In this document: positions 1 to 64,000 of the stretch, in pieces
Layout of the letters: each line of letters starts with the position of its first letter
How positions within the stretch are numbered: position 1 is the stretch's first letter
Source: Diplonema japonicum
Taxonomy: Eukaryota; Protista; Euglenozoa: Diplonemea
Assembly: GCA_964019335.1 (NCBI GenBank)
Contig: OZ025678.1
Span: 124,001-188,000 of the forward strand
Direction: 5' to 3'
DNA: 64,000 nt
Made by a program: the position numbers and the translations under genes
The notes under the pieces: model-generated
The model's database searches: none
What the model was told of the DNA's origin: nothing
The model's input: only the letters and a program-made list of their open reading frames with translations

Positions 1-16
1 GAAAAAAAATAATAAG

Positions 17-791
17 GTGCTGTTCGGATCTGGCATATACTTTGCCGAGCAGTCCGCCGCGTCCTGGGACCCCGTGAACAAAACGTGGATTCGAAAAGCG
101 GAGTACGGCGGCCCTTCTGCAGAGCACAAGATCAAGTCCATTCCGTATGGGTTCTGGTGGTGTTTGGGTATGAGGATGGTTTTTTTTTCAAAAAACAAAA
201 AAAACAAAAAAAAGTTACCGTGACCACCGTAGGGTACGGCGATATGTATCCCGTAACATTCTGGGGGCACATCGTTGGGACCATCACCATGCTGACTGGG
301 CTGCTGTATGTTGTTCAAAAAAGAGGGTGGGGAGAAACACACACAAACACAGAATTGTGGCATTTCCTATTATAATTTTAGGGGCGAATTTCCAGGACGT
401 GCAGCAAGAGTTCAAAGAATCAAAACGGAAGAAAAAACTTCTTTTAGAAATGACAGAAATGGCAAGGTCTCGGGTAGGGAGGATGAGGGCTGCAGCACCC
501 AGTGACGAGCCATCGGGCGACAGCAGCAGCGGCAGTAGTAGCGAACCTCCTGCATCTTTCCTAGGCAGAGGCGGCTTCAGGAAGAAGACCGATCCCTCTG
601 TGGATCAGGACATAAAGATGCGGCTGCAGGAGGCGCTGCTTCGTGAACTGATCGAGACTGTTAGGTGTTCGCAGCATGAAATCCTTCGCCGAGTTGATAA
701 CATTGAACAGCACCTGTCAGTGCCACCTGTACCACTGTCCCCCTTGTCGCCCCCTTCCCGAGAACACCCTTTAGCAGTCCCCGACCAGTAG
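17..791 (+). CDS. Voltage-gated K+ channel (Kv/Shaw-like), 3' exons only; exons 17-167, 215-305, 353-791
   Basis: Removing 47-nt GT-AG introns 168-214 and 306-352 gives [32 protein letters not shown]...LIVAFPIIILGANF, which contains the pore helix, TVGYG selectivity filter and S6. The 5' part lies outside the window. Confidence 0.92.
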
Positions 792-839
792 ATGTGGGGG
801 GGGGGAGTTTTTTTTCTCTTTTTTTTCTATATGGGTCGA

Positions 840-2404
840 TTTCAAAAAAACCCCCCCAAAATGAGGCCAATTGACACTTTCGTTGCATCTTTGGGCATGC
901 CGCCCCCTTTAAAAAAAATTCTCCATATTTCCCGGCCCATATTAAGAAAGAACCCGTGTCAGAAATCGCTCAAGGGTGCTATTTTGACCTATGAAAAATT
1001 CAGTCTTAGGGTCAAAATCGGGTTTTAGTGGTTTTGGTAAAGTCGGAGAGTATGCTTTCAATAGCAAGAAATAGCGGAACTCACTGCTAGAAGGTGGCTG
1101 AAATGATGTTGGAAGTGGAAACCTTCATTTCCTAGTCTTCTGCGGCTGAGATGTGCTGCTGCTGAGTGGGCGACCTCGTTTCTTTTTCATACTATTAGGC
1201 CTTCTACCGCATTTTGGGGGGGTTTTAAGAGGCTCATTCGTAGGTGTACTTGGTGCTTTGGGCTTGTCATGGGGTGTCGAGTATTTTTGTAATTTGGTTA
1301 CTATTCTTTCTCGTTTTTCAAGTCCGGGAAGGCTATCAGGAACGTCCTCATACTCATCACAAGATTCTTAGACTGGGGGCCTTTTCTCTGCCCTGTCTGC
1401 ATCGAGTTCTTTGATGATGTACTTTAGTTCTTTCTAGCTCGTGGACGCGCACGTAGCAAATACACCCTCCGGTGTGCTCCTGAGCTCATATGCACCTGTA
1501 AATCCGGAAACTCAAGAATTTTCTTTTTGTACGGGCCAAAGACATCAGTAACTACATGCACGGCGCACCGTATCGTATTGGTGATGTTAGCTATTTGTTC
1601 CACAGTTTTAATTGTTGTGGAACGAGGCACCCAAAGCCAAACACGAGAGAGCACACCAAAGTGGCTGTCCCTGTTGTTTTTGCCGTGTTTCTCCCCAGAA
1701 ACCACAGGGAAAACGTCCGATCGGGATATACATAACGAAGACCAAAAGAACAAAGTAGCAAAATTCCTTTGCACGAAAGTGACGCCCACCGTCAGTCCAG
1801 AGTATCCACTCCATTTTTTTCTTTATTTTTTTCTGTGCCCATGCTACTGTGGAACAAGACTTTTCCAACAGTAAGGCCAGCTGCCCTTATTTCATCATGT
1901 GTGATGTGGTCAAGCCTCATGCCTCTGACCAATTGGCGCCGTGTGGTGTCTTGTTGGCTACTAAATCAACCAGAAAATGATAGCAGAAGTGCCGCTAGAA
2001 GTTCCCCTTTACACACTACTTCACAAACTAGTGCAGCACAGTCGTTGCCACTGAGCTTCTCAAAAACCTCTGTGGCGAGTGTCCTGATCGCCGTGGTGTT
2101 CCCATTTACCCTTTCTCGGTCCGAATACCATTTTTTTTTACCCCTAGCTTCTCAACAGCAAGTTTAAAAGCATCCATTTTTGTCACCCCCTCTTTTACTG
2201 AATTTGTGCAAAGTGAAAAAACCCATTTTTGCCCCTAGGACTGAATTTTCTGGGTACTAGTAACACTCACTTTCCCATTTTCTGGGGTGTTTTCTTTCCT
2301 AACCTGGGCCGGGAAAGTTGTAGAATTTTTTTTCTTTGGGAAAAAGTACTTAGAGAAATATTGAAAGTGTCAATTGGCCTCATTTTGGGGGGGGTTTTTT
2401 GAAA
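840..2404 (-). mobile_element. Degenerate TIR DNA transposon, possibly Sola-like
   Basis: ~42-bp TIR TTTCAAAAAA(A)CCCCCCCAAAATGAGGCCAATTGACACTTTC at 840-881 and 2363-2404, plus a subterminal inverted pair (~993-1026 / ~2216-2250). Flanks are CGA(T) on both sides. Frameshifted minus-strand remnants WTDGGRHFRAKEF and GEKHGKNNRDSHFG resemble DDE/DDD transposase motifs. Confidence 0.75.
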
Positions 2405-2662
2405 CGATGCCATATCTACACGGACAATGAGAAAAAGAAATTATTACACTTTGTAAGCCTTCCGGTTTACAGTTTCTTTCTGCTTTTTTTTTCTTCTTTT
2501 TTTTTTTTTTTCTTCCCTCCTCCACACCCACTCCCCCCTTTTTTTTGTTTTTTTAGAAAAAAAAACAAAAAAAGAATTGTCACGTGTTTTTTTTTTTTTT
2601 TTTTAAAGTTTCTAAAGTTTCATCGTCAAGGTTTAACAAAAAAAAAAAAAAAAAAAAAGAAC

Positions 2663-3241
2663 ATGCCAGCGTTCAAGGAGGTATTTGCTAAGAACGACGT
2701 CGATGCCAAGAGCTTCCAGGGGCTCGCGGAGGAGTGGGTGACGTTGTTCGCAGGGAAGGCGGAAGAGATTGGCGCCAAGGGTGCCGTGACGGAGAGCCAG
2801 TGGAAGGAGTTCGATCTTGTGAAGCGTGACATCGTGAAGGCCCTTGATGCCGTGCAGCTTTCCATCCTGAGGAAGATCCCCCTGAAGCAGAACGAGGACA
2901 CCCTTGGTGCCGAGGTCCAGGAGTGGGTTCTGGAGTCAATCTCAAAGTACTCCAAGGCCCTTAAGGGTGTCGGTGGCTCAGAGAACCCTTCTTCCATCGC
3001 GTCCCACTGTGGGTACCTCTCTGCCATTGCCGCCCTCCACAAGGACAAGAAGGACCGCCCTGACGACTACCCTGCTACCCTTGACGCTGTGCGCCTCGAG
3101 GCCACGGAACGCCACTGGGCCACCTCCCTTGCAAACTCCTACTCCAGCATCATCAATATGCTCGTTGATGTCAGCACAAAGCTGTCCCGCAACAAGGAGC
3201 TGCTCCAGCACCCCAAGAGGGAGTACAACACCATGATGTAA
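2663..3241 (+). CDS. PA26: 11S proteasome activator (PA26/PA28 family)
   Basis: Activation-loop region IPLKQNEDTLGAEVQ resembles trypanosome PA26 IPEHKEEDNLGVAVQ. C-terminus is NKELLQHPKREYNTMM. Strong GC3 codon bias. The ATG follows a poly-A run. Confidence 0.8.
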   Translation: MPAFKEVFAKNDVDAKSFQGLAEEWVTLFAGKAEEIGAKGAVTESQWKEFDLVKRDIVKALDAVQLSILRKIPLKQNEDTLGAEVQEWVLESISKYSKALKGVGGSENPSSIASHCGYLSAIAALHKDKKDRPDDYPATLDAVRLEATERHWATSLANSYSSIINMLVDVSTKLSRNKELLQHPKREYNTMM

Positions 3242-3658
3242 ACACTTTTTTTTTTTTTTTTTTTTTTTTTTCCAAATGACTGTCTGGTCAGCCCTGACGG
3301 ATTGTAGGCGTAAATCTTCCCGTAGTACACGTTTTTTTTTTTTTTTCTTTTTTTTTCTTTTTTTTATATTATTCTACCCTAACGTTATTTTTTTTAAAGG
3401 GAAAAGGGGAGGGGGGGATTTAGATAGTGTGATGGTTTTAAGAAAAATAAAAAAAAAATAAAAAAACCACAGCTCTAACCTATAAAAAGAAGAAAAAAAA
3501 AAAACACGGAGGGGAAAAATTAGAGAGGGGAAAAAAAAATTTTTTTTTCCCCTTCCCCTTTTTCTTTCTTTTCATTCCCCACGCTCCAAATCACACCCAC
3601 CCCACACACAAAAAAAAAAAAAAAGGAGGGAGAGCAAGAGAGGGTGGAGGAGGGGGGA

Positions 3659-4635
3659 ATGATAAAACGCCGACGCATCGGACCTTCACGAATCAAGGAC
3701 ATCCCAGGATATGAAATCGGCGAGGTAATAGGAAAGGGAAGCAGTGGATGCATCTACAAGGGCAAAGACGTTAAAACCGGCGAAGAAGTTGCAATTAAAT
3801 TGGTAGATGTCACGGATAGAACGCTGATGGCGGAGGCTCTCTTTTACAGGAAGCATGGCGGGATGAAGGGTATACCATCCATGAGATGGTACGGCAAGGC
3901 AAAAGGAATGTGGGCACTGGTTATTGACAGATTATCTTTCTCATTGGGGCAAATAAAAGAACAGTATGATGGAGCCATGCCTTTGACATGCGTAATACCT
4001 CTGGGCTTGAAAATGATTGACAACATCCACGCGCTGCATAGCAGGGGAATGCTTCACCGTGATGTAAAACCGCAAAATTTTATGTTGGGTCTGAAAGATC
4101 GACGGGATGAGGTATTTCTCATTGACTTCGGGCTGTCCACACCATTTTATGACACGCAAGGGAAGCACATTCCATTTTCCCACACCGGGGCAAAAAGTTT
4201 TTCCGGAACACCGTTATTCGCGTCGCTCAATGTTCTTCAAGGGATCGCTCCGAGTAGAAGAGACGATGTAGAATCTGTTATCTATGTTTTGATTTATTTC
4301 CTTAAGGGTGCGCTGCCTTGGCAGAACCTGCGGGGGAAAAGCTCCTCAGAAGTGGTTTCCCGCATTCGAATCAAGAAGCTCAGCACGTCGATTTCCGAAC
4401 TTTGTGAACACCTTCCTCCTCAAATTGCGTCTTGTTTAGCTTATGCTCGCTCTCTTGGGTTTTCAGAGGAGCCTGATTATAAGGTTTGTTTTTCTTTGGG
4501 GTAATAAAAAAAAAGTTTTTTTTGTAGAAAATCACCGCATCTCTCGAATCTACGCTGCCCGACCACGATTTTTCCCTGCCGTTGAGTCGGGTTTTGCTTG
4601 AACAGCAACGTGGGGCTCACGTTGCTAAATTGTAA
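3659..4635 (+). CDS. Casein kinase 1 family protein kinase; intron 4484-4527
   Basis: Motifs IGKGSSG, VAIK, HRDVKPQNF, IDFG, GTPLFASLN, SRRDDVES, LPWQ and FSEEPDY. A 44-nt GT-AG intron extends the frame to TAA at 4633-4635. Confidence 0.93.
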
Positions 4636-5256
4636 CAAAAAAAAAAAAAAAAAAAGATTTGACTTGAGAATAGTTAATGTTAATTTTCTACTTTCTTCTT
4701 CTTTTTTTTTTTTTTTTTTTTTTTCGTTTGCGTGTGGTTTTTCTTTTTTTTTTTTTGTATTTTCTTTTTATGTTGCATTGGCGCATCGCACCCCCCCCCC
4801 CCCCCCCCCCGTCGAGGGACAGCACACCAGAGGGGGAAAAAAAAAATGAGGGGAGGAGGAGGGCATGGCATTCGAACGAAATCTGTATTATCTGTTAATT
4901 TTTGTTGTCCTCCCTTTACATACACGTAGAAACAGGGGTTTAGTTTTTTTTTTTTTTTTTTTTGTGACGCGTTCAGCCTTTTAAAGTAAAAGAATAACAA
5001 AAAAAAAAGGGGGAGGGCCCATTCGGGGAAGAAAAAAACCAATAAAGTTTCCCCTGTTTCTCTTTTTTTCTTCTTCTTTTTTTTTTTTTTTTTTTTTTTT
5101 TCGTTCTTCCCCCTTCTCTCGTCCAAGTCCACCGCCCTCCAACCTCTGGAGATAATGCAAAAAAAAAAAAAAAAGATTTTTTATAGTACGCAAACAAACC
5201 CCCCCCCCCCCCCACTCCCCCCAAAAAAAAAGTTCATGGAGGGAAGGGAAAAAAAA

Positions 5257-8200
5257 ATGCTGAACTCCTTGGGCCCTCTCCCAGCAAAGAAAAACACGTC
5301 TGGCGTGGCAAGCGCAGTACGCTTGGCAAATGATGTAGAAGCACACGTGAGGAAAATAAAAGGAATGTCTGAGAGAGAAACACGAGACCCGCGACTAAGG
5401 GCAGTTCATGAACAAGTGTGTGTGGAAGACAAGAAAGAAGACGCGGGTATATTACTAAAAGATTGGCGGGTGAGAGAATGCGGAATATACAGCACCCTGT
5501 TCAAAAACTCCACGACACAAACAGACCTGTTGGACCTGGCAGGGTACTGGAACGAAACCATGGCCGTCGCCGAGGCACTTGCAACAGAAGAAACCCCCGC
5601 ACCCCGCGTCAAAGAAGCCGCCCCCGTCCCCACCGCCCCACAGCCCACCATCAAGGAACAAGTCGACAAAATAACGATCCTGGAAATCGAGGAAAGGTAC
5701 CGCGAAACACGGTCTATAAATAGAGTACAGGATAGGATAGATTGCATGTTGGAATCCATACAATGCAAAGCCAAGCAGGTCAGCACTTTGAAATTCATGG
5801 TTACACGAACAGAAGAATTCCTCAACTCGGTTCTGAGACGAGAAGAAGTAGCAACAAAAAAACTCCGTCACCGCGTAGAGCGGCTCACACAACGTCTGAA
5901 AGACTTCGGCGATGAAGAAGAAGATGATGAAATGAACCCTCTTCTGAAAATAATGCACATAAGAGCGGGTGAGTATAACCGTCTTGTGGAAGACGCGAAA
6001 TTCTCACGAGAACAAGCGACACTGACAGATCTTCAGTCGAAAGGCCTTGGAGAGTACCTCATCAAGCTCGAAGCGCGGATAGAATCCACGCAAGAAGCTT
6101 ACAAAGGTTTTCTCGCGCAGCGGAACAGCACTCTTTCGGACTTAACGGAACATTTTGCAAACCTTCTCGAAGCCGCGACAAAGTCAAAGGATTTCCCTGC
6201 CACCGACAACATGAAGAAGGCCATCGGGAACCTCGGGAAAAACCTCACAAGGGTCGGCGATAAATTACGAATCAATCTTCGATTTCCCAAAAAAAAAGAA
6301 ACCGGAAAGGCCAACGCGAAAGAATGCGAGATAGATGACAAACCCTGTGAGCAGGTCGCTCGAATGGAGGCCGAGTACAACCACCTCGCAGACGGCTGCA
6401 CCACGCTTGGGCAGCGAATTGAAGAATCCGCGAAACTTCCCACCTTCCGTGCCGAGGGGATTTTAAAAACGCACGATTTCTTTTTCAACGCGTTGCGCAA
6501 AGGTTTTACTGATGCCGCGAAAACCCTTGGGAATTCTCAGCAGATGTTCCCCGCCATCAACCACGTGTTGGAATCCATAGAGGCCCTCCCCGAGATGAAA
6601 GCTGAGTCGCCAGTTTCATTCTTGTTAGACAAGACATCCCGTATCTGTGATGATCTCAAACTAGCGTTGCTGAACGGGAAGCGATACGGCTTGTTTGACG
6701 ATGCAACGCCTTTCGCGCAATGGGTCTGCGCCTCTGCTGAACTTCTCGGGTTTCTCCGTTTTCATTTCCAACCCATGTCAGAATCTCCCGAGCCCGTTGT
6801 GGAACAAAAAAAGCGCGTGGTGGTCGTCGACACAGGTTGCGATGCGCCAGAGTGCCGACCACCTACCCCGGAAATCGTGACTGAAATAGTTTATGTTGAG
6901 CATCCCCCTCCCTGTGTACAGGATGCTGAGACCCAAACAAACGTTTTTACCCCGCCGCCTTCGGCGTCCTCCTCCTCAGAGACTTCCGACGACGAACCCG
7001 TTCCTCAAGAAGACGAGCGTATTGTAAAACTGATGGAAGAGAAACGCCTTGCCGTACAGAAGGAGGACTACGACCAGGCCAAATACCTGAAATGGGAAAT
7101 AAATGAAGCCGCGTGCGCGCAGGAGGAGGCCGAGAAGGTCCCAGAGGAACTCGTCGAGCAGCTGAAAGCCGAAGAGGAGCGCCAAGAAGGGATCGTGGAA
7201 CTGTTGTCACCCATTTTCACCAAGCAGGGACACAACGCCGCCTTGCAGTGCGCGGTGAACGCGTTGACTGAGATGGATTTAAAAATGATTAAAGGTTGGG
7301 ATGAACCTGACATGTGTGAGCCGGACTTGCCCCCATGCGACGAACAACCAATGATGTCACGTCTAAAGCAGTTAACAGGACGGGAGGGTTGGCTGAAGGT
7401 TCAGGAACAGATGCTGCTGAAGAGGCTTGTCGCGCCTTCGAAAAAAGTGCGGGACCCCGAGATGTGGTGGATGACAATGGTGCAATCGCTATCGTCGTCG
7501 TTCGGGGTCATGAAGCTGCAGGGCAAACGGCGCGCCCTCATCTTGCAGAAATGCCACCTGTTGTTGAAGAGCAGCTCGGAGCAAGTCTCGTACTTAAGCG
7601 AGTGTGCCACCAACGGTTTGACGCAGTCTGTGGCCACTGCAAACCCCCTGAGCATCAAGCGTTGGACGCTGTTCTCCAAACTCGTCTCTAGTGTGGACTC
7701 CACAGCCTTTCTACTGACTTCTATGTTCTTACAACTCGAAGTCGCTGACAACCTCCTCGCCACCTCTGCTGGAACCGTCATGCGCGCGCACGGTGTGATC
7801 CGACAATGCAAAAGAAAGCAGCGCACTGACGAAAAAGCTGCGTCTGTGAAACTCTTGTTGGAACGAAACAAGGTCAAAGCGTATATGCGCAGGAAGTTCG
7901 TTCCTAAAAAGGACGGCACCACGCAGACCGACAAGCAGCCCATCATACAGCTGGTGCGCGCCGACAGTGGCGTGCCAAGTCGGGTACCGGTTAGTAAGAA
8001 AGATAAATGGGAATCAGCGGGTGCGGAGAAGGCCAGAGCCGCAGGCAGAAAACAGAAAAAGTCTATTGAGAAGGTTGAAGAAATGTATGCAAAGCCACGG
8101 CCTTGCACACCCCCGTCACCATACGCTCGGCACATGATGTTCGCTGCCCGTGATGGGTCGTATTGTCTCCCGCTGCCCGTGCAGCAAACGCTCATCCCCG

Positions 8201-8754
8201 TCCCACCGTCTCAGCCCCCGCAACCGATTCCCTCGAAGGCATCATGGCAACCGCTGCCTGAGACGACAGTTATCAGCAGTGTTGTGCCGCCGTTGTTGAC
8301 AAGAAACAAAGTGGACCACAAAGCACGCTGGGGCACATTGGATGTCGATGAACGGCAGGCGCTCTGCGAGACCTGCCAGAACACCATGAAAAAAAGAGAA
8401 GATACACGGAGGAGGGAACGCGGCTTCAATTGGCTTCCAGATACAAACCTCTTCCGTTACCAAGACACCGATGTCCTGCCCTGCTTGGTCAAGGGGTGCT
8501 CTTCGAACATCAAGTGGGTGCACAAGCTGAGAATGGAGCTCTATTCCTTGGACGGGAGGATGAACCAGAGGACGCAGGAGCAACTCCTGCAAATTCTGTC
8601 GACTCCACGGAAACAGGACGAAGAATCACAGCGGACAGACTCCCCTGGAAGCATGAGCCCCATCGACAACAACAAGGATGCAGATGACGTTGCTAGCCAC
8701 ATTGCCATGGATGAGGTCCCTTCTCTCCCCGAGATGCCGGAGGCAATTTGTTAG
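5257..8754 (+). CDS. Large hypothetical coiled-coil protein with UVR-like motif
   Basis: ~1165-codon uninterrupted ORF. IVKLMEEKRLAVQKEDYDQAKYLKWEI resembles a UVR domain. The upstream poly-K extension of the ORF is homopolymer UTR. Confidence 0.8.
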   Translation: MLNSLGPLPAKKNTSGVASAVRLANDVEAHVRKIKGMSERETRDPRLRAVHEQVCVEDKKEDAGILLKDWRVRECGIYSTLFKNSTTQTDLLDLAGYWNETMAVAEALATEETPAPRVKEAAPVPTAPQPTIKEQVDKITILEIEERYRETRSINRVQDRIDCMLESIQCKAKQVSTLKFMVTRTEEFLNSVLRREEVATKKLRHRVERLTQRLKDFGDEEEDDEMNPLLKIMHIRAGEYNRLVEDAKFSREQATLTDLQSKGLGEYLIKLEARIESTQEAYKGFLAQRNSTLSDLTEHFANLLEAATKSKDFPATDNMKKAIGNLGKNLTRVGDKLRINLRFPKKKETGKANAKECEIDDKPCEQVARMEAEYNHLADGCTTLGQRIEESAKLPTFRAEGILKTHDFFFNALRKGFTDAAKTLGNSQQMFPAINHVLESIEALPEMKAESPVSFLLDKTSRICDDLKLALLNGKRYGLFDDATPFAQWVCASAELLGFLRFHFQPMSESPEPVVEQKKRVVVVDTGCDAPECRPPTPEIVTEIVYVEHPPPCVQDAETQTNVFTPPPSASSSSETSDDEPVPQEDERIVKLMEEKRLAVQKEDYDQAKYLKWEINEAACAQEEAEKVPEELVEQLKAEEERQEGIVELLSPIFTKQGHNAALQCAVNALTEMDLKMIKGWDEPDMCEPDLPPCDEQPMMSRLKQLTGREGWLKVQEQMLLKRLVAPSKKVRDPEMWWMTMVQSLSSSFGVMKLQGKRRALILQKCHLLLKSSSEQVSYLSECATNGLTQSVATANPLSIKRWTLFSKLVSSVDSTAFLLTSMFLQLEVADNLLATSAGTVMRAHGVIRQCKRKQRTDEKAASVKLLLERNKVKAYMRRKFVPKKDGTTQTDKQPIIQLVRADSGVPSRVPVSKKDKWESAGAEKARAAGRKQKKSIEKVEEMYAKPRPCTPPSPYARHMMFAARDGSYCLPLPVQQTLIPVPPSQPPQPIPSKASWQPLPETTVISSVVPPLLTRNKVDHKARWGTLDVDERQALCETCQNTMKKREDTRRRERGFNWLPDTNLFRYQDTDVLPCLVKGCSSNIKWVHKLRMELYSLDGRMNQRTQEQLLQILSTPRKQDEESQRTDSPGSMSPIDNNKDADDVASHIAMDEVPSLPEMPEAIC

Positions 8755-8811
8755 ACATTTTTTTTTTTTCTTTTCTTTTCCTCCGAGGGGTTTCTTTCCA
8801 GTTCTCCTCTC

Positions 8812-8846
<35 letters not shown>

Positions 8847-8892
8847 TCTGAATATTATTTTTCCTCTCTCAATTCTGTGCAACTTACAAAGG

Positions 8893-9426
8893 ATGGCGGT
8901 AAACATAGGATGGAGGGAGCTGCCTGTAGGGAAGCTTCGCAGCAGTAATTTGGAATCGAGAAACCATTTAAAGTTTGAGACAAAATACCCCATCTGGTGG
9001 AAGGCGGGCCACCCAGGCTGGGAGGCAATGCCTGGCGGGTGCTCATTACAATACGATGCAGTTGCAAGCAAGGAACGGGTGATGCGAAGCAAGAAGAGCG
9101 CTGCTGTGATAGGAACAGAGAGGCGATGGGAATTAACGGAAGCAGACTCGAAGCCCCTTCAACCAAAACTACGGCCCGCATCAGCACCTACGTCTGGAAG
9201 ACCTCCTGCAATAGGGAGGGGCCCAGGGCACTGGCTGCATGGCGTACAGCCAACCACTAAGCGATACCTGCGGTGGCATGAACACGTCAGTCCCGGACCG
9301 AACACATACACCCCAAATCTTACATCCACAGCAAAGGGAACCCCCCGGTGTAGCTTTGGCACTGCGTCACGGTTTCCCTCCCCTCACAAGGATCGAAAGC
9401 TACACACCAGTCGTAAAAAAGTTTGA
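8893..9426 (+). CDS. Hypothetical protein with SHIPPO/STPG-like PGP repeat
   Basis: 177-aa ORF containing SPGPNTY...PRCSFGTASRF, typical of ODF3/STPG ciliary proteins. Confidence 0.6.
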   Translation: MAVNIGWRELPVGKLRSSNLESRNHLKFETKYPIWWKAGHPGWEAMPGGCSLQYDAVASKERVMRSKKSAAVIGTERRWELTEADSKPLQPKLRPASAPTSGRPPAIGRGPGHWLHGVQPTTKRYLRWHEHVSPGPNTYTPNLTSTAKGTPRCSFGTASRFPSPHKDRKLHTSRKKV

Positions 9427-9540
9427 GTTTTTCTCTTTTTCTTTAAAATATCCCCACTCCACTCCACTCCTTTTCCTCTTTCTTCCCCCTATACTTTTTT
9501 TTACAAGGGAGAGGAGGGAGTTGGTGGGTGGGGGATAAAC

Positions 9541-11139
9541 ATGAACACCTCACGGGCCCTTCTCTTCCTCACAACGGCATTCCTTCTCGTCACAGGGCTG
9601 ATTCAACAACACTTTTTGGTCGGGAGGTTGGCACAGCCTCAAACAAAAAGCCCCCTTACCTCTCCGCCCTCATCTACTGAAGTGCCTATACCCCCCACTG
9701 CTTCTCCAGTAGCGGTGCAGGTGATGAAACCACCTATGCCGTATTTATACCCAGTGCATAAGCAAATACCTCCGGCAAAGGCGCTGAGGCAAGGCTTGGC
9801 AACTCAGGCCGGGAAGGACCCCGTGACATGTGCAGTTCATGCAGTTCCGTCATTGCCACACACACCAGTCGAAGGTTATGAACGGTTTACTCCGATGCAT
9901 GTGGAGAGGGGAACACTACTAAAAGAGTTTTACGTGGAGGGCTTCGGAAAGGAAGACGGTTTGTTTGTAAGAGAGCGAGGTGGGGAACTGCGCAAGGACG
10001 CATGGTGGGTGCCGGACGAGGGAAACATACCTTGCACAAAGGAGGCGCAGGAAGGGATATGGAAGACACAGCACCCCGACGACTGTAAATCAGCTATGTT
10101 TTTACAAACGAAACTGAAGGAGAAAGCCCATGGCCTCGGGTCGGCTCTCTCCCTTGTCGTCCACGACCTCATCACGTCGGTGGCAGTAGGGAGAGTGTTG
10201 ACCGTCCAGTCAAGGAAATGGTTCTTCGCATCAGATTCATGTGGAGGCGATGGCTGGGGCTGTTACTTCACAGCTCCATCACACTGCCCTGTACCTCAAG
10301 AACACGCCGTCACCGTCACGAAGTCAAGCAGCAAACACAAGATAATCGCCAAGAAAACACTGGACACAAAAGGCATGTCTCGAAACGACCTCCCGCGCCT
10401 TTCTAAAATCCTCTCACCCCAATGTGTAGAGTCCGTAGCACGATGGGCCTCCGACCCTGCTAACATATACCTCATGGGTACGTTTGAGAAAGGATCGGAT
10501 CCTCTCCTGACATGGTGGATGGCCCAGACCTTGCGGTACCTCGTGCGGTCCCCCCAACCGTGGTTCAGCAAGGCTGTGGAAATAAACCTCCACACGATGG
10601 GCTTCCCGTGGGCAAACGGTTTAGTATTCGAACAGCTTCGCGGAGAGATCGCGAAGTTCCGAGAATACTACAATGTGTTCGGGTGCCACGATGTCAACAC
10701 GGGAGCATACATGAAGTGGGTGAAGAGAATGGTGGAAAAACACAAGAAAACCGAGATTTATGTGAGCGGGAACACTCCTCATGCCAACTACACATTGTTA
10801 AAATCAAGCCACGCGGATCTCCACACCACCATTAGGAGTACTTGGGAACACCCTGCAATCGCCGTTTCTTCCGAATCCCAACGTTGGGGGGCCTCTACCA
10901 TGGTGGCAAGCTGGACAGACTTCTGGGCTGGTGCCGCCTCATCTGGATGGGTGTGCATCATACAGTCCAACTGGTGTCGAATGATTAACTTCCTCCGCCT
11001 TACCGCAGGCCGAGCTGAGTGTCCGTTCATCGACCTCGGCATGGCCATGATGATCCCCGAGGAGAGAGGGGAGCACTGTGTGGTACGGTCCGACTGGCCA
11101 ACTAAGCCATTCAGCAGCGTTCTTAAAAAACTGACTTAA
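9541..11139 (+). CDS. Type II membrane glycosyltransferase, GT23 (FUT8/NodZ-like)
   Basis: N-terminal TM helix and Pro-rich stem. QHPDDCKSA, GLGSALS, GWGCYFTAPSHC and WVCIIQSNWCRM parallel FUT8 QNPKDCSKA, GYGCQLH, GWETVFRPVSETC and LVCTFSSQVCR. Confidence 0.72.
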   Translation: MNTSRALLFLTTAFLLVTGLIQQHFLVGRLAQPQTKSPLTSPPSSTEVPIPPTASPVAVQVMKPPMPYLYPVHKQIPPAKALRQGLATQAGKDPVTCAVHAVPSLPHTPVEGYERFTPMHVERGTLLKEFYVEGFGKEDGLFVRERGGELRKDAWWVPDEGNIPCTKEAQEGIWKTQHPDDCKSAMFLQTKLKEKAHGLGSALSLVVHDLITSVAVGRVLTVQSRKWFFASDSCGGDGWGCYFTAPSHCPVPQEHAVTVTKSSSKHKIIAKKTLDTKGMSRNDLPRLSKILSPQCVESVARWASDPANIYLMGTFEKGSDPLLTWWMAQTLRYLVRSPQPWFSKAVEINLHTMGFPWANGLVFEQLRGEIAKFREYYNVFGCHDVNTGAYMKWVKRMVEKHKKTEIYVSGNTPHANYTLLKSSHADLHTTIRSTWEHPAIAVSSESQRWGASTMVASWTDFWAGAASSGWVCIIQSNWCRMINFLRLTAGRAECPFIDLGMAMMIPEERGEHCVVRSDWPTKPFSSVLKKLT

Positions 11140-11258
11140 GTGTATTAGATAATTTTTTGTTTTTGTTTTTGTTTTGTCCCTTTTTCAAGCAAGAAAAAAA
11201 AAAAAAAAAAAAAAGAAACAAAAAAAGAGAGGGAAGAAAAAAAAAGGGAAAAAAAAAA

Positions 11259-11408
11259 ATGCTGTCATCAATCCCACGCGCAAGCGACAGTGATGAGAGG
11301 TTCCCAGGACCGAAGGAGCTGCTGGACACGCCGGACAACATCAACAAGCCGATCCCCAAGCCCGAGGGGGTTCTCAGGATTTGGGTTGACGGGTATGCTA
11401 TTTCAAAA

Positions 11409-11442
<34 letters not shown>

Positions 11443-12559
11443 AAACAAAAAAAATATCCAACAGTTGCTTCGATATGCTTCACTTCGGACATGCGAATGC
11501 CTTGAGACAGGCTGCTTGCTTGGGGCATGAACTGTATGTTGGCATCCACACTGACGAAGAAGTGCAAAAGTTCAAGGGGCCGCCTATTATGAGCCACGAG
11601 GAGAGGTATGCCGCAGCGCGGGCATGCAAGTGGGTGTCGAGAGTGATTGAGGACGCCCCGTACGTGACTGAGGTCTCCGACATCGAGAAGTATGAGATCG
11701 ATTTCGTGGTGCACGGCGATGACTTGTCGACTGACCTGAACGGGAACAACAGCTACCAGGCCATCATCGACATCGGCAAGTTCAAGATCGTCAAGAGGAC
11801 AGAGGGTATCTCCACAACAGACATCGTGGGAAGGATGCTCCTCGTCACAAAAACCCATCACCAACAAGAACAAGAGGCCCCTGCAGCGGGTGACAGCCCG
11901 AAGGCTAACGCTGCACTCCAAGCCGACACAACTTACTCCAGGTATTTTTTTTTCCAAAGAAAAAAAAAAAAAAAAAAAAAACCATTTCCAGCTATCTGAC
12001 ATCGTCTCGTAAAATCGTTCAGTTTTCTAATCAAAAAGCACCCAAACCGGGTGATAAAGTTGTTTATGTCGATGGTGGGTTTGATTGTTTCCACTGTGGG
12101 CACTCTGCTCTGTTGAAGAAGGCTCGGGAGCTTGGTGACTATGTCATCGTTGGGGTTCACACCGATTCTGTGCTGAACAAGAAGCACGGGGCCAACTACC
12201 CTATCATGAATGTGAACGAGAGGGTGTTGGGTGTGCTCTCTTGCAGGCATGTTGACGAGGTGATCATGGGTGTGCCTTACAATGTCACCCAAGAACTGAT
12301 AACGCAGTTGAAGGTCGACATCGTCGTCCACGGGTCCATTGGTGATGTGAATGACTCTTCTTGTGAAGATCCTTACAGCGTTCCGAGGGAACTTGGTATC
12401 CATAAGGAGTTGGTCTCTGAGAACCCGCTGACAACCACGTCTCTAATTGACCGTGTTATCAAGCATCGTTTGGCTTTCGAGGAAAGGCAGAGAAAGAAGA
12501 TCCCAAAGGACCAGAAAACTCTAAACCAAAACCCCAACAAGGACATCCAAGAGATTTGA
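11259..12559 (+). CDS. PCYT2: Ethanolamine-phosphate cytidylyltransferase; introns 11393-11464 and 11942-11991
   Basis: Two cytidylyltransferase domains after splicing: VDGCFDMLHFGHAN...RTEGISTTDIVGRML and VYVDGGFDCFHCGH...YPIMNVNERVL. Confidence 0.95.
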
Positions 12560-13479
12560 AAGAAGAAGAAGGGGAAGAAAAATAATTAATACGGAGAGAA
12601 AAAAAAAAAACTTAAACGGTAAGTGTACTCTCCTTCCCCCCTCCCCCCCTTTTTTTTTAAAGAAGAAAACGTTGGCCTGTGCGGTTATAGCAACGGGGGG
12701 GGGGGGGATGGCAAAAACGCAAGAGAAAAAATAGAAGGGTGGGATACAAAATAATGGATTCTAGTGATTCTTTTTTTTTCCTCTCTTTGCTTTTTTTTTT
12801 CGCACCACTTAAAAAAGTTTCTAAAAAAATTTAAAAAAAAAAAAACGATGAGAGTTGAATTGGAGAGATACAGATTCTGGGTAAGGGGAATGCTTCTCTT
12901 GCTCTCTCTTTTTTTTTTCTTCTTCTATTTGGTGAGCGCGAGAAACGCGAACCTTAATTGTCTAGTTTCTTGCTCCTTCTAATTTTATTGTGTATTCCCC
13001 CCCCCCCCCCCATCCCTGCACTTTTCTTTTGAAATTTTTTAAGTCCGATGAAAAAAAAAAAAAAAACGTCGCACCACCACACACGTACCTAGAAGCTAGC
13101 TTCTCTCTTGCCTACTGCCTTTTATTTTCCTGTTTCTTCCTTAGTCTCCATTACCCCTCCCCCGTCCTTGGCCCTTGGTTTTTCGGAAGAAAAGAAAGAG
13201 AAGAAGAAAAAAGAAAAAAGATAGAAGTAATCCACACACAGGGTGAGAGGGGGGGGGTTGAGTTTTCAATGTTTTCTTTTTTTTTTCTCTTTTGCCGACG
13301 GCTTTCTCTCATTTGTTCTTTTTTTTCATTTTTTTTTCTTTGAAAGCTTGTTTAAAAAAGGCAGTTATTCCCCCCCCCCCCCCCTTCTTTCTTACAAAGA
13401 AGAAATCCACACCATTATTAAAAAGAAATAAGAGGGGTGGAAAAAAAAAAACTTTTGTAAAAACATAACAAAAAAGAAA

Positions 13480-14010
13480 ATGGCTGAGAACAAGGAGGAC
13501 AGTACTATTGAGTGGTCGGCATGGTCTAATGGGGACAACAATGAAGATGAAATGGAGACAAAAACGGTTCAGGCGCCTCTTGTAAAAGGAGGGGTGGAAG
13601 CTAAGTGGATAACCCCTGCAAAGGCCAAGGACCTCGAGAACTTCAATATTGAGGTGATAACATTAAAAGTCTCCGAGAACTATAATTTTAGAACTCTTGA
13701 AAACTCTAAAATGAGCAAAGAAGAACAGGCCATGGAAAAGTTTCGCCAAAAGCACGGGCTTACCTCTTACATGCTCTTATCACCCCCTGTCGTACCCACC
13801 ACGAGCAATGAAAGAACCTGCTACTATATACCAATGGGTAGCTCTGCTTCACTTCGCATTATCCATGAAACAGAGGAAGATGGAGTTTTGGAAGTTGTTT
13901 GTCCTAACCACTCTGTGGTCACCGTGGCGCACAGCCACATTCTGAACCTCACCGGGAGTTGTTATCAGTTAATCGGAGACGAGGAACAAGAGGAGTCCCA
14001 GTGTGCGTGA
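13480..14010 (+). CDS. Hypothetical protein (176 aa)
   Basis: ORF with ATG after an A-run and normal amino-acid composition. No recognised motif. Confidence 0.65.
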   Translation: MAENKEDSTIEWSAWSNGDNNEDEMETKTVQAPLVKGGVEAKWITPAKAKDLENFNIEVITLKVSENYNFRTLENSKMSKEEQAMEKFRQKHGLTSYMLLSPPVVPTTSNERTCYYIPMGSSASLRIIHETEEDGVLEVVCPNHSVVTVAHSHILNLTGSCYQLIGDEEQEESQCA

Positions 14011-14202
14011 TCTTTTTTTTTTTTTTTTTTTTTTTAAATTCTCAGGCATTGACTCACTGCATTTTTTTTTTTTTTCCTTGGTGGGTTGTTTGCTAACCGG
14101 GGTTCTCTTCCCAAAAATGATTTATTTTTTCTTCACATGCTTTTGAGCCTTTCCTTTCCAACACCCCCCTCTCCCCTTCCAGGTTGCCGTCCAAAAACTA
14201 AA

Positions 14203-15026
14203 ATGAACACTCTCCGTAGTGCCAGCCGCATTGCCAGGTCCACCGGTTTCGACCTCATGCAGGTGAGGACGAAGGTGGCCTCCGCGAAGAAGGCCGCCCC
14301 CAAGAAGGTGGTGAAGAAGGTGAAGGCCGCCCCCAAGAAGGTGGTTGCCAAAAAAGATGTGAACGAAGTCAAGGCGGCCGCTCTCGAGAAGAAGAGGACC
14401 GCAATTGCCAAGAAGGTCGCGGCCGCCACTATGAGGGCTGCTGCTCGAGAGAAAAGGACTGCTCTTGCCAAGAGGAAGGCCGCCGTCAGGGCCGCCGCTC
14501 AGAAGAAGAAGGCCGCCGCCAAGGCCACCGCCGCGAAGAAGAAGGCGAGAGAGCAGGCCGCCAAGACCGGGGTGCAGGCCAGGAAGAACGCTGTATGCAC
14601 AAAAGGAGAAAAGAATACGTATTTACATCCAACACACAGGTGAAGGCAAAGAAGGCAAAGATCGCTTCCTCTGGCCCCGTGTCGGCGAGGACTCTGTTCG
14701 TCAAGCAGCAGGCTGGGAAGGGAATGTCCTTCAAGCAGGTGAACGAGAAGTTCAACACTCTTGGTGCCTCTGAGAAGCAGGCCCTTGTGAACCAGGCCCA
14801 GAAGAACCTTGCAAAGAGGACCGAGATCAGGAAGAGCCTGAAGAAGGTATGTTATCTTTGGCAGTCATCACAACTTACAACTTAACAGCCGGCCACCAAG
14901 TACGCCCTCTTTGTGAAGAAGAACTTCGCCACCGCCTACGAGTCTGCCAAGAAGCAGACCAGCGACAAGAAGGTGGCCTTCAAGCTGGCGGTCCAGACCC
15001 TGGCTGCGCAGTACAAGAAGCAGTAA
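14203..15026 (+). CDS. KAP-like mitochondrial H1-like/HMG-box protein, copy 1; introns 14593-14639 and 14847-14888
   Basis: Presequence ending ...MQVRTK, K/A-rich exon 1 (130 codons), exon 2 GPVSARTLFVKQQ...FNTLGASEKQAL, exon 3 PATKYALFVKKNF...LAAQYKKQ. Confidence 0.85.
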
Positions 15027-15212
15027 TAGTAGAGGATACAACTCCCTAGCGAACGAGACAGTTCCTTCCCTTCCAACTACACCCCCTTTCTAGAACGTTT
15101 AGATAATAAGGCATTGTAAGTTATACGTTTTACCCTGTTATCCCACCTTTCTACTCCCCACACAGAGAACCTTAACTCTTTTATATAAAAAAATCCCCCC
15201 CAAAAAACTAAA

Positions 15213-16086
15213 ATGAACACTCTCCGTATTGCCAGCCGCACCCTGAGGGCCTTCGCGCCTCTTGCCAGGTCCACCGGGTTCGACCTCATGCAGGTGAGGA
15301 CGAAGGTGACCTCCGCGAAGAAGGCCGCCCCCAAGAAGGTGGTGAAGAAGGTGAAGGCCGCCCCCAAGAAGGTGGCGAAGAAGACCTCAAAGAAGGTAGT
15401 AGTTAAGAAGGTTGCGAAGCAGGTCAAGGCGGCCGCTCTATCGAAGAAGAGGATCACTCTTGCCAAGAAGAAGGCTGCTGCTCAGAAGAAGAGGGTAGCT
15501 GTCATGAAAAGGAACGCCGCCGTCAAGGCCACCGCCGCGAGGAAGAAGGCCACTCTTGCCAAGAGGAAGGCCGCCGTCAAGGCCGTCAACGAGAGGAAGC
15601 GGGCAAGGGTGCAGGCCACCAAGGCCAAGGTGCAGGCCAAGAAGGACGCTGTATGCACAAGTAAAAAAAAGGGGGTAAATACATTTGTATCCAACACAGG
15701 TGAAGGCGAAGAAGGCAAAGATCGCTTCCTCTGGCCCCGTGTCGGCGAGGACTCTGTTCGTCAAGCAGCAGGCTGGCAAGGGAATGAACCTCAAGCAGAT
15801 GAGCGAGAAGTTCAACACTCTTGGTGCCTCTGAGAAGCAGGCCCTTGTGAACCAGGCCCAGAAGAACCTTGCAAAGAGGAACGAGATCAGGAAGAGCCTG
15901 AAGAAGGTATGTTATCTTTGGCAGTCATCACAACTTACAACTTAACAGCCGGCCACCAAGTACGCCCTCTTTGTGAAGAAGAACTTCGCCACCGCCTACG
16001 AGTCTGCCAAGAAGCAGACCAGCGACAAGAAGGCGGCCTTCAAGCTGGCGACCAGGACCGTGGTCGCACAGTACAAGAAGCAGTAA
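15213..16086 (+). CDS. KAP-like protein copy 2; introns 15651-15699 and 15907-15948
   Basis: Same three-exon structure; exon 1 has 146 codons. Confidence 0.85.
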
Positions 16087-16550
16087 AATCTTTAAATAGT
16101 TCTGAAGCAGCTCGAGTTTGTGTGAAGCAAAGTAAGAGGCGTGGAGCTAAAGAGTCCCCTCCTTTGCTTTGAGCTGCTCTTAAAACGATTATGTAGTCCC
16201 TTCCTAAAAAACTCCTCTTTTCTTTGAACTTCTTTTTGTGGTGGAGTGTGCCAACACTTCTCCTTCCGGCTAAATATTCTTTAATACTCCTCGCGCGCTA
16301 ATCCCCCTTGTAGGTCGTTACTACGATGGTGTTTTTTTTCTTCTTCTTTTTTCCCTCGCTTTTTTTTTTTTTGAAGTATATATTGTGTTTGGGAACACTT
16401 TTTTGTAATCTCCCCTTCCCCCTCCCTCTCTTTTTTTCCCTTCTTGCAGTGCCTTCAAATGCACCTGCTAAAACGTTTCATAAATTTTAAAAATTTTCCC
16501 CCTTTCGTACTAAAGAACCATATATCCCAAGTTCGCATTGAGAATCTAAA

Positions 16551-17242
16551 ATGACTACTCTCCGTATTGCCACCCGCACCCTGAGGGCCGCCGGGTTCAA
16601 CCTTATGCAGGTGAGGACGAAGGTGACTTCCGTAAATGCGGATACGGAAAATCAAAAAACTGTTGGTAAGAAGAATGCCGACAAAAGAGAGCCCGCAACA
16701 CAGAAGAGTAAAGCACAGTTTGCAAAAAGGGCTGCCCTGATCAAGCAAAGCTTGGCCGACAAGTCCGAAAATACCTCAGAAAATATAAAAAAGATTAAGC
16801 AGGTATGAACGCAAAGAAAAAAAAAAAGAAAAATAAAACAGGCGAATAAGGCCAAGGAAAAGAAAGCAAAGCTCGCTTCCTCTGGCCCCGTGTCGGCGAG
16901 GGCTCTGTTCGTCAAGCAGCAGGCTGGCAAGGGAATGAACCTCAAGCAGATGAGCGAGAAGTTCGACACTCTTGGTGCCTCTGAGAAGCAGGCCCTTGTG
17001 AACCAGGCCCAGGAGAACCTTGCAAAGAGGAACGAGATCAGGAAGAGCCTGAAGAAGGTATGTTATCTTGGCAGTCATCACAACTTACAACTTAACAGCC
17101 GGCCACCAAGTACACCCTCTTTGTGAAGGAGAACTTCGCTGCTGCCCACGAGGCTGCCAAGAAGCAGACCAGCGACAAAAAGGTGGCCTTCAAGCTGGCG
17201 GCCCAGGCCCTGGCCGCCCAGTACAAGGCTTCTAAGAAGTAA
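16551..17242 (+). CDS. KAP-like protein copy 3 (short, less basic variant); introns 16803-16841 and 17058-17098
   Basis: Exon 1 has only 84 codons and includes acidic residues. Variant exon 3 ENFAAAHEAAK...AQYKASKK. Confidence 0.8.
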
Positions 17243-17444
17243 AATAGGAGAGAAAGAAGTTTGTTTTCGACACGGCCTTAGATGTCTATATTTAAACCAT
17301 TATTTTACCGACGTTCACATTTTTTTTTTTGACCTTCTACGACTAAAAGGCGTGAGACACTTGTGTAAATTTTGCCTGATATCTCGATTTATTTTTCTTC
17401 GAGAACCTTCGCTTTTTGGGAGAAAAAAATTCCTCCCCCGGAAA

Positions 17445-17994
17445 ATGAACACTCTCTGTATTGCCAGGCGCAGCACTAGGACGAAGGTGACCTCGTCAAG
17501 ACTGTGAACAAGGCTCAGAAGGACGTCACTGTAAAGGTTATTTCTGCCAAACGAGTGATTGCCTTCGAGAACAAGAAGGTCGCCATCAAGCTTTCCACCG
17601 AATAGAAAACGGTTACTCTCGCGAAAAATGTCCCCACTGCCGAGGCCACCATACCGAAGAACGGAATTGTTGTGCGAGTTGTCGCCAGGGCTAAGGCGAA
17701 AACCATAAGGACAACGGAACAATCCAAGAAGAACGCTGTTCGCTTCCTCTTGTTCCGTAACGCTAAGGGCCCTGTTCTTAAAGCAGCAAATTGCCTTCAA
17801 TGTCCTTCCTTAGTACCTCTGGAGAAGCAGGCCCTTGTGAACCAATCCCAGAAGACAACTGAAGCAGTCATCACAACTTACAACTTAACAGCCGGCCACC
17901 AAGTACGCCCTCTTTGTGAAGAAGAACTTCGCCACTGCCTGTCAGCTTTCAAGCTGGCGACCCCAACCCTAACGCCACGTACAAGGAGCAGTAA
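17445..17994 (+). pseudogene. Degenerate KAP-like copy 4
   Basis: Recognisable start ATGAACACTCTC, GAGAAGCAGGCCCTTGTGAACCA and the intron-2 3' end, but with frameshifts, deletions and a lost intron-2 donor. Confidence 0.85.
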
Positions 17995-18345
17995 AGGAAA
18001 GAGCAGTAAATGGAAGAGAAGGAGGTGATGGAGACAACGGATTATTGTATTCTTTTGGGGTTGTTTACATGCCCCCGTTCCCTCGCCAGTTCTTGACTCA
18101 ACAGCGACCACAAGAACAATGGTAGGCGATGAAGGAAGTAGACCGTTACACATCTCTTAGCAACGTGGTCTGCAAGTCCTCACTTCACTGAAATCCCTTA
18201 AACCGTTTGGTGTGGTGGAGGTTTCTTATTTTTTATCTGGTGCTTTCGTGTTATCGCTACCCCTTTTGCGCCTTGTTCAACATGCTTCTTACTCCCTACA
18301 CAGACCACCTTAACTCTTTTACTTAAAAAAAATATTCACTCTGAA

Positions 18346-21042
18346 ATGAACACTCTCCGTGTTGCCAGCCGCACCCTGAGGGCCTTCGCACCCCTTGCCA
18401 GGTCCACCGGTTTCGACCTCATGCAGGTGAGGACGAAGGTGACCTCCGCGAAGAAGGCCGCCCCCAAGAAGGTGGTGAAGAAGGTGAAGGCCGCCCCCAA
18501 GAAGGTGGCGAAGAAGGCTGTGAAGAAGGTGGTGAATAAGACCGCAAAGAAGGTGGTTGCCAAGAAGGTGAAGAAGGTTGTTAAGAAGGTGGTTGCCAAG
18601 AAGGCAAAGGTCGCGAAGAAGGTGTCCGCTGCCGCCAAGAAGAGGGTCGTGGCCGCCAAGAGGAAGGCCATCGCCAAGGCAGCTATCCAGAAGAGGAGGG
18701 CTCTTATCCTGAGGAAGAAGGCCGCTGCCCTGAAGAAGAGGCTCACCGCCCAGAAGAGGAAGGCTCTTGCCAAGGTCGCCGCCGCGAAGAAGAGGGCCAC
18801 TCTTACGAAGGCTGCCGCAAAAGCTAAGGTGCAGGCCAAGAAGGACGCTGTATGCACAAAAAAGGATTAACCCATAAAGGACCGCTATTTTTCGACTAAA
18901 AAGTCGATTTTGAACTTTTCGTTCAAATACCAAAATAAAATGGCGAGGGTGGAGTTAGAGGGTGTGTACCTATATTATTTTCACTACCCCTGGAGCGTGA
19001 AGCGGCCTGCATGTCAGCCCCAGACGCGCCCAAACTTTGGTGGTAGAGCATTTGAGAGAAACAACTCTTGCAAAGGGCACATGCTATCCAGAGGTTCCAT
19101 GGTTTCGGCAAGCAGCGCTTATACAGCGTGCGGGTGGGCTGGTTATTTTTTTTCCACCACTTATGGCCGTTCTTTGAACACAAGGTCCGAGGTGCCGCAG
19201 ATATGCGACTTGTCCAATTTAAACGTATTTCTATTTTCAAGAGGTTCTCAGGTGGTTTTTTAAGGTGTCGTTAATGTGAAAAAATTCGAAACAGGGCACA
19301 GGGCACGTTGCTACGTTGCAATCTCTGCACGAGAACATGGCCTGGGTGCGTTTTTTCTCTAATTTGTTGCACACAGTGCAATTCCGTGCCTTTTGCATCT
19401 TTTCAGGACACGTTAAAGGTGCACCCTTGGCACGTGAAGGTGCACCCTGAGGGGTAGGTATCTTAGGCTCCGGCGGGGAACACTTGATGTGGGTACCACC
19501 CTTTTGCGATGATGTTGTTTGACAAGATTTCTTTGCCACACACTTGCTGACACTGAATGGTATTCTGGGAGCAATTTCCGGGTTTCCTGATGGTCCCCAT
19601 GCAGCGGAAATCCGCATTGTAAATCCGTATCAACAATGGGACAAGCGAAAGCAGTTGTCAAAGACAATCCAGTAATTCTGGTGCTGATATTCGGTGAGCA
19701 GCTCTGCCTCTTTCCCCCGGGTGCCCGCGCCGGTACAAACAATCATGTTTAGAGTGTAACCGGTGTCTGATTTGCATTTTGAACCCATAACGCTTCCTCT
19801 TCTTCGGCTCACAAACAATGAACCCGACACGGCTTCTACAGCGTATGATGGTTCATCCACAGCAAGGTTTCGCTTGGGTACATACAGGGATGACCAAGAA
19901 GGAATCACAAGATTTATAAGATTGCGCCCGTTAGCCATTCTGTCTCCTTCTCCTCCACCAGGGGGCAACCCAAACCGCTTAGCGCATTATTTATAGGAGC
20001 CTGTTTCTTTCCATTACCGTACTGAAATATTGTGAATATGGGGTATCTGTGAGTTCATCCTGTGCCCAGTAGACCTTGATATCTGTCTTGATTATGAGCC
20101 CTGTAAGTATCCAAAGGCCTCTATACCACTCGAATGGCTTGCTGCCCACCCCACGATAGCCTTTTAGAGCCGCAGGAGTGAAAAACAACTCAAAGTACAG
20201 GACAAACCCCCTGCTGGAGGGCCGCCCTATCAAAAACAAAGGAAAAACCTCCAGCCCGTTGAGGCCCACTACTGGTACACTTGGACCTGGCACCTTGCGA
20301 AATATTTTCCTCCCCACCTTGATTTTGTCATCCCATTCCATATCCGGGATATCCCCATCATCCGGTGACACTGACCCTTCTTCAGAAGTACTTTCGGCAC
20401 TACTCCTTATGGGGTGTAAAAAAAACAATGTCTGTGCCACTATTTTTTTTCTCCCCTTGCAGTTTGGATGCAAAAATTTACGGGCGATTTAGCATTCAGT
20501 ATAAAAAAAGTCGCGCAATAAGGCCCCTCTTTAAAGAGTGGGCGTGCAGAGCACTAAAAATGCCTTAGCAGAATTTAAAAAAAAAAATTTAGCTGAATAT
20601 TCAGCTCCGGTCCTTTATGGGTTAAAAAAAAACGCATTTTTACATCCAACACACAGGTGAAGGCAAAGAAGGCAAAGATCGCTTCCTCTGGCCCCGTGTC
20701 GGCGAGGACTCTGTTCGTCAAGCAGCAGGCTGGGAAGGGAATGTCCTTCAAGCAGGTGAACGAGAAGTTCAACACTCTTGGTGCCTCTGAGAAGCAGGCC
20801 CTTGTGAACCAGGCCCAGAAGAACCTTGCAAAGAGGAACGAGATCAGGAAGAGCCTGAAGAAGGTATGTTATCTTGGCAGTCATCACAACTTACAACTTA
20901 ACAGCCGGCCACCAAGTACGCCCTCTTTGTGAAGAAGAACTTCGCCACCGCCTACGAGTCTGCCAAGAAGCAGACCAGCGACAAGAAGGTGGCCTTCAAG
21001 CTGGCGGTCCAGACCCTGGCTGCGCAGTACAAGAAGCAGTAA
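18346..21042 (+). CDS. KAP-like copy 5 with piggyBac insertion in intron 1; exons 18346-18849, 20657-20863, 20905-21042
   Basis: All exons are intact. Intron 1 (18850-20656) is interrupted at its TTAA by a piggyBac element. Confidence 0.75.
18871..20621 (-). mobile_element. piggyBac-like DNA transposon (degenerate transposase)
   Basis: TTAA TSDs at 18867-18870 and 20622-20625; 14-bp TIR CCCATAAAGGACCG. Minus-strand fragments RNLAVDE and IVFDNCF, plus C-terminal Cys-rich CTVC...CRDCNVATCPVPCFEFFH. Confidence 0.93.
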
Positions 21043-21228
21043 TAGTAGAGGATACAACTCCCTAGCGAACGAGACAGTTCCTTCCCTTCCAACTACACCC
21101 CCTTTCTAGAACGTTTAGATAATAAGGCATTGTAAGTTATACGTTTTACCCTGTTATCCCACCTTTCTACTCCCCACACAGAGAACCTTAACTCTTTTAT
21201 ATAAAAAAATCCCCCCCAAAAAACTAAA

Positions 21229-22347
21229 ATGAACACTCTCCGTATTGCCAGCCGCACCCTGAGGGCCTTCGCGCCTCTTGCCAGGTCCACCGGTTTCGAC
21301 CTCATGCAGGTGAGGACGAAGGTGACCTCCGCGAAGAAGGCCGCCCCCAAGAAGGTGGTGAAGAAGGTGAAGGCCGCCCCCAAGAAGGTGGCGAAGAAGG
21401 CTGTGAAGAAGGTGGTGAAGAAGACAGCAAAGAAGGTGGTTGCCAAGAAGGTGAAGAAGGTTGTTAAGAAGGTGGTTGCCAAGAAGGCAAAGGTCGCGAA
21501 GAAGGTGTCCGCTGCCGCCAAGAAGAGGGTTGCTGCCGCCAAGAAGAGGGATGTCGCTGCCAAGAAGAAGGCCATCGTCCAGAAGAAGAAGATCGCCGCC
21601 CTGAAGAAGAAGGCCGCCAAGGCCGCCCTCATTAAGAGGAGGGCCGCTGTCCTGAGGAAGAAGACCGCTGCCAAGGCAGCCATCCTGAAGAAGAAGGCTC
21701 TTATCCAGAAGAAGAGGGCCGTCGCCAAGGCAGCCATCCTGAAGAAGAAGATCGCCGCCCAGAAGAAGAAGGCCGCCGCCCAGAAGAAGAGGGCCGCCGC
21801 CAAGGCAGCCATCCTGAAGAAGAAAGCCACCGCCAAAGCCAAAGTGCAGGCCGCCAAGGCCAAGGTGCAGGCCGCAAAAGCCAAGGTGCAGGCCAAGAAG
21901 GACGCTGTATGCACAAAAAAGGGGTTTAAAAAAAAAACGCATTTTTACATCCAACACACAGGTGAAGGCGAAGAAGGCAAAGATCGCTTCCTCTGGCCCC
22001 GTGTCGGCGAGGACTCTGTTCATGAAGCAGCAGGCTGGGAAGGGAATGTCCTTCAAGCAGGTGAACGAGAAGTACAACACTCTTGGTGCCTCTGAGAAGC
22101 AGGCCCTTGTGAACCAGGCCCAGGAGAACCTTGCAAAGAGGAACGAGATCAGGAAGAGCCTGAAGAAGGTATGTTATCTTGGCAGTCATCACAACTTACA
22201 ACTTAACAGCCGGCCACCAAGTACACCCTCTTTGTGAAGAAGAACTTCGCCACCGCCTACGAGTCTGCCAAGAAGCAGACCAACGACAAGAAGGTGGCCT
22301 TCAAGCTGGCGACCAGGACCGTGGCCGCCCAGTACAAGAAGCAGTAA
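21229..22347 (+). CDS. KAP-like protein copy 6; introns 21907-21961 and 22169-22209
   Basis: Same structure; exon 1 has 226 codons with repeated AKAAILKKK units. Confidence 0.85.
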
Positions 22348-22461
22348 TAGTAGAGGATACAACTCCCTAGCGAACGAGACAGTTCCTTCCCTTCCAACTA
22401 CACCCCCTTTCTAGAACGTTTAGATAATAAGGCATTACACTGTTATCCCACCTTTCTACTA

Positions 22462-23139
22462 ACCAAGGCCGCCCTCATTAAGAGGAGGGCCGCTGTCCTG
22501 AGGAAGAAGACCGCTGCCAAGGCAGCCATCCTGAAGAAGGAGGTCGCTGCCCAGAAGAAGAGGGCCGCCGCCAAGGCAGCCATCCTGAAGAAGAAGGACG
22601 CTGCCCTGAAGAAGAAGGCCTCCGCCCTGAAGAAGAAGGCCGCCGCCAAGGCCAAGGTGCAGGCCGCAAAAGCCAAGGTGCAGGCCAAGAAGGACGCTGT
22701 ATGCACAAAAAAGGGGTTTAAAAAAAAACGCATTTTTACATCCAACACACAGGTGAAGGCAAAGAAGGCAAAGATCGCTTCCTCTGGCCCCGTGTCGGCG
22801 AGGACTCTGTTCCTCAAGCAGCAGGCTGGCAAGGGAATGAACCTCAAGCAGATGAGCGAGAAGTTCAACACTCTTGGTGCCTCTGAGAAGCAGGCCCTTG
22901 TGAACCAGGCCCAGAAGAACCTTGCAAAGAGGAACGAGATCAGGAAGAGCCTGAAGAAGGTATGTTATCTTTGGCAGTCATCACAACTTACAACTTAACA
23001 GCCGGCCACCAAGTACGCCCTCTTTGTGAAGAAGAACTTCGCCACCGCCTACGAGTCTGCCAAGAAGCAGACCAACGACAAGAAGGCGGCCTTCAAGCTG
23101 GCGGTCCAGACCCTGGCCGCCCAGTACAAAAAGCAGTAA
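22462..23139 (+). pseudogene. 5'-truncated KAP-like copy 7
   Basis: The intergenic spacer (…CACCTTTCTACT) is joined directly to mid exon 1, so the ATG and presequence are deleted. Exons 2 and 3 are intact. Confidence 0.8.
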
Positions 23140-23303
23140 AGAGTGATTTCAAATAATTAGAGTTAATAAGAGTTATAAACGAAAGAAGAGCTCAAAGTTT
23201 GTAAATAGAGGCGAAGTGAGGCGATGGAGCTGAGGAGTCCCCCTCCTTTGCTTTGAGCTGCATTTAAGTAAACGAAACTCTTTTTTTATTTTATTTTATT
23301 TTT

Positions 23304-26300
23304 GAACACGACGCAAGAGACGTGGACTGGTCACATTCAGTGCTGGAGCACCCTACGTTGCGCTGCCCAGACGGAGAAGGGTATTGTGCCGAGAACAACT
23401 ACCTGACGACCTCACCAACACGTCCCTTGGAAAAAGCGATTATTTTCTTGATTTTTTTTTATTGTTGTTTTAGCAAGCTCCTGCTAGCTGTTTTGCTATA
23501 TTTTCTTCTTCTTCTTTTTTTTTTTTTTTTTTTTCTTCTTCTTTCCCCCCCCACGCTGCACACTTAACGGCAAATAGTGTTGCGACCAAAGCCCCATTTT
23601 TTTTTTGACTTTTACTCTTTTATTTGTTTTATTCGTTTCTTTGTTTCTTTTTTTATTATTATTTATTATTAGTCTATCAATCATTGACCTCCTAACCTTT
23701 TCGGCCACACCACGCCCCTTTGCCCCTCTCTCCTGCGACTGGTTCGGCTCCCCGACCGAAAACAATCATCTGATCTACTCGTTGGCAATAATCCACCTCC
23801 CGCGGGCACATTTCCTCATTATGAAAAGGTCGAAGCGGTCCATTGCGCGAGAAGCGAGGAAACGGCTCATGACACACGGTGACGTCCACCCCAATCCGGG
23901 GCCCGAGAAGGGGAAGAAGGAAATCACTATTATCTCTGTGAACGTGACGAACCTCCCAAATCAGCTGAACAGGGTCAAACTACAGGAGTTTGACGTGATT
24001 TGCCTGCAAGAGACCGCCCTTACGCAAGCGGGGCAATGGATGATGGACAAGGAAGCGAAGCAAGACGTTTTCCTAAAAGAACACCGTCTCTTTTGGGGAC
24101 CCCCACAACAAGGGAAGGTGTCAAAAGGTGCAGAATCCCCCTCAATCGCCCAAAGAGGAGGCGTGGGAATTATGGTGAACAAGCAACTGACAGCTAAGAA
24201 GGAATCCTCCCTTTTCGAGGACCACAACACCAACTCGCGAAGGGTACATGTAAGAGTCGCGATTGGGAAACGTGACTGGTTACACATTATCACCCTCTAC
24301 TGCCAGGTAAGCGACGGCTCCAGACACGCCAAGAGAAATAGGGAGGCGCTAATATCCGACACCCTACAGAGATCGGCTCAGCTGGGGGACGTTCCGGTCA
24401 TTGTGACAGGAGACTTCAACACGACGATAATGGACTCCCCGGTCCTCTCGCACGCCCTCTCTCAACATTGGACAGACGCTTCGAACAAAATATCGCGCCT
24501 ACATGGAACACAAGCCCCTCCTACCTTCGTAACTGCAACAGCGAAGACGAGGCCAGACTACATCTTGGTGAACAAGACAGCAGCGATGGCGCTGACCGAC
24601 TGCCAGACTCTGGACATTGGCGTACCCTCACACCGCGCACTAGTAATTAGAATCGATATGCCGAGATTCTACGAGCCCTCACTCCAGTACAGTATACCCA
24701 AGAAGATCATCCCTCTCCATGACTCCCGGAACCGCGCTCCGTACAGCGACATTCTCCCTACTTTGAGATCCCTGAAAGACAACGGGGACCTGGATGCAGC
24801 TTTCTTAGAGCTTTCTTCTGCTTGCGAGAAACACCTTTTGAGTGGAACGGCGCAGCTGGAGAATTCGATCTACTCTGGCAGAGGCGTGATTAATACCCCC
24901 AGCATGCGGAGGACGGCGGCTCCGTCTACGATGACAGCATTTGGGGCAGTCTCTAAAAAGTACCTAACACTTGAGAAAATCCGGCAGAGTGCAGCCGCTA
25001 TTGTGCGGAGAGTCCCACTGTTGAAAGACCCGGCCCTGCCGTATGACCTACGCAAGAGCTGGGACAATATTAAGGCAAAGGCAATTAAGATCCTACGGTT
25101 CCACCCGGAAACCTTCTCCGAGGGTAACATCGTCAAGGAAGCAGACCTGATTCGGGAGAACGTTACGGCACGACAACGGAACATGGACATCGCTTCGAAG
25201 ATCCTGCGCAACGTGAAGGCACGGAGGGATCTGAACTCGGGTTTCTCGGTGAACCGGAGCGCGATTATGCAATTTGTGACGGACAAGCCAAATAGAGAGC
25301 TAGTTGCAGCAAACACGAACGGTACCCTCTCGACCTCAGTCGAAGAGATAGACCAAGCCTTCAGGTCGGCATGGCGCCACATCTTCCGCAAATACGAGGA
25401 CCACCCTGAGCCGAGTTTTGATTCTTTTGAGGAAACTTTTGGGTCGCAGATCACCCACCACCCCATGGTCGACCTCGCGATCACGCTAGAAGACCTGCGA
25501 AGAGTGCTGAGTAAGAAGGAGAAACAGGAATGCGCTGGGATCGATGGATGGAGGCTCTGCGAACGCCCACTTACCAGATGCCCTGCTAGAGGGATTCATC
25601 TTCCTATACAACTGGATTGAGGATGAGGGACGATGGCCAAAGGCAGTCCTGACCGCGCTTGTTACGATGATCCCGAAAGGAGAATCCGAAGAGCCGCTAG
25701 ATCACAGACCTATTACTGTATCGAGCGCATTCTATCGGCTCTGGGCTGGCGCACGACTACCAGCCATCCTCGAATGGCAAGAGGAGTGGATTACTCCGCT
25801 CCAATTCGGCTTCAGACCGGAACACAGCACAGATGACCTCCTCGCGAAGGTCTGCACCAGTGTGGAGTTGGCAAAAGTATCTGGCAACCACCTTTGGGGT
25901 CTCTCGGTCGACTTCAAGAAATGCTTTGACTCTGTCCCCCACGCACTCACGTTCGAACTGGTCGATCGGTTAGGCCTAAGCCAGCTCATCCTGAGACCGA
26001 TCAAGGCCATCTACTCTGACCTAATCCGCCGCCTACGTTTCCCCGTGGGAGTAGGTGCTCCATTCCGAACCACGAATGGAATACTCCAGGGATGCCCGAT
26101 CTCGCCCGTTTTCATCAACGCAATCCTTGCCATCTTCACCAAGAAATGTACGGCAAATCCAAGAAACGCACACCCAGTGTCATATGCAGACGACCTTAAC
26201 TTCACGTCAATTACCTCGGAGGCCGCGGTTCAGCGTTCCGTAAATCTACTAGGCAGCCTTTGCAAGCTCACGGGGATGACCGTACACCCGAAGAAGACCA

Positions 26301-28041
26301 GGTCATTTGGAACGAAACCCAAATACCGGGGGAATGTGAAGTTGAACGGAGAGACCTTTGCCACGACCAGTAGTCTGCAAATCTTAGGGGTACAAATCTA
26401 CTTCCAGCCGAGCAGGAGGGATAACTCGAGGGTCCACAAAGCCCTGGCCGAAATAGAACGCCTCGCCTCAACTAGGCTATACCACGATCGCAAGGTACGG
26501 ATCATCGCAGAGAACATCCTGCCATCCGCCTTCTACGGCATCCTGTTCGACCCGATCCCGGACTCTTGGCTGGAGAAATTGAAGAAGCGGATCACTCTTT
26601 GCGTCTGGGGTGCCCGCAACCCAATGCGCTCCTCCAGCGCCCTGCTGGGAATTGCCCATAAGGGACACACCCTGGACCCGTACTCTACTGCGATCTACAA
26701 GGCCATCTCTACTCTGGGACGACTTTGCACACGACATTCGAACAAGTCCCTTTTCATATCATGCTGGGAAGCGTACAGGAGAGCAAGGGATCAAGGCTCT
26801 CCATCATTTCCGATGGGACCATTTGCCAATGCAGACCTATGGCTCCGAGAAATAGGGTCAAGGTGGAAGGACTTCCAGACGAAGATACCGCAAGGCAAAC
26901 AGCTCCTGAAACACGAGATCAGGACGCTGCTGAAAGCCAAACTACGTGAGGATCTGGCCGAAGAGCGAGACACCTACCAGGGGGTCGAAACAGGCATTGA
27001 CGAGGAGAAAACGAACTTCCTCCACAACGAGGTGACGACCACCAACCCACAGAAAGCAAGGAGGATACTTTGTGCCATTGCGGGCGCGATGCTTCCCCTA
27101 CACCCCAGAGCTTACGGCGACATGAACGGCTCACATACGAAATGCCTGGGGTGTGGCACACCATATAACATTGGGAACGGGACCAGCTCCCTACTACAAC
27201 ATACGATCTGGCAATGCCCAGCGCACGCCGACTGCAGAACGACCAACACTGACCGCATTCGGCTGGTGCAAGACCACGTCAGCTGGCCAAGCTGCGCCCG
27301 ACTACACGGCATTATTACCTCTGATATGGACATAAGCCTGACAAGTGTCAAGGAACTACACCTGATGTTTGCGGAAATTGCGGGGAAACTCGAGAGCCTG
27401 CACACCGAGAAGCAGGTCAGATACGACAATCTGCACTTCTGGAAAAGACCATTCCAACCGGGAAACCTATTAGAACCGAAATCCCTCATTTGGTATCACA
27501 AGCACGGGCTGGGGAAGAAGTACTTCCCGGGGCTGATCCCGTTTGTCCTCAAATGGCTGAGTGCCCTGAAATGGGGCAAGGATGGAGGGCAAGTGTCCAA
27601 GGCGGAGCTTGCTGTCGACTTCATAGCAACGGAGAGAATCCACATGGGTGGTGAAGACCTGGCATGCTGGGCTAGGAAAATCGGAAGAATCCTCAACGTC
27701 CTGGACAGGGCACACAGAACAGGAACGGGGAATCACCTGATTCCAGCAGAAACTAAGAAGTCAGTACACTCACTGCGTACCCTGGGGCTCCACAGCCATT
27801 CCATCATTGGATACTCCACTCGTCCGGTCTTCGCGTCCCCGAAGGCAACCCACCCGATCCTAGAGGAGCAACTGCGAACGCATTGCATCCTCAACAACTC
27901 GCTAGTCGGTTTCACGCCCAAGCTGCTGATGAGATACTACGACGGGCCTAAGGCACTACCACGACAGAAGGGATCAAACACTAGATGAGTTGATTGTCGT
28001 TAGGCGATCCTGTCACATACTGCAGGTTCCCTTCAAAGACA

Positions 28042-28069
<28 letters not shown>
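23304..28069 (+). mobile_element. Non-LTR retrotransposon (APE endonuclease + RT + Cys/His finger), single ORF with one frameshift
   Basis: APE motifs SVNV, CLQET, GDFN, TRPDYIL and SH. RT motifs RPITV, QFGFR, DFKKCFDSV, GILQGCPISP and YADD. Finger CLGCG...HTIWQCPAH. The 3' end is a T26 run; the 5' boundary is approximate. Confidence 0.93.
23821..27988 (+). pseudogene. LINE polyprotein (2A-like, APE, RT, Zn finger), frameshifted near 25564
   Basis: GIDGWRLCE in one frame continues as AHLPDALLEGF in another; otherwise the ORF is open. Confidence 0.85.
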
Positions 28070-28074
<5 letters not shown>

Positions 28075-28110
28075 AAGCGATGACCAAATAGTGAGAGGGG
28101 GCGGGAGGTT

Positions 28111-29379
28111 ATGGAAATGGAAGGTGACCCCAACTGGGAGAAGAAGATCGTTGATTTTTATACAGAGCATAACCCTAGTAAGGTGAGCCATGTAAGTGCC
28201 CTACTAAAGCGATTTGAGGGCCAAGAGGCTGAACTGTGGGACGCGCTACGAGACAAATACCAGTCTGCAATGAAGCAAGACGACGAAACGGAGCTGCACT
28301 CCCCTGCAAGGGTCAGAGTCAGGTCCAAGCCAGGCCTGAGTGATCACTTTATAACAACAGTAAGCAGGGCCACCTTGGATCACCCTCTGGGTCTCACCTT
28401 TTCCGGTACCATGATAACTGCTGTTGAACCAGGCTCACCAGCGGACTCTGCAGGCCTCGCTCCAGAAATGACGATTTTAACCATCGACTCTGTCCCTCTT
28501 GAGGGCAACGCTGTTGGCGAAGCGATTGCAAGTGCAGGGGAAACCTTTACCCTGTCAGTGAGGCGGGCAACACGACCGAAAACACCCGAAGCTGGAAGGG
28601 TATGCAAGGAGGGGACAAGCAAAACAACACAAAAAATCAGATCAAAATGACCGTGGCCAGCCAAAACAAGGAAAAACAAACAGCGAAGGAAGACACTACG
28701 GTATTTACCCCCCCCCCCCCCCCCCCCCCCCTTATTTTAAAAAAAGTGGGCGCAACGAGATTTCTGGCCACCACCGGAACCGAAGTTCGTGGCGAAAAAA
28801 GGATGGAAATCGATGTCGCCGTCACCGGGCAGGAAGGGGTACAGTGCTACTCCAAAACGTGGAAGCGAGTCGGCTTCACCCGAGCCGCACGCACATGAAG
28901 CCCCAGCCGCACAAACATCTGCCCAAACACCAGAAACCTTAACACCAAGGAGCAGGTTCAAAGCACAGAGGAAACCGTCTGTCCCCGTGTTGTCTGGAAT
29001 GAAGAGTAATGAGCGGCAGCAATCACAACCCCGGGACGCCATGGCTGAGCTGCACACAGCATCAAACATTCGTTGTAAAGATTCAGAACAAATCAACACC
29101 GGGAATTGGGTATCCGTAATGACGCCAGGACTACGAGGACCTCTCACAGCTACTGAAAAATTCGAACTTTCCCTACAAGAAAAGGGGGAGCGGAGGAGGT
29201 CTGTCAACGAACACACGCGGAAGATAAAAGCCGAGGAGGAAAAACTGCTGCACATAGAGGAGAGGATCCTACGAGAGGACGCCGAGCGGGCGAAGAGACT
29301 GGAGTCGAAAATCGCTGAATGGGAGGACCTCATGGCTAAGAAAGAGCATGTTAGGAAGCAGAGAATGCGCCTGTCTTAG
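28111..29379 (+). CDS. PDZ-domain protein; introns 28600-28640 and 28701-28746
   Basis: N-terminal FYTEHNPSKV...LLKRFEGQEAELWDALRDKY helical module and PDZ PLGLTF...ITAVEPGSPADSAGL...ILTIDSVP. Two phase-0 introns join the three ORFs. C-terminal coiled coil. Confidence 0.82.
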
Positions 29380-29776
29380 AAGAACAGAATATCGTTCTAT
29401 TTTTTGTTTTCTCCCCCCCCCCCCCTTCCCCTTTGCACTTGAGGGCATATCAACTCACTTAGCTTTGTGTTGATCGAGCATGAAAGAAGAAAAGGGAAAG
29501 ATTGTATGTTTTGAATGAATGAAGAAATATTTTCCATCGCGCCTCAATGTGAAATGTGAAATTTGAAGGGGGGGGGGGGGGAGGGGGAGGATTTTTTTTT
29601 TGGGAAAAAAAAAAAGAAGCTATTATTTGTGTTACACGTTTCTCTTCAATTTACTTCATTTTTTTTTTCCAAAAACGCAAACCCAAAATGGGAAGATAGA
29701 GGGGTTATCTTAAACGGGGGTGAATGGCATGAAGTAAACAAAAAAAAAAAGGAAAAAAAAAGCGGTGTATTTTAAT

Positions 29777-30376
29777 TATTATTTCACTCTTCAGAAATTA
29801 CTTCACGCACTGGGGGGCCCATTACTTCACGCTAAATCTCATTACTTCACGGTGAAATAATGGCCTGTTTCCCGTGAAGTAATAGGGGGTTTCCGTTAAA
29901 TAATATGCCTCGGTAGCCAATTTTTGCCTCGGTTCGGTTCCCAGTGGGGCTACTTTTTCTTCTCAGTTTGCTATTTCCCCCCAGGTTCAGCTCAATTGGC
30001 CAACTTTGCCTCGGCTCAGTTCCAAGTTGGACTACTTTTTCCTCCCAATTTGCCCACTTTTGGCTAGGCCTTGTTCCCAGTTTCTGGGGGTAACTCTTCT
30101 GTGGGTAAGGGTAACTTAGTTAGCTTACCCAAGCTCCCCAAAAGACTTCAAAATACCGAAGCAGCAGAAGAAAAGGAGCCAGCGGCCGCGCCAGGATGGG
30201 AAGGCCTGATTAGAGATGGTGACAGTGGCGATGCCAGCGACAGCGGCAGCTCTTAGTCAACAAAAGGAGGGAAAACAACTTGTATTGTAACCTTTGTAAC
30301 CCCTCTCTTGTTGTACCCCTTGTCACCCTGTTGTGCCCCTCGTGGTGAAGTAGTTTCAGAGTGTCGTGAAATAAAA
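29777..30376. repeat. MITE-like non-coding element with imperfect TIRs and internal repeats
   Basis: ATTACTTCACG occurs x3 at 29797-29851, with inverted copies GTGAAGTA at ~29874 and ~30345. Left TATTTCAC...GAAATTACTTCAC mirrors right GTGAAGTAGTTTC...GTGAAATA. Internal TTTGCCTCGG...CTACTTTTTC is duplicated. Confidence 0.5.
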
Positions 30377-30380
30377 CCAC

Positions 30381-30486
30381 TTACCTACCGCCAAGTAATG
30401 CTTTACCGACCTCGAGGTTCCGCATTTTACCTGGTAAAATGCGGAACCTCGAGGTAACGGTAAAGTCATTACTTGTTGGCAGTAAA
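30381..30486. repeat. Long near-perfect palindrome (hairpin)
   Basis: Perfect 23-1-23 core ACCTCGAGGTTCCGCATTTTACC-T-GGTAAAATGCGGAACCTCGAGGT (30409-30455), extended by CTTTACCG/CGGTAAAG and CAAGTAATG/CATTACTTG. Confidence 0.95.
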
Positions 30487-30676
30487 TAGCTATTATTTTT
30501 CCTTTTTTATTTTATTTTTATTTTATTTTTATTTTTCTTTGTACTGTTCCCAAGAGAAAAAAAAAAAACAAATATTGTTGTTGTTTTCTTTCTTTTTTTT
30601 TTTCTCTCTTTTTTTTTGATCAAAAAAGATTTTTTTTTATTCTCCCAGAAAAAGGGTGGTGGAAAAAAAAAAAAAA

Positions 30677-31289
30677 ATGGAATTATGCGGAAGTGCGGTG
30701 AAAACACTGAAGGCGGTCTCTAAAGAGGACTCAGCGGTGAGCAAAAAGATGCTGGCGAAAATTGCAGAGTGGACCCTGAAGGAGCTGATCGGTGAAAGCG
30801 AGGGCATGGCTGATTTTGGAGAGACGGATGATCTAGCTGCCAGGAGCATACACAGTGCGTTGTGCATTCTGTACATAGAAGCAGGGAAGACGAACAGCGA
30901 ATCTTCTGATATCCAAGATTTTCTAGAGAATCAGTGTGGGTGGGCTGACCCCGACCGCATCTCAGCTGTTGCCTCACCTCTCTACTCATCTTCTCTGCCT
31001 CACATTCGGGAAAAACTTTCTTCTACAACAGTAATGAACCCGTCAGTAACTGAGATGCAATGGCGCATAGACCATACGCTTGGAGACCGTGAGCTTGACG
31101 TCCCCACCAAGTCACGGCAGCGGTATGAGGTGAACATCTCCCTCTCGGATGGCGAAGACCTGGGCATTTCTTGCACGGCCGAGCAAATGCAGGTATTTTT
31201 GGGGCGAAAAAAAAAAAAAAAAAAAAAAGATTTTTGCCGAAAAACTCCGAGATATGCTTGCAGAGACGCATCGCGTCCACAATAACTAA
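30677..31289 (+). CDS. COMMD3: COMM domain protein, COMMD3-like; intron 31193-31229
   Basis: ILYIEAGK, VTEMQWRID and ISCTAEQMQ|IFAEKLRD match the COMMD3 pattern (YILEAGK, DVSWRLE, FSCSMEQLQDLVGKLKD). Confidence 0.8.
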
Positions 31290-31545
31290 AAATTGAGGAG
31301 GAAAAAAAATGCGGGGGGGGGGGGGGGGGGGGCATGGTGAGGAAAAGTAGGGAAGGGAGAGAGAGAGAGGGGAAAAAAAAAAAAAAATAGTGTTGTGCAA
31401 TTATGTTTTTTTTTTTACCCCACCGTGTGGTGTAAGTTCTTTTTTGAGTCTCGTATCTTTCCTCTACCTTCGATGTTTTTTTTTTTTTTTTTTTTTTTTT
31501 TTTCCACCCCTAGCCCGTCCAAATTACTTACCCCAAAGGAAGAAG

Positions 31546-31578
<33 letters not shown>

Positions 31579-33605
31579 ATGGGCAAGGCAAAAAGAGAAG
31601 AGGTTGTGCAGTTAAAAAATCCTCTATGCAAGGGAATAGTCTGCGGGCTGGAGTGGCTTTGGGAAGTGAACGCATCGTTCAAAGACGTCCAGATTAAGTA
31701 CGTGCCAAGCGATGTGGGCGGGCTGGACAAGGTAAATGTGAGCGGGAACGAGCACAACGAAGTATGCGCAGCCGCGGCACAAATAAGGTGGGCCTGCGCC
31801 CCGTGGGAAGGACAACCACCATCAATCATGGTTATCGGTGAAATCACCAAAGGAGACACGCAACCCATCGCAACAAAAGGCGACAAGGTGTCCAAAGAAC
31901 TAGCCGTAACACACCCCGGCGTTTCCGCCCATTTCAAAGGAACCGACCACTGTAAAATAAAAATCAAAGGACCGGAACAAAGCCTCGCACCCACCGCGAA
32001 ACACATTCTTGAACAAGTTGGGGTATCCACTTCGGACTTCTCCAAACGGCCAAACACTATTATAAAACCCCTTCAAGACCAGGACCAGTTCGTGGCAAAC
32101 CAAAAAACAGTAAAGTCTATTCTCAATTCCCACCCCAAGCTTCGCATACACATTCCGGAAAAGGGTGAACGGGGAGCTTTGTACCTAGCAGGGCCTGTTC
32201 AAGAAGTGGAGTCGGCAGCTGTCAACTTGCGAGCTGTGCTGAGAACCATGGTGTCTGCTAAGAACAAGGACGACCTTCAAGCTTGGGAAAATTCGCTGAA
32301 GAAGAAAGAGCAGGAGCTTCTCGCGTGGGAGGACCGCCTCACCAAAAAAGAAAAATACCTCAACAGCATTCAGAAGGATCCCACCGGCGACAAGCAAAAG
32401 CCCAGCACAAAATCTGACGATGATTCAGCCCCTGTTTGCGACTGGACTGAGTATCCTGACCCGTCCACCAAGAGAACTTTTTTCTACAACGTCGTAACTA
32501 AGCGGTCACAGTGGAACAAACCCGAAGAACTCACCATCCTTGAGTTGTGGAAGGAAAAGCAGCAAGACAAGAAGGAAGCTGCGCAGAAGAAGGAGGTGGA
32601 ACAGCAGAAGGTGGAAAAGCAAAAATTAGAGCAGCAGAAGCTGCAGGAGCAGCAGAGGAAGAAAGACGAACAGCTTAAGCTCCTGGAACAGCAGAAGGCT
32701 ATCGAACAGCAAAAACAAGCGGAGCATCAAAAACAACTTCAGCAGCAACTGTTGATGCAGAAGCAGCAGCAGCTCATTCAGCAACAACAACTCCAGCAGC
32801 TTCTTATGCAACAGCAGCAGCAACAACAACAACAGCAGCAGCAGCAGCAGCAACAACAACAGCCCCCCCAGCCACCTCAGTCTAGGTTCTTGCAACAAGT
32901 GCAACCGCCTCCTCCTAAATCAGCACCGCAGGAACCTACTATTTTGCAGAAGCTTGCCCAACAGCAACAGGTGCAACAGGTCCAGCCTGCGGCGGTCGAA
33001 AGTGGAGGTGTGAATGTAATGGAGCTGCTGATGGGGAAGAGCACCCCTGCTGCCGCAGCACCGGAAAAAGCCTGCCACCCGTCCATTATCGCTTTCCTTC
33101 AGGAATCGAGACTAACTTACTTGGAGCCGTTGTTCAGGTATTCCTCCTTTGTCGGGGGGGAAAAAAAAAGAAAAAAGAAAAAAAAAAAGGAGTCTTGAGT
33201 CCATGGAAAAGCTTCTCGCGTTGGATTTCCAAGAGCTAGTAATACTGGTGAATGACCCCACCCAGAGGGGTCGTGTGGTTGATGTATGTAAATTCTTATC
33301 TAAATCATTAAAAAAAAAACCAGGCTGTGGACAGATATAGGAAAAAGCAAGCTCAGCCGAAAAAGGCTGCTCCAAGCAGCGCCATCGCAAGTCTTCAAAG
33401 CCAAATAGCGCAACTTAATAGCGCACCGAAGCCGGTGGAAAGCATCCCCACGACCGGGATAAAAAGTGCTGAGAAAAATGACAATTGGGTGTGTGTCCCC
33501 TCCCCTCGTTCCCTTCAAATTTCAACACAGAACAAGGACGGTGTTACTAAGTTCACCGGAGGGAGCAATGGCATCAATGTTGGAGATCTGATAAAGGGGA
33601 TGTAA
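31579..33605 (+). CDS. WW-domain, KH-like, polyQ protein; introns 33138-33189, 33284-33323 and probably 33489-33530
   Basis: WW domain WTEYPDPSTKRTFFYNVVTKRSQWNKP, KH-like segments and a CAG/CAA polyQ tract. The introns link the downstream ORFs in frame. Confidence 0.8.
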
Positions 33606-34628
33606 AAAAAAAAAAAAGGAAAAAAAAAAAGGCTTCTGTTTTTATTTATTTATTTATTCTTCCACCTCTTATGTAATGCTAATTACATTTTTGTGCTTTT
33701 TTTGGGGGGGGGTCCAACGGTTGTCCCTCTGTCACTGAAGGCGTCATAATGGCAAAGCTTTTGCTTGTCTCTTTTTTTTTTTTTTTTTTATATTTCTTAG
33801 TGTGTCACCACCCCCTCTTTTCTTCTTCCCCCTCTTCCTCCCCACTACTACACCCGCAAACCTTTACAAACAATTTTCAAGCTTGGGCCCCCCCTCCTCC
33901 CCCCGTTGTGGGGGCAAGCTAATTTTAACGCATGCTGGTGTAATGGCACCTTAAACACCGTAACACGGCCTTCAGACTATCTTTGAGCACAGCAGCAAGT
34001 GTCTAAAAAAAGGGGGGGAGGGAGTGGGGGAAAGGCTTGCCCTCGCCCTGCCGCTAAGGGGACCTTGACAACATAATTACGGGTTATAAACTACTCCCCA
34101 TTTTTGTGCCCCCTTTTAAAACCCCGAGCCCGAGGTGTTGTCGGGAAGAGGGAACGGGGAGGAGAGGAAAAAAAAAAAAAAAAAAAAAAAACAGAATAGA
34201 AAATAGAAAATGTGGCTTTTTTCAAAAAAAAAATAAATAAAGGAAAAAAAAAACTTTTTTACAAAGGGTGTATGGGGTGGAATTTTATTTCTTTGCGTAA
34301 CTTTTAGTTTCTAAGTTTTGCCCCTTTTCCCCCCCCGAAAAAAATCGCCAAAAAAAGACAACACATTCAACAACAACATTTCTTTTTAAAACTTTTTTTA
34401 GCCTGGTCAGTTTTGATGGGGGAAAAAAGAGGGGGGGGGGGGAAGAGGTTGTTAAACGTGCTGTTCTTGTTTTTCTTCTTCTTTTTTTTTTTCTTCTAAC
34501 TTTTTTTTTCCCCCTCCTTCCCCCCGTTCTCTCTCTCTCAAGAAAAAAAAGGGGGGTCGGTCAGTGGGTTGGTGAGGGGAGAGGCCGGGGGAGAGGGGGA
34601 GGGAAGGGAAAAAAAAAAAAAAAAAAGA

Positions 34629-37040
34629 ATGGTGTGTTGTTGCTTTCCGTTTCGAAAGTCCCGGGTGATGAGAGAAAAGGACAAGAATGAGGAAAGAGAC
34701 GACTGCAGCACACAAGAGTCAGTAAGAGGTGGAATCATAAACCCGAAGGTAGTTGTAAGGGGCGACAGGGCAAAGAACGAAATGACAACCGCACGGGCCG
34801 CACTGCTGCCCTTTCTAGGCCAGAAAGGAGAGGGCCAAACCCACGGCATGACCGCTCTGGCCAGCTCGGAGTTCATTGAAATTCTCAAGGGAAAGATCAC
34901 GCCACACTTCATCGAACCAAGCGCTGGAATGCCAAGACCGCCAACTGTAGAACCAGTTACGCTTCTACGCGGGCCTTCTGACTTATGCCTCAAAACCGGC
35001 ATCTCCGCGAAAACCGTGACATGTGTGTCCCGTGCTATAAGCCAATCCATTGACACAGTGCTGTACCCTCTTCTTGGAACAGTTTTGGACGAATATGAGA
35101 TGTCAGCCAAGACAAGTGACGCGCAAATCGATCTCCCGGTCATCACTGCGAAGTGCAGGGCGTTGCTTCAGCCAAGCGTCTCATCCACCGTTGAAGCAGG
35201 TCTTCTTGCCCTTGGTTGGCTGTCGGGTCTTGTTTTCGACCAACCCGTCCCTGCCACGGGGCTGACCACCTTCTTCCCTTCTAGCCTCTACGTCTCTTCC
35301 ATCTGCCGTCTTGTCGGCCTCGCCGAGCACATCACCAACACCACATCCCTCGACAGTTATGTTTCCCTCCTCACCTTGACAGGTGTTCTCCTTGGTAAGC
35401 TCCAGCGTATTGAAGACTGGCCTTCGCACCTCCCTTACTTCGCTCTGCATTCTGGCGCTAAAGGACAGCTCATCAGGTCGCTTGCCAAACAGCAGTCCTC
35501 CGGGGAGATGAGTCTCCGCAGCCTTCCCAAGGCAGGCCTTATGGCGTCGGTGGGTACTATTGCGAGAAAGTCCGGTGTGTACAAGGGCCGGAAGGGGTTG
35601 GAGAACAAACTGGTGATGCTGCACTCGTCGTTCAAGGACAGCGATGACGTAGGTGCGGAGGTGAAGGGGACGAGGGAGGTCTTTGAGTTGTTGTCGAACG
35701 AGATAATGGCGGAGTGGAAGGACCCGCTCAGTGTGACCCCCAGCAAGGGCTGGGCGGCACTGCAAGAGTGCTCCTCGTATGTCCGCGTAATGCTGCGGGA
35801 GGAGTGCTCGTCACTGACAGCATCCTTCGCCATTGGTAGCAAGATGGAGTTCAAGAAGATGTCGTCACTGTACCACCACGAACACTTCAGAATCGATGAC
35901 ACGCTGGTACTGATGATCCTGGGCGTGGAGAACGACCCTGATAGCGAATGCCTGCTGTTGAAATGCGACAAGACAGCACCCGTCACCGCTAGCGAGCTGT
36001 CCTTCACGTTGTATCAACCTGGCGTTCCACTGTTCAAAAAAGACAGGGTGTCGCCTTGGCTGTGGTTCAACTGTTCCCTGGGCATGCTCAACGAAGAGGA
36101 CCAAGAGGAGTGGCTGGAACAGTACGCATTTGTCGGGTGGTTGATGGCGGAAGCGGTTTTAAACAACTCTGTTTTGAACATAGGCCTGCCGACGGTGTTC
36201 TTTACAATGCTGAAAGCGTGGCCGGACTACACCCCTACCAGAGACGACCTCGTATCATTGGGAGGTGCAACGGGGGCTTCCATAGACAGGATACAGGAAA
36301 TGGAACAAAGCGAGCTACGAAAGCTTTTGGAGCTCCAAGGTCTACCTGGTCAGTCCACACCTGAAGAGTACGTTAAACACTTGGCAGGTGAAATTTTAGT
36401 AAAACAAGTGGAGAAACTAATGGCTGCCTGTGTGACAGGTTTTCACGCCACTGGCATGCGGAGTCTTGTCGTCTTCAGGCACATGGTTCCGGAAGAAATG
36501 CGATCTTTGGTGTGTGGTCGTAGCAGTGAAGACATCGCGTACCATTGCTTGAGGTATGAGTTCATTGTGGTGGAAGACGAAGAGTTTCGACGGTACGATT
36601 ACGGGGAGGTGTTCCTGGAGGTGTTGTGGGAAGTCCTTCATGAGGGTTTGAACAAGGTGAACAAGAAGCTGTTCCTGAAGTTTTTGACAGGAACGTCGAA
36701 CTTGCCTGCTGTATCGCAAACGGAAGTGCTCAGAGTGGAATGCTTTTCAGATCCAAGCGCGTCGCCCGAGTCGCTGCAGCTTCGTCTCCCCCAGTCGCAC
36801 ACCTGCCACAACACATTGTCCATTCCGAACTATGCAGAAGCCGTCCTTTTCACCGGAAATTCGTTGTGGTACTCTCTCTCCGGGCACCAGGACCATGCTG
36901 TGACGGATGACCACCGAAAGACGGCTTGGAAAACTATCACACAATCACCTCACCACGCGGACATCAGACAGGAGATTTACGATCTCACGCGTGCAAAAAT
37001 ATTACAAGCTATTGGTGCGGACGAAGAGGAAAATGGGTGA
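34629..37040 (+). CDS. HECT-type E3 ubiquitin ligase (divergent)
   Basis: YAFVGWLMAEAV, FLKFLTGTSNLP and catalytic LPQSHTCHNTLSIPNY. The N-terminus MVCCC may be acylated. Confidence 0.9.
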   Translation: MVCCCFPFRKSRVMREKDKNEERDDCSTQESVRGGIINPKVVVRGDRAKNEMTTARAALLPFLGQKGEGQTHGMTALASSEFIEILKGKITPHFIEPSAGMPRPPTVEPVTLLRGPSDLCLKTGISAKTVTCVSRAISQSIDTVLYPLLGTVLDEYEMSAKTSDAQIDLPVITAKCRALLQPSVSSTVEAGLLALGWLSGLVFDQPVPATGLTTFFPSSLYVSSICRLVGLAEHITNTTSLDSYVSLLTLTGVLLGKLQRIEDWPSHLPYFALHSGAKGQLIRSLAKQQSSGEMSLRSLPKAGLMASVGTIARKSGVYKGRKGLENKLVMLHSSFKDSDDVGAEVKGTREVFELLSNEIMAEWKDPLSVTPSKGWAALQECSSYVRVMLREECSSLTASFAIGSKMEFKKMSSLYHHEHFRIDDTLVLMILGVENDPDSECLLLKCDKTAPVTASELSFTLYQPGVPLFKKDRVSPWLWFNCSLGMLNEEDQEEWLEQYAFVGWLMAEAVLNNSVLNIGLPTVFFTMLKAWPDYTPTRDDLVSLGGATGASIDRIQEMEQSELRKLLELQGLPGQSTPEEYVKHLAGEILVKQVEKLMAACVTGFHATGMRSLVVFRHMVPEEMRSLVCGRSSEDIAYHCLRYEFIVVEDEEFRRYDYGEVFLEVLWEVLHEGLNKVNKKLFLKFLTGTSNLPAVSQTEVLRVECFSDPSASPESLQLRLPQSHTCHNTLSIPNYAEAVLFTGNSLWYSLSGHQDHAVTDDHRKTAWKTITQSPHHADIRQEIYDLTRAKILQAIGADEEENG

Positions 37041-37699
37041 TGGGGGGGGGGGGGGGGGTTTAACGGGTGGTGGTGGATTGGTTTTTTTTCTCTCTCTGTT
37101 TTTAATTTTTTTTGTTGCATTTACACGGAAGGTGGAGTCCCTTCCTCTCCCCCTTTTTTTTTTACACACTTCACAAAGGCTATACCTGCACGGTTTTCTT
37201 TTTCTTTCTTTTTTTTAATGCTGTTTCGATTTAGTCACCCTCCCCACCCCACCCCCCTTTAACTGCTGTTTTTTTTTGTAACATTGGTTTAGGTTTGGTC
37301 TTTAATTTCGTCCATTCTTCCCTTCCCGCCCATGGGGTACTTCGGTCGGTTTTTCTTAAGAACATATTCAAAGGAAAACAGACAGGGGAGGGGGGAAAAC
37401 AAAGAGGGGAAACAAAAAGCGATCTGAGGTGTAGAATACTGGGTAAAAAAAAAAAAACGCTCCATATTCGCTAAGTGACCCACCAGAAACCGCATTTTGA
37501 AGAGCTAAAAAAATTTCTAATTGCTTTTTCTAGGGTTGGAATGGATTTATTTGCGTCCGGGGCCCAATGTTCGACACATGGAATTTTTTTTTGTAATAAA
37601 AAATTTTTTGGTGATTTGCCTTACTTTGTACTATACAAAATGAAGCAGCTCCAGTGGAAAAAACACGGCACAAGTGGGGTTCGAACCCTGATGAAAAAA

Positions 37700-37782
37700 T
37701 CACTGCGTCGGGATTCGAACCCGCGACTCCTGGAACAAGGGAGCCTGACAGGTGAGCACGGTAACCACTCTACCACACAGGA
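37700..37782 (-). pseudogene. tRNA-Asp(GTC)-like sequence
   Basis: Minus strand TCCTGTGTGGTAGAGTGGTTACCGTGCTCACCTGTCAG...GGGTTCGAATCCCGACGCAGTG followed by T6. It has an A box, a B box and a CTGTCA anticodon loop, but imperfect stems and extra bases. Confidence 0.6.
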
Positions 37783-37795
37783 ATTCAAAACTCTG

Positions 37796-38402
37796 TTTTT
37801 TTTTTTTTTTTTTTTTTTTTTTCAAAATACCAATAGGTGCCACCAAGGGGGAGCAACACCTGGGAAGGGGAAAGGTGAAGGGAAGCATGGAAATATTACA
37901 GGGAGGGCGAAGACCAGTTCTTCTGCAATCAGATGGAGCTGTGGACTCCGCCAACCCGTGCACCTGTTTGGAACAGCCGAAGAGGGCTGAATTACTTTAA
38001 TTCCAAGCCGCGTAGACCTACGTGACTCGGACGGGGACCTTGACCCCAGTTCGTTGTTCTTCTCAACTGGGACCTCTGGTGACCGGAACTGGCCCCGGTC
38101 GCCCCCTCGAGAGGGATTTGCTCCATTGAGCGAAACATGAAAGGGTGAGAGTAAAATCTCTCAAAATCAAAAGGGGAAGCGAGCGTGCGTGTGCGCATGG
38201 GGATGATAGGGGAAGTATTTGCTCTCCCCGCTGCACTCCGGCAGGCGGGGGGAGGGGATGGCCGTTCCACACTCGTTCGTGCGAAGATGAGAGGACTCAT
38301 CAGGGCAACTTCAGAGTAGGTCGGGCCATCCGTTTTTGACTACAATGTCAGGGCACACGGCAACAAGAGGATGTTAATTTTAAAAAATTCAATTCAATTC
38401 AA
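37796..38402 (-). mobile_element. Non-coding poly(A) retroposon (SINE-like) nested in the TIR element
   Basis: 14-bp direct repeat AATTCAAAACTCTG at 37782-37795 and 38403-38416 (TSD). T27 at 37796-37822 is a poly(A) tail on the minus strand. Confidence 0.8.
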
Positions 38403-39790
38403 AATTCAAAACTCTGACCCCCCATCTTTACTCACGCATCCGGCATAGTGGGTGGAGTAGGTTCCCTTCTTTTCACACCAGATATCCTTGCGATACACAC
38501 TCACGACGTGCCTCAGCCCATCAACACTGTGATGAAATAAACACAGAATAAGAGATGAGCTAAAGGAGGTTCCTGTTCTGGAACGTCCTTGTCTACTTAT
38601 CTCTACTTATCTACCCCTTTCCCAGTTTTCGAAGTCTAGTACGAGTTATTGTGGTGACTGTCGTCTTCCTCGGTCCGTCGTACTACTTCAGCTTCCTGAG
38701 CTACCACTCAGGTGGTGTGCATAGCGTTTCCTTCCGTTATCTGTTCCAGGGGTGCGTCGTGTACGTTTCTAGTACACTGAAGAGTAGGGGTCAAATCTGT
38801 TGTTTCTTCAGACGCTTGATCCACCCGAAGTAGAACAGCAGGAAGGGGAGAAGGAGGAGGAAGGGGGAGGAGATACTGATGTCTTCTTCTTTACTTTCTG
38901 TTGTCGCTACTGTCTTTGCTGCTACTGCTGGTGCTGTTGCTGCTGTTACTGTTGTTGCTGCTGCGTTGGGGAGGTTGTCCATGTCCTCTGTTGTGCCTCG
39001 GGTGGCCCTCCTCTGCTTCCTCGGTCTTGTGCTTCTTGTACAAGATGAGGCTGGGGTGCCATCCTTTGTTTTTGCCTGCTTATGGCACTTCCACTCCGTC
39101 TGCTCTGAGATCTCACTTCTTGCCCTCTTTTGTGTAGTGGACCCGGTAGTGGAGCTCCTTGTGGCTGTACTCCGCTATCGCGATCCTGTCCATCTGGAGT
39201 CCTCGTTGTCTGAGGCTCTCTGCTGGCTGGAAGGGCTTGCTTGGTCTTTCCCTTCGAGTTGCCCGTGTGCTCTCAGGAGTAGGAAGTATTCTCCGGTCGT
39301 CGTCACTGCTTGTTTCATAGTCTCCGTTCCGTCGTCAGGCTGGTCATCAAACCAGGGCACGCGGGTCAAGGATCTTCCAACGCAAACGTGACCGGTGATC
39401 GGTGTAATTCCCACATAAGTACCTTCCAAAGCAGAAATAACTTCTGCCCCAAAGGCAACGTCACTTTCAAATGACTATGCCATTTGGACTGTACGTTGCC
39501 CTGTGGTGGACGGCGTAGACGCGCATCTGTCTCTTCAACTATAAACTCCCTTATGGAACCCTCTTTGACCTTCTCGTCATCTCCACCCATTTGTATTTGG
39601 TGATTACGGCAGTGCAGAGGACAGGACTGTTATGCTTGCTGACTAACAACTAACAATCTTACAATGTTAAGAGCTGTCCTTCCCTCAAAACTGCACTTTT
39701 CTTCAACTAGACTCCCACAAGTTTACGAAAAGCTTTTGCAGAAACACCGGTTCAGGTTGCCGTTTCTCCCCTGTGGGGGGCCTAAAAAAA

Positions 39791-39862
39791 TCCGCTGGAG
39801 TGGGGCTTGAACCCGCTTCGCCTTGGTACAGGGCAAAGCCCCCCCAACTAGACTACTACACC
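39791..39862 (-). pseudogene. Degenerate tRNA-like sequence
   Basis: Minus strand GGTGTAGTAGTCTAGTTGG...TTGCCCTGTACCAAGGCGA...GGGTTCAAGCCCCACTCCAGCGGA followed by T7; A-box-like and B-box-like motifs. Confidence 0.5.
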
Positions 39863-40483
39863 TTCGAAAATATTTTCGGCTGAACTACTGGTCAGGAAGA
39901 TGCTGGCTTCTGGGATCGAACCCTGTTAACCATGTTTTTCAAAGGGAAAAGTGCCCAGTTGCAAAAGTTTGGCAAAAACGGCCAAAACCCAAAATGGCGA
40001 CTTCCAAGGTCATTTTGGTTGGCCCCCAATATTTTTTTTTTGGAAAATTTTTTTTGGAACTTCCTTGGAACTCACCGTTCTTTCATGTTCGACATATGGA
40101 TTTTTTGGAGAAAAAAAATTCAATGAACCTTTGGGCATTTTTGACATTTTTTCCCCTATAGCCCCCTATAACCCCTTTGGGCGGGTCACTTAGCGAATAT
40201 GGAGCGAAATAATAATAATATTTCAGAAGAATTATAACCGGTTTTCATTTATCTACCCCCCCCCCCCCCCCACACACACACACACACATACTTGTGATAA
40301 CAATTTGATTCTCAGTACTCCAGGCTATTCTTTTTTTTGTAGGGCACCGCCGTATTCCTAAAGAATAGCTCACCCCCCCCCCCTTTTTTTACATGAAAAG
40401 AATATCTTTTGTTAAATTATACACACTTTCTTTTTTTTTTTCCTGAACACAGTCAGTATTTTATTATTATTATTATTATTATT

Positions 40484-40582
40484 GATTGGAAGATATAAAC
40501 AACAGCTAGGCACTACGTCATAAGGTAGGCACGCCACCGCGGCGGGCCGTTGCTAACCACATCGTTCCTATCATAGTGAATT
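40484..40582 (+). repeat. Short interspersed repeat between (ATT)n tracts; its 3' ~37 bp recur at 43208-43244
   Basis: GGCCGTTGCTAACCAC(ATCG/TCA)TTCCTATCATAGTGAATT occurs twice. Confidence 0.7.
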
Positions 40583-40810
40583 ATTATTATTATTATTATT
40601 CTATTCTCTCTGGGGCAGCAGGGATTTGTTTTGGACTCTGACCATGGAAGAAGTCTCAGGTAAATGACTTCACCTCCCCTTGAAGCGAGTCAAAAGTGAG
40701 AGGGAGGCAGGGGTGGGTGGACCAAATGATTGGGTTGTTGGGCTGTACCTAACCACACAATTTTAACCCTTTTGTCTTCTGAAATTTTCTTGCTCCAAAC
40801 AGTTCAGAAT

Positions 40811-40863
<53 letters not shown>

Positions 40864-41482
40864 TTGTGGTGCGAGTGCGAAGCTAAACCTTCTGTTCTTT
40901 CACCCCTCATTGTGACTGTCAAAAAATCACTCTTTTTTGTGTTTATATATTCGCTGCTACAGAGGGGTGGGTAGATAAATGAAGGGGACTACATATTTGT
41001 TGCCGAATAATAATTAGGCGCTGAATTTACTCGAATTTTCGAGTTTGTTTTATTAGAGAGAAACAAACGATACCGGCGAAGGACAACAAAAAAAAGGGGG
41101 GTATATTTTTTGACTCTATATTTGAGAATGTAATTTCCATCCCCACCCCTTCCCCTCCCCCCCCTCTTTGCAGTCATTTAAGTCAAAACAAAGGAAAGTC
41201 AACTCTTTTTTTTTTAAAGAATATTCCCTTCCCCCTCAAGAATTAAAAAAAATATATAAGGGAGTTGCGCTTGTTTAACAACTATATTCCCCCCCCCCCC
41301 CCCTTCCCCCCCTTTTTTTTCTTCTTATTATTTACTTTCTTTTTTTTTCTCTCTTTCTTTTCCTCTCTTCCTTTTTTTATATTTTCCTTCTTATTTATCC
41401 CCCCCTTTTTTTCCCCCTCTTCCCCCCCCCCCCCCCCAGCCGAGATTTTTACAAATAAAAAAAGTGGGGGCAAAAGCGGGAT

Positions 41483-43111
41483 ATGCTCAATGGCATAAAT
41501 GTAACAGAAATCGATGGGAAGGGCCGAGGCATGACGACCCTAGAACCCGGCTTCGAAAAGGACGCGACTCTATTTACAGAAAAACCGTTAGTAGCGTGCT
41601 CAACAAACCCGGAAGCGTGCGATATATGCCACCGTTCGTTGCTGTCAATCGGCGATGCTGGACTTCCTATATTCTTATCGAAAGAAACCGACCACTGGCC
41701 GCTGGACCCGAAAAGTACAGTTAAATGCGGTTCATGCCCTGCAAAATACTGCTCGTCACCGTGCAAAGAAGAAGCCTGGGAGAGTTACCACAAAACAGAA
41801 TGCGCCAGCTATGCGAGAATTCGCTCCGATCTACCGAAAAAAGTCCGCACACAATACCTCGATGTGTGTCTCCTAACAACCAGAATGACGTATCTGAACA
41901 AAAAACTCCAAGCGTGTTTAAAAGACTATGCAAGGGTACAATGCGACCCAATTCGGTTCAGCCGTGAAATAAATGCGTTGAAAGAGGTGACCGGAATAGA
42001 TGCAACGTATTACCTGGAGATCGCGCTGACAAATTCCGCCTCGTTTGTAAATTCCCCGAAACATGTTTTCTTCACGAGCGTTCAGAAATCCCGTGAAGCC
42101 GGTTCGCTTGACATCCTCTCGTTGCTGTCCTGTTCTGAACGGTCAGAAATGCAGGGTATGATAGAAGGTGTAGGAATATACCCGAATACCCGTTTTCTGA
42201 ACCACTCTTGCAACCCTTCATGTTCATTGAACCCCGTGGCGACACCCACGAACTCTTTAACTATCTTCGCAAACACCAATATACCGGAATCCACCGAACT
42301 CACACTATCCTACCTCGATCCCAACCCATCGGAGTTGATTAATGAGAAGCTCTCTTTCCGTGTTAAAAACAATTTGGTTCATAGGCAAAATGCTTTGAAG
42401 CGTCATTGGGGTTTTGCGTGTCGATGTCAAAAATGCTGTTTTGAAATGGATTTGGTGAGGCAATGCGTCGGCATTGCAAAGGGTAGGCTGAACGACGACG
42501 ATGCGAGCATAGCTTCGAGGTTCGAATCTTCGATTTGCGACGAAGAAGAAGAAGCGTTGTTCGCAAAAAAACTCGATGGTTTATGTGAAGCTCCCGACGG
42601 GCTCCCCTCCGTTGAAGGCGATTTGAAAAATCTCGCATTTTCTACTGGATACCAACCTGCTCTACACATGCTCGGATGTCTTTACTACTACGATGAGTAT
42701 GGTTGCATAGATACCGAACAGGCGTTGCGGTACTTTTGTCTGGCTTCGTGCGTGAGGTCTGGTTGGGACCCGAACACACCTTCTTCGTGGTGCTGCCTTG
42801 CAGAAATTCTTCTCGAGTCCGGGTTTGCTGCAGACGCAAGAATTCTCTTCCACACGGCAGCTGTGCACGGGTTTCCTTTGTCACAACACGCTCTCGCGGT
42901 GTTGATTCACGATGATGATCCCAAAGCCGCTTGGGAGTGGATGGAATCCGCCGCTTCACAGAAGATAGTCCAATCCACATACCTCCTCGGCATCTGGGCA
43001 AAGGAAGGACGGGCAACCGCCTATCCGAAAAACGAAGTTCTTGCTAAAAAACTGCTCACGGCCGCGAGAGATGCAGGTTACCCGGTCCCGGCGAGTGAAC
43101 TGCAGTTTTAA
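41483..43111 (+). CDS. SMYD-type SET/MYND methyltransferase with C-terminal Sel1-like repeats
   Basis: GKGRGM, MYND CDIC...CGSC...YCSSPC, FLNHSCNP, ELTLSYL and post-SET FACRCQKC; Sel1/TPR-like helices. Confidence 0.9.
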   Translation: MLNGINVTEIDGKGRGMTTLEPGFEKDATLFTEKPLVACSTNPEACDICHRSLLSIGDAGLPIFLSKETDHWPLDPKSTVKCGSCPAKYCSSPCKEEAWESYHKTECASYARIRSDLPKKVRTQYLDVCLLTTRMTYLNKKLQACLKDYARVQCDPIRFSREINALKEVTGIDATYYLEIALTNSASFVNSPKHVFFTSVQKSREAGSLDILSLLSCSERSEMQGMIEGVGIYPNTRFLNHSCNPSCSLNPVATPTNSLTIFANTNIPESTELTLSYLDPNPSELINEKLSFRVKNNLVHRQNALKRHWGFACRCQKCCFEMDLVRQCVGIAKGRLNDDDASIASRFESSICDEEEEALFAKKLDGLCEAPDGLPSVEGDLKNLAFSTGYQPALHMLGCLYYYDEYGCIDTEQALRYFCLASCVRSGWDPNTPSSWCCLAEILLESGFAADARILFHTAAVHGFPLSQHALAVLIHDDDPKAAWEWMESAASQKIVQSTYLLGIWAKEGRATAYPKNEVLAKKLLTAARDAGYPVPASELQF

Positions 43112-43259
43112 TTTCCCCCCCCCCCCCTTAATATTGCCCCGCTTCCGTCACATGAAAGAAAAAAAAAGGGGGGGGAGAGGGTTTTTTTTTTCTTCTTTTT
43201 TTTTTTTGGCCGTTGCTAACCACTCATTCCTATCATAGTGAATTTTTTTTTTTTGCTAA

Positions 43260-44318
43260 ATGACGAATGTGTTCACGAAGACGAAAAACGTCATCCACAA
43301 GGAAAAGGTGAGGTTTGGAAAACGGCCCAAGAAACACAGCAAGATAGCGGGAACGGTCCGAACCGTTTGCATGTGCGAGTCGTTCAACCTGGCTGAGATA
43401 GGCAGGTACTTCAGAACAAAAGGCGGCAGAGGCACCGTAGTGAAAGAAATGGCCGACCTTGTGTGGATCGAGACAGACTGCGACTCCACCATGTCCAAGT
43501 TCGGCTTGGCAAGAAAAAACGATGCCAGAGTCCCACAGCGAGTACCGAAGCTCGACCCCGACCACCATGTAATTATAGAAAACCCTCCCGAAACTACGCA
43601 CGAAACCTACGAGTTCTTCTTTTTTTCATACGGCGTGTTAGTGTGGTGGTCGACACACCCACCAGTCGACGATTGGAGCAAAGGGGGAAAAGCCTTCCTC
43701 CGTTTGATGGAACTGAACCGGTTAGTGTTCGAGGTCAACTCCCGGCCCAACATTGAGCCCGAAACATGCCAATGGTCGATCGATAAAAACATGGAAACTA
43801 TCGATTGTGATGTTTTCACCCTTCCTGACACGGACCCTATTAGAATGTTGGCGTGTTCTCATGGGCTCGCACAGTCGATTAAACTAGCAGAGTTTGAATC
43901 ACGTGTGGAGGAAATGATCAACACAACTAAGGAGTATCCCAATGTGATGGACCCGGATTCAGTGATACCGCTACCGAAAATGAAGGAGGTGTGCATGAAG
44001 CAAGGCGAGCTTTTTTTGAACCGGATGGATATTAACCTACACACTGATATTCTCGACACTCCAGAATTTTTCTGGACGCACACGGATCTCGAGCCGCTCT
44101 ACCTAAGAACCCGACGGTATATGGAAATCACCAACAGGGCGGACGTCCTTAACAAACGTCTTGAGATCGTGCAGGAGCTGTACTCCGTGCTCTTCGATGA
44201 GATCCAGACGCGCACAGCGACGAGTCTCGAACTGTACATCATTTGGCTCCTTCTTTTGGACTTCATCATGAGTCTCGTTTCATTTTTGGCGGAGTTCTAC
44301 AAACGGAAACGAAAGTAG
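43260..44318 (+). CDS. RMD1: DUF155 / RMD1-RMND1 family protein
   Basis: FFFSYGVLVWW, SHGLAQSIKLAEFE, ILDTPEFFW, RRYMEITNRADVLNKRL and LELYIIWLL. Confidence 0.9.
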   Translation: MTNVFTKTKNVIHKEKVRFGKRPKKHSKIAGTVRTVCMCESFNLAEIGRYFRTKGGRGTVVKEMADLVWIETDCDSTMSKFGLARKNDARVPQRVPKLDPDHHVIIENPPETTHETYEFFFFSYGVLVWWSTHPPVDDWSKGGKAFLRLMELNRLVFEVNSRPNIEPETCQWSIDKNMETIDCDVFTLPDTDPIRMLACSHGLAQSIKLAEFESRVEEMINTTKEYPNVMDPDSVIPLPKMKEVCMKQGELFLNRMDINLHTDILDTPEFFWTHTDLEPLYLRTRRYMEITNRADVLNKRLEIVQELYSVLFDEIQTRTATSLELYIIWLLLLDFIMSLVSFLAEFYKRKRK

Positions 44319-44463
44319 GGGGGTTTTGTTGTCACAGAACCTCATTTTTTTTATTTAAAAAAAAAATAATAGGTTCTTGTTGTGTTTTTTTTTTTTTTTT
44401 TTTTTTTTCTCCCCGTCGCCGCAAAAAAAAAAATAAAAAATAAAATAAAAAGGGGGTAGGGGA

Positions 44464-45404
44464 ATGAATGCGGCAAGGTTCCTCAGGTTTGCTTCCTACA
44501 ACCCGACGCCACTTGGGCGGGCAATGCGGCCTTTGTATTTTACCAAAGCGGAGCGTGATGCAATGGATGACGTGCTTAGGAGAGTACGGAAAAAAGAGGC
44601 AAGCTACGACAAGGTTGTGAAAAGAACAATGGTTCGACGGAAGCAGAAGATCGCAACCCAGCAGGCAGAAATTTTCGCAAATGAGAAGGCCAACGTTTCG
44701 AGAGAAACCAAAAAATTGGCCAGGTTGGCACGGAGAAAGGGCCACAGTGCTAGAAGACAAACAGCGGTACTGAAGCAAGAAAGGGTGCTGGTGAACAAGT
44801 CCCTGACAATTCAAACCAATAATAAAACTAAAAAAGAATCTCGTGAGAGGGAAAAACGTCTTAAAAAGGCGGAGGAGGCCCGGAAGAAGGCCTACGAAGC
44901 ACTGTTAAAAAAAAGGAAAACTAAACGAGCCAGTATACGAGCCGAAAAAGCAAAGATAAAAGCAAAACAAAAAATTGTATGAGAGTGGGAGGGGAGAACG
45001 GGGAAATGAAAACAGAAACTTGACGAGAACCAGCGAATCAATAAGGAATCTGGCCCCGTGTCCCCAAGGACTCTATACACCAAGCTTCAGACCGGAAAGG
45101 GACTGAGTATGAAGGAGATCAGCGATAATTTCCGGGCACTTAACGCTTCTGAGAAGCAAACCCTTGCGGACCAGGCCAAGAAAAACCTTGCGAGGAGAAA
45201 TGATCTCAAGAACTGCAGGAAAAAGGTATGGTTGGCGAGACAGGATTCCACCTACTATAGAAGCCAACCGAATTTGCTCTCTTTTTGAAAACGAATATGC
45301 CCGGCTATCTCGCAGATGCTAGGAAGCAAACTGATGATCACAAACTCGCATTCAGTACAGCAATTCGCGCTGTGGCCGCGTTGTTCAAAGAACGAAAAAA
45401 GTAG
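44464..45404 (+). CDS. Most divergent KAP-like paralogue (copy 8); introns 44977-45015 and 45226-45260
   Basis: Presequence MNAARFLRFASY, R/K-rich exon 1, GPVSPRTLY...FRALNASEKQTL and KPTEFALFLKTN...VAALFKERKK. Intron positions are equivalent to the other copies. Confidence 0.82.
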
Positions 45405-45724
45405 CCCCCTTTTTTTATTTTCTGGTCGGGTGGTGGGGGAAGCTACAGCTAGGCCGAGGTGCGCCCCCTGTAATCAAGTAGATGGTGCTTGAGCAGGGCG
45501 CCCCCACCAGCTTCCATTAAATCATCGAGTTTTCTTTTCTTTTTCCTCTTTTCTTGGCTTTTGGAGCTACTCTCTTTTTGGAGCACGTAACTTTCTTTCG
45601 AGGATACCAACGTTCATACTATCTTTGTTGTTTTACTCACAACGATCGCCCTCACCCTTCATTGTTATTATTCTCTCGCCACCATACCCCCATCTCACAC
45701 ACGTAACGAGACTCAAAACCTAAA

Positions 45725-46808
45725 ATGAACACTCTACGTATTGCCAGCCGCACCCTGAGGGCCTTCGCGCCTCTTGCCAGGTCCACCGGTTTCGACCTCA
45801 TGCAGGTGAGGACGAAGGTGACCTCCGCGAAGAAGGCCGCCCCCAAGAAGGTGGTGAAGAAGGTGAAGGCCGCCCCCAAGAAGGTGGCGAAGAAGGCTGT
45901 GAAGAAGGTGGTGAAGAAGACAGCAAAGAAGGTGGTTGCCAAGAAGGTGAAGAAGGTTGTTAAGAAGGTGGTTGCCAAGAAGGCAAAGGTCGCGAAGAAG
46001 GTGTCCGCTGCCGCCAAGAAGAGGGTCGCTGCCGCCAAGAAGAGGGATGTCGCTGCCAAGAAGAAGGCCATCGTCCAGAAGAAGAAGATCGCCGCCCTGA
46101 AGAAGAAGGCCACCGCCAAGGCCGCCCTCATTAAGAGGAGGGCCGCTGTCCTGAGGAAGAAGACCGCTGCCAAGGCAGCCATCCTGAAGAAGAAGGCTCT
46201 TATCCAGAAGAAGAGGGCCGTCGCCAAGGCAGCCATCCTGAAGAAGAAGATCGCCGCCCAGAAGAAGAGGGCCGCCGCCAAGGCAGCCATCCAGAAGAAG
46301 AAGGCCGCCGCCAAAGCCAAGGTGCAGGCCGCCAAGGCCAAGGTGCAGGCCAAGAAGGACGCTGTATGCACAAAAAAGGGGTTTAAAAAAAAAAAAACGC
46401 ATTATTGCATCCAACACACAGGTGAAGGCAAAGAAGGCAAAGATCGCTTCCTCTGGCCCCGTGTCGGCGAGGACTCTGTTCCTCAAGCAGCAGGCTGGGA
46501 AGGGAATGTCCTTCAAGCAGGTGAACGAGAAGTTCAACACTCTTGGTGCCTCTGAGAAGCAGGCCCTTGTGAACCAGGCCCAGAAGAACCTTGCAAAGAG
46601 GAACGAGATCAGGAAGAGCCTGAAGAAGGTATGTTATCTTTGGCAGTCATCACAACTTACAACTTAACAGCCGGCCACCAAGTACGCCCTCTTTGTGAAG
46701 AAGAACTTCGCCACCGCCTACGAGTCTGCCAAGAAGCAGACCAGCGACAAGAAGGTGGCCTTCAAGCTGGCGGTCCAGACCCTGGCTGCGCAGTACAAGA
46801 AGCAGTAA
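45725..46808 (+). CDS. KAP-like protein copy 9; introns 46364-46421 and 46629-46670
   Basis: Same structure; exon 1 has 213 codons. Confidence 0.85.
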
Positions 46809-46994
46809 TAGTAGAGGATACAACTCCCTAGCGAACGAGACAGTTCCTTCCCTTCCAACTACACCCCCTTTCTAGAACGTTTAGATAATAAGGCATTGTA
46901 AGTTATACGTTTTACCCTGTTATCCCACCTTTCTACTCCCCACACAGAGAACCTTAACTCTTTTATATAAAAAAATCCCCCCCAAAAAACTAAA

Positions 46995-49583
46995 ATGAAC
47001 ACTCTCCGTATTGCCAGCCGCACCCTGAGGGCCTTCGCGCCTCTTGCCAGGTCCACCGGGTTCGACCTCATGCAGGTGAGGACGAAGGTGACCTCCGCGA
47101 AGAAGGCCGCCCCCAAGAAGGTGGTGAAGAAGGTGAAGGCCGCCCCCAAGAAGGTGGCGAAGAAGGCTGTGAAGAAGGTGGTGAAGAAGACAGCAAAGAA
47201 GGTGGTTGCCAAGAAGGTGAAGAAGGTTGTTAAGAAGGTGGTTGCCAAGAAGGCAAAGGTCGCGAAGAAGGTGTCCGCTGCCGCCAAGAAGAGGGTCGCT
47301 GCCGCCAAGAAGAGGGATGTCGCTGCCAAGAAGAAGGCCATCGTCCAGAAGAAGAAGATCGCCGCCCAGAAGAAGAAGGCCACCGCCAAGGCTGCCCTCA
47401 TTAAGAGGAGGGCCGCTGTCCTGAGGAAGAAGACCGCTGCCAAGGCAGCCATCCTGAAGAAGAAGGCTCTTATCCAGAAGAAGAGGGCCGTCGCCAAGGC
47501 AGCCATCCTGAAGAAGAAGATCGCCGCCCAGAAGAAGAGGGCCGCCGCCAAGGCAGCCATCCTGAAGAAGAAGACCGCCGCCCAGAAGAAGAGGGCCGCC
47601 GCCAAGGCAGCCATCCTGAAGAAGAAGACCGCCGCCCAGAAGGAGAGGGCCGCCGTCCAGAAGAAGAAGGCCGCCGCCAAGGCCAAGAAGGACGCTGTAT
47701 GCACAAAAAAGGGGATTAAAAAAAAAAAAACGCGTGCTGTAAAACGAATAATGTCGGACGGAAAAATTCTCGGACGGAAAAACTCCCGGACACCAAAAAC
47801 TCCCGGACATTTTTCCGTCCGGGAGTTTTTCTGGGAAGAAGTTTTTTTACTTAAGGGGGGGTAGCAGCTCCCACCACGTTTGCCTGGAAGGGCTTTATTC
47901 CTTGTGCAGAGACAAAATGTTTACCCTGCGTGGCAGGTTGAATTTTTCTTCCCCTTTTAATGCACCAACAAACAGCACCCACGGGATCTTTAACGTCTCA
48001 TAAACCCGTACTTCTTTCGTCAAATTAACCAGTTCGACTACCCAAGGCACGTTGAGCAGCTGGCTTGTGAGGGGCCCAACTTTGGTGCTGGCACCCCGGC
48101 CAGCTCACCCCGAGAGGTGGAGGAGATAAACTTACACCGGGCCGAGAAGGCCAGTACAAACCCCCGAAAGCAGCTTGGCGGGAACAGGTTCAACAGAGCC
48201 CCCAGTTTCTTCCAGACGGAAATACTGGACGTTGCTATTCCACCCTACCACACCCTGGCCGCCTCGACGCCGTGATAGCAGCGTATCGCCCAATACGGGA
48301 TTTGGCATCCTTCGGGGGCTGAAAGGTTTTTGCTTGAGTCGATAGGTAAAACGGGCTTGGCGAGCCTATCCCAGCACAACAAATATGCACCTATGCAGAA
48401 GGGCTGCTGCGCGCCAATCCAGCCCGAAAGACAGACCTGTATGGGGTTAAAAACTAAAACGAAAAGGGGTGCTAAGGTCGTAAGAGTCCGTGGCTTGGGG
48501 GACAAAACGGGCTATAACTGAACAGCTGGCTGTTTCCTTGGCTGGATGGGGTTGCACCGCAACTTAAATACAAAGGCAAAGCGGAAACGCAACATTGTAT
48601 ATCCGTGCCCCGGTCAAGCACCCGCCCATCGAACGGAGCCTAACAGCATCGCCCAATCATTGGGCTAATTATGATACTCGGTATCTGGGTTACGGAGCTG
48701 TTTCTTCCTTTTGCTATAAATCATCGATTCCCATGGTTTTGCCGAATTCTGCTGCTTGTCGGCGACTACACCTCTCATACGACCTATGCCTATGGGTTCG
48801 TAGAGTTGTTCGCAGGCGCAACGTGCACATTGTTTTTGTCCCCCTGGGCTCACCTACATGGTTCAACCGATGGATATTGGGTTGAACGCAGCTGTAAAGC
48901 ATCTATTAAGAAAGGTAGTTGGCCACACGAAGGCTCGACAAGCTGATTGCCTCAGGGGCAGCAAGGGAAGACAAAGATGCAGAAAGGGAACCCTGGGGGG
49001 TTTCTTCGCGCGGTTGCCGTTTGCAGCCCAGGCCAGTATGTAGGTGGTAGTGGACCAGGCCCCCTGACGGCCTTACCTAAAAAAAATTCCCGGACGGAAA
49101 AACTTCCGGACGGAAAAATTCCCGGACGCTAAAAAAACTCGGACATTTTTCCGTCCGGGAGTTTTTCGTTTTACAGTATTTACATCCAACACACAGGTGA
49201 AGGCGAAGAAGGCAAAGATCGCTTCCTCTGGCCCCGTGAGGCCGAGGGCTCTGTTCGTTAGCCAGCAGGCTGGCAAGGGAATGAACCTCAAGCAGATGAG
49301 CGAGAAGTTCAACACTCTTGGTGCCTCTGAGAAGCAGGCCCTTGTGAACCAGGCCCAGAAGAACCTTGCAAAGAGGAACGAGATCAGGAAGAGCCTGAAG
49401 AAGGTATGTTATCTTTGGCAGTCATCACAACTTACAACTTAACAGCCGGCCACCAAGTACGCCCTCTTTGTGAAGAAGAACTTCGCCACCGCCTACGAGT
49501 CTGCCAAGAAGCAGACCAACGACAAGAAGGCGGCCTTCAAGCTGGCGACCAGGACCCTGGCCGCCCAGTACAAGAAGCAGTAA
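46995..49583 (+). CDS. KAP-like copy 10 with pogo-like insertion in intron 1; exons 46995-47696, 49197-49403, 49446-49583
   Basis: Exons are intact. Intron 1 (47697-49196) contains a TIR element. Confidence 0.75.
47737..49176 (+). mobile_element. pogo/Tigger-like DNA transposon remnant
   Basis: TIR CTGTAAAACGAA/TTCGTTTTACAG with a TA flank on the right and TG on the left; subterminal CCGGAC repeats. Fragments KTKTKRGAKVVRVRGLGDK and VQPMDIGLNAAVK. Confidence 0.88.
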
Positions 49584-49975
49584 AATGCTTGATCTAGAGG
49601 AGACTTCAATTAATTAACAGTAAATTACTTCAAAATAGTTTAGAGGTTACAGCTCGTGTTTGTGTGAAGCGAAGTGAGGCGATGGAGCTAAAGAGTCCCC
49701 CTCCTTTGCTTTGAGCTGTTCTTAAAACGATTATTTCCCTCGATTCACAATCTTTTGTATAGGTTTCGTACCGCCCCCCTCTGCTTTTCTTTCGATTTCT
49801 TTTTGTTTCCCTCCCTCTCTCGGCCCTAGCGGACGAGACAGTTTCTTCCCTTCCAACACCCCCTTTCTAGAACCCTTTAGTTAGCAAACCATTTTACATT
49901 TTGCCCCGTAAACCTACTCTTCACAGAGAGAAAGTTAACTTTCAAAAAGAACTCCCCCCCCCCAAAAAAACTAAA

Positions 49976-50713
49976 ATGAACACTCTCCGTATTGCCAGCC
50001 GCACCCTGAGGGCCTTCACGCCTCTTGCCAGGTCCACCGGTTTCGACTTCATGCAGGTGAGGACGAAGGTAACCTCCGAGATGGGTGTGGACGAGGAACA
50101 AGTAGTGAAAAAGACAGCCACTCTTGCCAGCAAGAAGGCCACCCTTGCTAACACAAGGGCAGCTCTGAACAAGAATGGGAGTAGCGAAGAGGAGCGGATC
50201 GAAAAGAAGCGGGATACCAAGGCAAATGCCTTGAAAGAGGCTGTGTGCACAAAAAATAATAGTAATAATATAATAACAACAACATAAACCACACAGGTGA
50301 AGGAGAGGAGGGCAAAGAATGCTTCGGAAAAGAAAGCAAAGATCGCTTCCTCTGGCCCCGTGTCGGCGAAGACTCTGTTCATCAAGCAGCAGGCTGGCAA
50401 GGGAATGTCCCTCAAGCAGATGAGCGAGAAGTTCAACACTCTTGGTGCCTCTGAGAAGCAGGCCCTTGTGAACCAGGCCCAGGAGAACCTTGCAAAGAGG
50501 AACGAGATCAGGAAGAGCCTGAAGAAGGTATGTTATCTTTGGCAGTCATCACAACTTACAACTTAACAGCCGGCCACCAAGTACGCCCTCTTTGTGAAGA
50601 AGAACTTCGCTGCTGCCCACGAGGCTGCCAAGAGGGAGACTGACGACAAAAAGGAGGCCTTTAAGCTCGCGACCAAGGCCCTGGCCGCCAAATACAAGGC
50701 TTCTCAGAAGTAG
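49976..50713 (+). CDS. KAP-like copy 11 (short acidic variant); introns 50243-50296 and 50528-50569
   Basis: Exon 1 has 89 codons with DEEQ/SEEE. Exon 3 is of the copy-3 type (AAAHEAAK...YKASQK). Confidence 0.8.
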
Positions 50714-50791
50714 GCAAACATATCAGTAGTAGGTAAACAACATCTTCTTTGCTTTGAGCTGCATAATTTTGGCTTATCAAAAAACGAAATA

Positions 50792-52942
50792 CTGTAAAAC
50801 AAAAATCCACCGGAAGATAAAATATCCGGACCGCCGAAACATCCGGTGATTTTTTCTTCCGGACATTTTTTTGGGGCACTTTTCAAGGGGGCACCTAGCC
50901 TGCCCTACGCACTGTCCCCTCCCCCTGTCTGCTGCATGTTTCCCTGGAAAAACTTATGTTTGTGTTGCAAGAGTCTTAAAAATGGCAAAAATAAAACTAA
51001 AAAAAGGGGGTGAGGAACGTCCTACCTGTCCGTCTTTGCCTTTGGCAGTGCGCTTGTCCGTCTTGTTTGCTGCTTTCGCAGCCTTGGCAGAGCACTTGGC
51101 CTCGGCCTCAGCAAGTCTTTGCTGGGTCAAGGGGGGGGAGCATTTCTACTGAAGAAAAAGAAGAAGAAACGGAAAACGAAGTTTCGTCCACCCAAGAAGC
51201 GGCGGAAACCGTACTTGTGTCAGATGACACGACAATCGTGTCATCCAACACTTCTCTGGCCCCTTCCAGCTGCCTAGCAAGCTTGGCATATTGCTGGTCT
51301 TCCCACTCTTCCCACTCTTCATCTCCGCAGCACGTCGCTGCAACGGCAAGCACACCACAGTATGCTGCTGCAATGAGAGAATTCTCCCAGCAGGACTCCA
51401 CCAAGGCTCTAAAAAACGCCCGAAACAATGGGCCCAGCTTGCCTGCTGACATGCTCCCAGGCTGCTTCAACCCACCTGGCAGAAAAAAGAGGGAAAGTTG
51501 AATTATCTTAGTTTACTTTTAAAAAAATACCTCAGATGTGGTCCTTTTATCTCACTTGTACTTGGTACCGTCCACCCTTCCTGACGGTTCCCTTCTTCCA
51601 CATACTTGTCCAGCCTCCTCATAGACCACTTTTTATACTTGGGGAGCTGTTAAACTCCAGCCTTTTGGGGTGTGCAACACGAGGGACGGACCCGGGGTAT
51701 TTCCTGCAGCGGGCTGGTTCTGTTCTTCCCGTGTAAATTAACTGCGGATGCAGTTTGCCACCAGACAGGGAAACGCAAAACTGTCCGGTGACGGCACGCT
51801 TGTCCCCCAAGCCCCTAACCTTGACAACCTTGGAACCCCTTTTAGTCTTCGTCTTCTTCCCCAGCGGCAGCAGGGGAAGCGCCGTCTGGTCCATGTTCCA
51901 GGTCAACTCTGGCCTGATCCCATGTTCTTTGATGGTCCTTCCGACGTACTCTGCGAACCTCCTCGCTGCTTGGGTGTCATTGAGGCTGCTAGACTTCCCT
52001 GTTGTTGGGCGGCGGCTTGTCATGCCATGCTTGGAGCACAGCTGGTTGGCCCAGGCTTGGGAGAAAGACACCGTTCCCCCAAACGCCTCGAGGTTCTCCT
52101 TCCGCAGCGGGTTGCAGCGCAGGAGACCCTCTGCATACAGGCAGATGTCCAACGCTGCTACCGGCACCCCCCTTCCGTTCTGCACCTGGATCCAAGCAAA
52201 GAGCTTGGTTGTTTCTTCCTCGTTCAGAAGAGGCTTGCGACCCGCAGTAACGGGTGCGGCAGGGGGATCGACCTTGGAGCTACCAAAGCGGTGTTTCCAG
52301 TCTGATATACTGGACGTTGGCACCGTGATGTCTTCCTTCGCGCGGTACCAGCGCTGGGCCGCCGTGGTACCATAGGTGGCTGCGTAGCGGCCTATTTTGG
52401 CCTTTTCAGCCTCAGCAAGCTTGAGCTTCGCAGGAGGCTTTCTTGCTTTCTTGGCGGCGTGCAAGGTGTTGATCTCTTGCACTTCCCTGGGGGTAAGATG
52501 GCCGGAGTTGCCAGCATCCAAAAAGGTACGCTTGCCAACCCAGTTAGTCGAAGTGCCCTGTTGCATTTTTGAAAAAGTTAATGAAGAGTAAGTTTAATGA
52601 AAGATTAAGCGTCTGGAATGTGTTTAGGGGCTAGGAAAATGAGAAATAAAAAGCACAAGAACAACCCTAAAGCAATCACAAGGGGTGGTTCGGTTCGACA
52701 AGTTTGTGGTAGAAGCGAACAATCAGGATCTGAGGTATCTTTTAGTTCTTGGAAAAGTCCGTAATTCAATTCTCTCTGATTTTCGTTTGATTTTTCTCTT
52801 GCTACAGAAACTAGTTTCATCCGTTTTCGGGTCCAGCCCTTAAAAGAAAAGGGGGTCCCGGGAAAGAAATGTCCGGAAGAAAAAATATCCGGACCGCCAG
52901 AGCTTCCGGACATTTTATCTTCCGGTGATTTTTGTTTTACAG
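50792..52942 (-). mobile_element. pogo-like DNA transposon (Brinker + CENP-B HTH + internally deleted DDE)
   Basis: TA TSDs and TIR CTGTAAAACAAAAATC.ACCGGAAGATAAAAT. ORF 52566-51619 contains KIGRYAATYGTTAAQRW, FSQAWANQLCSKHG and WNMDQT. C-terminal GPHLR|WVEAAW is restored across intron 51530-51476. Confidence 0.92.
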
Positions 52943-52960
52943 TATATCATCTGTTCAACT

Positions 52961-53012
<52 letters not shown>

Positions 53013-53404
53013 AAACAGAGTGGAATTTTCGTTGCGGCTCTGTGGCGACCTATTGCATATATTGCATATTAGCCCGTGCGCGTTCGGACCTCAGCATTAA
53101 AGCACGAGAGGATGTGCATCGAAGGGCCCCTTAGCCACAGCTTGACCTGCGGCTAGTTTATTTTAGAAACAAGATTTTTGTCCACTCTCCCATCAGTTCT
53201 CTCGCTTTCCGACCGACAACGCCTCCCCTCTAGAATGTTAAGATACTGATGTATGACATTATTCATTATACTTTTTACTCTGTTGTTATTCAGATAATAA
53301 GGCACTATAAGTTATACGTTTTGCCCTGTTATCCCACCTTTCTACTCCCCACAGAGAACCTTAACTCTTATTAAAAAAAAAAAAAAAAAACCTCAAAACC
53401 TAAA

Positions 53405-54670
53405 ATGAACACTCTCCGTATTGCCAGCCGCACCCTGAGGGCCTTCGCGCCTCTTGCCAGGTCCACCGGTTTCGACCTCATGCAGGTGAGGACGAAGGTG
53501 ACCTCCGCGAAGAAGGCCGCCCCCAAGAAGGTGGTGAAGAAGGTGAAGGCCGCCCCCAAGAAGGTGGCGAAGAAGGCTGTGAAGAAGGTGGTGAATAAGA
53601 CCGCAAAGAAGGTGGTTGCCAAGAAGGTGAAGAAGGTTGTTAAGAAGGTGGTTGCCAAGAAGGCAAAGGTCGCGAAGAAGGTGTCCGCTGCCGCCAAGAA
53701 GAGGGTCGCTGCCGCCAAGAAGAGGGTCGCTGCCGCCAAGAAGAGGGATGTCGCTGCCAAGAAGAAGGTCGCCGCCAAGGCTGCTGTAGCCAAGAAGAGG
53801 GCAGCTGTCATTAAGAGGAAGGCCGCCGTCAAGGCCCTCGCCCTGAAGAAGAGGGCCGCCGCCCAGGCCAAGAAGGCAAAGGACGCGGCAGCTCTTGCCA
53901 AGAAGAAGATCGTTGCTCAGAAGCAGAAGGCCACTCTTGCGAAGAAGAAGATTGCCGCCAAGGCTGCTGCCGTGAAGAAGAGGGCCACTCTTGCCAAGAA
54001 GAAGGCCGCCGCCCAGAAGAAGAAGGCCGCCGCCAAGGCCAGCCTCATGAAGAAGAAAGCCGCCCTTAAGAAGAGCTCCGCTGCCCTCAAGAAGAAGAAG
54101 GCCACCGCCGCGAAGAAGAAGGCCGCTGCTGCTGCCAAGGCCGCCGCTCTGAAGAAGAAGGCCAAGGCCAAGGTGCAGGCCGCAAAAGCCAAGGCGCAGG
54201 CCGCCAAGGCCAAGGTGCAGGCCAAGAAGGACGTTGTATGCATATATTTATATAAAAAGGGAGGGGTTTACATAATCACACAGGTGAAGGCGAAGAAGGC
54301 AAAGATCGCTTCCTCTGGCCCCGTGTCGGCGAGGGCTCTGTTCGTTAGCCAGCAGGCTGGCAAGGGAATGTCCCTCAAGCAGATGAGCGAGAAGTTCAAC
54401 ACTCTTGGTGCCTCTGAGAAGCAGGCCCTTGTGAACCAGGCCCAGAAGAACCTTGCAAAGAGGAACGAGATCAGGAAGAGCCTGAAGAAGGTATGTTATC
54501 TTTGGCAGTCATCACAACTTACAACTTAACAGCCGGCCACCAAGTACGCCCTCTTTGTGAAGATGAACTTCGCCACCGCCTACGAGTCTGCCAAGAAGCA
54601 GACCAACGACAAGAAGGCGGCCTTCAAGCTGGCGACCAGGACCCTGGCCGCCCAGTACAAGAAGCAGTAA
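53405..54670 (+). CDS. KAP-like protein copy 12 (longest); introns 54236-54283 and 54491-54532
   Basis: Exon 1 has 277 codons; same exons 2 and 3. Confidence 0.85.
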
Positions 54671-55145
54671 AATGCTTGATCTAGAGGAGACTTCAATTAA
54701 TTAACAGTAAATTACTTCAAAATAGTTTAGAGGTTACAGCTCGTGTTTGTGTGAAGCGAAGTGAGGCGATGGAGCAAAAGAGTCCCCCTCCTTTGCTGAG
54801 CTGTTCTTAAAACGATTATTCCCATTCACAATTTTTTGTATAGGTTCCCTACCGCCCCCCTTTTTTTTTCATTTTCGATTTCATTTTTTTTTCTCTCCCT
54901 CTCTCGACATTATTTTCTTCTATTCATCCCCCCCGCCCCTTCATTTATGTGTCGCAAATTTGTTATGCTTGATTATATTCTGATTTTTTTTTCTATTCTT
55001 CCATTTTTCTAGGGGGAGAAAAAAAGAAATAGTACTATCGGTAACTTTGACACAAATTGTCCCCTTTTTTTTTATTCCCCCCATCGTTTTCGTATCAAAG
55101 TTGTCACAGCGGGGAGAGGAGAGCGAAGGGAGGAGGACACAAAAA

Positions 55146-58033
55146 ATGTCTAATTTAACCTATGAAGAGCAGTTGCGTGAGGCGATGGTCGAGCTCCGAG
55201 AGCAGCTAGAATGCGATATGGGGTTTGCAGACGGGAAAACTGTTTTCGATTCAGAGTTCCTGCTCCAGAACTACGGCCCCTTGTACATCAAGTACCTCAT
55301 GGTTATGAGAAAACTGGAGAACTGCTATGACCAACTGCTTCACCCTCAGAAACGTGCTGACGTAAGGGTAGTTCTTGATGCCACCATCGGACGCATGCTG
55401 GAGATCAAGAAGAACCTCGTCCACCACTGCGGTGACTACATAAACTACGATGACGTGCTGATTGATCTGAAGCTCGTCCCCGAGACGCTTGAAATTCCAA
55501 TCCCCCGTTATTACACGGAAGAACGCAAGAGAGAGCTCGGCGACCGGAAAAAACTGTTTGAAACATGGGCGCAAACCGACCCTTCCCCAGCCGATCCGAA
55601 ACCAGCGGATGACGACAACCTGCCGATTGACATCACGACTGCAATCACCATTCTGCAGTGTAATGAACGGGGACGGCAGGGCCGCCTCCGCGCAAAATTC
55701 ATGAAGGAGATTCGAGACCAAGAGGAGCGTGAGAGGAAAGTCCTCGCGGAAGGACAGATAGAATCCGATTTGCAGCAATCCGCCACGAAAATTCAAAAAC
55801 ATTTCAAGGGGTTTCTCGCAAGGAAACGGTGTAAAGAGCTCAAGCGACAAGAGCTCGAGTTTTTGGGGATGGAACTCCCTGCAACAGACCGCGTGGCACA
55901 AGAGGCTGAAAAGCTCAACAAAGTACTGCATCGCAGGAAGCTCGCGCAACAACAAAACTACCAACAGTTAGAAGTCGACCGATCTACCCTCCGGCAGGAG
56001 ATCAAAGACCAAGAGGGAGGGAGGCTTATGGAAGAGGTCCACGATGAACTGTTGGAGCAAATTATAAAATTGAAAACGAACGCAGGGGAGAACGACAAAT
56101 GGTGGGAGTTTCCTTCGGTGGAGGAAGGCGGTTCACGAAACCCAGAATGGATGGCCGTCCGAACAGAACCATCAGGCGACGAACAGGCAGCAGGAGCAAC
56201 ACAAGACGCCGCAAAAACATCTGGAGGAAAGGACGGGAAGAAGAAAAAAGAATCGAAAAAAAAAGAAGGGAAAAAGGGGAAAAAAGGAGACGACTCTTCC
56301 GAGACAAAGGTCGAGGTCATACCGGCGTCGAAATTCTGGCCCAGACTCCACGAAGGGACGGATAGATACGTGACGGTGTGGCAGGACAGGTTCGAACCAA
56401 CAGATTTCTTGCAAAAATACGACAAAACACTTCTCAGAGCCGAGATCATGGAAGGTCCCGGCGGCTTGGAAGCGGAACTCCGTGGGTACGTTGACGCTCT
56501 GATTCGTGTGGAGATCCACAATTTACAAATGGGCCTCATGGCCGGCACGGCTAAAAAATCAAAGGGCAAAAACAAAGGCAAGAACAAAAAAGAGAAAAAA
56601 GGCAAAACAGGCGGGAAAACAGGCGACAGTTCAGACAAGGTCAAAGCGCAAGACGTGTACAACCTCTGCAGAGAACTGTACTGGATTAAGTTCATCCCGA
56701 ACATCCCGGAGGTGAAGGTCGCCGACTATATCGGCGCGCACAATTTAATGGGAAGGGTCGAAGAGGAAGCCTCGCAGATCCAAGGTGGCCAGATAGAAGA
56801 AATCTCCCGCAAATGGCAAGAACTCCTCGACAAATGGGAGGAAGATCCGGAACAAGCTAAGGTCATCGAAAGATCTATTTGCATGAAGAAGGAGGAGTTC
56901 CAAGCACTGTTCACAGAATGGAAAAAGGGAAACCCGTCAACCAACGTCGGTACCCTATTCGAACCCTCTATGGCTCAGGTGAGACAAGCGGTTACAGAGT
57001 ATTGCATCCTACCGTTGGGTTCACAGACAATTCGAGATTTGGTCGATCCCGGCGGCGACGAAGCGAAAAAACCTGAAAAAGCCGGGAAAAAAGCTCCTGC
57101 TGCCACCAACGGTATGGCCGCGCTCTTCTACGGCGCGTCATTGTCAGGCAAGACTATGATGTCCCACGCCATAGCGAACGAAACAGGGTCTTTGTTCTTC
57201 GATCTAACGCCTACCGGACCCGCCTTTCAGGACGGGCGGTATTGCTCTCCAGGACCTATAAAAATCCTCCTTGCAATGGTGTTCAAGGTCGCTAGGGCGT
57301 GGGCCCCTGCGGTAATATACATCGATAAGGTCGATGCGGTGTTTTGCAAGCGAAAGGGGAAAAACAAAAACCCGGAGCTGGACAAGGTGGTGAAGCCTCT
57401 CAAGAAAGAACTGCTCTCTTCCATGAAAACCCTCGAGCCGACCGACAGGGTCTTGGTGCTAGGAAACTGCCATATTTCAGAAGAGGTGTTGAAAGCACAG
57501 GATGTATGTTTTGAAAGAAAAAAAAAAAAAAAAAAAAAAAAAAAAACAGGAAATGCTGTCATTTTTCAAGGTTGCCTTGTACTTCCCGCACCCCGACTAC
57601 GCATCTCGAATGCTTCTTTGGACAACATTAGTTAAGAAAGCAGGGGGCAGTCGGGCTGTTACCCTCCCCGATACCGATTTCGAGATCTTAGCATACATGA
57701 CTACTAAGTGCACCTCGGGTGTCATTGCTAACGTGATAGCTGAAACGCTAACTAAAAGAAGAATAAGGCGGCTGAACCACCGTCCCATTAAAGCCGACGA
57801 GTTTTTGAACTCACTTGTGAAATACAAGCCTGTTTTTAAAGAAGACTGGCTCATGATGAAGGTACCGGGAAAAAAAAAAAAAAAAAAAATCGAGAAAAAA
57901 AAAAATACAGGAGTTTAGTTTGAAAGTGCCCTTCGGGACCCCCGGCAGGCGCAAGAACCCAGATGATGACAAACGCCCGGTGGACGACGAAGAAGGAAAA
58001 GGGAAGAAAGGGAAAAAAAAAGGAAAGAAATAA
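55146..58033 (+). CDS. IQCA1: IQ and AAA domain protein (dynein regulatory complex DRC11); introns 57504-57549 and 57862-57910
   Basis: YDQLLHPQKR, QCNERGRQGRLRAKFM, IQ motif ATKIQKHFKGFLAR, EYCILPLGS, Walker A GASLSGKT and PHPDYASR. Confidence 0.93.
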
Positions 58034-58135
58034 TTTTTTTTTTTGTAACTCCCCCCCCCCTCGAGAGAGGTAACTTTTTTTTTCCCCCCCACTCGTTCTA
58101 AGTCAGAAAAAAAAGGATTTCTTTTTTTTTTAAAT

Positions 58136-58844
58136 ATGCAGTACACACGCGAAGAAGAGACATGGGGTGTGGTGGTGAAGAGCGATGACGCGGAAGTGTT
58201 CGAAGTCTTAGAATTTACATCTCTCCGAATTTCAAATGTAACCTGTGAAAGTGCAAACTGCACAGTAGGCCTGACTTGCGAGATTAACGGTTCAGTAATA
58301 CCCCTCTGTGTGGTGAATGGCGGTGAAAATCAATCTCTTGAATTTGTCATCCCCGCCGGGTACAAGGCCATCATGAGAATCACCATTCTAAAAGGGAAAA
58401 AAAACAGGGTTGTGAGCCTTTCGGTTACAGGCACCCTCCAAGTAGAATCTGTACCACCGGCCCCTGAAGCTTTGGAATGTTCTGATAGCGAAGAGCAAGA
58501 AGGAGATTTTCTAACTGAAGAGTCTCCCAGAAGAAAACCTATTCGACAGGATGACGACTCCGACGCGACAGTGGAATTAGACACCTTACCCAGACTGCCC
58601 AGTTCATGGGGAAGAATGAGTAGAGAGCAGAAATTAGAAGCCATTAGGCGGATAAAAGGTATAAAGAGACCCCCCCACCACCGCAACACAAACAGATGGC
58701 GAGAAGTTCACAAGAAACTCTGACACTGACTCCACCTTCGATGAATCGGTGGAGGAAGAAGAGGACGGTGAGTTCGATGAAGAATTTGAAGAAGATGGTG
58801 ACTGGATGGACATGATTGGGGACGACAGCGAGGATGATTTCTAG
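58136..58844 (+). CDS. Nucleoplasmin-like (NPL) domain protein with acidic tail; intron 58659-58695
   Basis: TWGVVV...LRISNV...IPLCVV...QSLEFVI...LSVTG beta pattern. Splicing a 37-nt intron adds a D/E-rich C-terminus ending at TAG 58842-58844. Confidence 0.65.
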
Positions 58845-59008
58845 CGAACGAAAACCATCCCCCCCCCCTTTTTTATTTTTTTATCTCTTTTTTCTTTTTT
58901 TTTTTCCCCCAATCATTCGTCTTTTTTTTTTTTTTTTTCCCTGTCCCATTTCTTACAAAAAAAAAAAAAAAAAAAAAAAAAAGAGAGAGTAAAAAAAAAA
59001 AAATAATA

Positions 59009-60322
59009 ATGTGGACACCTGGTGCCGGCGGGGGTCGAAGCCAGCCAGTCTCGTTCGATGACAAACCTGTAGGAAAGCCTCCCCCGTCAATGGGCGGCGG
59101 TGGTGGTATGATGGGTGGTGGTGGGGGTTTCGCAGCCCAACCAAAAATGCAACCAACATCTGTGAAGGTGAAACGTTCGACCGCCGCCGACAATTTCTAC
59201 AAACAAGCCCAGAGAGACGGGGGCCACAGGGTGGCGAAGAAGAGCAACGCAGCCAAACAAACACCCGGAATGCCCCCGAAACGGCCGAATTTCCTAATGT
59301 GCTATCTGTGCGGCCAACAATTTGGAAAAGCATCCCTTCCAATCCACCAACCACAATGCTTTATGAAGAAGCTAGTAGAATGGGAACGAGGCGACCCCGC
59401 GACAAGAGGCGCACAACCCGTTCACCCAGACGAGATGGCGGAGAAGATCCCAGCGGTACAGGACACATCAAGAATGACTTCCTCAGAGATTGATGCGTAC
59501 AACGATGCTCAGTTTCAGCATTTTAATGATAATATGGTTTCGTGTGAAAATTGCGGGCGGACGTTTTTCCCCGAACGGCTTGCGGTACATCAACGCAGCT
59601 GCCGGCCAGATGCGTCAGGTCGGGGGTCTAAGCCTGTCAACGGTAAAACAAATACAACTGATGTGGTCGCCTCGCAGCAACGATCAGCGTCTCCTCCTAT
59701 CCGTGGCGGGGCAGGGTCGTACACCCTTCCAGAGGAAGACGAACAACTCGTTGAAGATATACCTATTCGCCCTCAAAAGAAAATTGCCGCGCCGCCTCCT
59801 TCGCCTTCTCTCGAACCGTGCCCTCAGTGCGGGCGGCGGTTCGTTCCTAAAAAACTGGAAGCTCACATGGCTGTGTGCAAGGGCCCGTCGCCAGCCGGGA
59901 TGAGTGCAACAGGAGCCCCGCGCACCGGGCCCGGTGGGAACCCATTGCCGACCTTTGAAGAGAGTTTGATGCCGTGCCAGTATGAAGGGCGGGAAAAGAC
60001 AAAAAAAAAAAAAAAATAGATATTGTGCAAGGACCTTCGCGCCGGACAGGCTTTCCAAGCACGAGTCAGTTTGTCCTTCAGCTAAGCTTGGTGGTAACCC
60101 TCCTCCCGCGAGACCTGTGACACAACGGAAATCGTCAGTTCCGGGTATGTGGAAACGAGGGGGGGGAAAAAAAATGAAACTCCTCACTCAGCTACAACGG
60201 CAGCGCCATCGCCTGCCTCCACACTGCCTGCAGTCGGTGGAAAGCCCAAATTCTGCCAAGAATGTGGAACTAAATTCACGACTGTGCCTAAATTTTGTCA
60301 AGAATGCGGCACACGAATTTGA
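59009..60322 (+). CDS. C2HC zinc-finger protein (ZC2HC1/ZNF474-like); introns 59980-60019 and 60145-60191
   Basis: Four CxxC...HxxxC fingers (e.g. CENCGRTFFPERLAVHQRSC) and a C-terminal double FCQECG zinc ribbon. Confidence 0.88.
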
Positions 60323-60509
60323 TTTTTATTTTTAATTTTTTTTTTTTTTTTTTTTTTTTTCCCCGCTCTCCCGTTTCTTTCCCCCCTGCCATCCCCTATT
60401 TCTTTTTTTAATATTCTTTCTGTTCTGAGTGAGTGTGACCCACTTCTTCTTTTTTTTTTTCTTTGTGATATATAAAAAAAATTCATAATGCATGCGTGCT
60501 TGCTGCCTC

Positions 60510-60550
<41 letters not shown>

Positions 60551-61042
60551 GAGGGGATCAGTCGGAAAGGAAGATGAAAATATTTCAATACAGACAGGAA
60601 AAATTTAAAGAGAAAAAGGGGGGAGAGCTTACAGAGAATGGAGGAAAGCAGGAGTTAGAGAACTAGCGGGACGTAGCAGTCTCTCTTTTTTGTTTCTTGT
60701 GGCCGTTTCAAAAGTAATATTCCCTCTTGGTGCCCCACACGAAGGAAGTAGGAGACAATGATGAATGGTCGAATAAAAAAAAATGTTTTTTTTATTAGTT
60801 TCCCTGTTGCTATAAGCCGTCCCTCCCTTGGGGGGGTGACCCAGCGAGGTGCCCTCCCTGCCCCCTTTTTTTTTACCACCCCCTCCCCCTTCAACACGTT
60901 TCCTTTCTCTTTTCTTTTTTTTTTCTTTTAGATAACTATTTTCAACCAAAAAAAAAATTAAAAAAGAAGAAGAAATAAAAAATGCTTCCCCCCCCCCCCC
61001 CCCACCCCGCCAAGATTTCATCTTTTTTTTTTAATACATTAA

Positions 61043-62800
61043 CTCGTCCGGGAAAAAATGTCAACAAACGACCCCCCCACTGTGGCGGCAAAATCCTGTT
61101 AAATTTCTAAGTAGAAAAGTGGTAAATATCGTTCCCGAAGTGCTCGAGAGGGGGTACAAAAAGCAAGTCAAAAAAAATCGACTGTAAAATTCTATAAAAA
61201 GCTATTTAAGGCCTTCTTGACGCGGTTCGTACGTGCCCCAGGGCTGGGGGACTTCTTTTTTGACCCCGAGAGGGGTTTCTGGGGGGTATCCCCGGCAAGG
61301 TGGTAGTCTTTGAAGCACGGAGTCACGCAAAGTTGTACCAAGCAGGCTGAACACTGAAATAGGGGTCTTTTCGACTTGCAATGCTTGCACGCACGTTGCG
61401 CTACTTTTTCGGGGAAATGGTCCCAGAAGGTGCTGTCGCGGCGCATTGGGGTCTCAGGGCACTCGTTCTGTGTTTCGGGGCATGGTATTGCTCTGTAGTT
61501 GACTTTAGCTGTTGTTTGGGCAGCCTCCCTAGTAGCCCTTCGATGACTGCCTCTTTGAAAGGCGTGAATCCACTGTCGTTCGTACTCAGGGTGTTGGGGG
61601 GCAATGCTACTTTCCAAACAAACCGGGCATTTGCCAGAGATTTATCTAACAAGTACGAAAATACTTTCAGGGGCCACTTCGAAGTCATAAGGGTGCGTTT
61701 ATGGCGTTTTGTCACAGCGTCACCCAGCGTCGGTTCCGCCCATTGCGGTGTTGTAAATATGCACTTGAGGGCCTCCGGCTTTCATTAACACGCCAAATTT
61801 GACTTCACCAGAACATCCAACGTCGACAGAAAGCGCACAGGCTTGATGGCATGCCACGTTGTGGTGCAAAGGATGCTCACGTGCTGGTGGAACTGGGTGT
61901 CCCCACAGGGTGCACGTCCTTGGGCTTGCGGACTCGCTTTGGCATCCGTGATCTTCGGGAGGCCTTTGCGATAGGTAGAAGTCAGCACGCTTGTTTGTTT
62001 CGCTGTGGAAGATTTCCCAGAATAGTCAAAAAGCAGTCTCTTGACATGACGGTGGCGTACCCAGGGGTGTGGTTGAGAGGCGTGGAGCCAGTACGCCAGT
62101 AGTCAGAATAATCTGGCATGATATCAAGTCCATCGACAAAAGGGCACCTAGGAAGGTATGCAGAGAAGCAGCATCGAGATCCAGGGAAACACCTTTTTTA
62201 GCCGCATTTGCAACATTGTTCGAAGTTATGACCCGAATAACGTTTGGGACGAGCATTTGGGAGAATTTTTGGTACGGCGTTGAGCCTCTGATGTCAAAAC
62301 AGGGTCCACAAGGATTCCGATCTTCACGAAACTGGATGCCTTCCAACTGCTCCGGCTTTGTCGTCCAATCACCCTGCTGTGACTCGGAATCGGTCGAATT
62401 CGTATCAGAATCACTGTCTGTATCAAAATTGCATAATAGGGATGAGCCATCAGTGCTACCATCACTCATAATGTCCTTTCCGGCCTCTTTCTGGGTGCCC
62501 TTTTTTGAAGTGATTTTTAAGGGTAAATTTGGGCTGGCGTTTTTTTTTATTTTTTAGTTTATATTTTCCGCGCAGGACCCCGGATGCGAGAAGTGGCCGG
62601 GCTGTACTGCATTGAAAGCCCTTTGCGCAAAAGATTTTTTTTCAAATCGTCTCTATAAAGACGCTCGTTGGTAGATGGTTAAGGATCCTTTAGAAAAAAA
62701 GAGAAAAAAGAAAAAAAAATGACAAAACCTCAGCAAAGGATAGAGAATGCATACAAAAAATCTTAAATTTTTTCGAACGACGATTCTTTATCCGGACGAG
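61043..62800 (-). mobile_element. Degenerate piggyBac-like element (second family)
   Basis: Left TTAA then CTCGTCCGG(G/A)..AAA TIR, with the right TIR ending at 62800 (right TSD degenerate). Fragments KWPLKVFSYLLDKSLANA and CKHC...CSACLVQLCVTPCFKDYH. Confidence 0.85.
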
Positions 62801-62946
62801 CTCAAAGTTCAATAACATTTGTTGCTATAAAAACAAAAAAAAAAAAAAAAAAGAAATCAGAAGGGATCGGAGGTGGGAGGGGGAAGAGGGAGGAACCCGG
62901 AGAGGGGAAACAAAAACAAAAAAAAAAAAAAAAAACCGACTAAATA

Positions 62947-64000
62947 ATGGATCACGCCAGAGCGCAAACGGCTCTACAAGCATTAGAGAAAGGTCTGAGG
63001 TATTCGAACAATTCTTCAAACACACGAAGCGCCACTGCAATACAAGAAGTCGAAGCCACCGCGACCCCCACAAGAAGACTGGATCTTAACGAAAGCATCG
63101 GCGGGACGAGCACCACCAGCACATTCCGAAGCGCAAGTGTAGGACTCACATCGGCATATGATTACAGAAAAATGATGTCGCCACCACCTGCACCAGAACC
63201 GACAAGACACGCCAGGCCTTTGAACACGGCCGTGACCCACAGAAGGGTACCATCACCTTCTTTCGTAAACAGTGTCAGAATACCAACCGTTTCCTCCCCA
63301 CCGCCCAACCCAATGTACAATTCTCTTATACGTGACTTGAGGGTTCCCCGAAGAATATCTCCTCCAAGAAAACCTGTTGTTCCAGTTATCCCATCACGTA
63401 CTTTGTCGAAACCAGTGCAGAGTAGAGGGATCAGCCCGAGTTTGTCTCCGAGGAGGGTTCCTAGCATGTCTCCGCCTGTGCCGGTTGTAACGGAACAGAA
63501 GAGAAAAAACCCGGTAAACGCGTCGCCAAAAAGGATTCCGAATCCTTTTTTAGCAGAGATAGCTTCGTCGGGGTTGTCGGAAAGGTGTTTGGACTACCTT
63601 GTGAAGAGCAAGGAGGAGGTGCAGCAACAACAGCGAAATCATGATTTGTTTCACTACGAAGGTCTTCCGGACCCTGTTGTGTTCAACTGTATCCGAGCGT
63701 GTATCAACGACACGGTGGGCTGCTTGGTCAGCCGTGGGGACGGTGTTATCGTCGTAGCCCCATTTGCCGCAGAGCTGAAGAACACAATAACCGCTAGAAA
63801 TGATGTTTTTATCACAAGCGTTTCGGGTCCTAAGGACGTGATTACCGCGCCGACGGAAACAGAGCTTGAAGCAGGATGGGTTCAACGGCATTCTCTGGTC
63901 GTGATGCAGACCCCTGGGTTGTGTGAAGAGTGCTCCGACACCGAGATGAGCGATATTATTTTTTGGACCGTCTCGAAAAAAATGCATTTTTTGCTGGTTG
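62947..64000 (+). CDS. Hypothetical protein, 5' part (runs off window)
   Basis: The frame from ATG 62947 is open to the window end, with a Pro/Ser-rich N-terminus followed by a globular-looking region. Confidence 0.75.
   Translation, partial: MDHARAQTALQALEKGLRYSNNSSNTRSATAIQEVEATATPTRRLDLNESIGGTSTTSTFRSASVGLTSAYDYRKMMSPPPAPEPTRHARPLNTAVTHRRVPSPSFVNSVRIPTVSSPPPNPMYNSLIRDLRVPRRISPPRKPVVPVIPSRTLSKPVQSRGISPSLSPRRVPSMSPPVPVVTEQKRKNPVNASPKRIPNPFLAEIASSGLSERCLDYLVKSKEEVQQQQRNHDLFHYEGLPDPVVFNCIRACINDTVGCLVSRGDGVIVVAPFAAELKNTITARNDVFITSVSGPKDVITAPTETELEAGWVQRHSLVVMQTPGLCEECSDTEMSDIIFWTVSKKMHFLLV

Follow-up and report, generated by a model that had tools for sequence, protein, structure and literature searches.

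Twelve copies of one gene family, all on the + strand, lie in the window (the 64,000 nucleotides of contig OZ025678.1 of the marine protist Diplonema japonicum analysed here). Motif scans placed them in two clusters, 14203-23139 and 44464-54670, the first position being exactly the first ATG of the array and the last the end of its final stop codon. Six-frame searches of the entire 62.5-Mb genome returned 11 matches to exon 2, 9 to the N-terminus and 12 to exon 3 (E-values down to 1e-36), and no family pieces were found outside the window; the whole D. japonicum family is one 40-kb locus. Ten copies (1, 2, 3, 5, 6, 8, 9, 10, 11 and 12) are intact, with open exons and GT..AG mini-introns; copy 4 carries premature stops and copy 7 is missing its 5' end. 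The sequence-only reading had counted 12 copies, 10 of them with intact exons, in two clusters, and both the motif scans and the genome searches bear this out. Scans of the window for Rfam families and tRNA genes found none. The features are as follows.

14203..15026, + strand: copy 1; exons 14203-14592, 14640-14846 and 14889-15023, then TAA; product 244 aa, presequence shortened.
15213..16086, + strand: copy 2; exons 15213-15650, 15700-15906 and 15949-16083; product 260 aa.
16551..17242, + strand: copy 3; exons 16551-16802, 16842-17057 and 17099-17239; product 203 aa; linker short and mixed, not Lys/Ala-rich.
17445..17990, + strand: copy 4, a pseudogene; ATG at 17445, TGA at 17505 after 20 codons; box 1 degenerate, box 2 frameshifted.
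18346..21042, + strand: copy 5; exons 18346-18849, 20657-20863 and 20905-21039; intron 1 of 1807 nt, enlarged by the remnant of a piggyBac-type transposase (- strand).
21229..22347, + strand: copy 6, the reference model; exons 21229-21906, 21962-22168 and 22210-22344, then TAA; introns of 55 nt and 41 nt; product 340 aa.
22443..23139, + strand: copy 7, a 5'-truncated relic; exon 2 at 22753-22959, exon 3 at 23002-23136; upstream spacer joined to the middle of the tail, lacking the AG acceptor, ATG, presequence and first ~130 codons.
44464..45404, + strand: copy 8, a divergent paralogue; exons 44464-44976, about 45046-45225, and 45261-45401; box 1 at 52% identity; mixed-charge linker; no codon bias.
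45725..46808, + strand: copy 9; exons 45725-46363, 46422-46628 and 46671-46805.
46946..46947, + strand: spliced-leader AG acceptor of copy 10; a loose contig end TTCTGTACTTTATT precedes 46947.
46995..49583, + strand: copy 10; exons 46995-47696, 49197-49403 and 49446-49580; intron 1 of 1500 nt, enlarged by a dispersed 1.43-kb TIR element.
49976..50713, + strand: copy 11; exons 49976-50242 (GTGTGC donor), 50297-50527 and 50570-50710; product 213 aa; linker short, of mixed composition.
53405..54670, + strand: copy 12, with the longest tail; exons 53405-54235, 54284-54490 and 54533-54667; product 391 aa, Lys+Ala 57%.

The three-exon model, the mini-introns and the addition of a spliced leader are confirmed by a transcript protein and by RNA-type contigs. 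The exon junctions of the D. japonicum transcript protein P0001 (EP01064_Diplonema_japonicum_P020513) fall exactly as predicted, and exon 1 of copy 2 is identical to it at 146/146 residues. RNA-type contigs of run X21 show GT..AG joints at modelled introns, among them both introns of copy 9, and a spliced-leader 3' end at 46947. Trans-splicing at 46946..46947 gives copy 10 a 47-nt 5' UTR, and the sequence upstream of copies 2 and 6 is identical to this acceptor region. Exon 2 of copy 10 is joined to an exon-1 end in the RNA-type contigs. In copy 8 intron 2 is spliced, but the single contig that covers the putative intron 1 still contains it.

The array appears to be highly expressed, coverage in RNA-type contigs being apparently high, although these contigs do not distinguish near-identical paralogues. 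Codon usage is strongly biased: AAG makes up 96% in the family versus 48% in neighbouring genes, and GC3 is 0.83 versus 0.58. Amplification and codon bias had both been claimed beforehand, correctly, and a bias this extreme is in keeping with an abundant structural protein.

The N-terminus ends in MQVRTK in every intact copy except copy 8, as had been read from the motif ...QVRTK. It has a net charge of +5 with one acidic residue, and its helical hydrophobic moment of 0.87 is exceeded by 4% of shuffles. It aligns with the N-termini of orthologues, where an amphipathic, Arg/Ser/Thr-rich segment precedes the basic region in every species compared, and an MQVR-type ending is also found in the presequence of the D. 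papillatum ATP-synthase p18. By sequence, the D. japonicum N-terminus looks like a presequence; the amphipathic, positively charged segment of ~30 residues is probably a matrix-targeting presequence, and cleavage would occur near the conserved Q-V-R-T-K motif.

Behind the N-terminus, 7 of the 10 intact copies carry a Lys/Ala-rich tail in which these two residues make up 57-71% (43-57% of the precursor). The basic domain had been described as mostly Lys/Ala-rich, and this agrees, the exceptions being copies 3 and 11, with short mixed linkers, and copy 8, whose linker is of mixed charge. The tail is about 100-250 residues long, consists of 7-, 11-, 12- and 18-residue repeats and is predicted to be helical, although the long AlphaFold helix of the Ala/Lys tail may be a low-complexity artefact. 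Exon 1 is graded across the array from 89 to 277 residues, and the precursors measure 203-391 aa with a leader of roughly 30 residues.

The tail had also been called H1-like. The term holds for its composition only: it is a basic Lys/Ala/Pro-containing tail with AKKAAPKK-type motifs, as in the C-terminal domain of linker histone H1. However, the family tail is repeat-built and predicted helical, no Pfam match to Linker_histone (PF00538) was found in the window exons or P0001, and the AlphaFold model contains helices only and no winged-helix globular domain. Membership of the linker histone H1 family was rejected on these grounds.

In searches and folding the spliced product was represented by the database protein P0001, and the window exons were searched singly. 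Both boxes are present as quoted in the sequence-only reading, which took them for two HMG/TFAM-like boxes. Pfam HMG_box (PF00505 / IPR036910) gave no match at E<=10 in any window exon or in P0001, and relatives fall below its threshold (DIPPA_15346, E 0.0049). Searched against the PDB, a family profile gave 34 matches, all of them HMG-box proteins (HMGB1, E 9.3e-6; TFAM, E 4e-5), with the alignment spanning all of box 1; phmmer of P0001 against PDB sequences returned only noise. Single-sequence AlphaFold yielded uninformative long helices (pTM 0.28). In the alignment-based model the C-terminus has a pLDDT of 94-98, and box 1 (P0001 residues 157-216, pLDDT ~98) overlays TFAM 3tq6_A (Z 7.2, rmsd 1.9 A over 59 residues), TFAM box B 3fgh_A (Z 7.6, rmsd 2.1 A over 60 residues) and the boxes of TOX, UBF, SRY and SOX. 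These HMG boxes were selected by model range, the wide VIA structure search being dominated by coiled coils that match the tail helix. Foldseek against the PDB placed HMG proteins at the top of its list, but at E-values that are not significant (best 1.2). By profile and predicted fold, box 1 is an HMG box with an L-shaped three-helix fold.

For box 2, encoded by exon 3, the earlier claim holds in part. The model predicts two helices only, ending at ...AAQYKKQ, at the point where the full second box of the relative P0010 runs on into helix 3. Alone, box 2 had no PDB match and no match to box 1 by hhalign. A second complete HMG box of the TFAM/Abf2p type was rejected, the segment lacking helix 3 and any PDB or box-1 profile match; it reads best as a truncated HMG box in the predicted structure.

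An exon-2 profile run against 1.8 billion proteins found only 18 matches, which include other diplonemid proteins and true Pfam HMG_box proteins. Among them is D. papillatum DIPPA_15346 (P0013, KAJ9448554.1; E 5.7e-6), and the boxes of members from the two species align column for column. Judged by sequence, the array represents, in D. japonicum, the diplonemid mitochondrial Ala,Lys-rich HMG-box family; the earlier hint at a diplonemid source was correct. A 21-member D. papillatum 'mitochondrial Ala,Lys-rich HMG box' family, including DIPPA_15346, DIPPA_11126 and DIPPA_32963, was described in December 2025 in BMC Genomics (PMC12699882), so the D. japonicum array is a rediscovery. In that study the family is described as mitochondrion-targeted: the orthologues have high MitoFates, TargetP2 and DeepLoc2 scores, six predictors agree, 'proteomics' evidence is listed for DIPPA_32963, 15346 and 11126, some members are enriched in mitochondrial fractions, and the authors propose a role in mtDNA maintenance (PMC12699882). 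The P. papillatum subcellular-proteomics paper and its supplements do not mention the family proteins.

The family is multigene in both species, with 12 copies in D. japonicum versus 21 in D. papillatum. Shared features are an N-terminus of the MNTLR.../...MQVR type, the Ala/Lys tail, box 1 and a box 2 ending in ...KYK(S)SQ. Both species also have short members that lack the tail (copies 3 and 11 here, DIPPA_32963 there) and a divergent member of mixed charge (copy 8 here, DIPPA_17178 there). The precursors differ in Lys+Ala content (43-57% in D. japonicum, >60% in D. papillatum), and the introns flank box 1 in D. japonicum, whereas D. papillatum models suggest an intron inside it. The D. japonicum gene structures hint that 'HMG-less' D. 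papillatum members may be intron-retention artefacts. All that is new here is the locus map, the intron structure, the two transposon-expanded introns, the repeat-driven tail lengths and the truncated second box. InterPro labels some D. papillatum members Linker histone H1/H5. Other diplonemid assemblies appear to hold such arrays too.

Several known mtDNA-packaging systems resemble the family in part. In Glom of Physarum polycephalum, a mitochondrial protein, the N-terminal half is rich in lysine and the HMG boxes are C-terminal; its host nucleoids are very rich in DNA, and its Lys-rich region alone condenses DNA (Sasaki et al. 2003, reviewed in PMC7463775). Glom also contains a proline-rich segment, however, and both its HMG boxes are full; it is the product of a single gene and is likened to the family by architecture only. 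TFAM and Abf2p, the mitochondrial HMG-box packaging proteins of animals and yeast, combine a mitochondrial presequence with a DNA-bending HMG module, a layout that the family probably shares, and give the best structural matches to box 1. Both their boxes are complete, however, and they lack a long polycationic tail, while the second box of the family is without helix 3. The kinetoplastid proteins KAP1-4 and KAP6 are nucleus-encoded, very basic, Lys/Ala-rich and associated with mitochondrial DNA in the sister lineage, and KAP6 has two HMG boxes. KAPs differ from the family in their small size and nine-residue presequence, the family precursors and leaders being longer. None of the 18 exon-2 profile matches is a kinetoplastid protein. 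The KAP4-like character that had been claimed for the boxes found no support in the exon-2 profile, which revealed no sequence link to KAP3/4/6; KAP membership was rejected on this result together with size and leader length. The relationship to KAPs is therefore either a functional analogy or too distant to detect with this profile.

Taken as a whole, the locus is best explained as encoding mitochondrial Ala,Lys-rich HMG-box proteins whose most likely role is the coating and packaging of mtDNA, and this reading, which supports the earlier proposal of a nucleoid-protein family, is held with reasonable confidence. On this reading each gene is transcribed, given a spliced leader and freed of its two mini-introns, and the product consists of a probable presequence, a polycationic Ala/Lys tail, one complete HMG box and a two-helix truncated second box. 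On circular mitochondrial DNA, which is very abundant, the proteins would form a coat, introduce bends and neutralise charge, with minor-groove binding and bending falling to the HMG box and condensation to the tail. DNA binding and nucleoid packaging are candidate functions of the family.

Mitochondrial proteins of this kind might have a main job other than bulk packaging, such as replication, segregation or recombination of the many small mtDNA circles or RNA binding in the machinery for transcript trans-splicing and editing, which is unusually complex in diplonemids. TbKAP6, a kinetoplast protein with two HMG boxes, is needed for kDNA replication (PMC7463775), and polycationic tails bind RNA as readily as DNA. 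This alternative is nevertheless unlikely, for the copy number, extreme codon bias and apparently high transcript coverage are more in keeping with a stoichiometric coating protein than with a catalytic cofactor, and the Physarum nucleoid condenser Glom likewise combines a Lys-rich region with HMG boxes. A nuclear location is far less probable. Lys/Ala-rich tails and HMG boxes are classic modules of nuclear chromatin, and with the H1/H5 tags on some D. papillatum members they could suggest H1-like tail/HMG box hybrids whose N-terminus is not a presequence. Against this stand the conserved N-terminus in every species, its MQVR-type ending shared with ATP-synthase p18, the absence of an H1 globular domain, and the enrichment of several orthologues in mitochondrial fractions along with the agreement of six predictors (PMC12699882).

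It is most improbable that the array consists mostly of decaying duplicates with only one or two functional copies, even though copies 4 and 7 are clearly dead, two copies have transposons in intron 1 and the contigs do not separate near-identical paralogues. In D. papillatum 21 members are retained (PMC12699882), and here ten copies keep open exons, splice sites and, copy 8 excepted, strong codon bias. Transcripts exist, in the form of P0001 and the spliced RNA-type contigs; for copy 10 in particular, the contigs join exon 2 to the end of an exon 1 and show spliced-leader addition at the acceptor.

The packaging reading can be extended, tentatively and at rather low probability, to a mode of packing huge numbers of small mtDNA circles that is specific to diplonemids and combines a conserved 'one-and-a-half' HMG module with a repeat-built, possibly rigid helical polycation of graded length. 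The truncated second box might then act as an interface between proteins or have its missing part supplied in trans. Isoforms of different tail length could set the degree of compaction, and unequal crossing-over in the 54-nt repeats could tune it quickly.

Diplonemids rank among the commonest heterotrophic protists of the sea, and their mtDNA is fragmented, circular and present in exceptional amounts. The family is the obvious candidate for packaging it, and D. papillatum is amenable to genetic work. As this candidate is already in print, what the D. japonicum locus offers is of practical rather than conceptual value: all the genes of a second species are now available with their correct splicing, and the confinement of the family to a single 40-kb stretch makes it a convenient deletion target.

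Six-frame searches of the whole 62.5-Mb assembly, together with motif scans, matched exon 2 (n=11), the N-terminus (n=9), and exon 3 (n=12). All family matches lie inside the window on the + strand, and the family is therefore restricted to a single locus with two clusters:

14203-23139, + strand: first cluster, copies 1-7
44464-54670, + strand: second cluster, copies 8-12

The sequence-only reading had reported 12 copies, 10 of them intact, and these counts, its coordinates, and the motifs it quoted were all correct in the scans and genome-wide searches. Of the two damaged copies, copy 4 is interrupted by a stop after 20 codons and its boxes have decayed, and copy 7 is missing the splice acceptor, the start codon, the putative presequence, and ~130 codons. 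Between the clusters lie ~21 kb of unrelated genes, among them a LINE and genes for HECT, SET-MYND, and RMND1/DUF155 proteins. A non-LTR retrotransposon (23605-27988, +) lies directly downstream of truncated copy 7. Its ORFs encode an apurinic-type endonuclease (Exo_endo_phos, E 2e-10) and a reverse transcriptase (RVT_1, E 2.9e-23), and the element may be a trace of the event by which the first cluster was cut short. Copy 8 is immediately preceded by a gene (43260-44318, +) for an RMND1/DUF155 protein (E 1.3e-39). This family is known from mitochondrial translation, and its adjacency to copy 8 is probably a coincidence.

Copy 6 serves as the reference for gene structure:

21229-21906, + strand: exon 1, putative presequence and basic tail
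between exons 1 and 2, + strand: intron 1, 55 nt, GTATGC...CAG
21962-22168, + strand: exon 2 (box 1), 69 aa
between exons 2 and 3, + strand: intron 2, 41 nt
22210-22344, + strand: exon 3 (box 2), 45 aa, then TAA

The D. japonicum transcript protein P0001 (EP01064_Diplonema_japonicum_P020513; a complete ORF from a Trinity transcript) has the junctions ...KKDA/VKAKK... and ...SLKK/PATKY..., exactly the predicted exon joins. It was used in searches as the spliced protein, while the window exons were searched one by one. Copy 2 exon 1 is identical to this EukProt sequence at 146/146 positions, which confirms D. japonicum as the organism, whereas exon 3 of P0001 is matched exactly by copy 10 (45/45) and only at 42/45 by copy 2. 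From these identities P0001 looks like an assembly chimera of paralogues (exon 1 from copy 2, exons 2-3 resembling copy 10) or a strain variant.

Four public sequencing runs were compared with 44400-50390; three behave as DNA and one, X21, as RNA. The Logan contigs do not separate near-identical paralogues, and expression level is not measurable from them. X21 contains GT..AG joints for both copy 9 introns (46363 to 46422 and 46628 to 46671) and for copy 8 intron 2 (45225 to 45261), as well as an exon-1 donor, ambiguous between copies 9 and 10, joined to copy 10 exon 2 at 49197. Both the P0001 junctions and the X21 joints show that the family is transcribed. X21 also carries a loose end, TTCTGTACTTTATT, just before 46947, which abuts an AG that follows a pyrimidine tract and lies 47 nt ahead of the copy 10 ATG. 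We take TTCTGTACTTTATT to be the diplonemid spliced leader's 3' end. In copy 8, putative intron 1 (44977-45045) is retained in the sole RNA-type contig there, the same contig that splices intron 2. If it were never removed, the ORF would stop at 44980, short of the HMG box; three possible in-frame acceptors lie at 45016, 45034, and 45046.

Pfam HMG_box had no matches in any exon or in P0001, and phmmer against PDB returned only noise. An exon-2 profile (11 rows) searched against 1.84 billion representatives found 18 proteins in all. The named family members among them are from D. papillatum (DIPPA_15346, E 5.7e-6), D. ambulator, and Flectonema, and a Rhynchopus member was found by a later family-profile search. 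Three weaker matches, the database proteins P0017 (Lacrimia), P0015, and P0010 (Yihiella transcriptome), bear Pfam-significant HMG boxes; other matches are from ENA assemblies and marine metagenomes. The family profile (14 rows) matched 34 PDB sequences, every one an HMG-box protein (HMGB1 9.3e-6, TFAM 4e-5, then PMS1, NHP6A, TOX, Gcf1p, and SOX30), and its alignment with TFAM covers box 1 entirely.

AlphaFold2 modelled the C-terminus (25-row alignment) with pLDDT 94-98 and predicted three helices in box 1 (162-169, 177-185, 189-213). Modelled box 1 can be superposed on both boxes of TFAM, box A (3tq6_A: Z 7.2, rmsd 1.9 A, 59 residues) and box B (3fgh_A: Z 7.6, rmsd 2.1 A, 60 residues), and on the boxes of TOX, UBF, CIC, SRY, and SOX, and Abf2p aligns over model residues 135-260. 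No Foldseek E-value was significant, although HMG proteins topped the list; ESM Atlas neighbours were HMG-box clusters (score 0.81), a lead only. On the profile matches and the predicted fold, we conclude that box 1 is a genuine yet divergent HMG box.

Box 2 has only two predicted helices (219-238, 242-259) and ends at ...AAQYKKQ. Where it ends in the family alignment, P0010 runs on (...AEWKKLSDDERVAF...) into helix 3 of a Pfam-called box. P0010 (EP00933_Yihiella_yeosuensis_P065756) has the same order of boxes with a complete second HMG box; it comes from a dinoflagellate transcriptome and may represent either a genuine distant homologue or contamination from prey. DIPPA_32963 has two InterPro HMG-superfamily matches in the published table (PMC12699882), and box 2 searched alone had no matches. 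From these observations we infer, with moderate confidence, a truncated second HMG box. Of the two HMG-type boxes originally proposed, box 1 therefore stands by profile and TFAM superposition, but box 2 falls short at two helices.

The tail lacks a linker-histone globular domain, so the description of it as H1-like holds for composition only. AlphaFold draws it as a single long helix (residues 63-155, pLDDT 87-98), which may be real or a low-complexity habit of the program. The tails consist of tandem repeats of 21, 33, 36, and 54 nt, and their lengths differ because the number of 54-nt units differs (3.3 in copy 6, 4.4 in copy 9, 5.8 in copy 10). The claimed codon bias proved extreme: AAG makes up 96% of Lys codons in the family vs 48% in five neighbouring genes, with CAG at 98% vs 53%, AGG at 82% vs 25%, and GC3 at 0.83 vs 0.58. 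The exception is copy 8, without codon bias (GC3 0.51).

The first 31 residues have a net charge of +5 with one acidic residue, and Ser/Thr account for 8 of the first 34. The hydrophobic moment of the amphipathic stretch LRIASRTLRAF (0.87) is exceeded by only 4% of shuffles. Across species, a Q-[VMT]-R motif is conserved just ahead of the basic region, and the same motif closes the N-terminal leader of the ATP-synthase p18 subunit in D. papillatum. The D. papillatum orthologues score 0.92-0.99 in MitoFates, 0.55-0.99 in TargetP2, and 1.0 in MitoProtII, and DIPPA_32963, 15346, and 11126 are flagged 'proteomics', meaning detection on sub-organellar separation or enrichment in crude mitochondrial fractions (PMC12699882).

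Intron 2 is the same in all eleven non-divergent copies but for one T, and the C-terminal modules of copies 1, 5, and 9 are 99.4-99.7% identical. In pairs 1-2, 5-6, and 9-10 the 3' flank and the spacer between the genes are identical (14889-16100, 20905-22350, 46671-48000), which points to duplication of a two-gene block, or to gene conversion, within and between clusters. Two copies carry insertions in intron 1:

19237-20473, - strand: decayed piggyBac-type transposase in copy 5 intron 1 (DDE_Tnp_1_7 E 1.5e-6; zf-Tnp_2 weak)
47760-49190: 1.43-kb element without an ORF, bearing terminal inverted repeats, in copy 10 intron 1

The transposase swelled copy 5 intron 1, otherwise a mini-intron of ~50 nt, to 1807 nt, with donor and acceptor kept. 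Copy 10 intron 1 reaches 1500 nt because of the second element, despite which an exon-1 end is still joined to copy 10 exon 2 in RNA-type contigs. This element occurs in at least 40 other genomic places on many contigs, as full or half copies (89-97% identity), and the DNA runs cover it very deeply.

The family type is already known. A 21-member D. papillatum family, with Ala and Lys above 60% of residues and a C-terminal HMG motif in three-quarters, has the same architecture, including the MNTLR...MQVR start and ...KYKSSQ end; its authors, whose data set includes the D. japonicum transcriptome, describe similar numbers across diplonemids and propose that such proteins help to replicate or maintain the multipartite mtDNA (PMC12699882). 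The sequence-only reading is thus an independent rediscovery of both family and functional hypothesis. Three of the published proteins (DIPPA_11093, 11158, 11161), listed as 'linker histone H1/H5, no HMG' (PMC12699882 supplement 2), stop inside box 1 at ...KWK/KYK, then VC.... Reading through the GTATG mini-intron in the window similarly gives SLKK/VCYLW..., and by this resemblance they are probably unspliced gene models, not truly HMG-less.

Outside diplonemids, the closest functional parallel is Physarum Glom, with a Lys-rich region that condenses DNA by itself and two HMG boxes (PMC7463775). TFAM and Abf2p have the HMG module in common with the family but lack the tail. Kinetoplastid KAPs resemble the family in basic Lys/Ala composition and in location but are small, with a nine-residue presequence (PMC8080567), and the proposed link to them was not borne out, as the exon-2 profile (18 matches) detected no homology. 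The original interpretation is supported overall, except for the absent H1 globular domain, the undetected KAP homology, and the truncated second box. Packaging of mtDNA is a hypothetical role for every member in every species. The contribution of the locus is incremental: a full single-locus map, intron positions, and spliced-leader use, together with mini-introns swollen by transposons, tail lengths driven by repeats, and the duplication of blocks.
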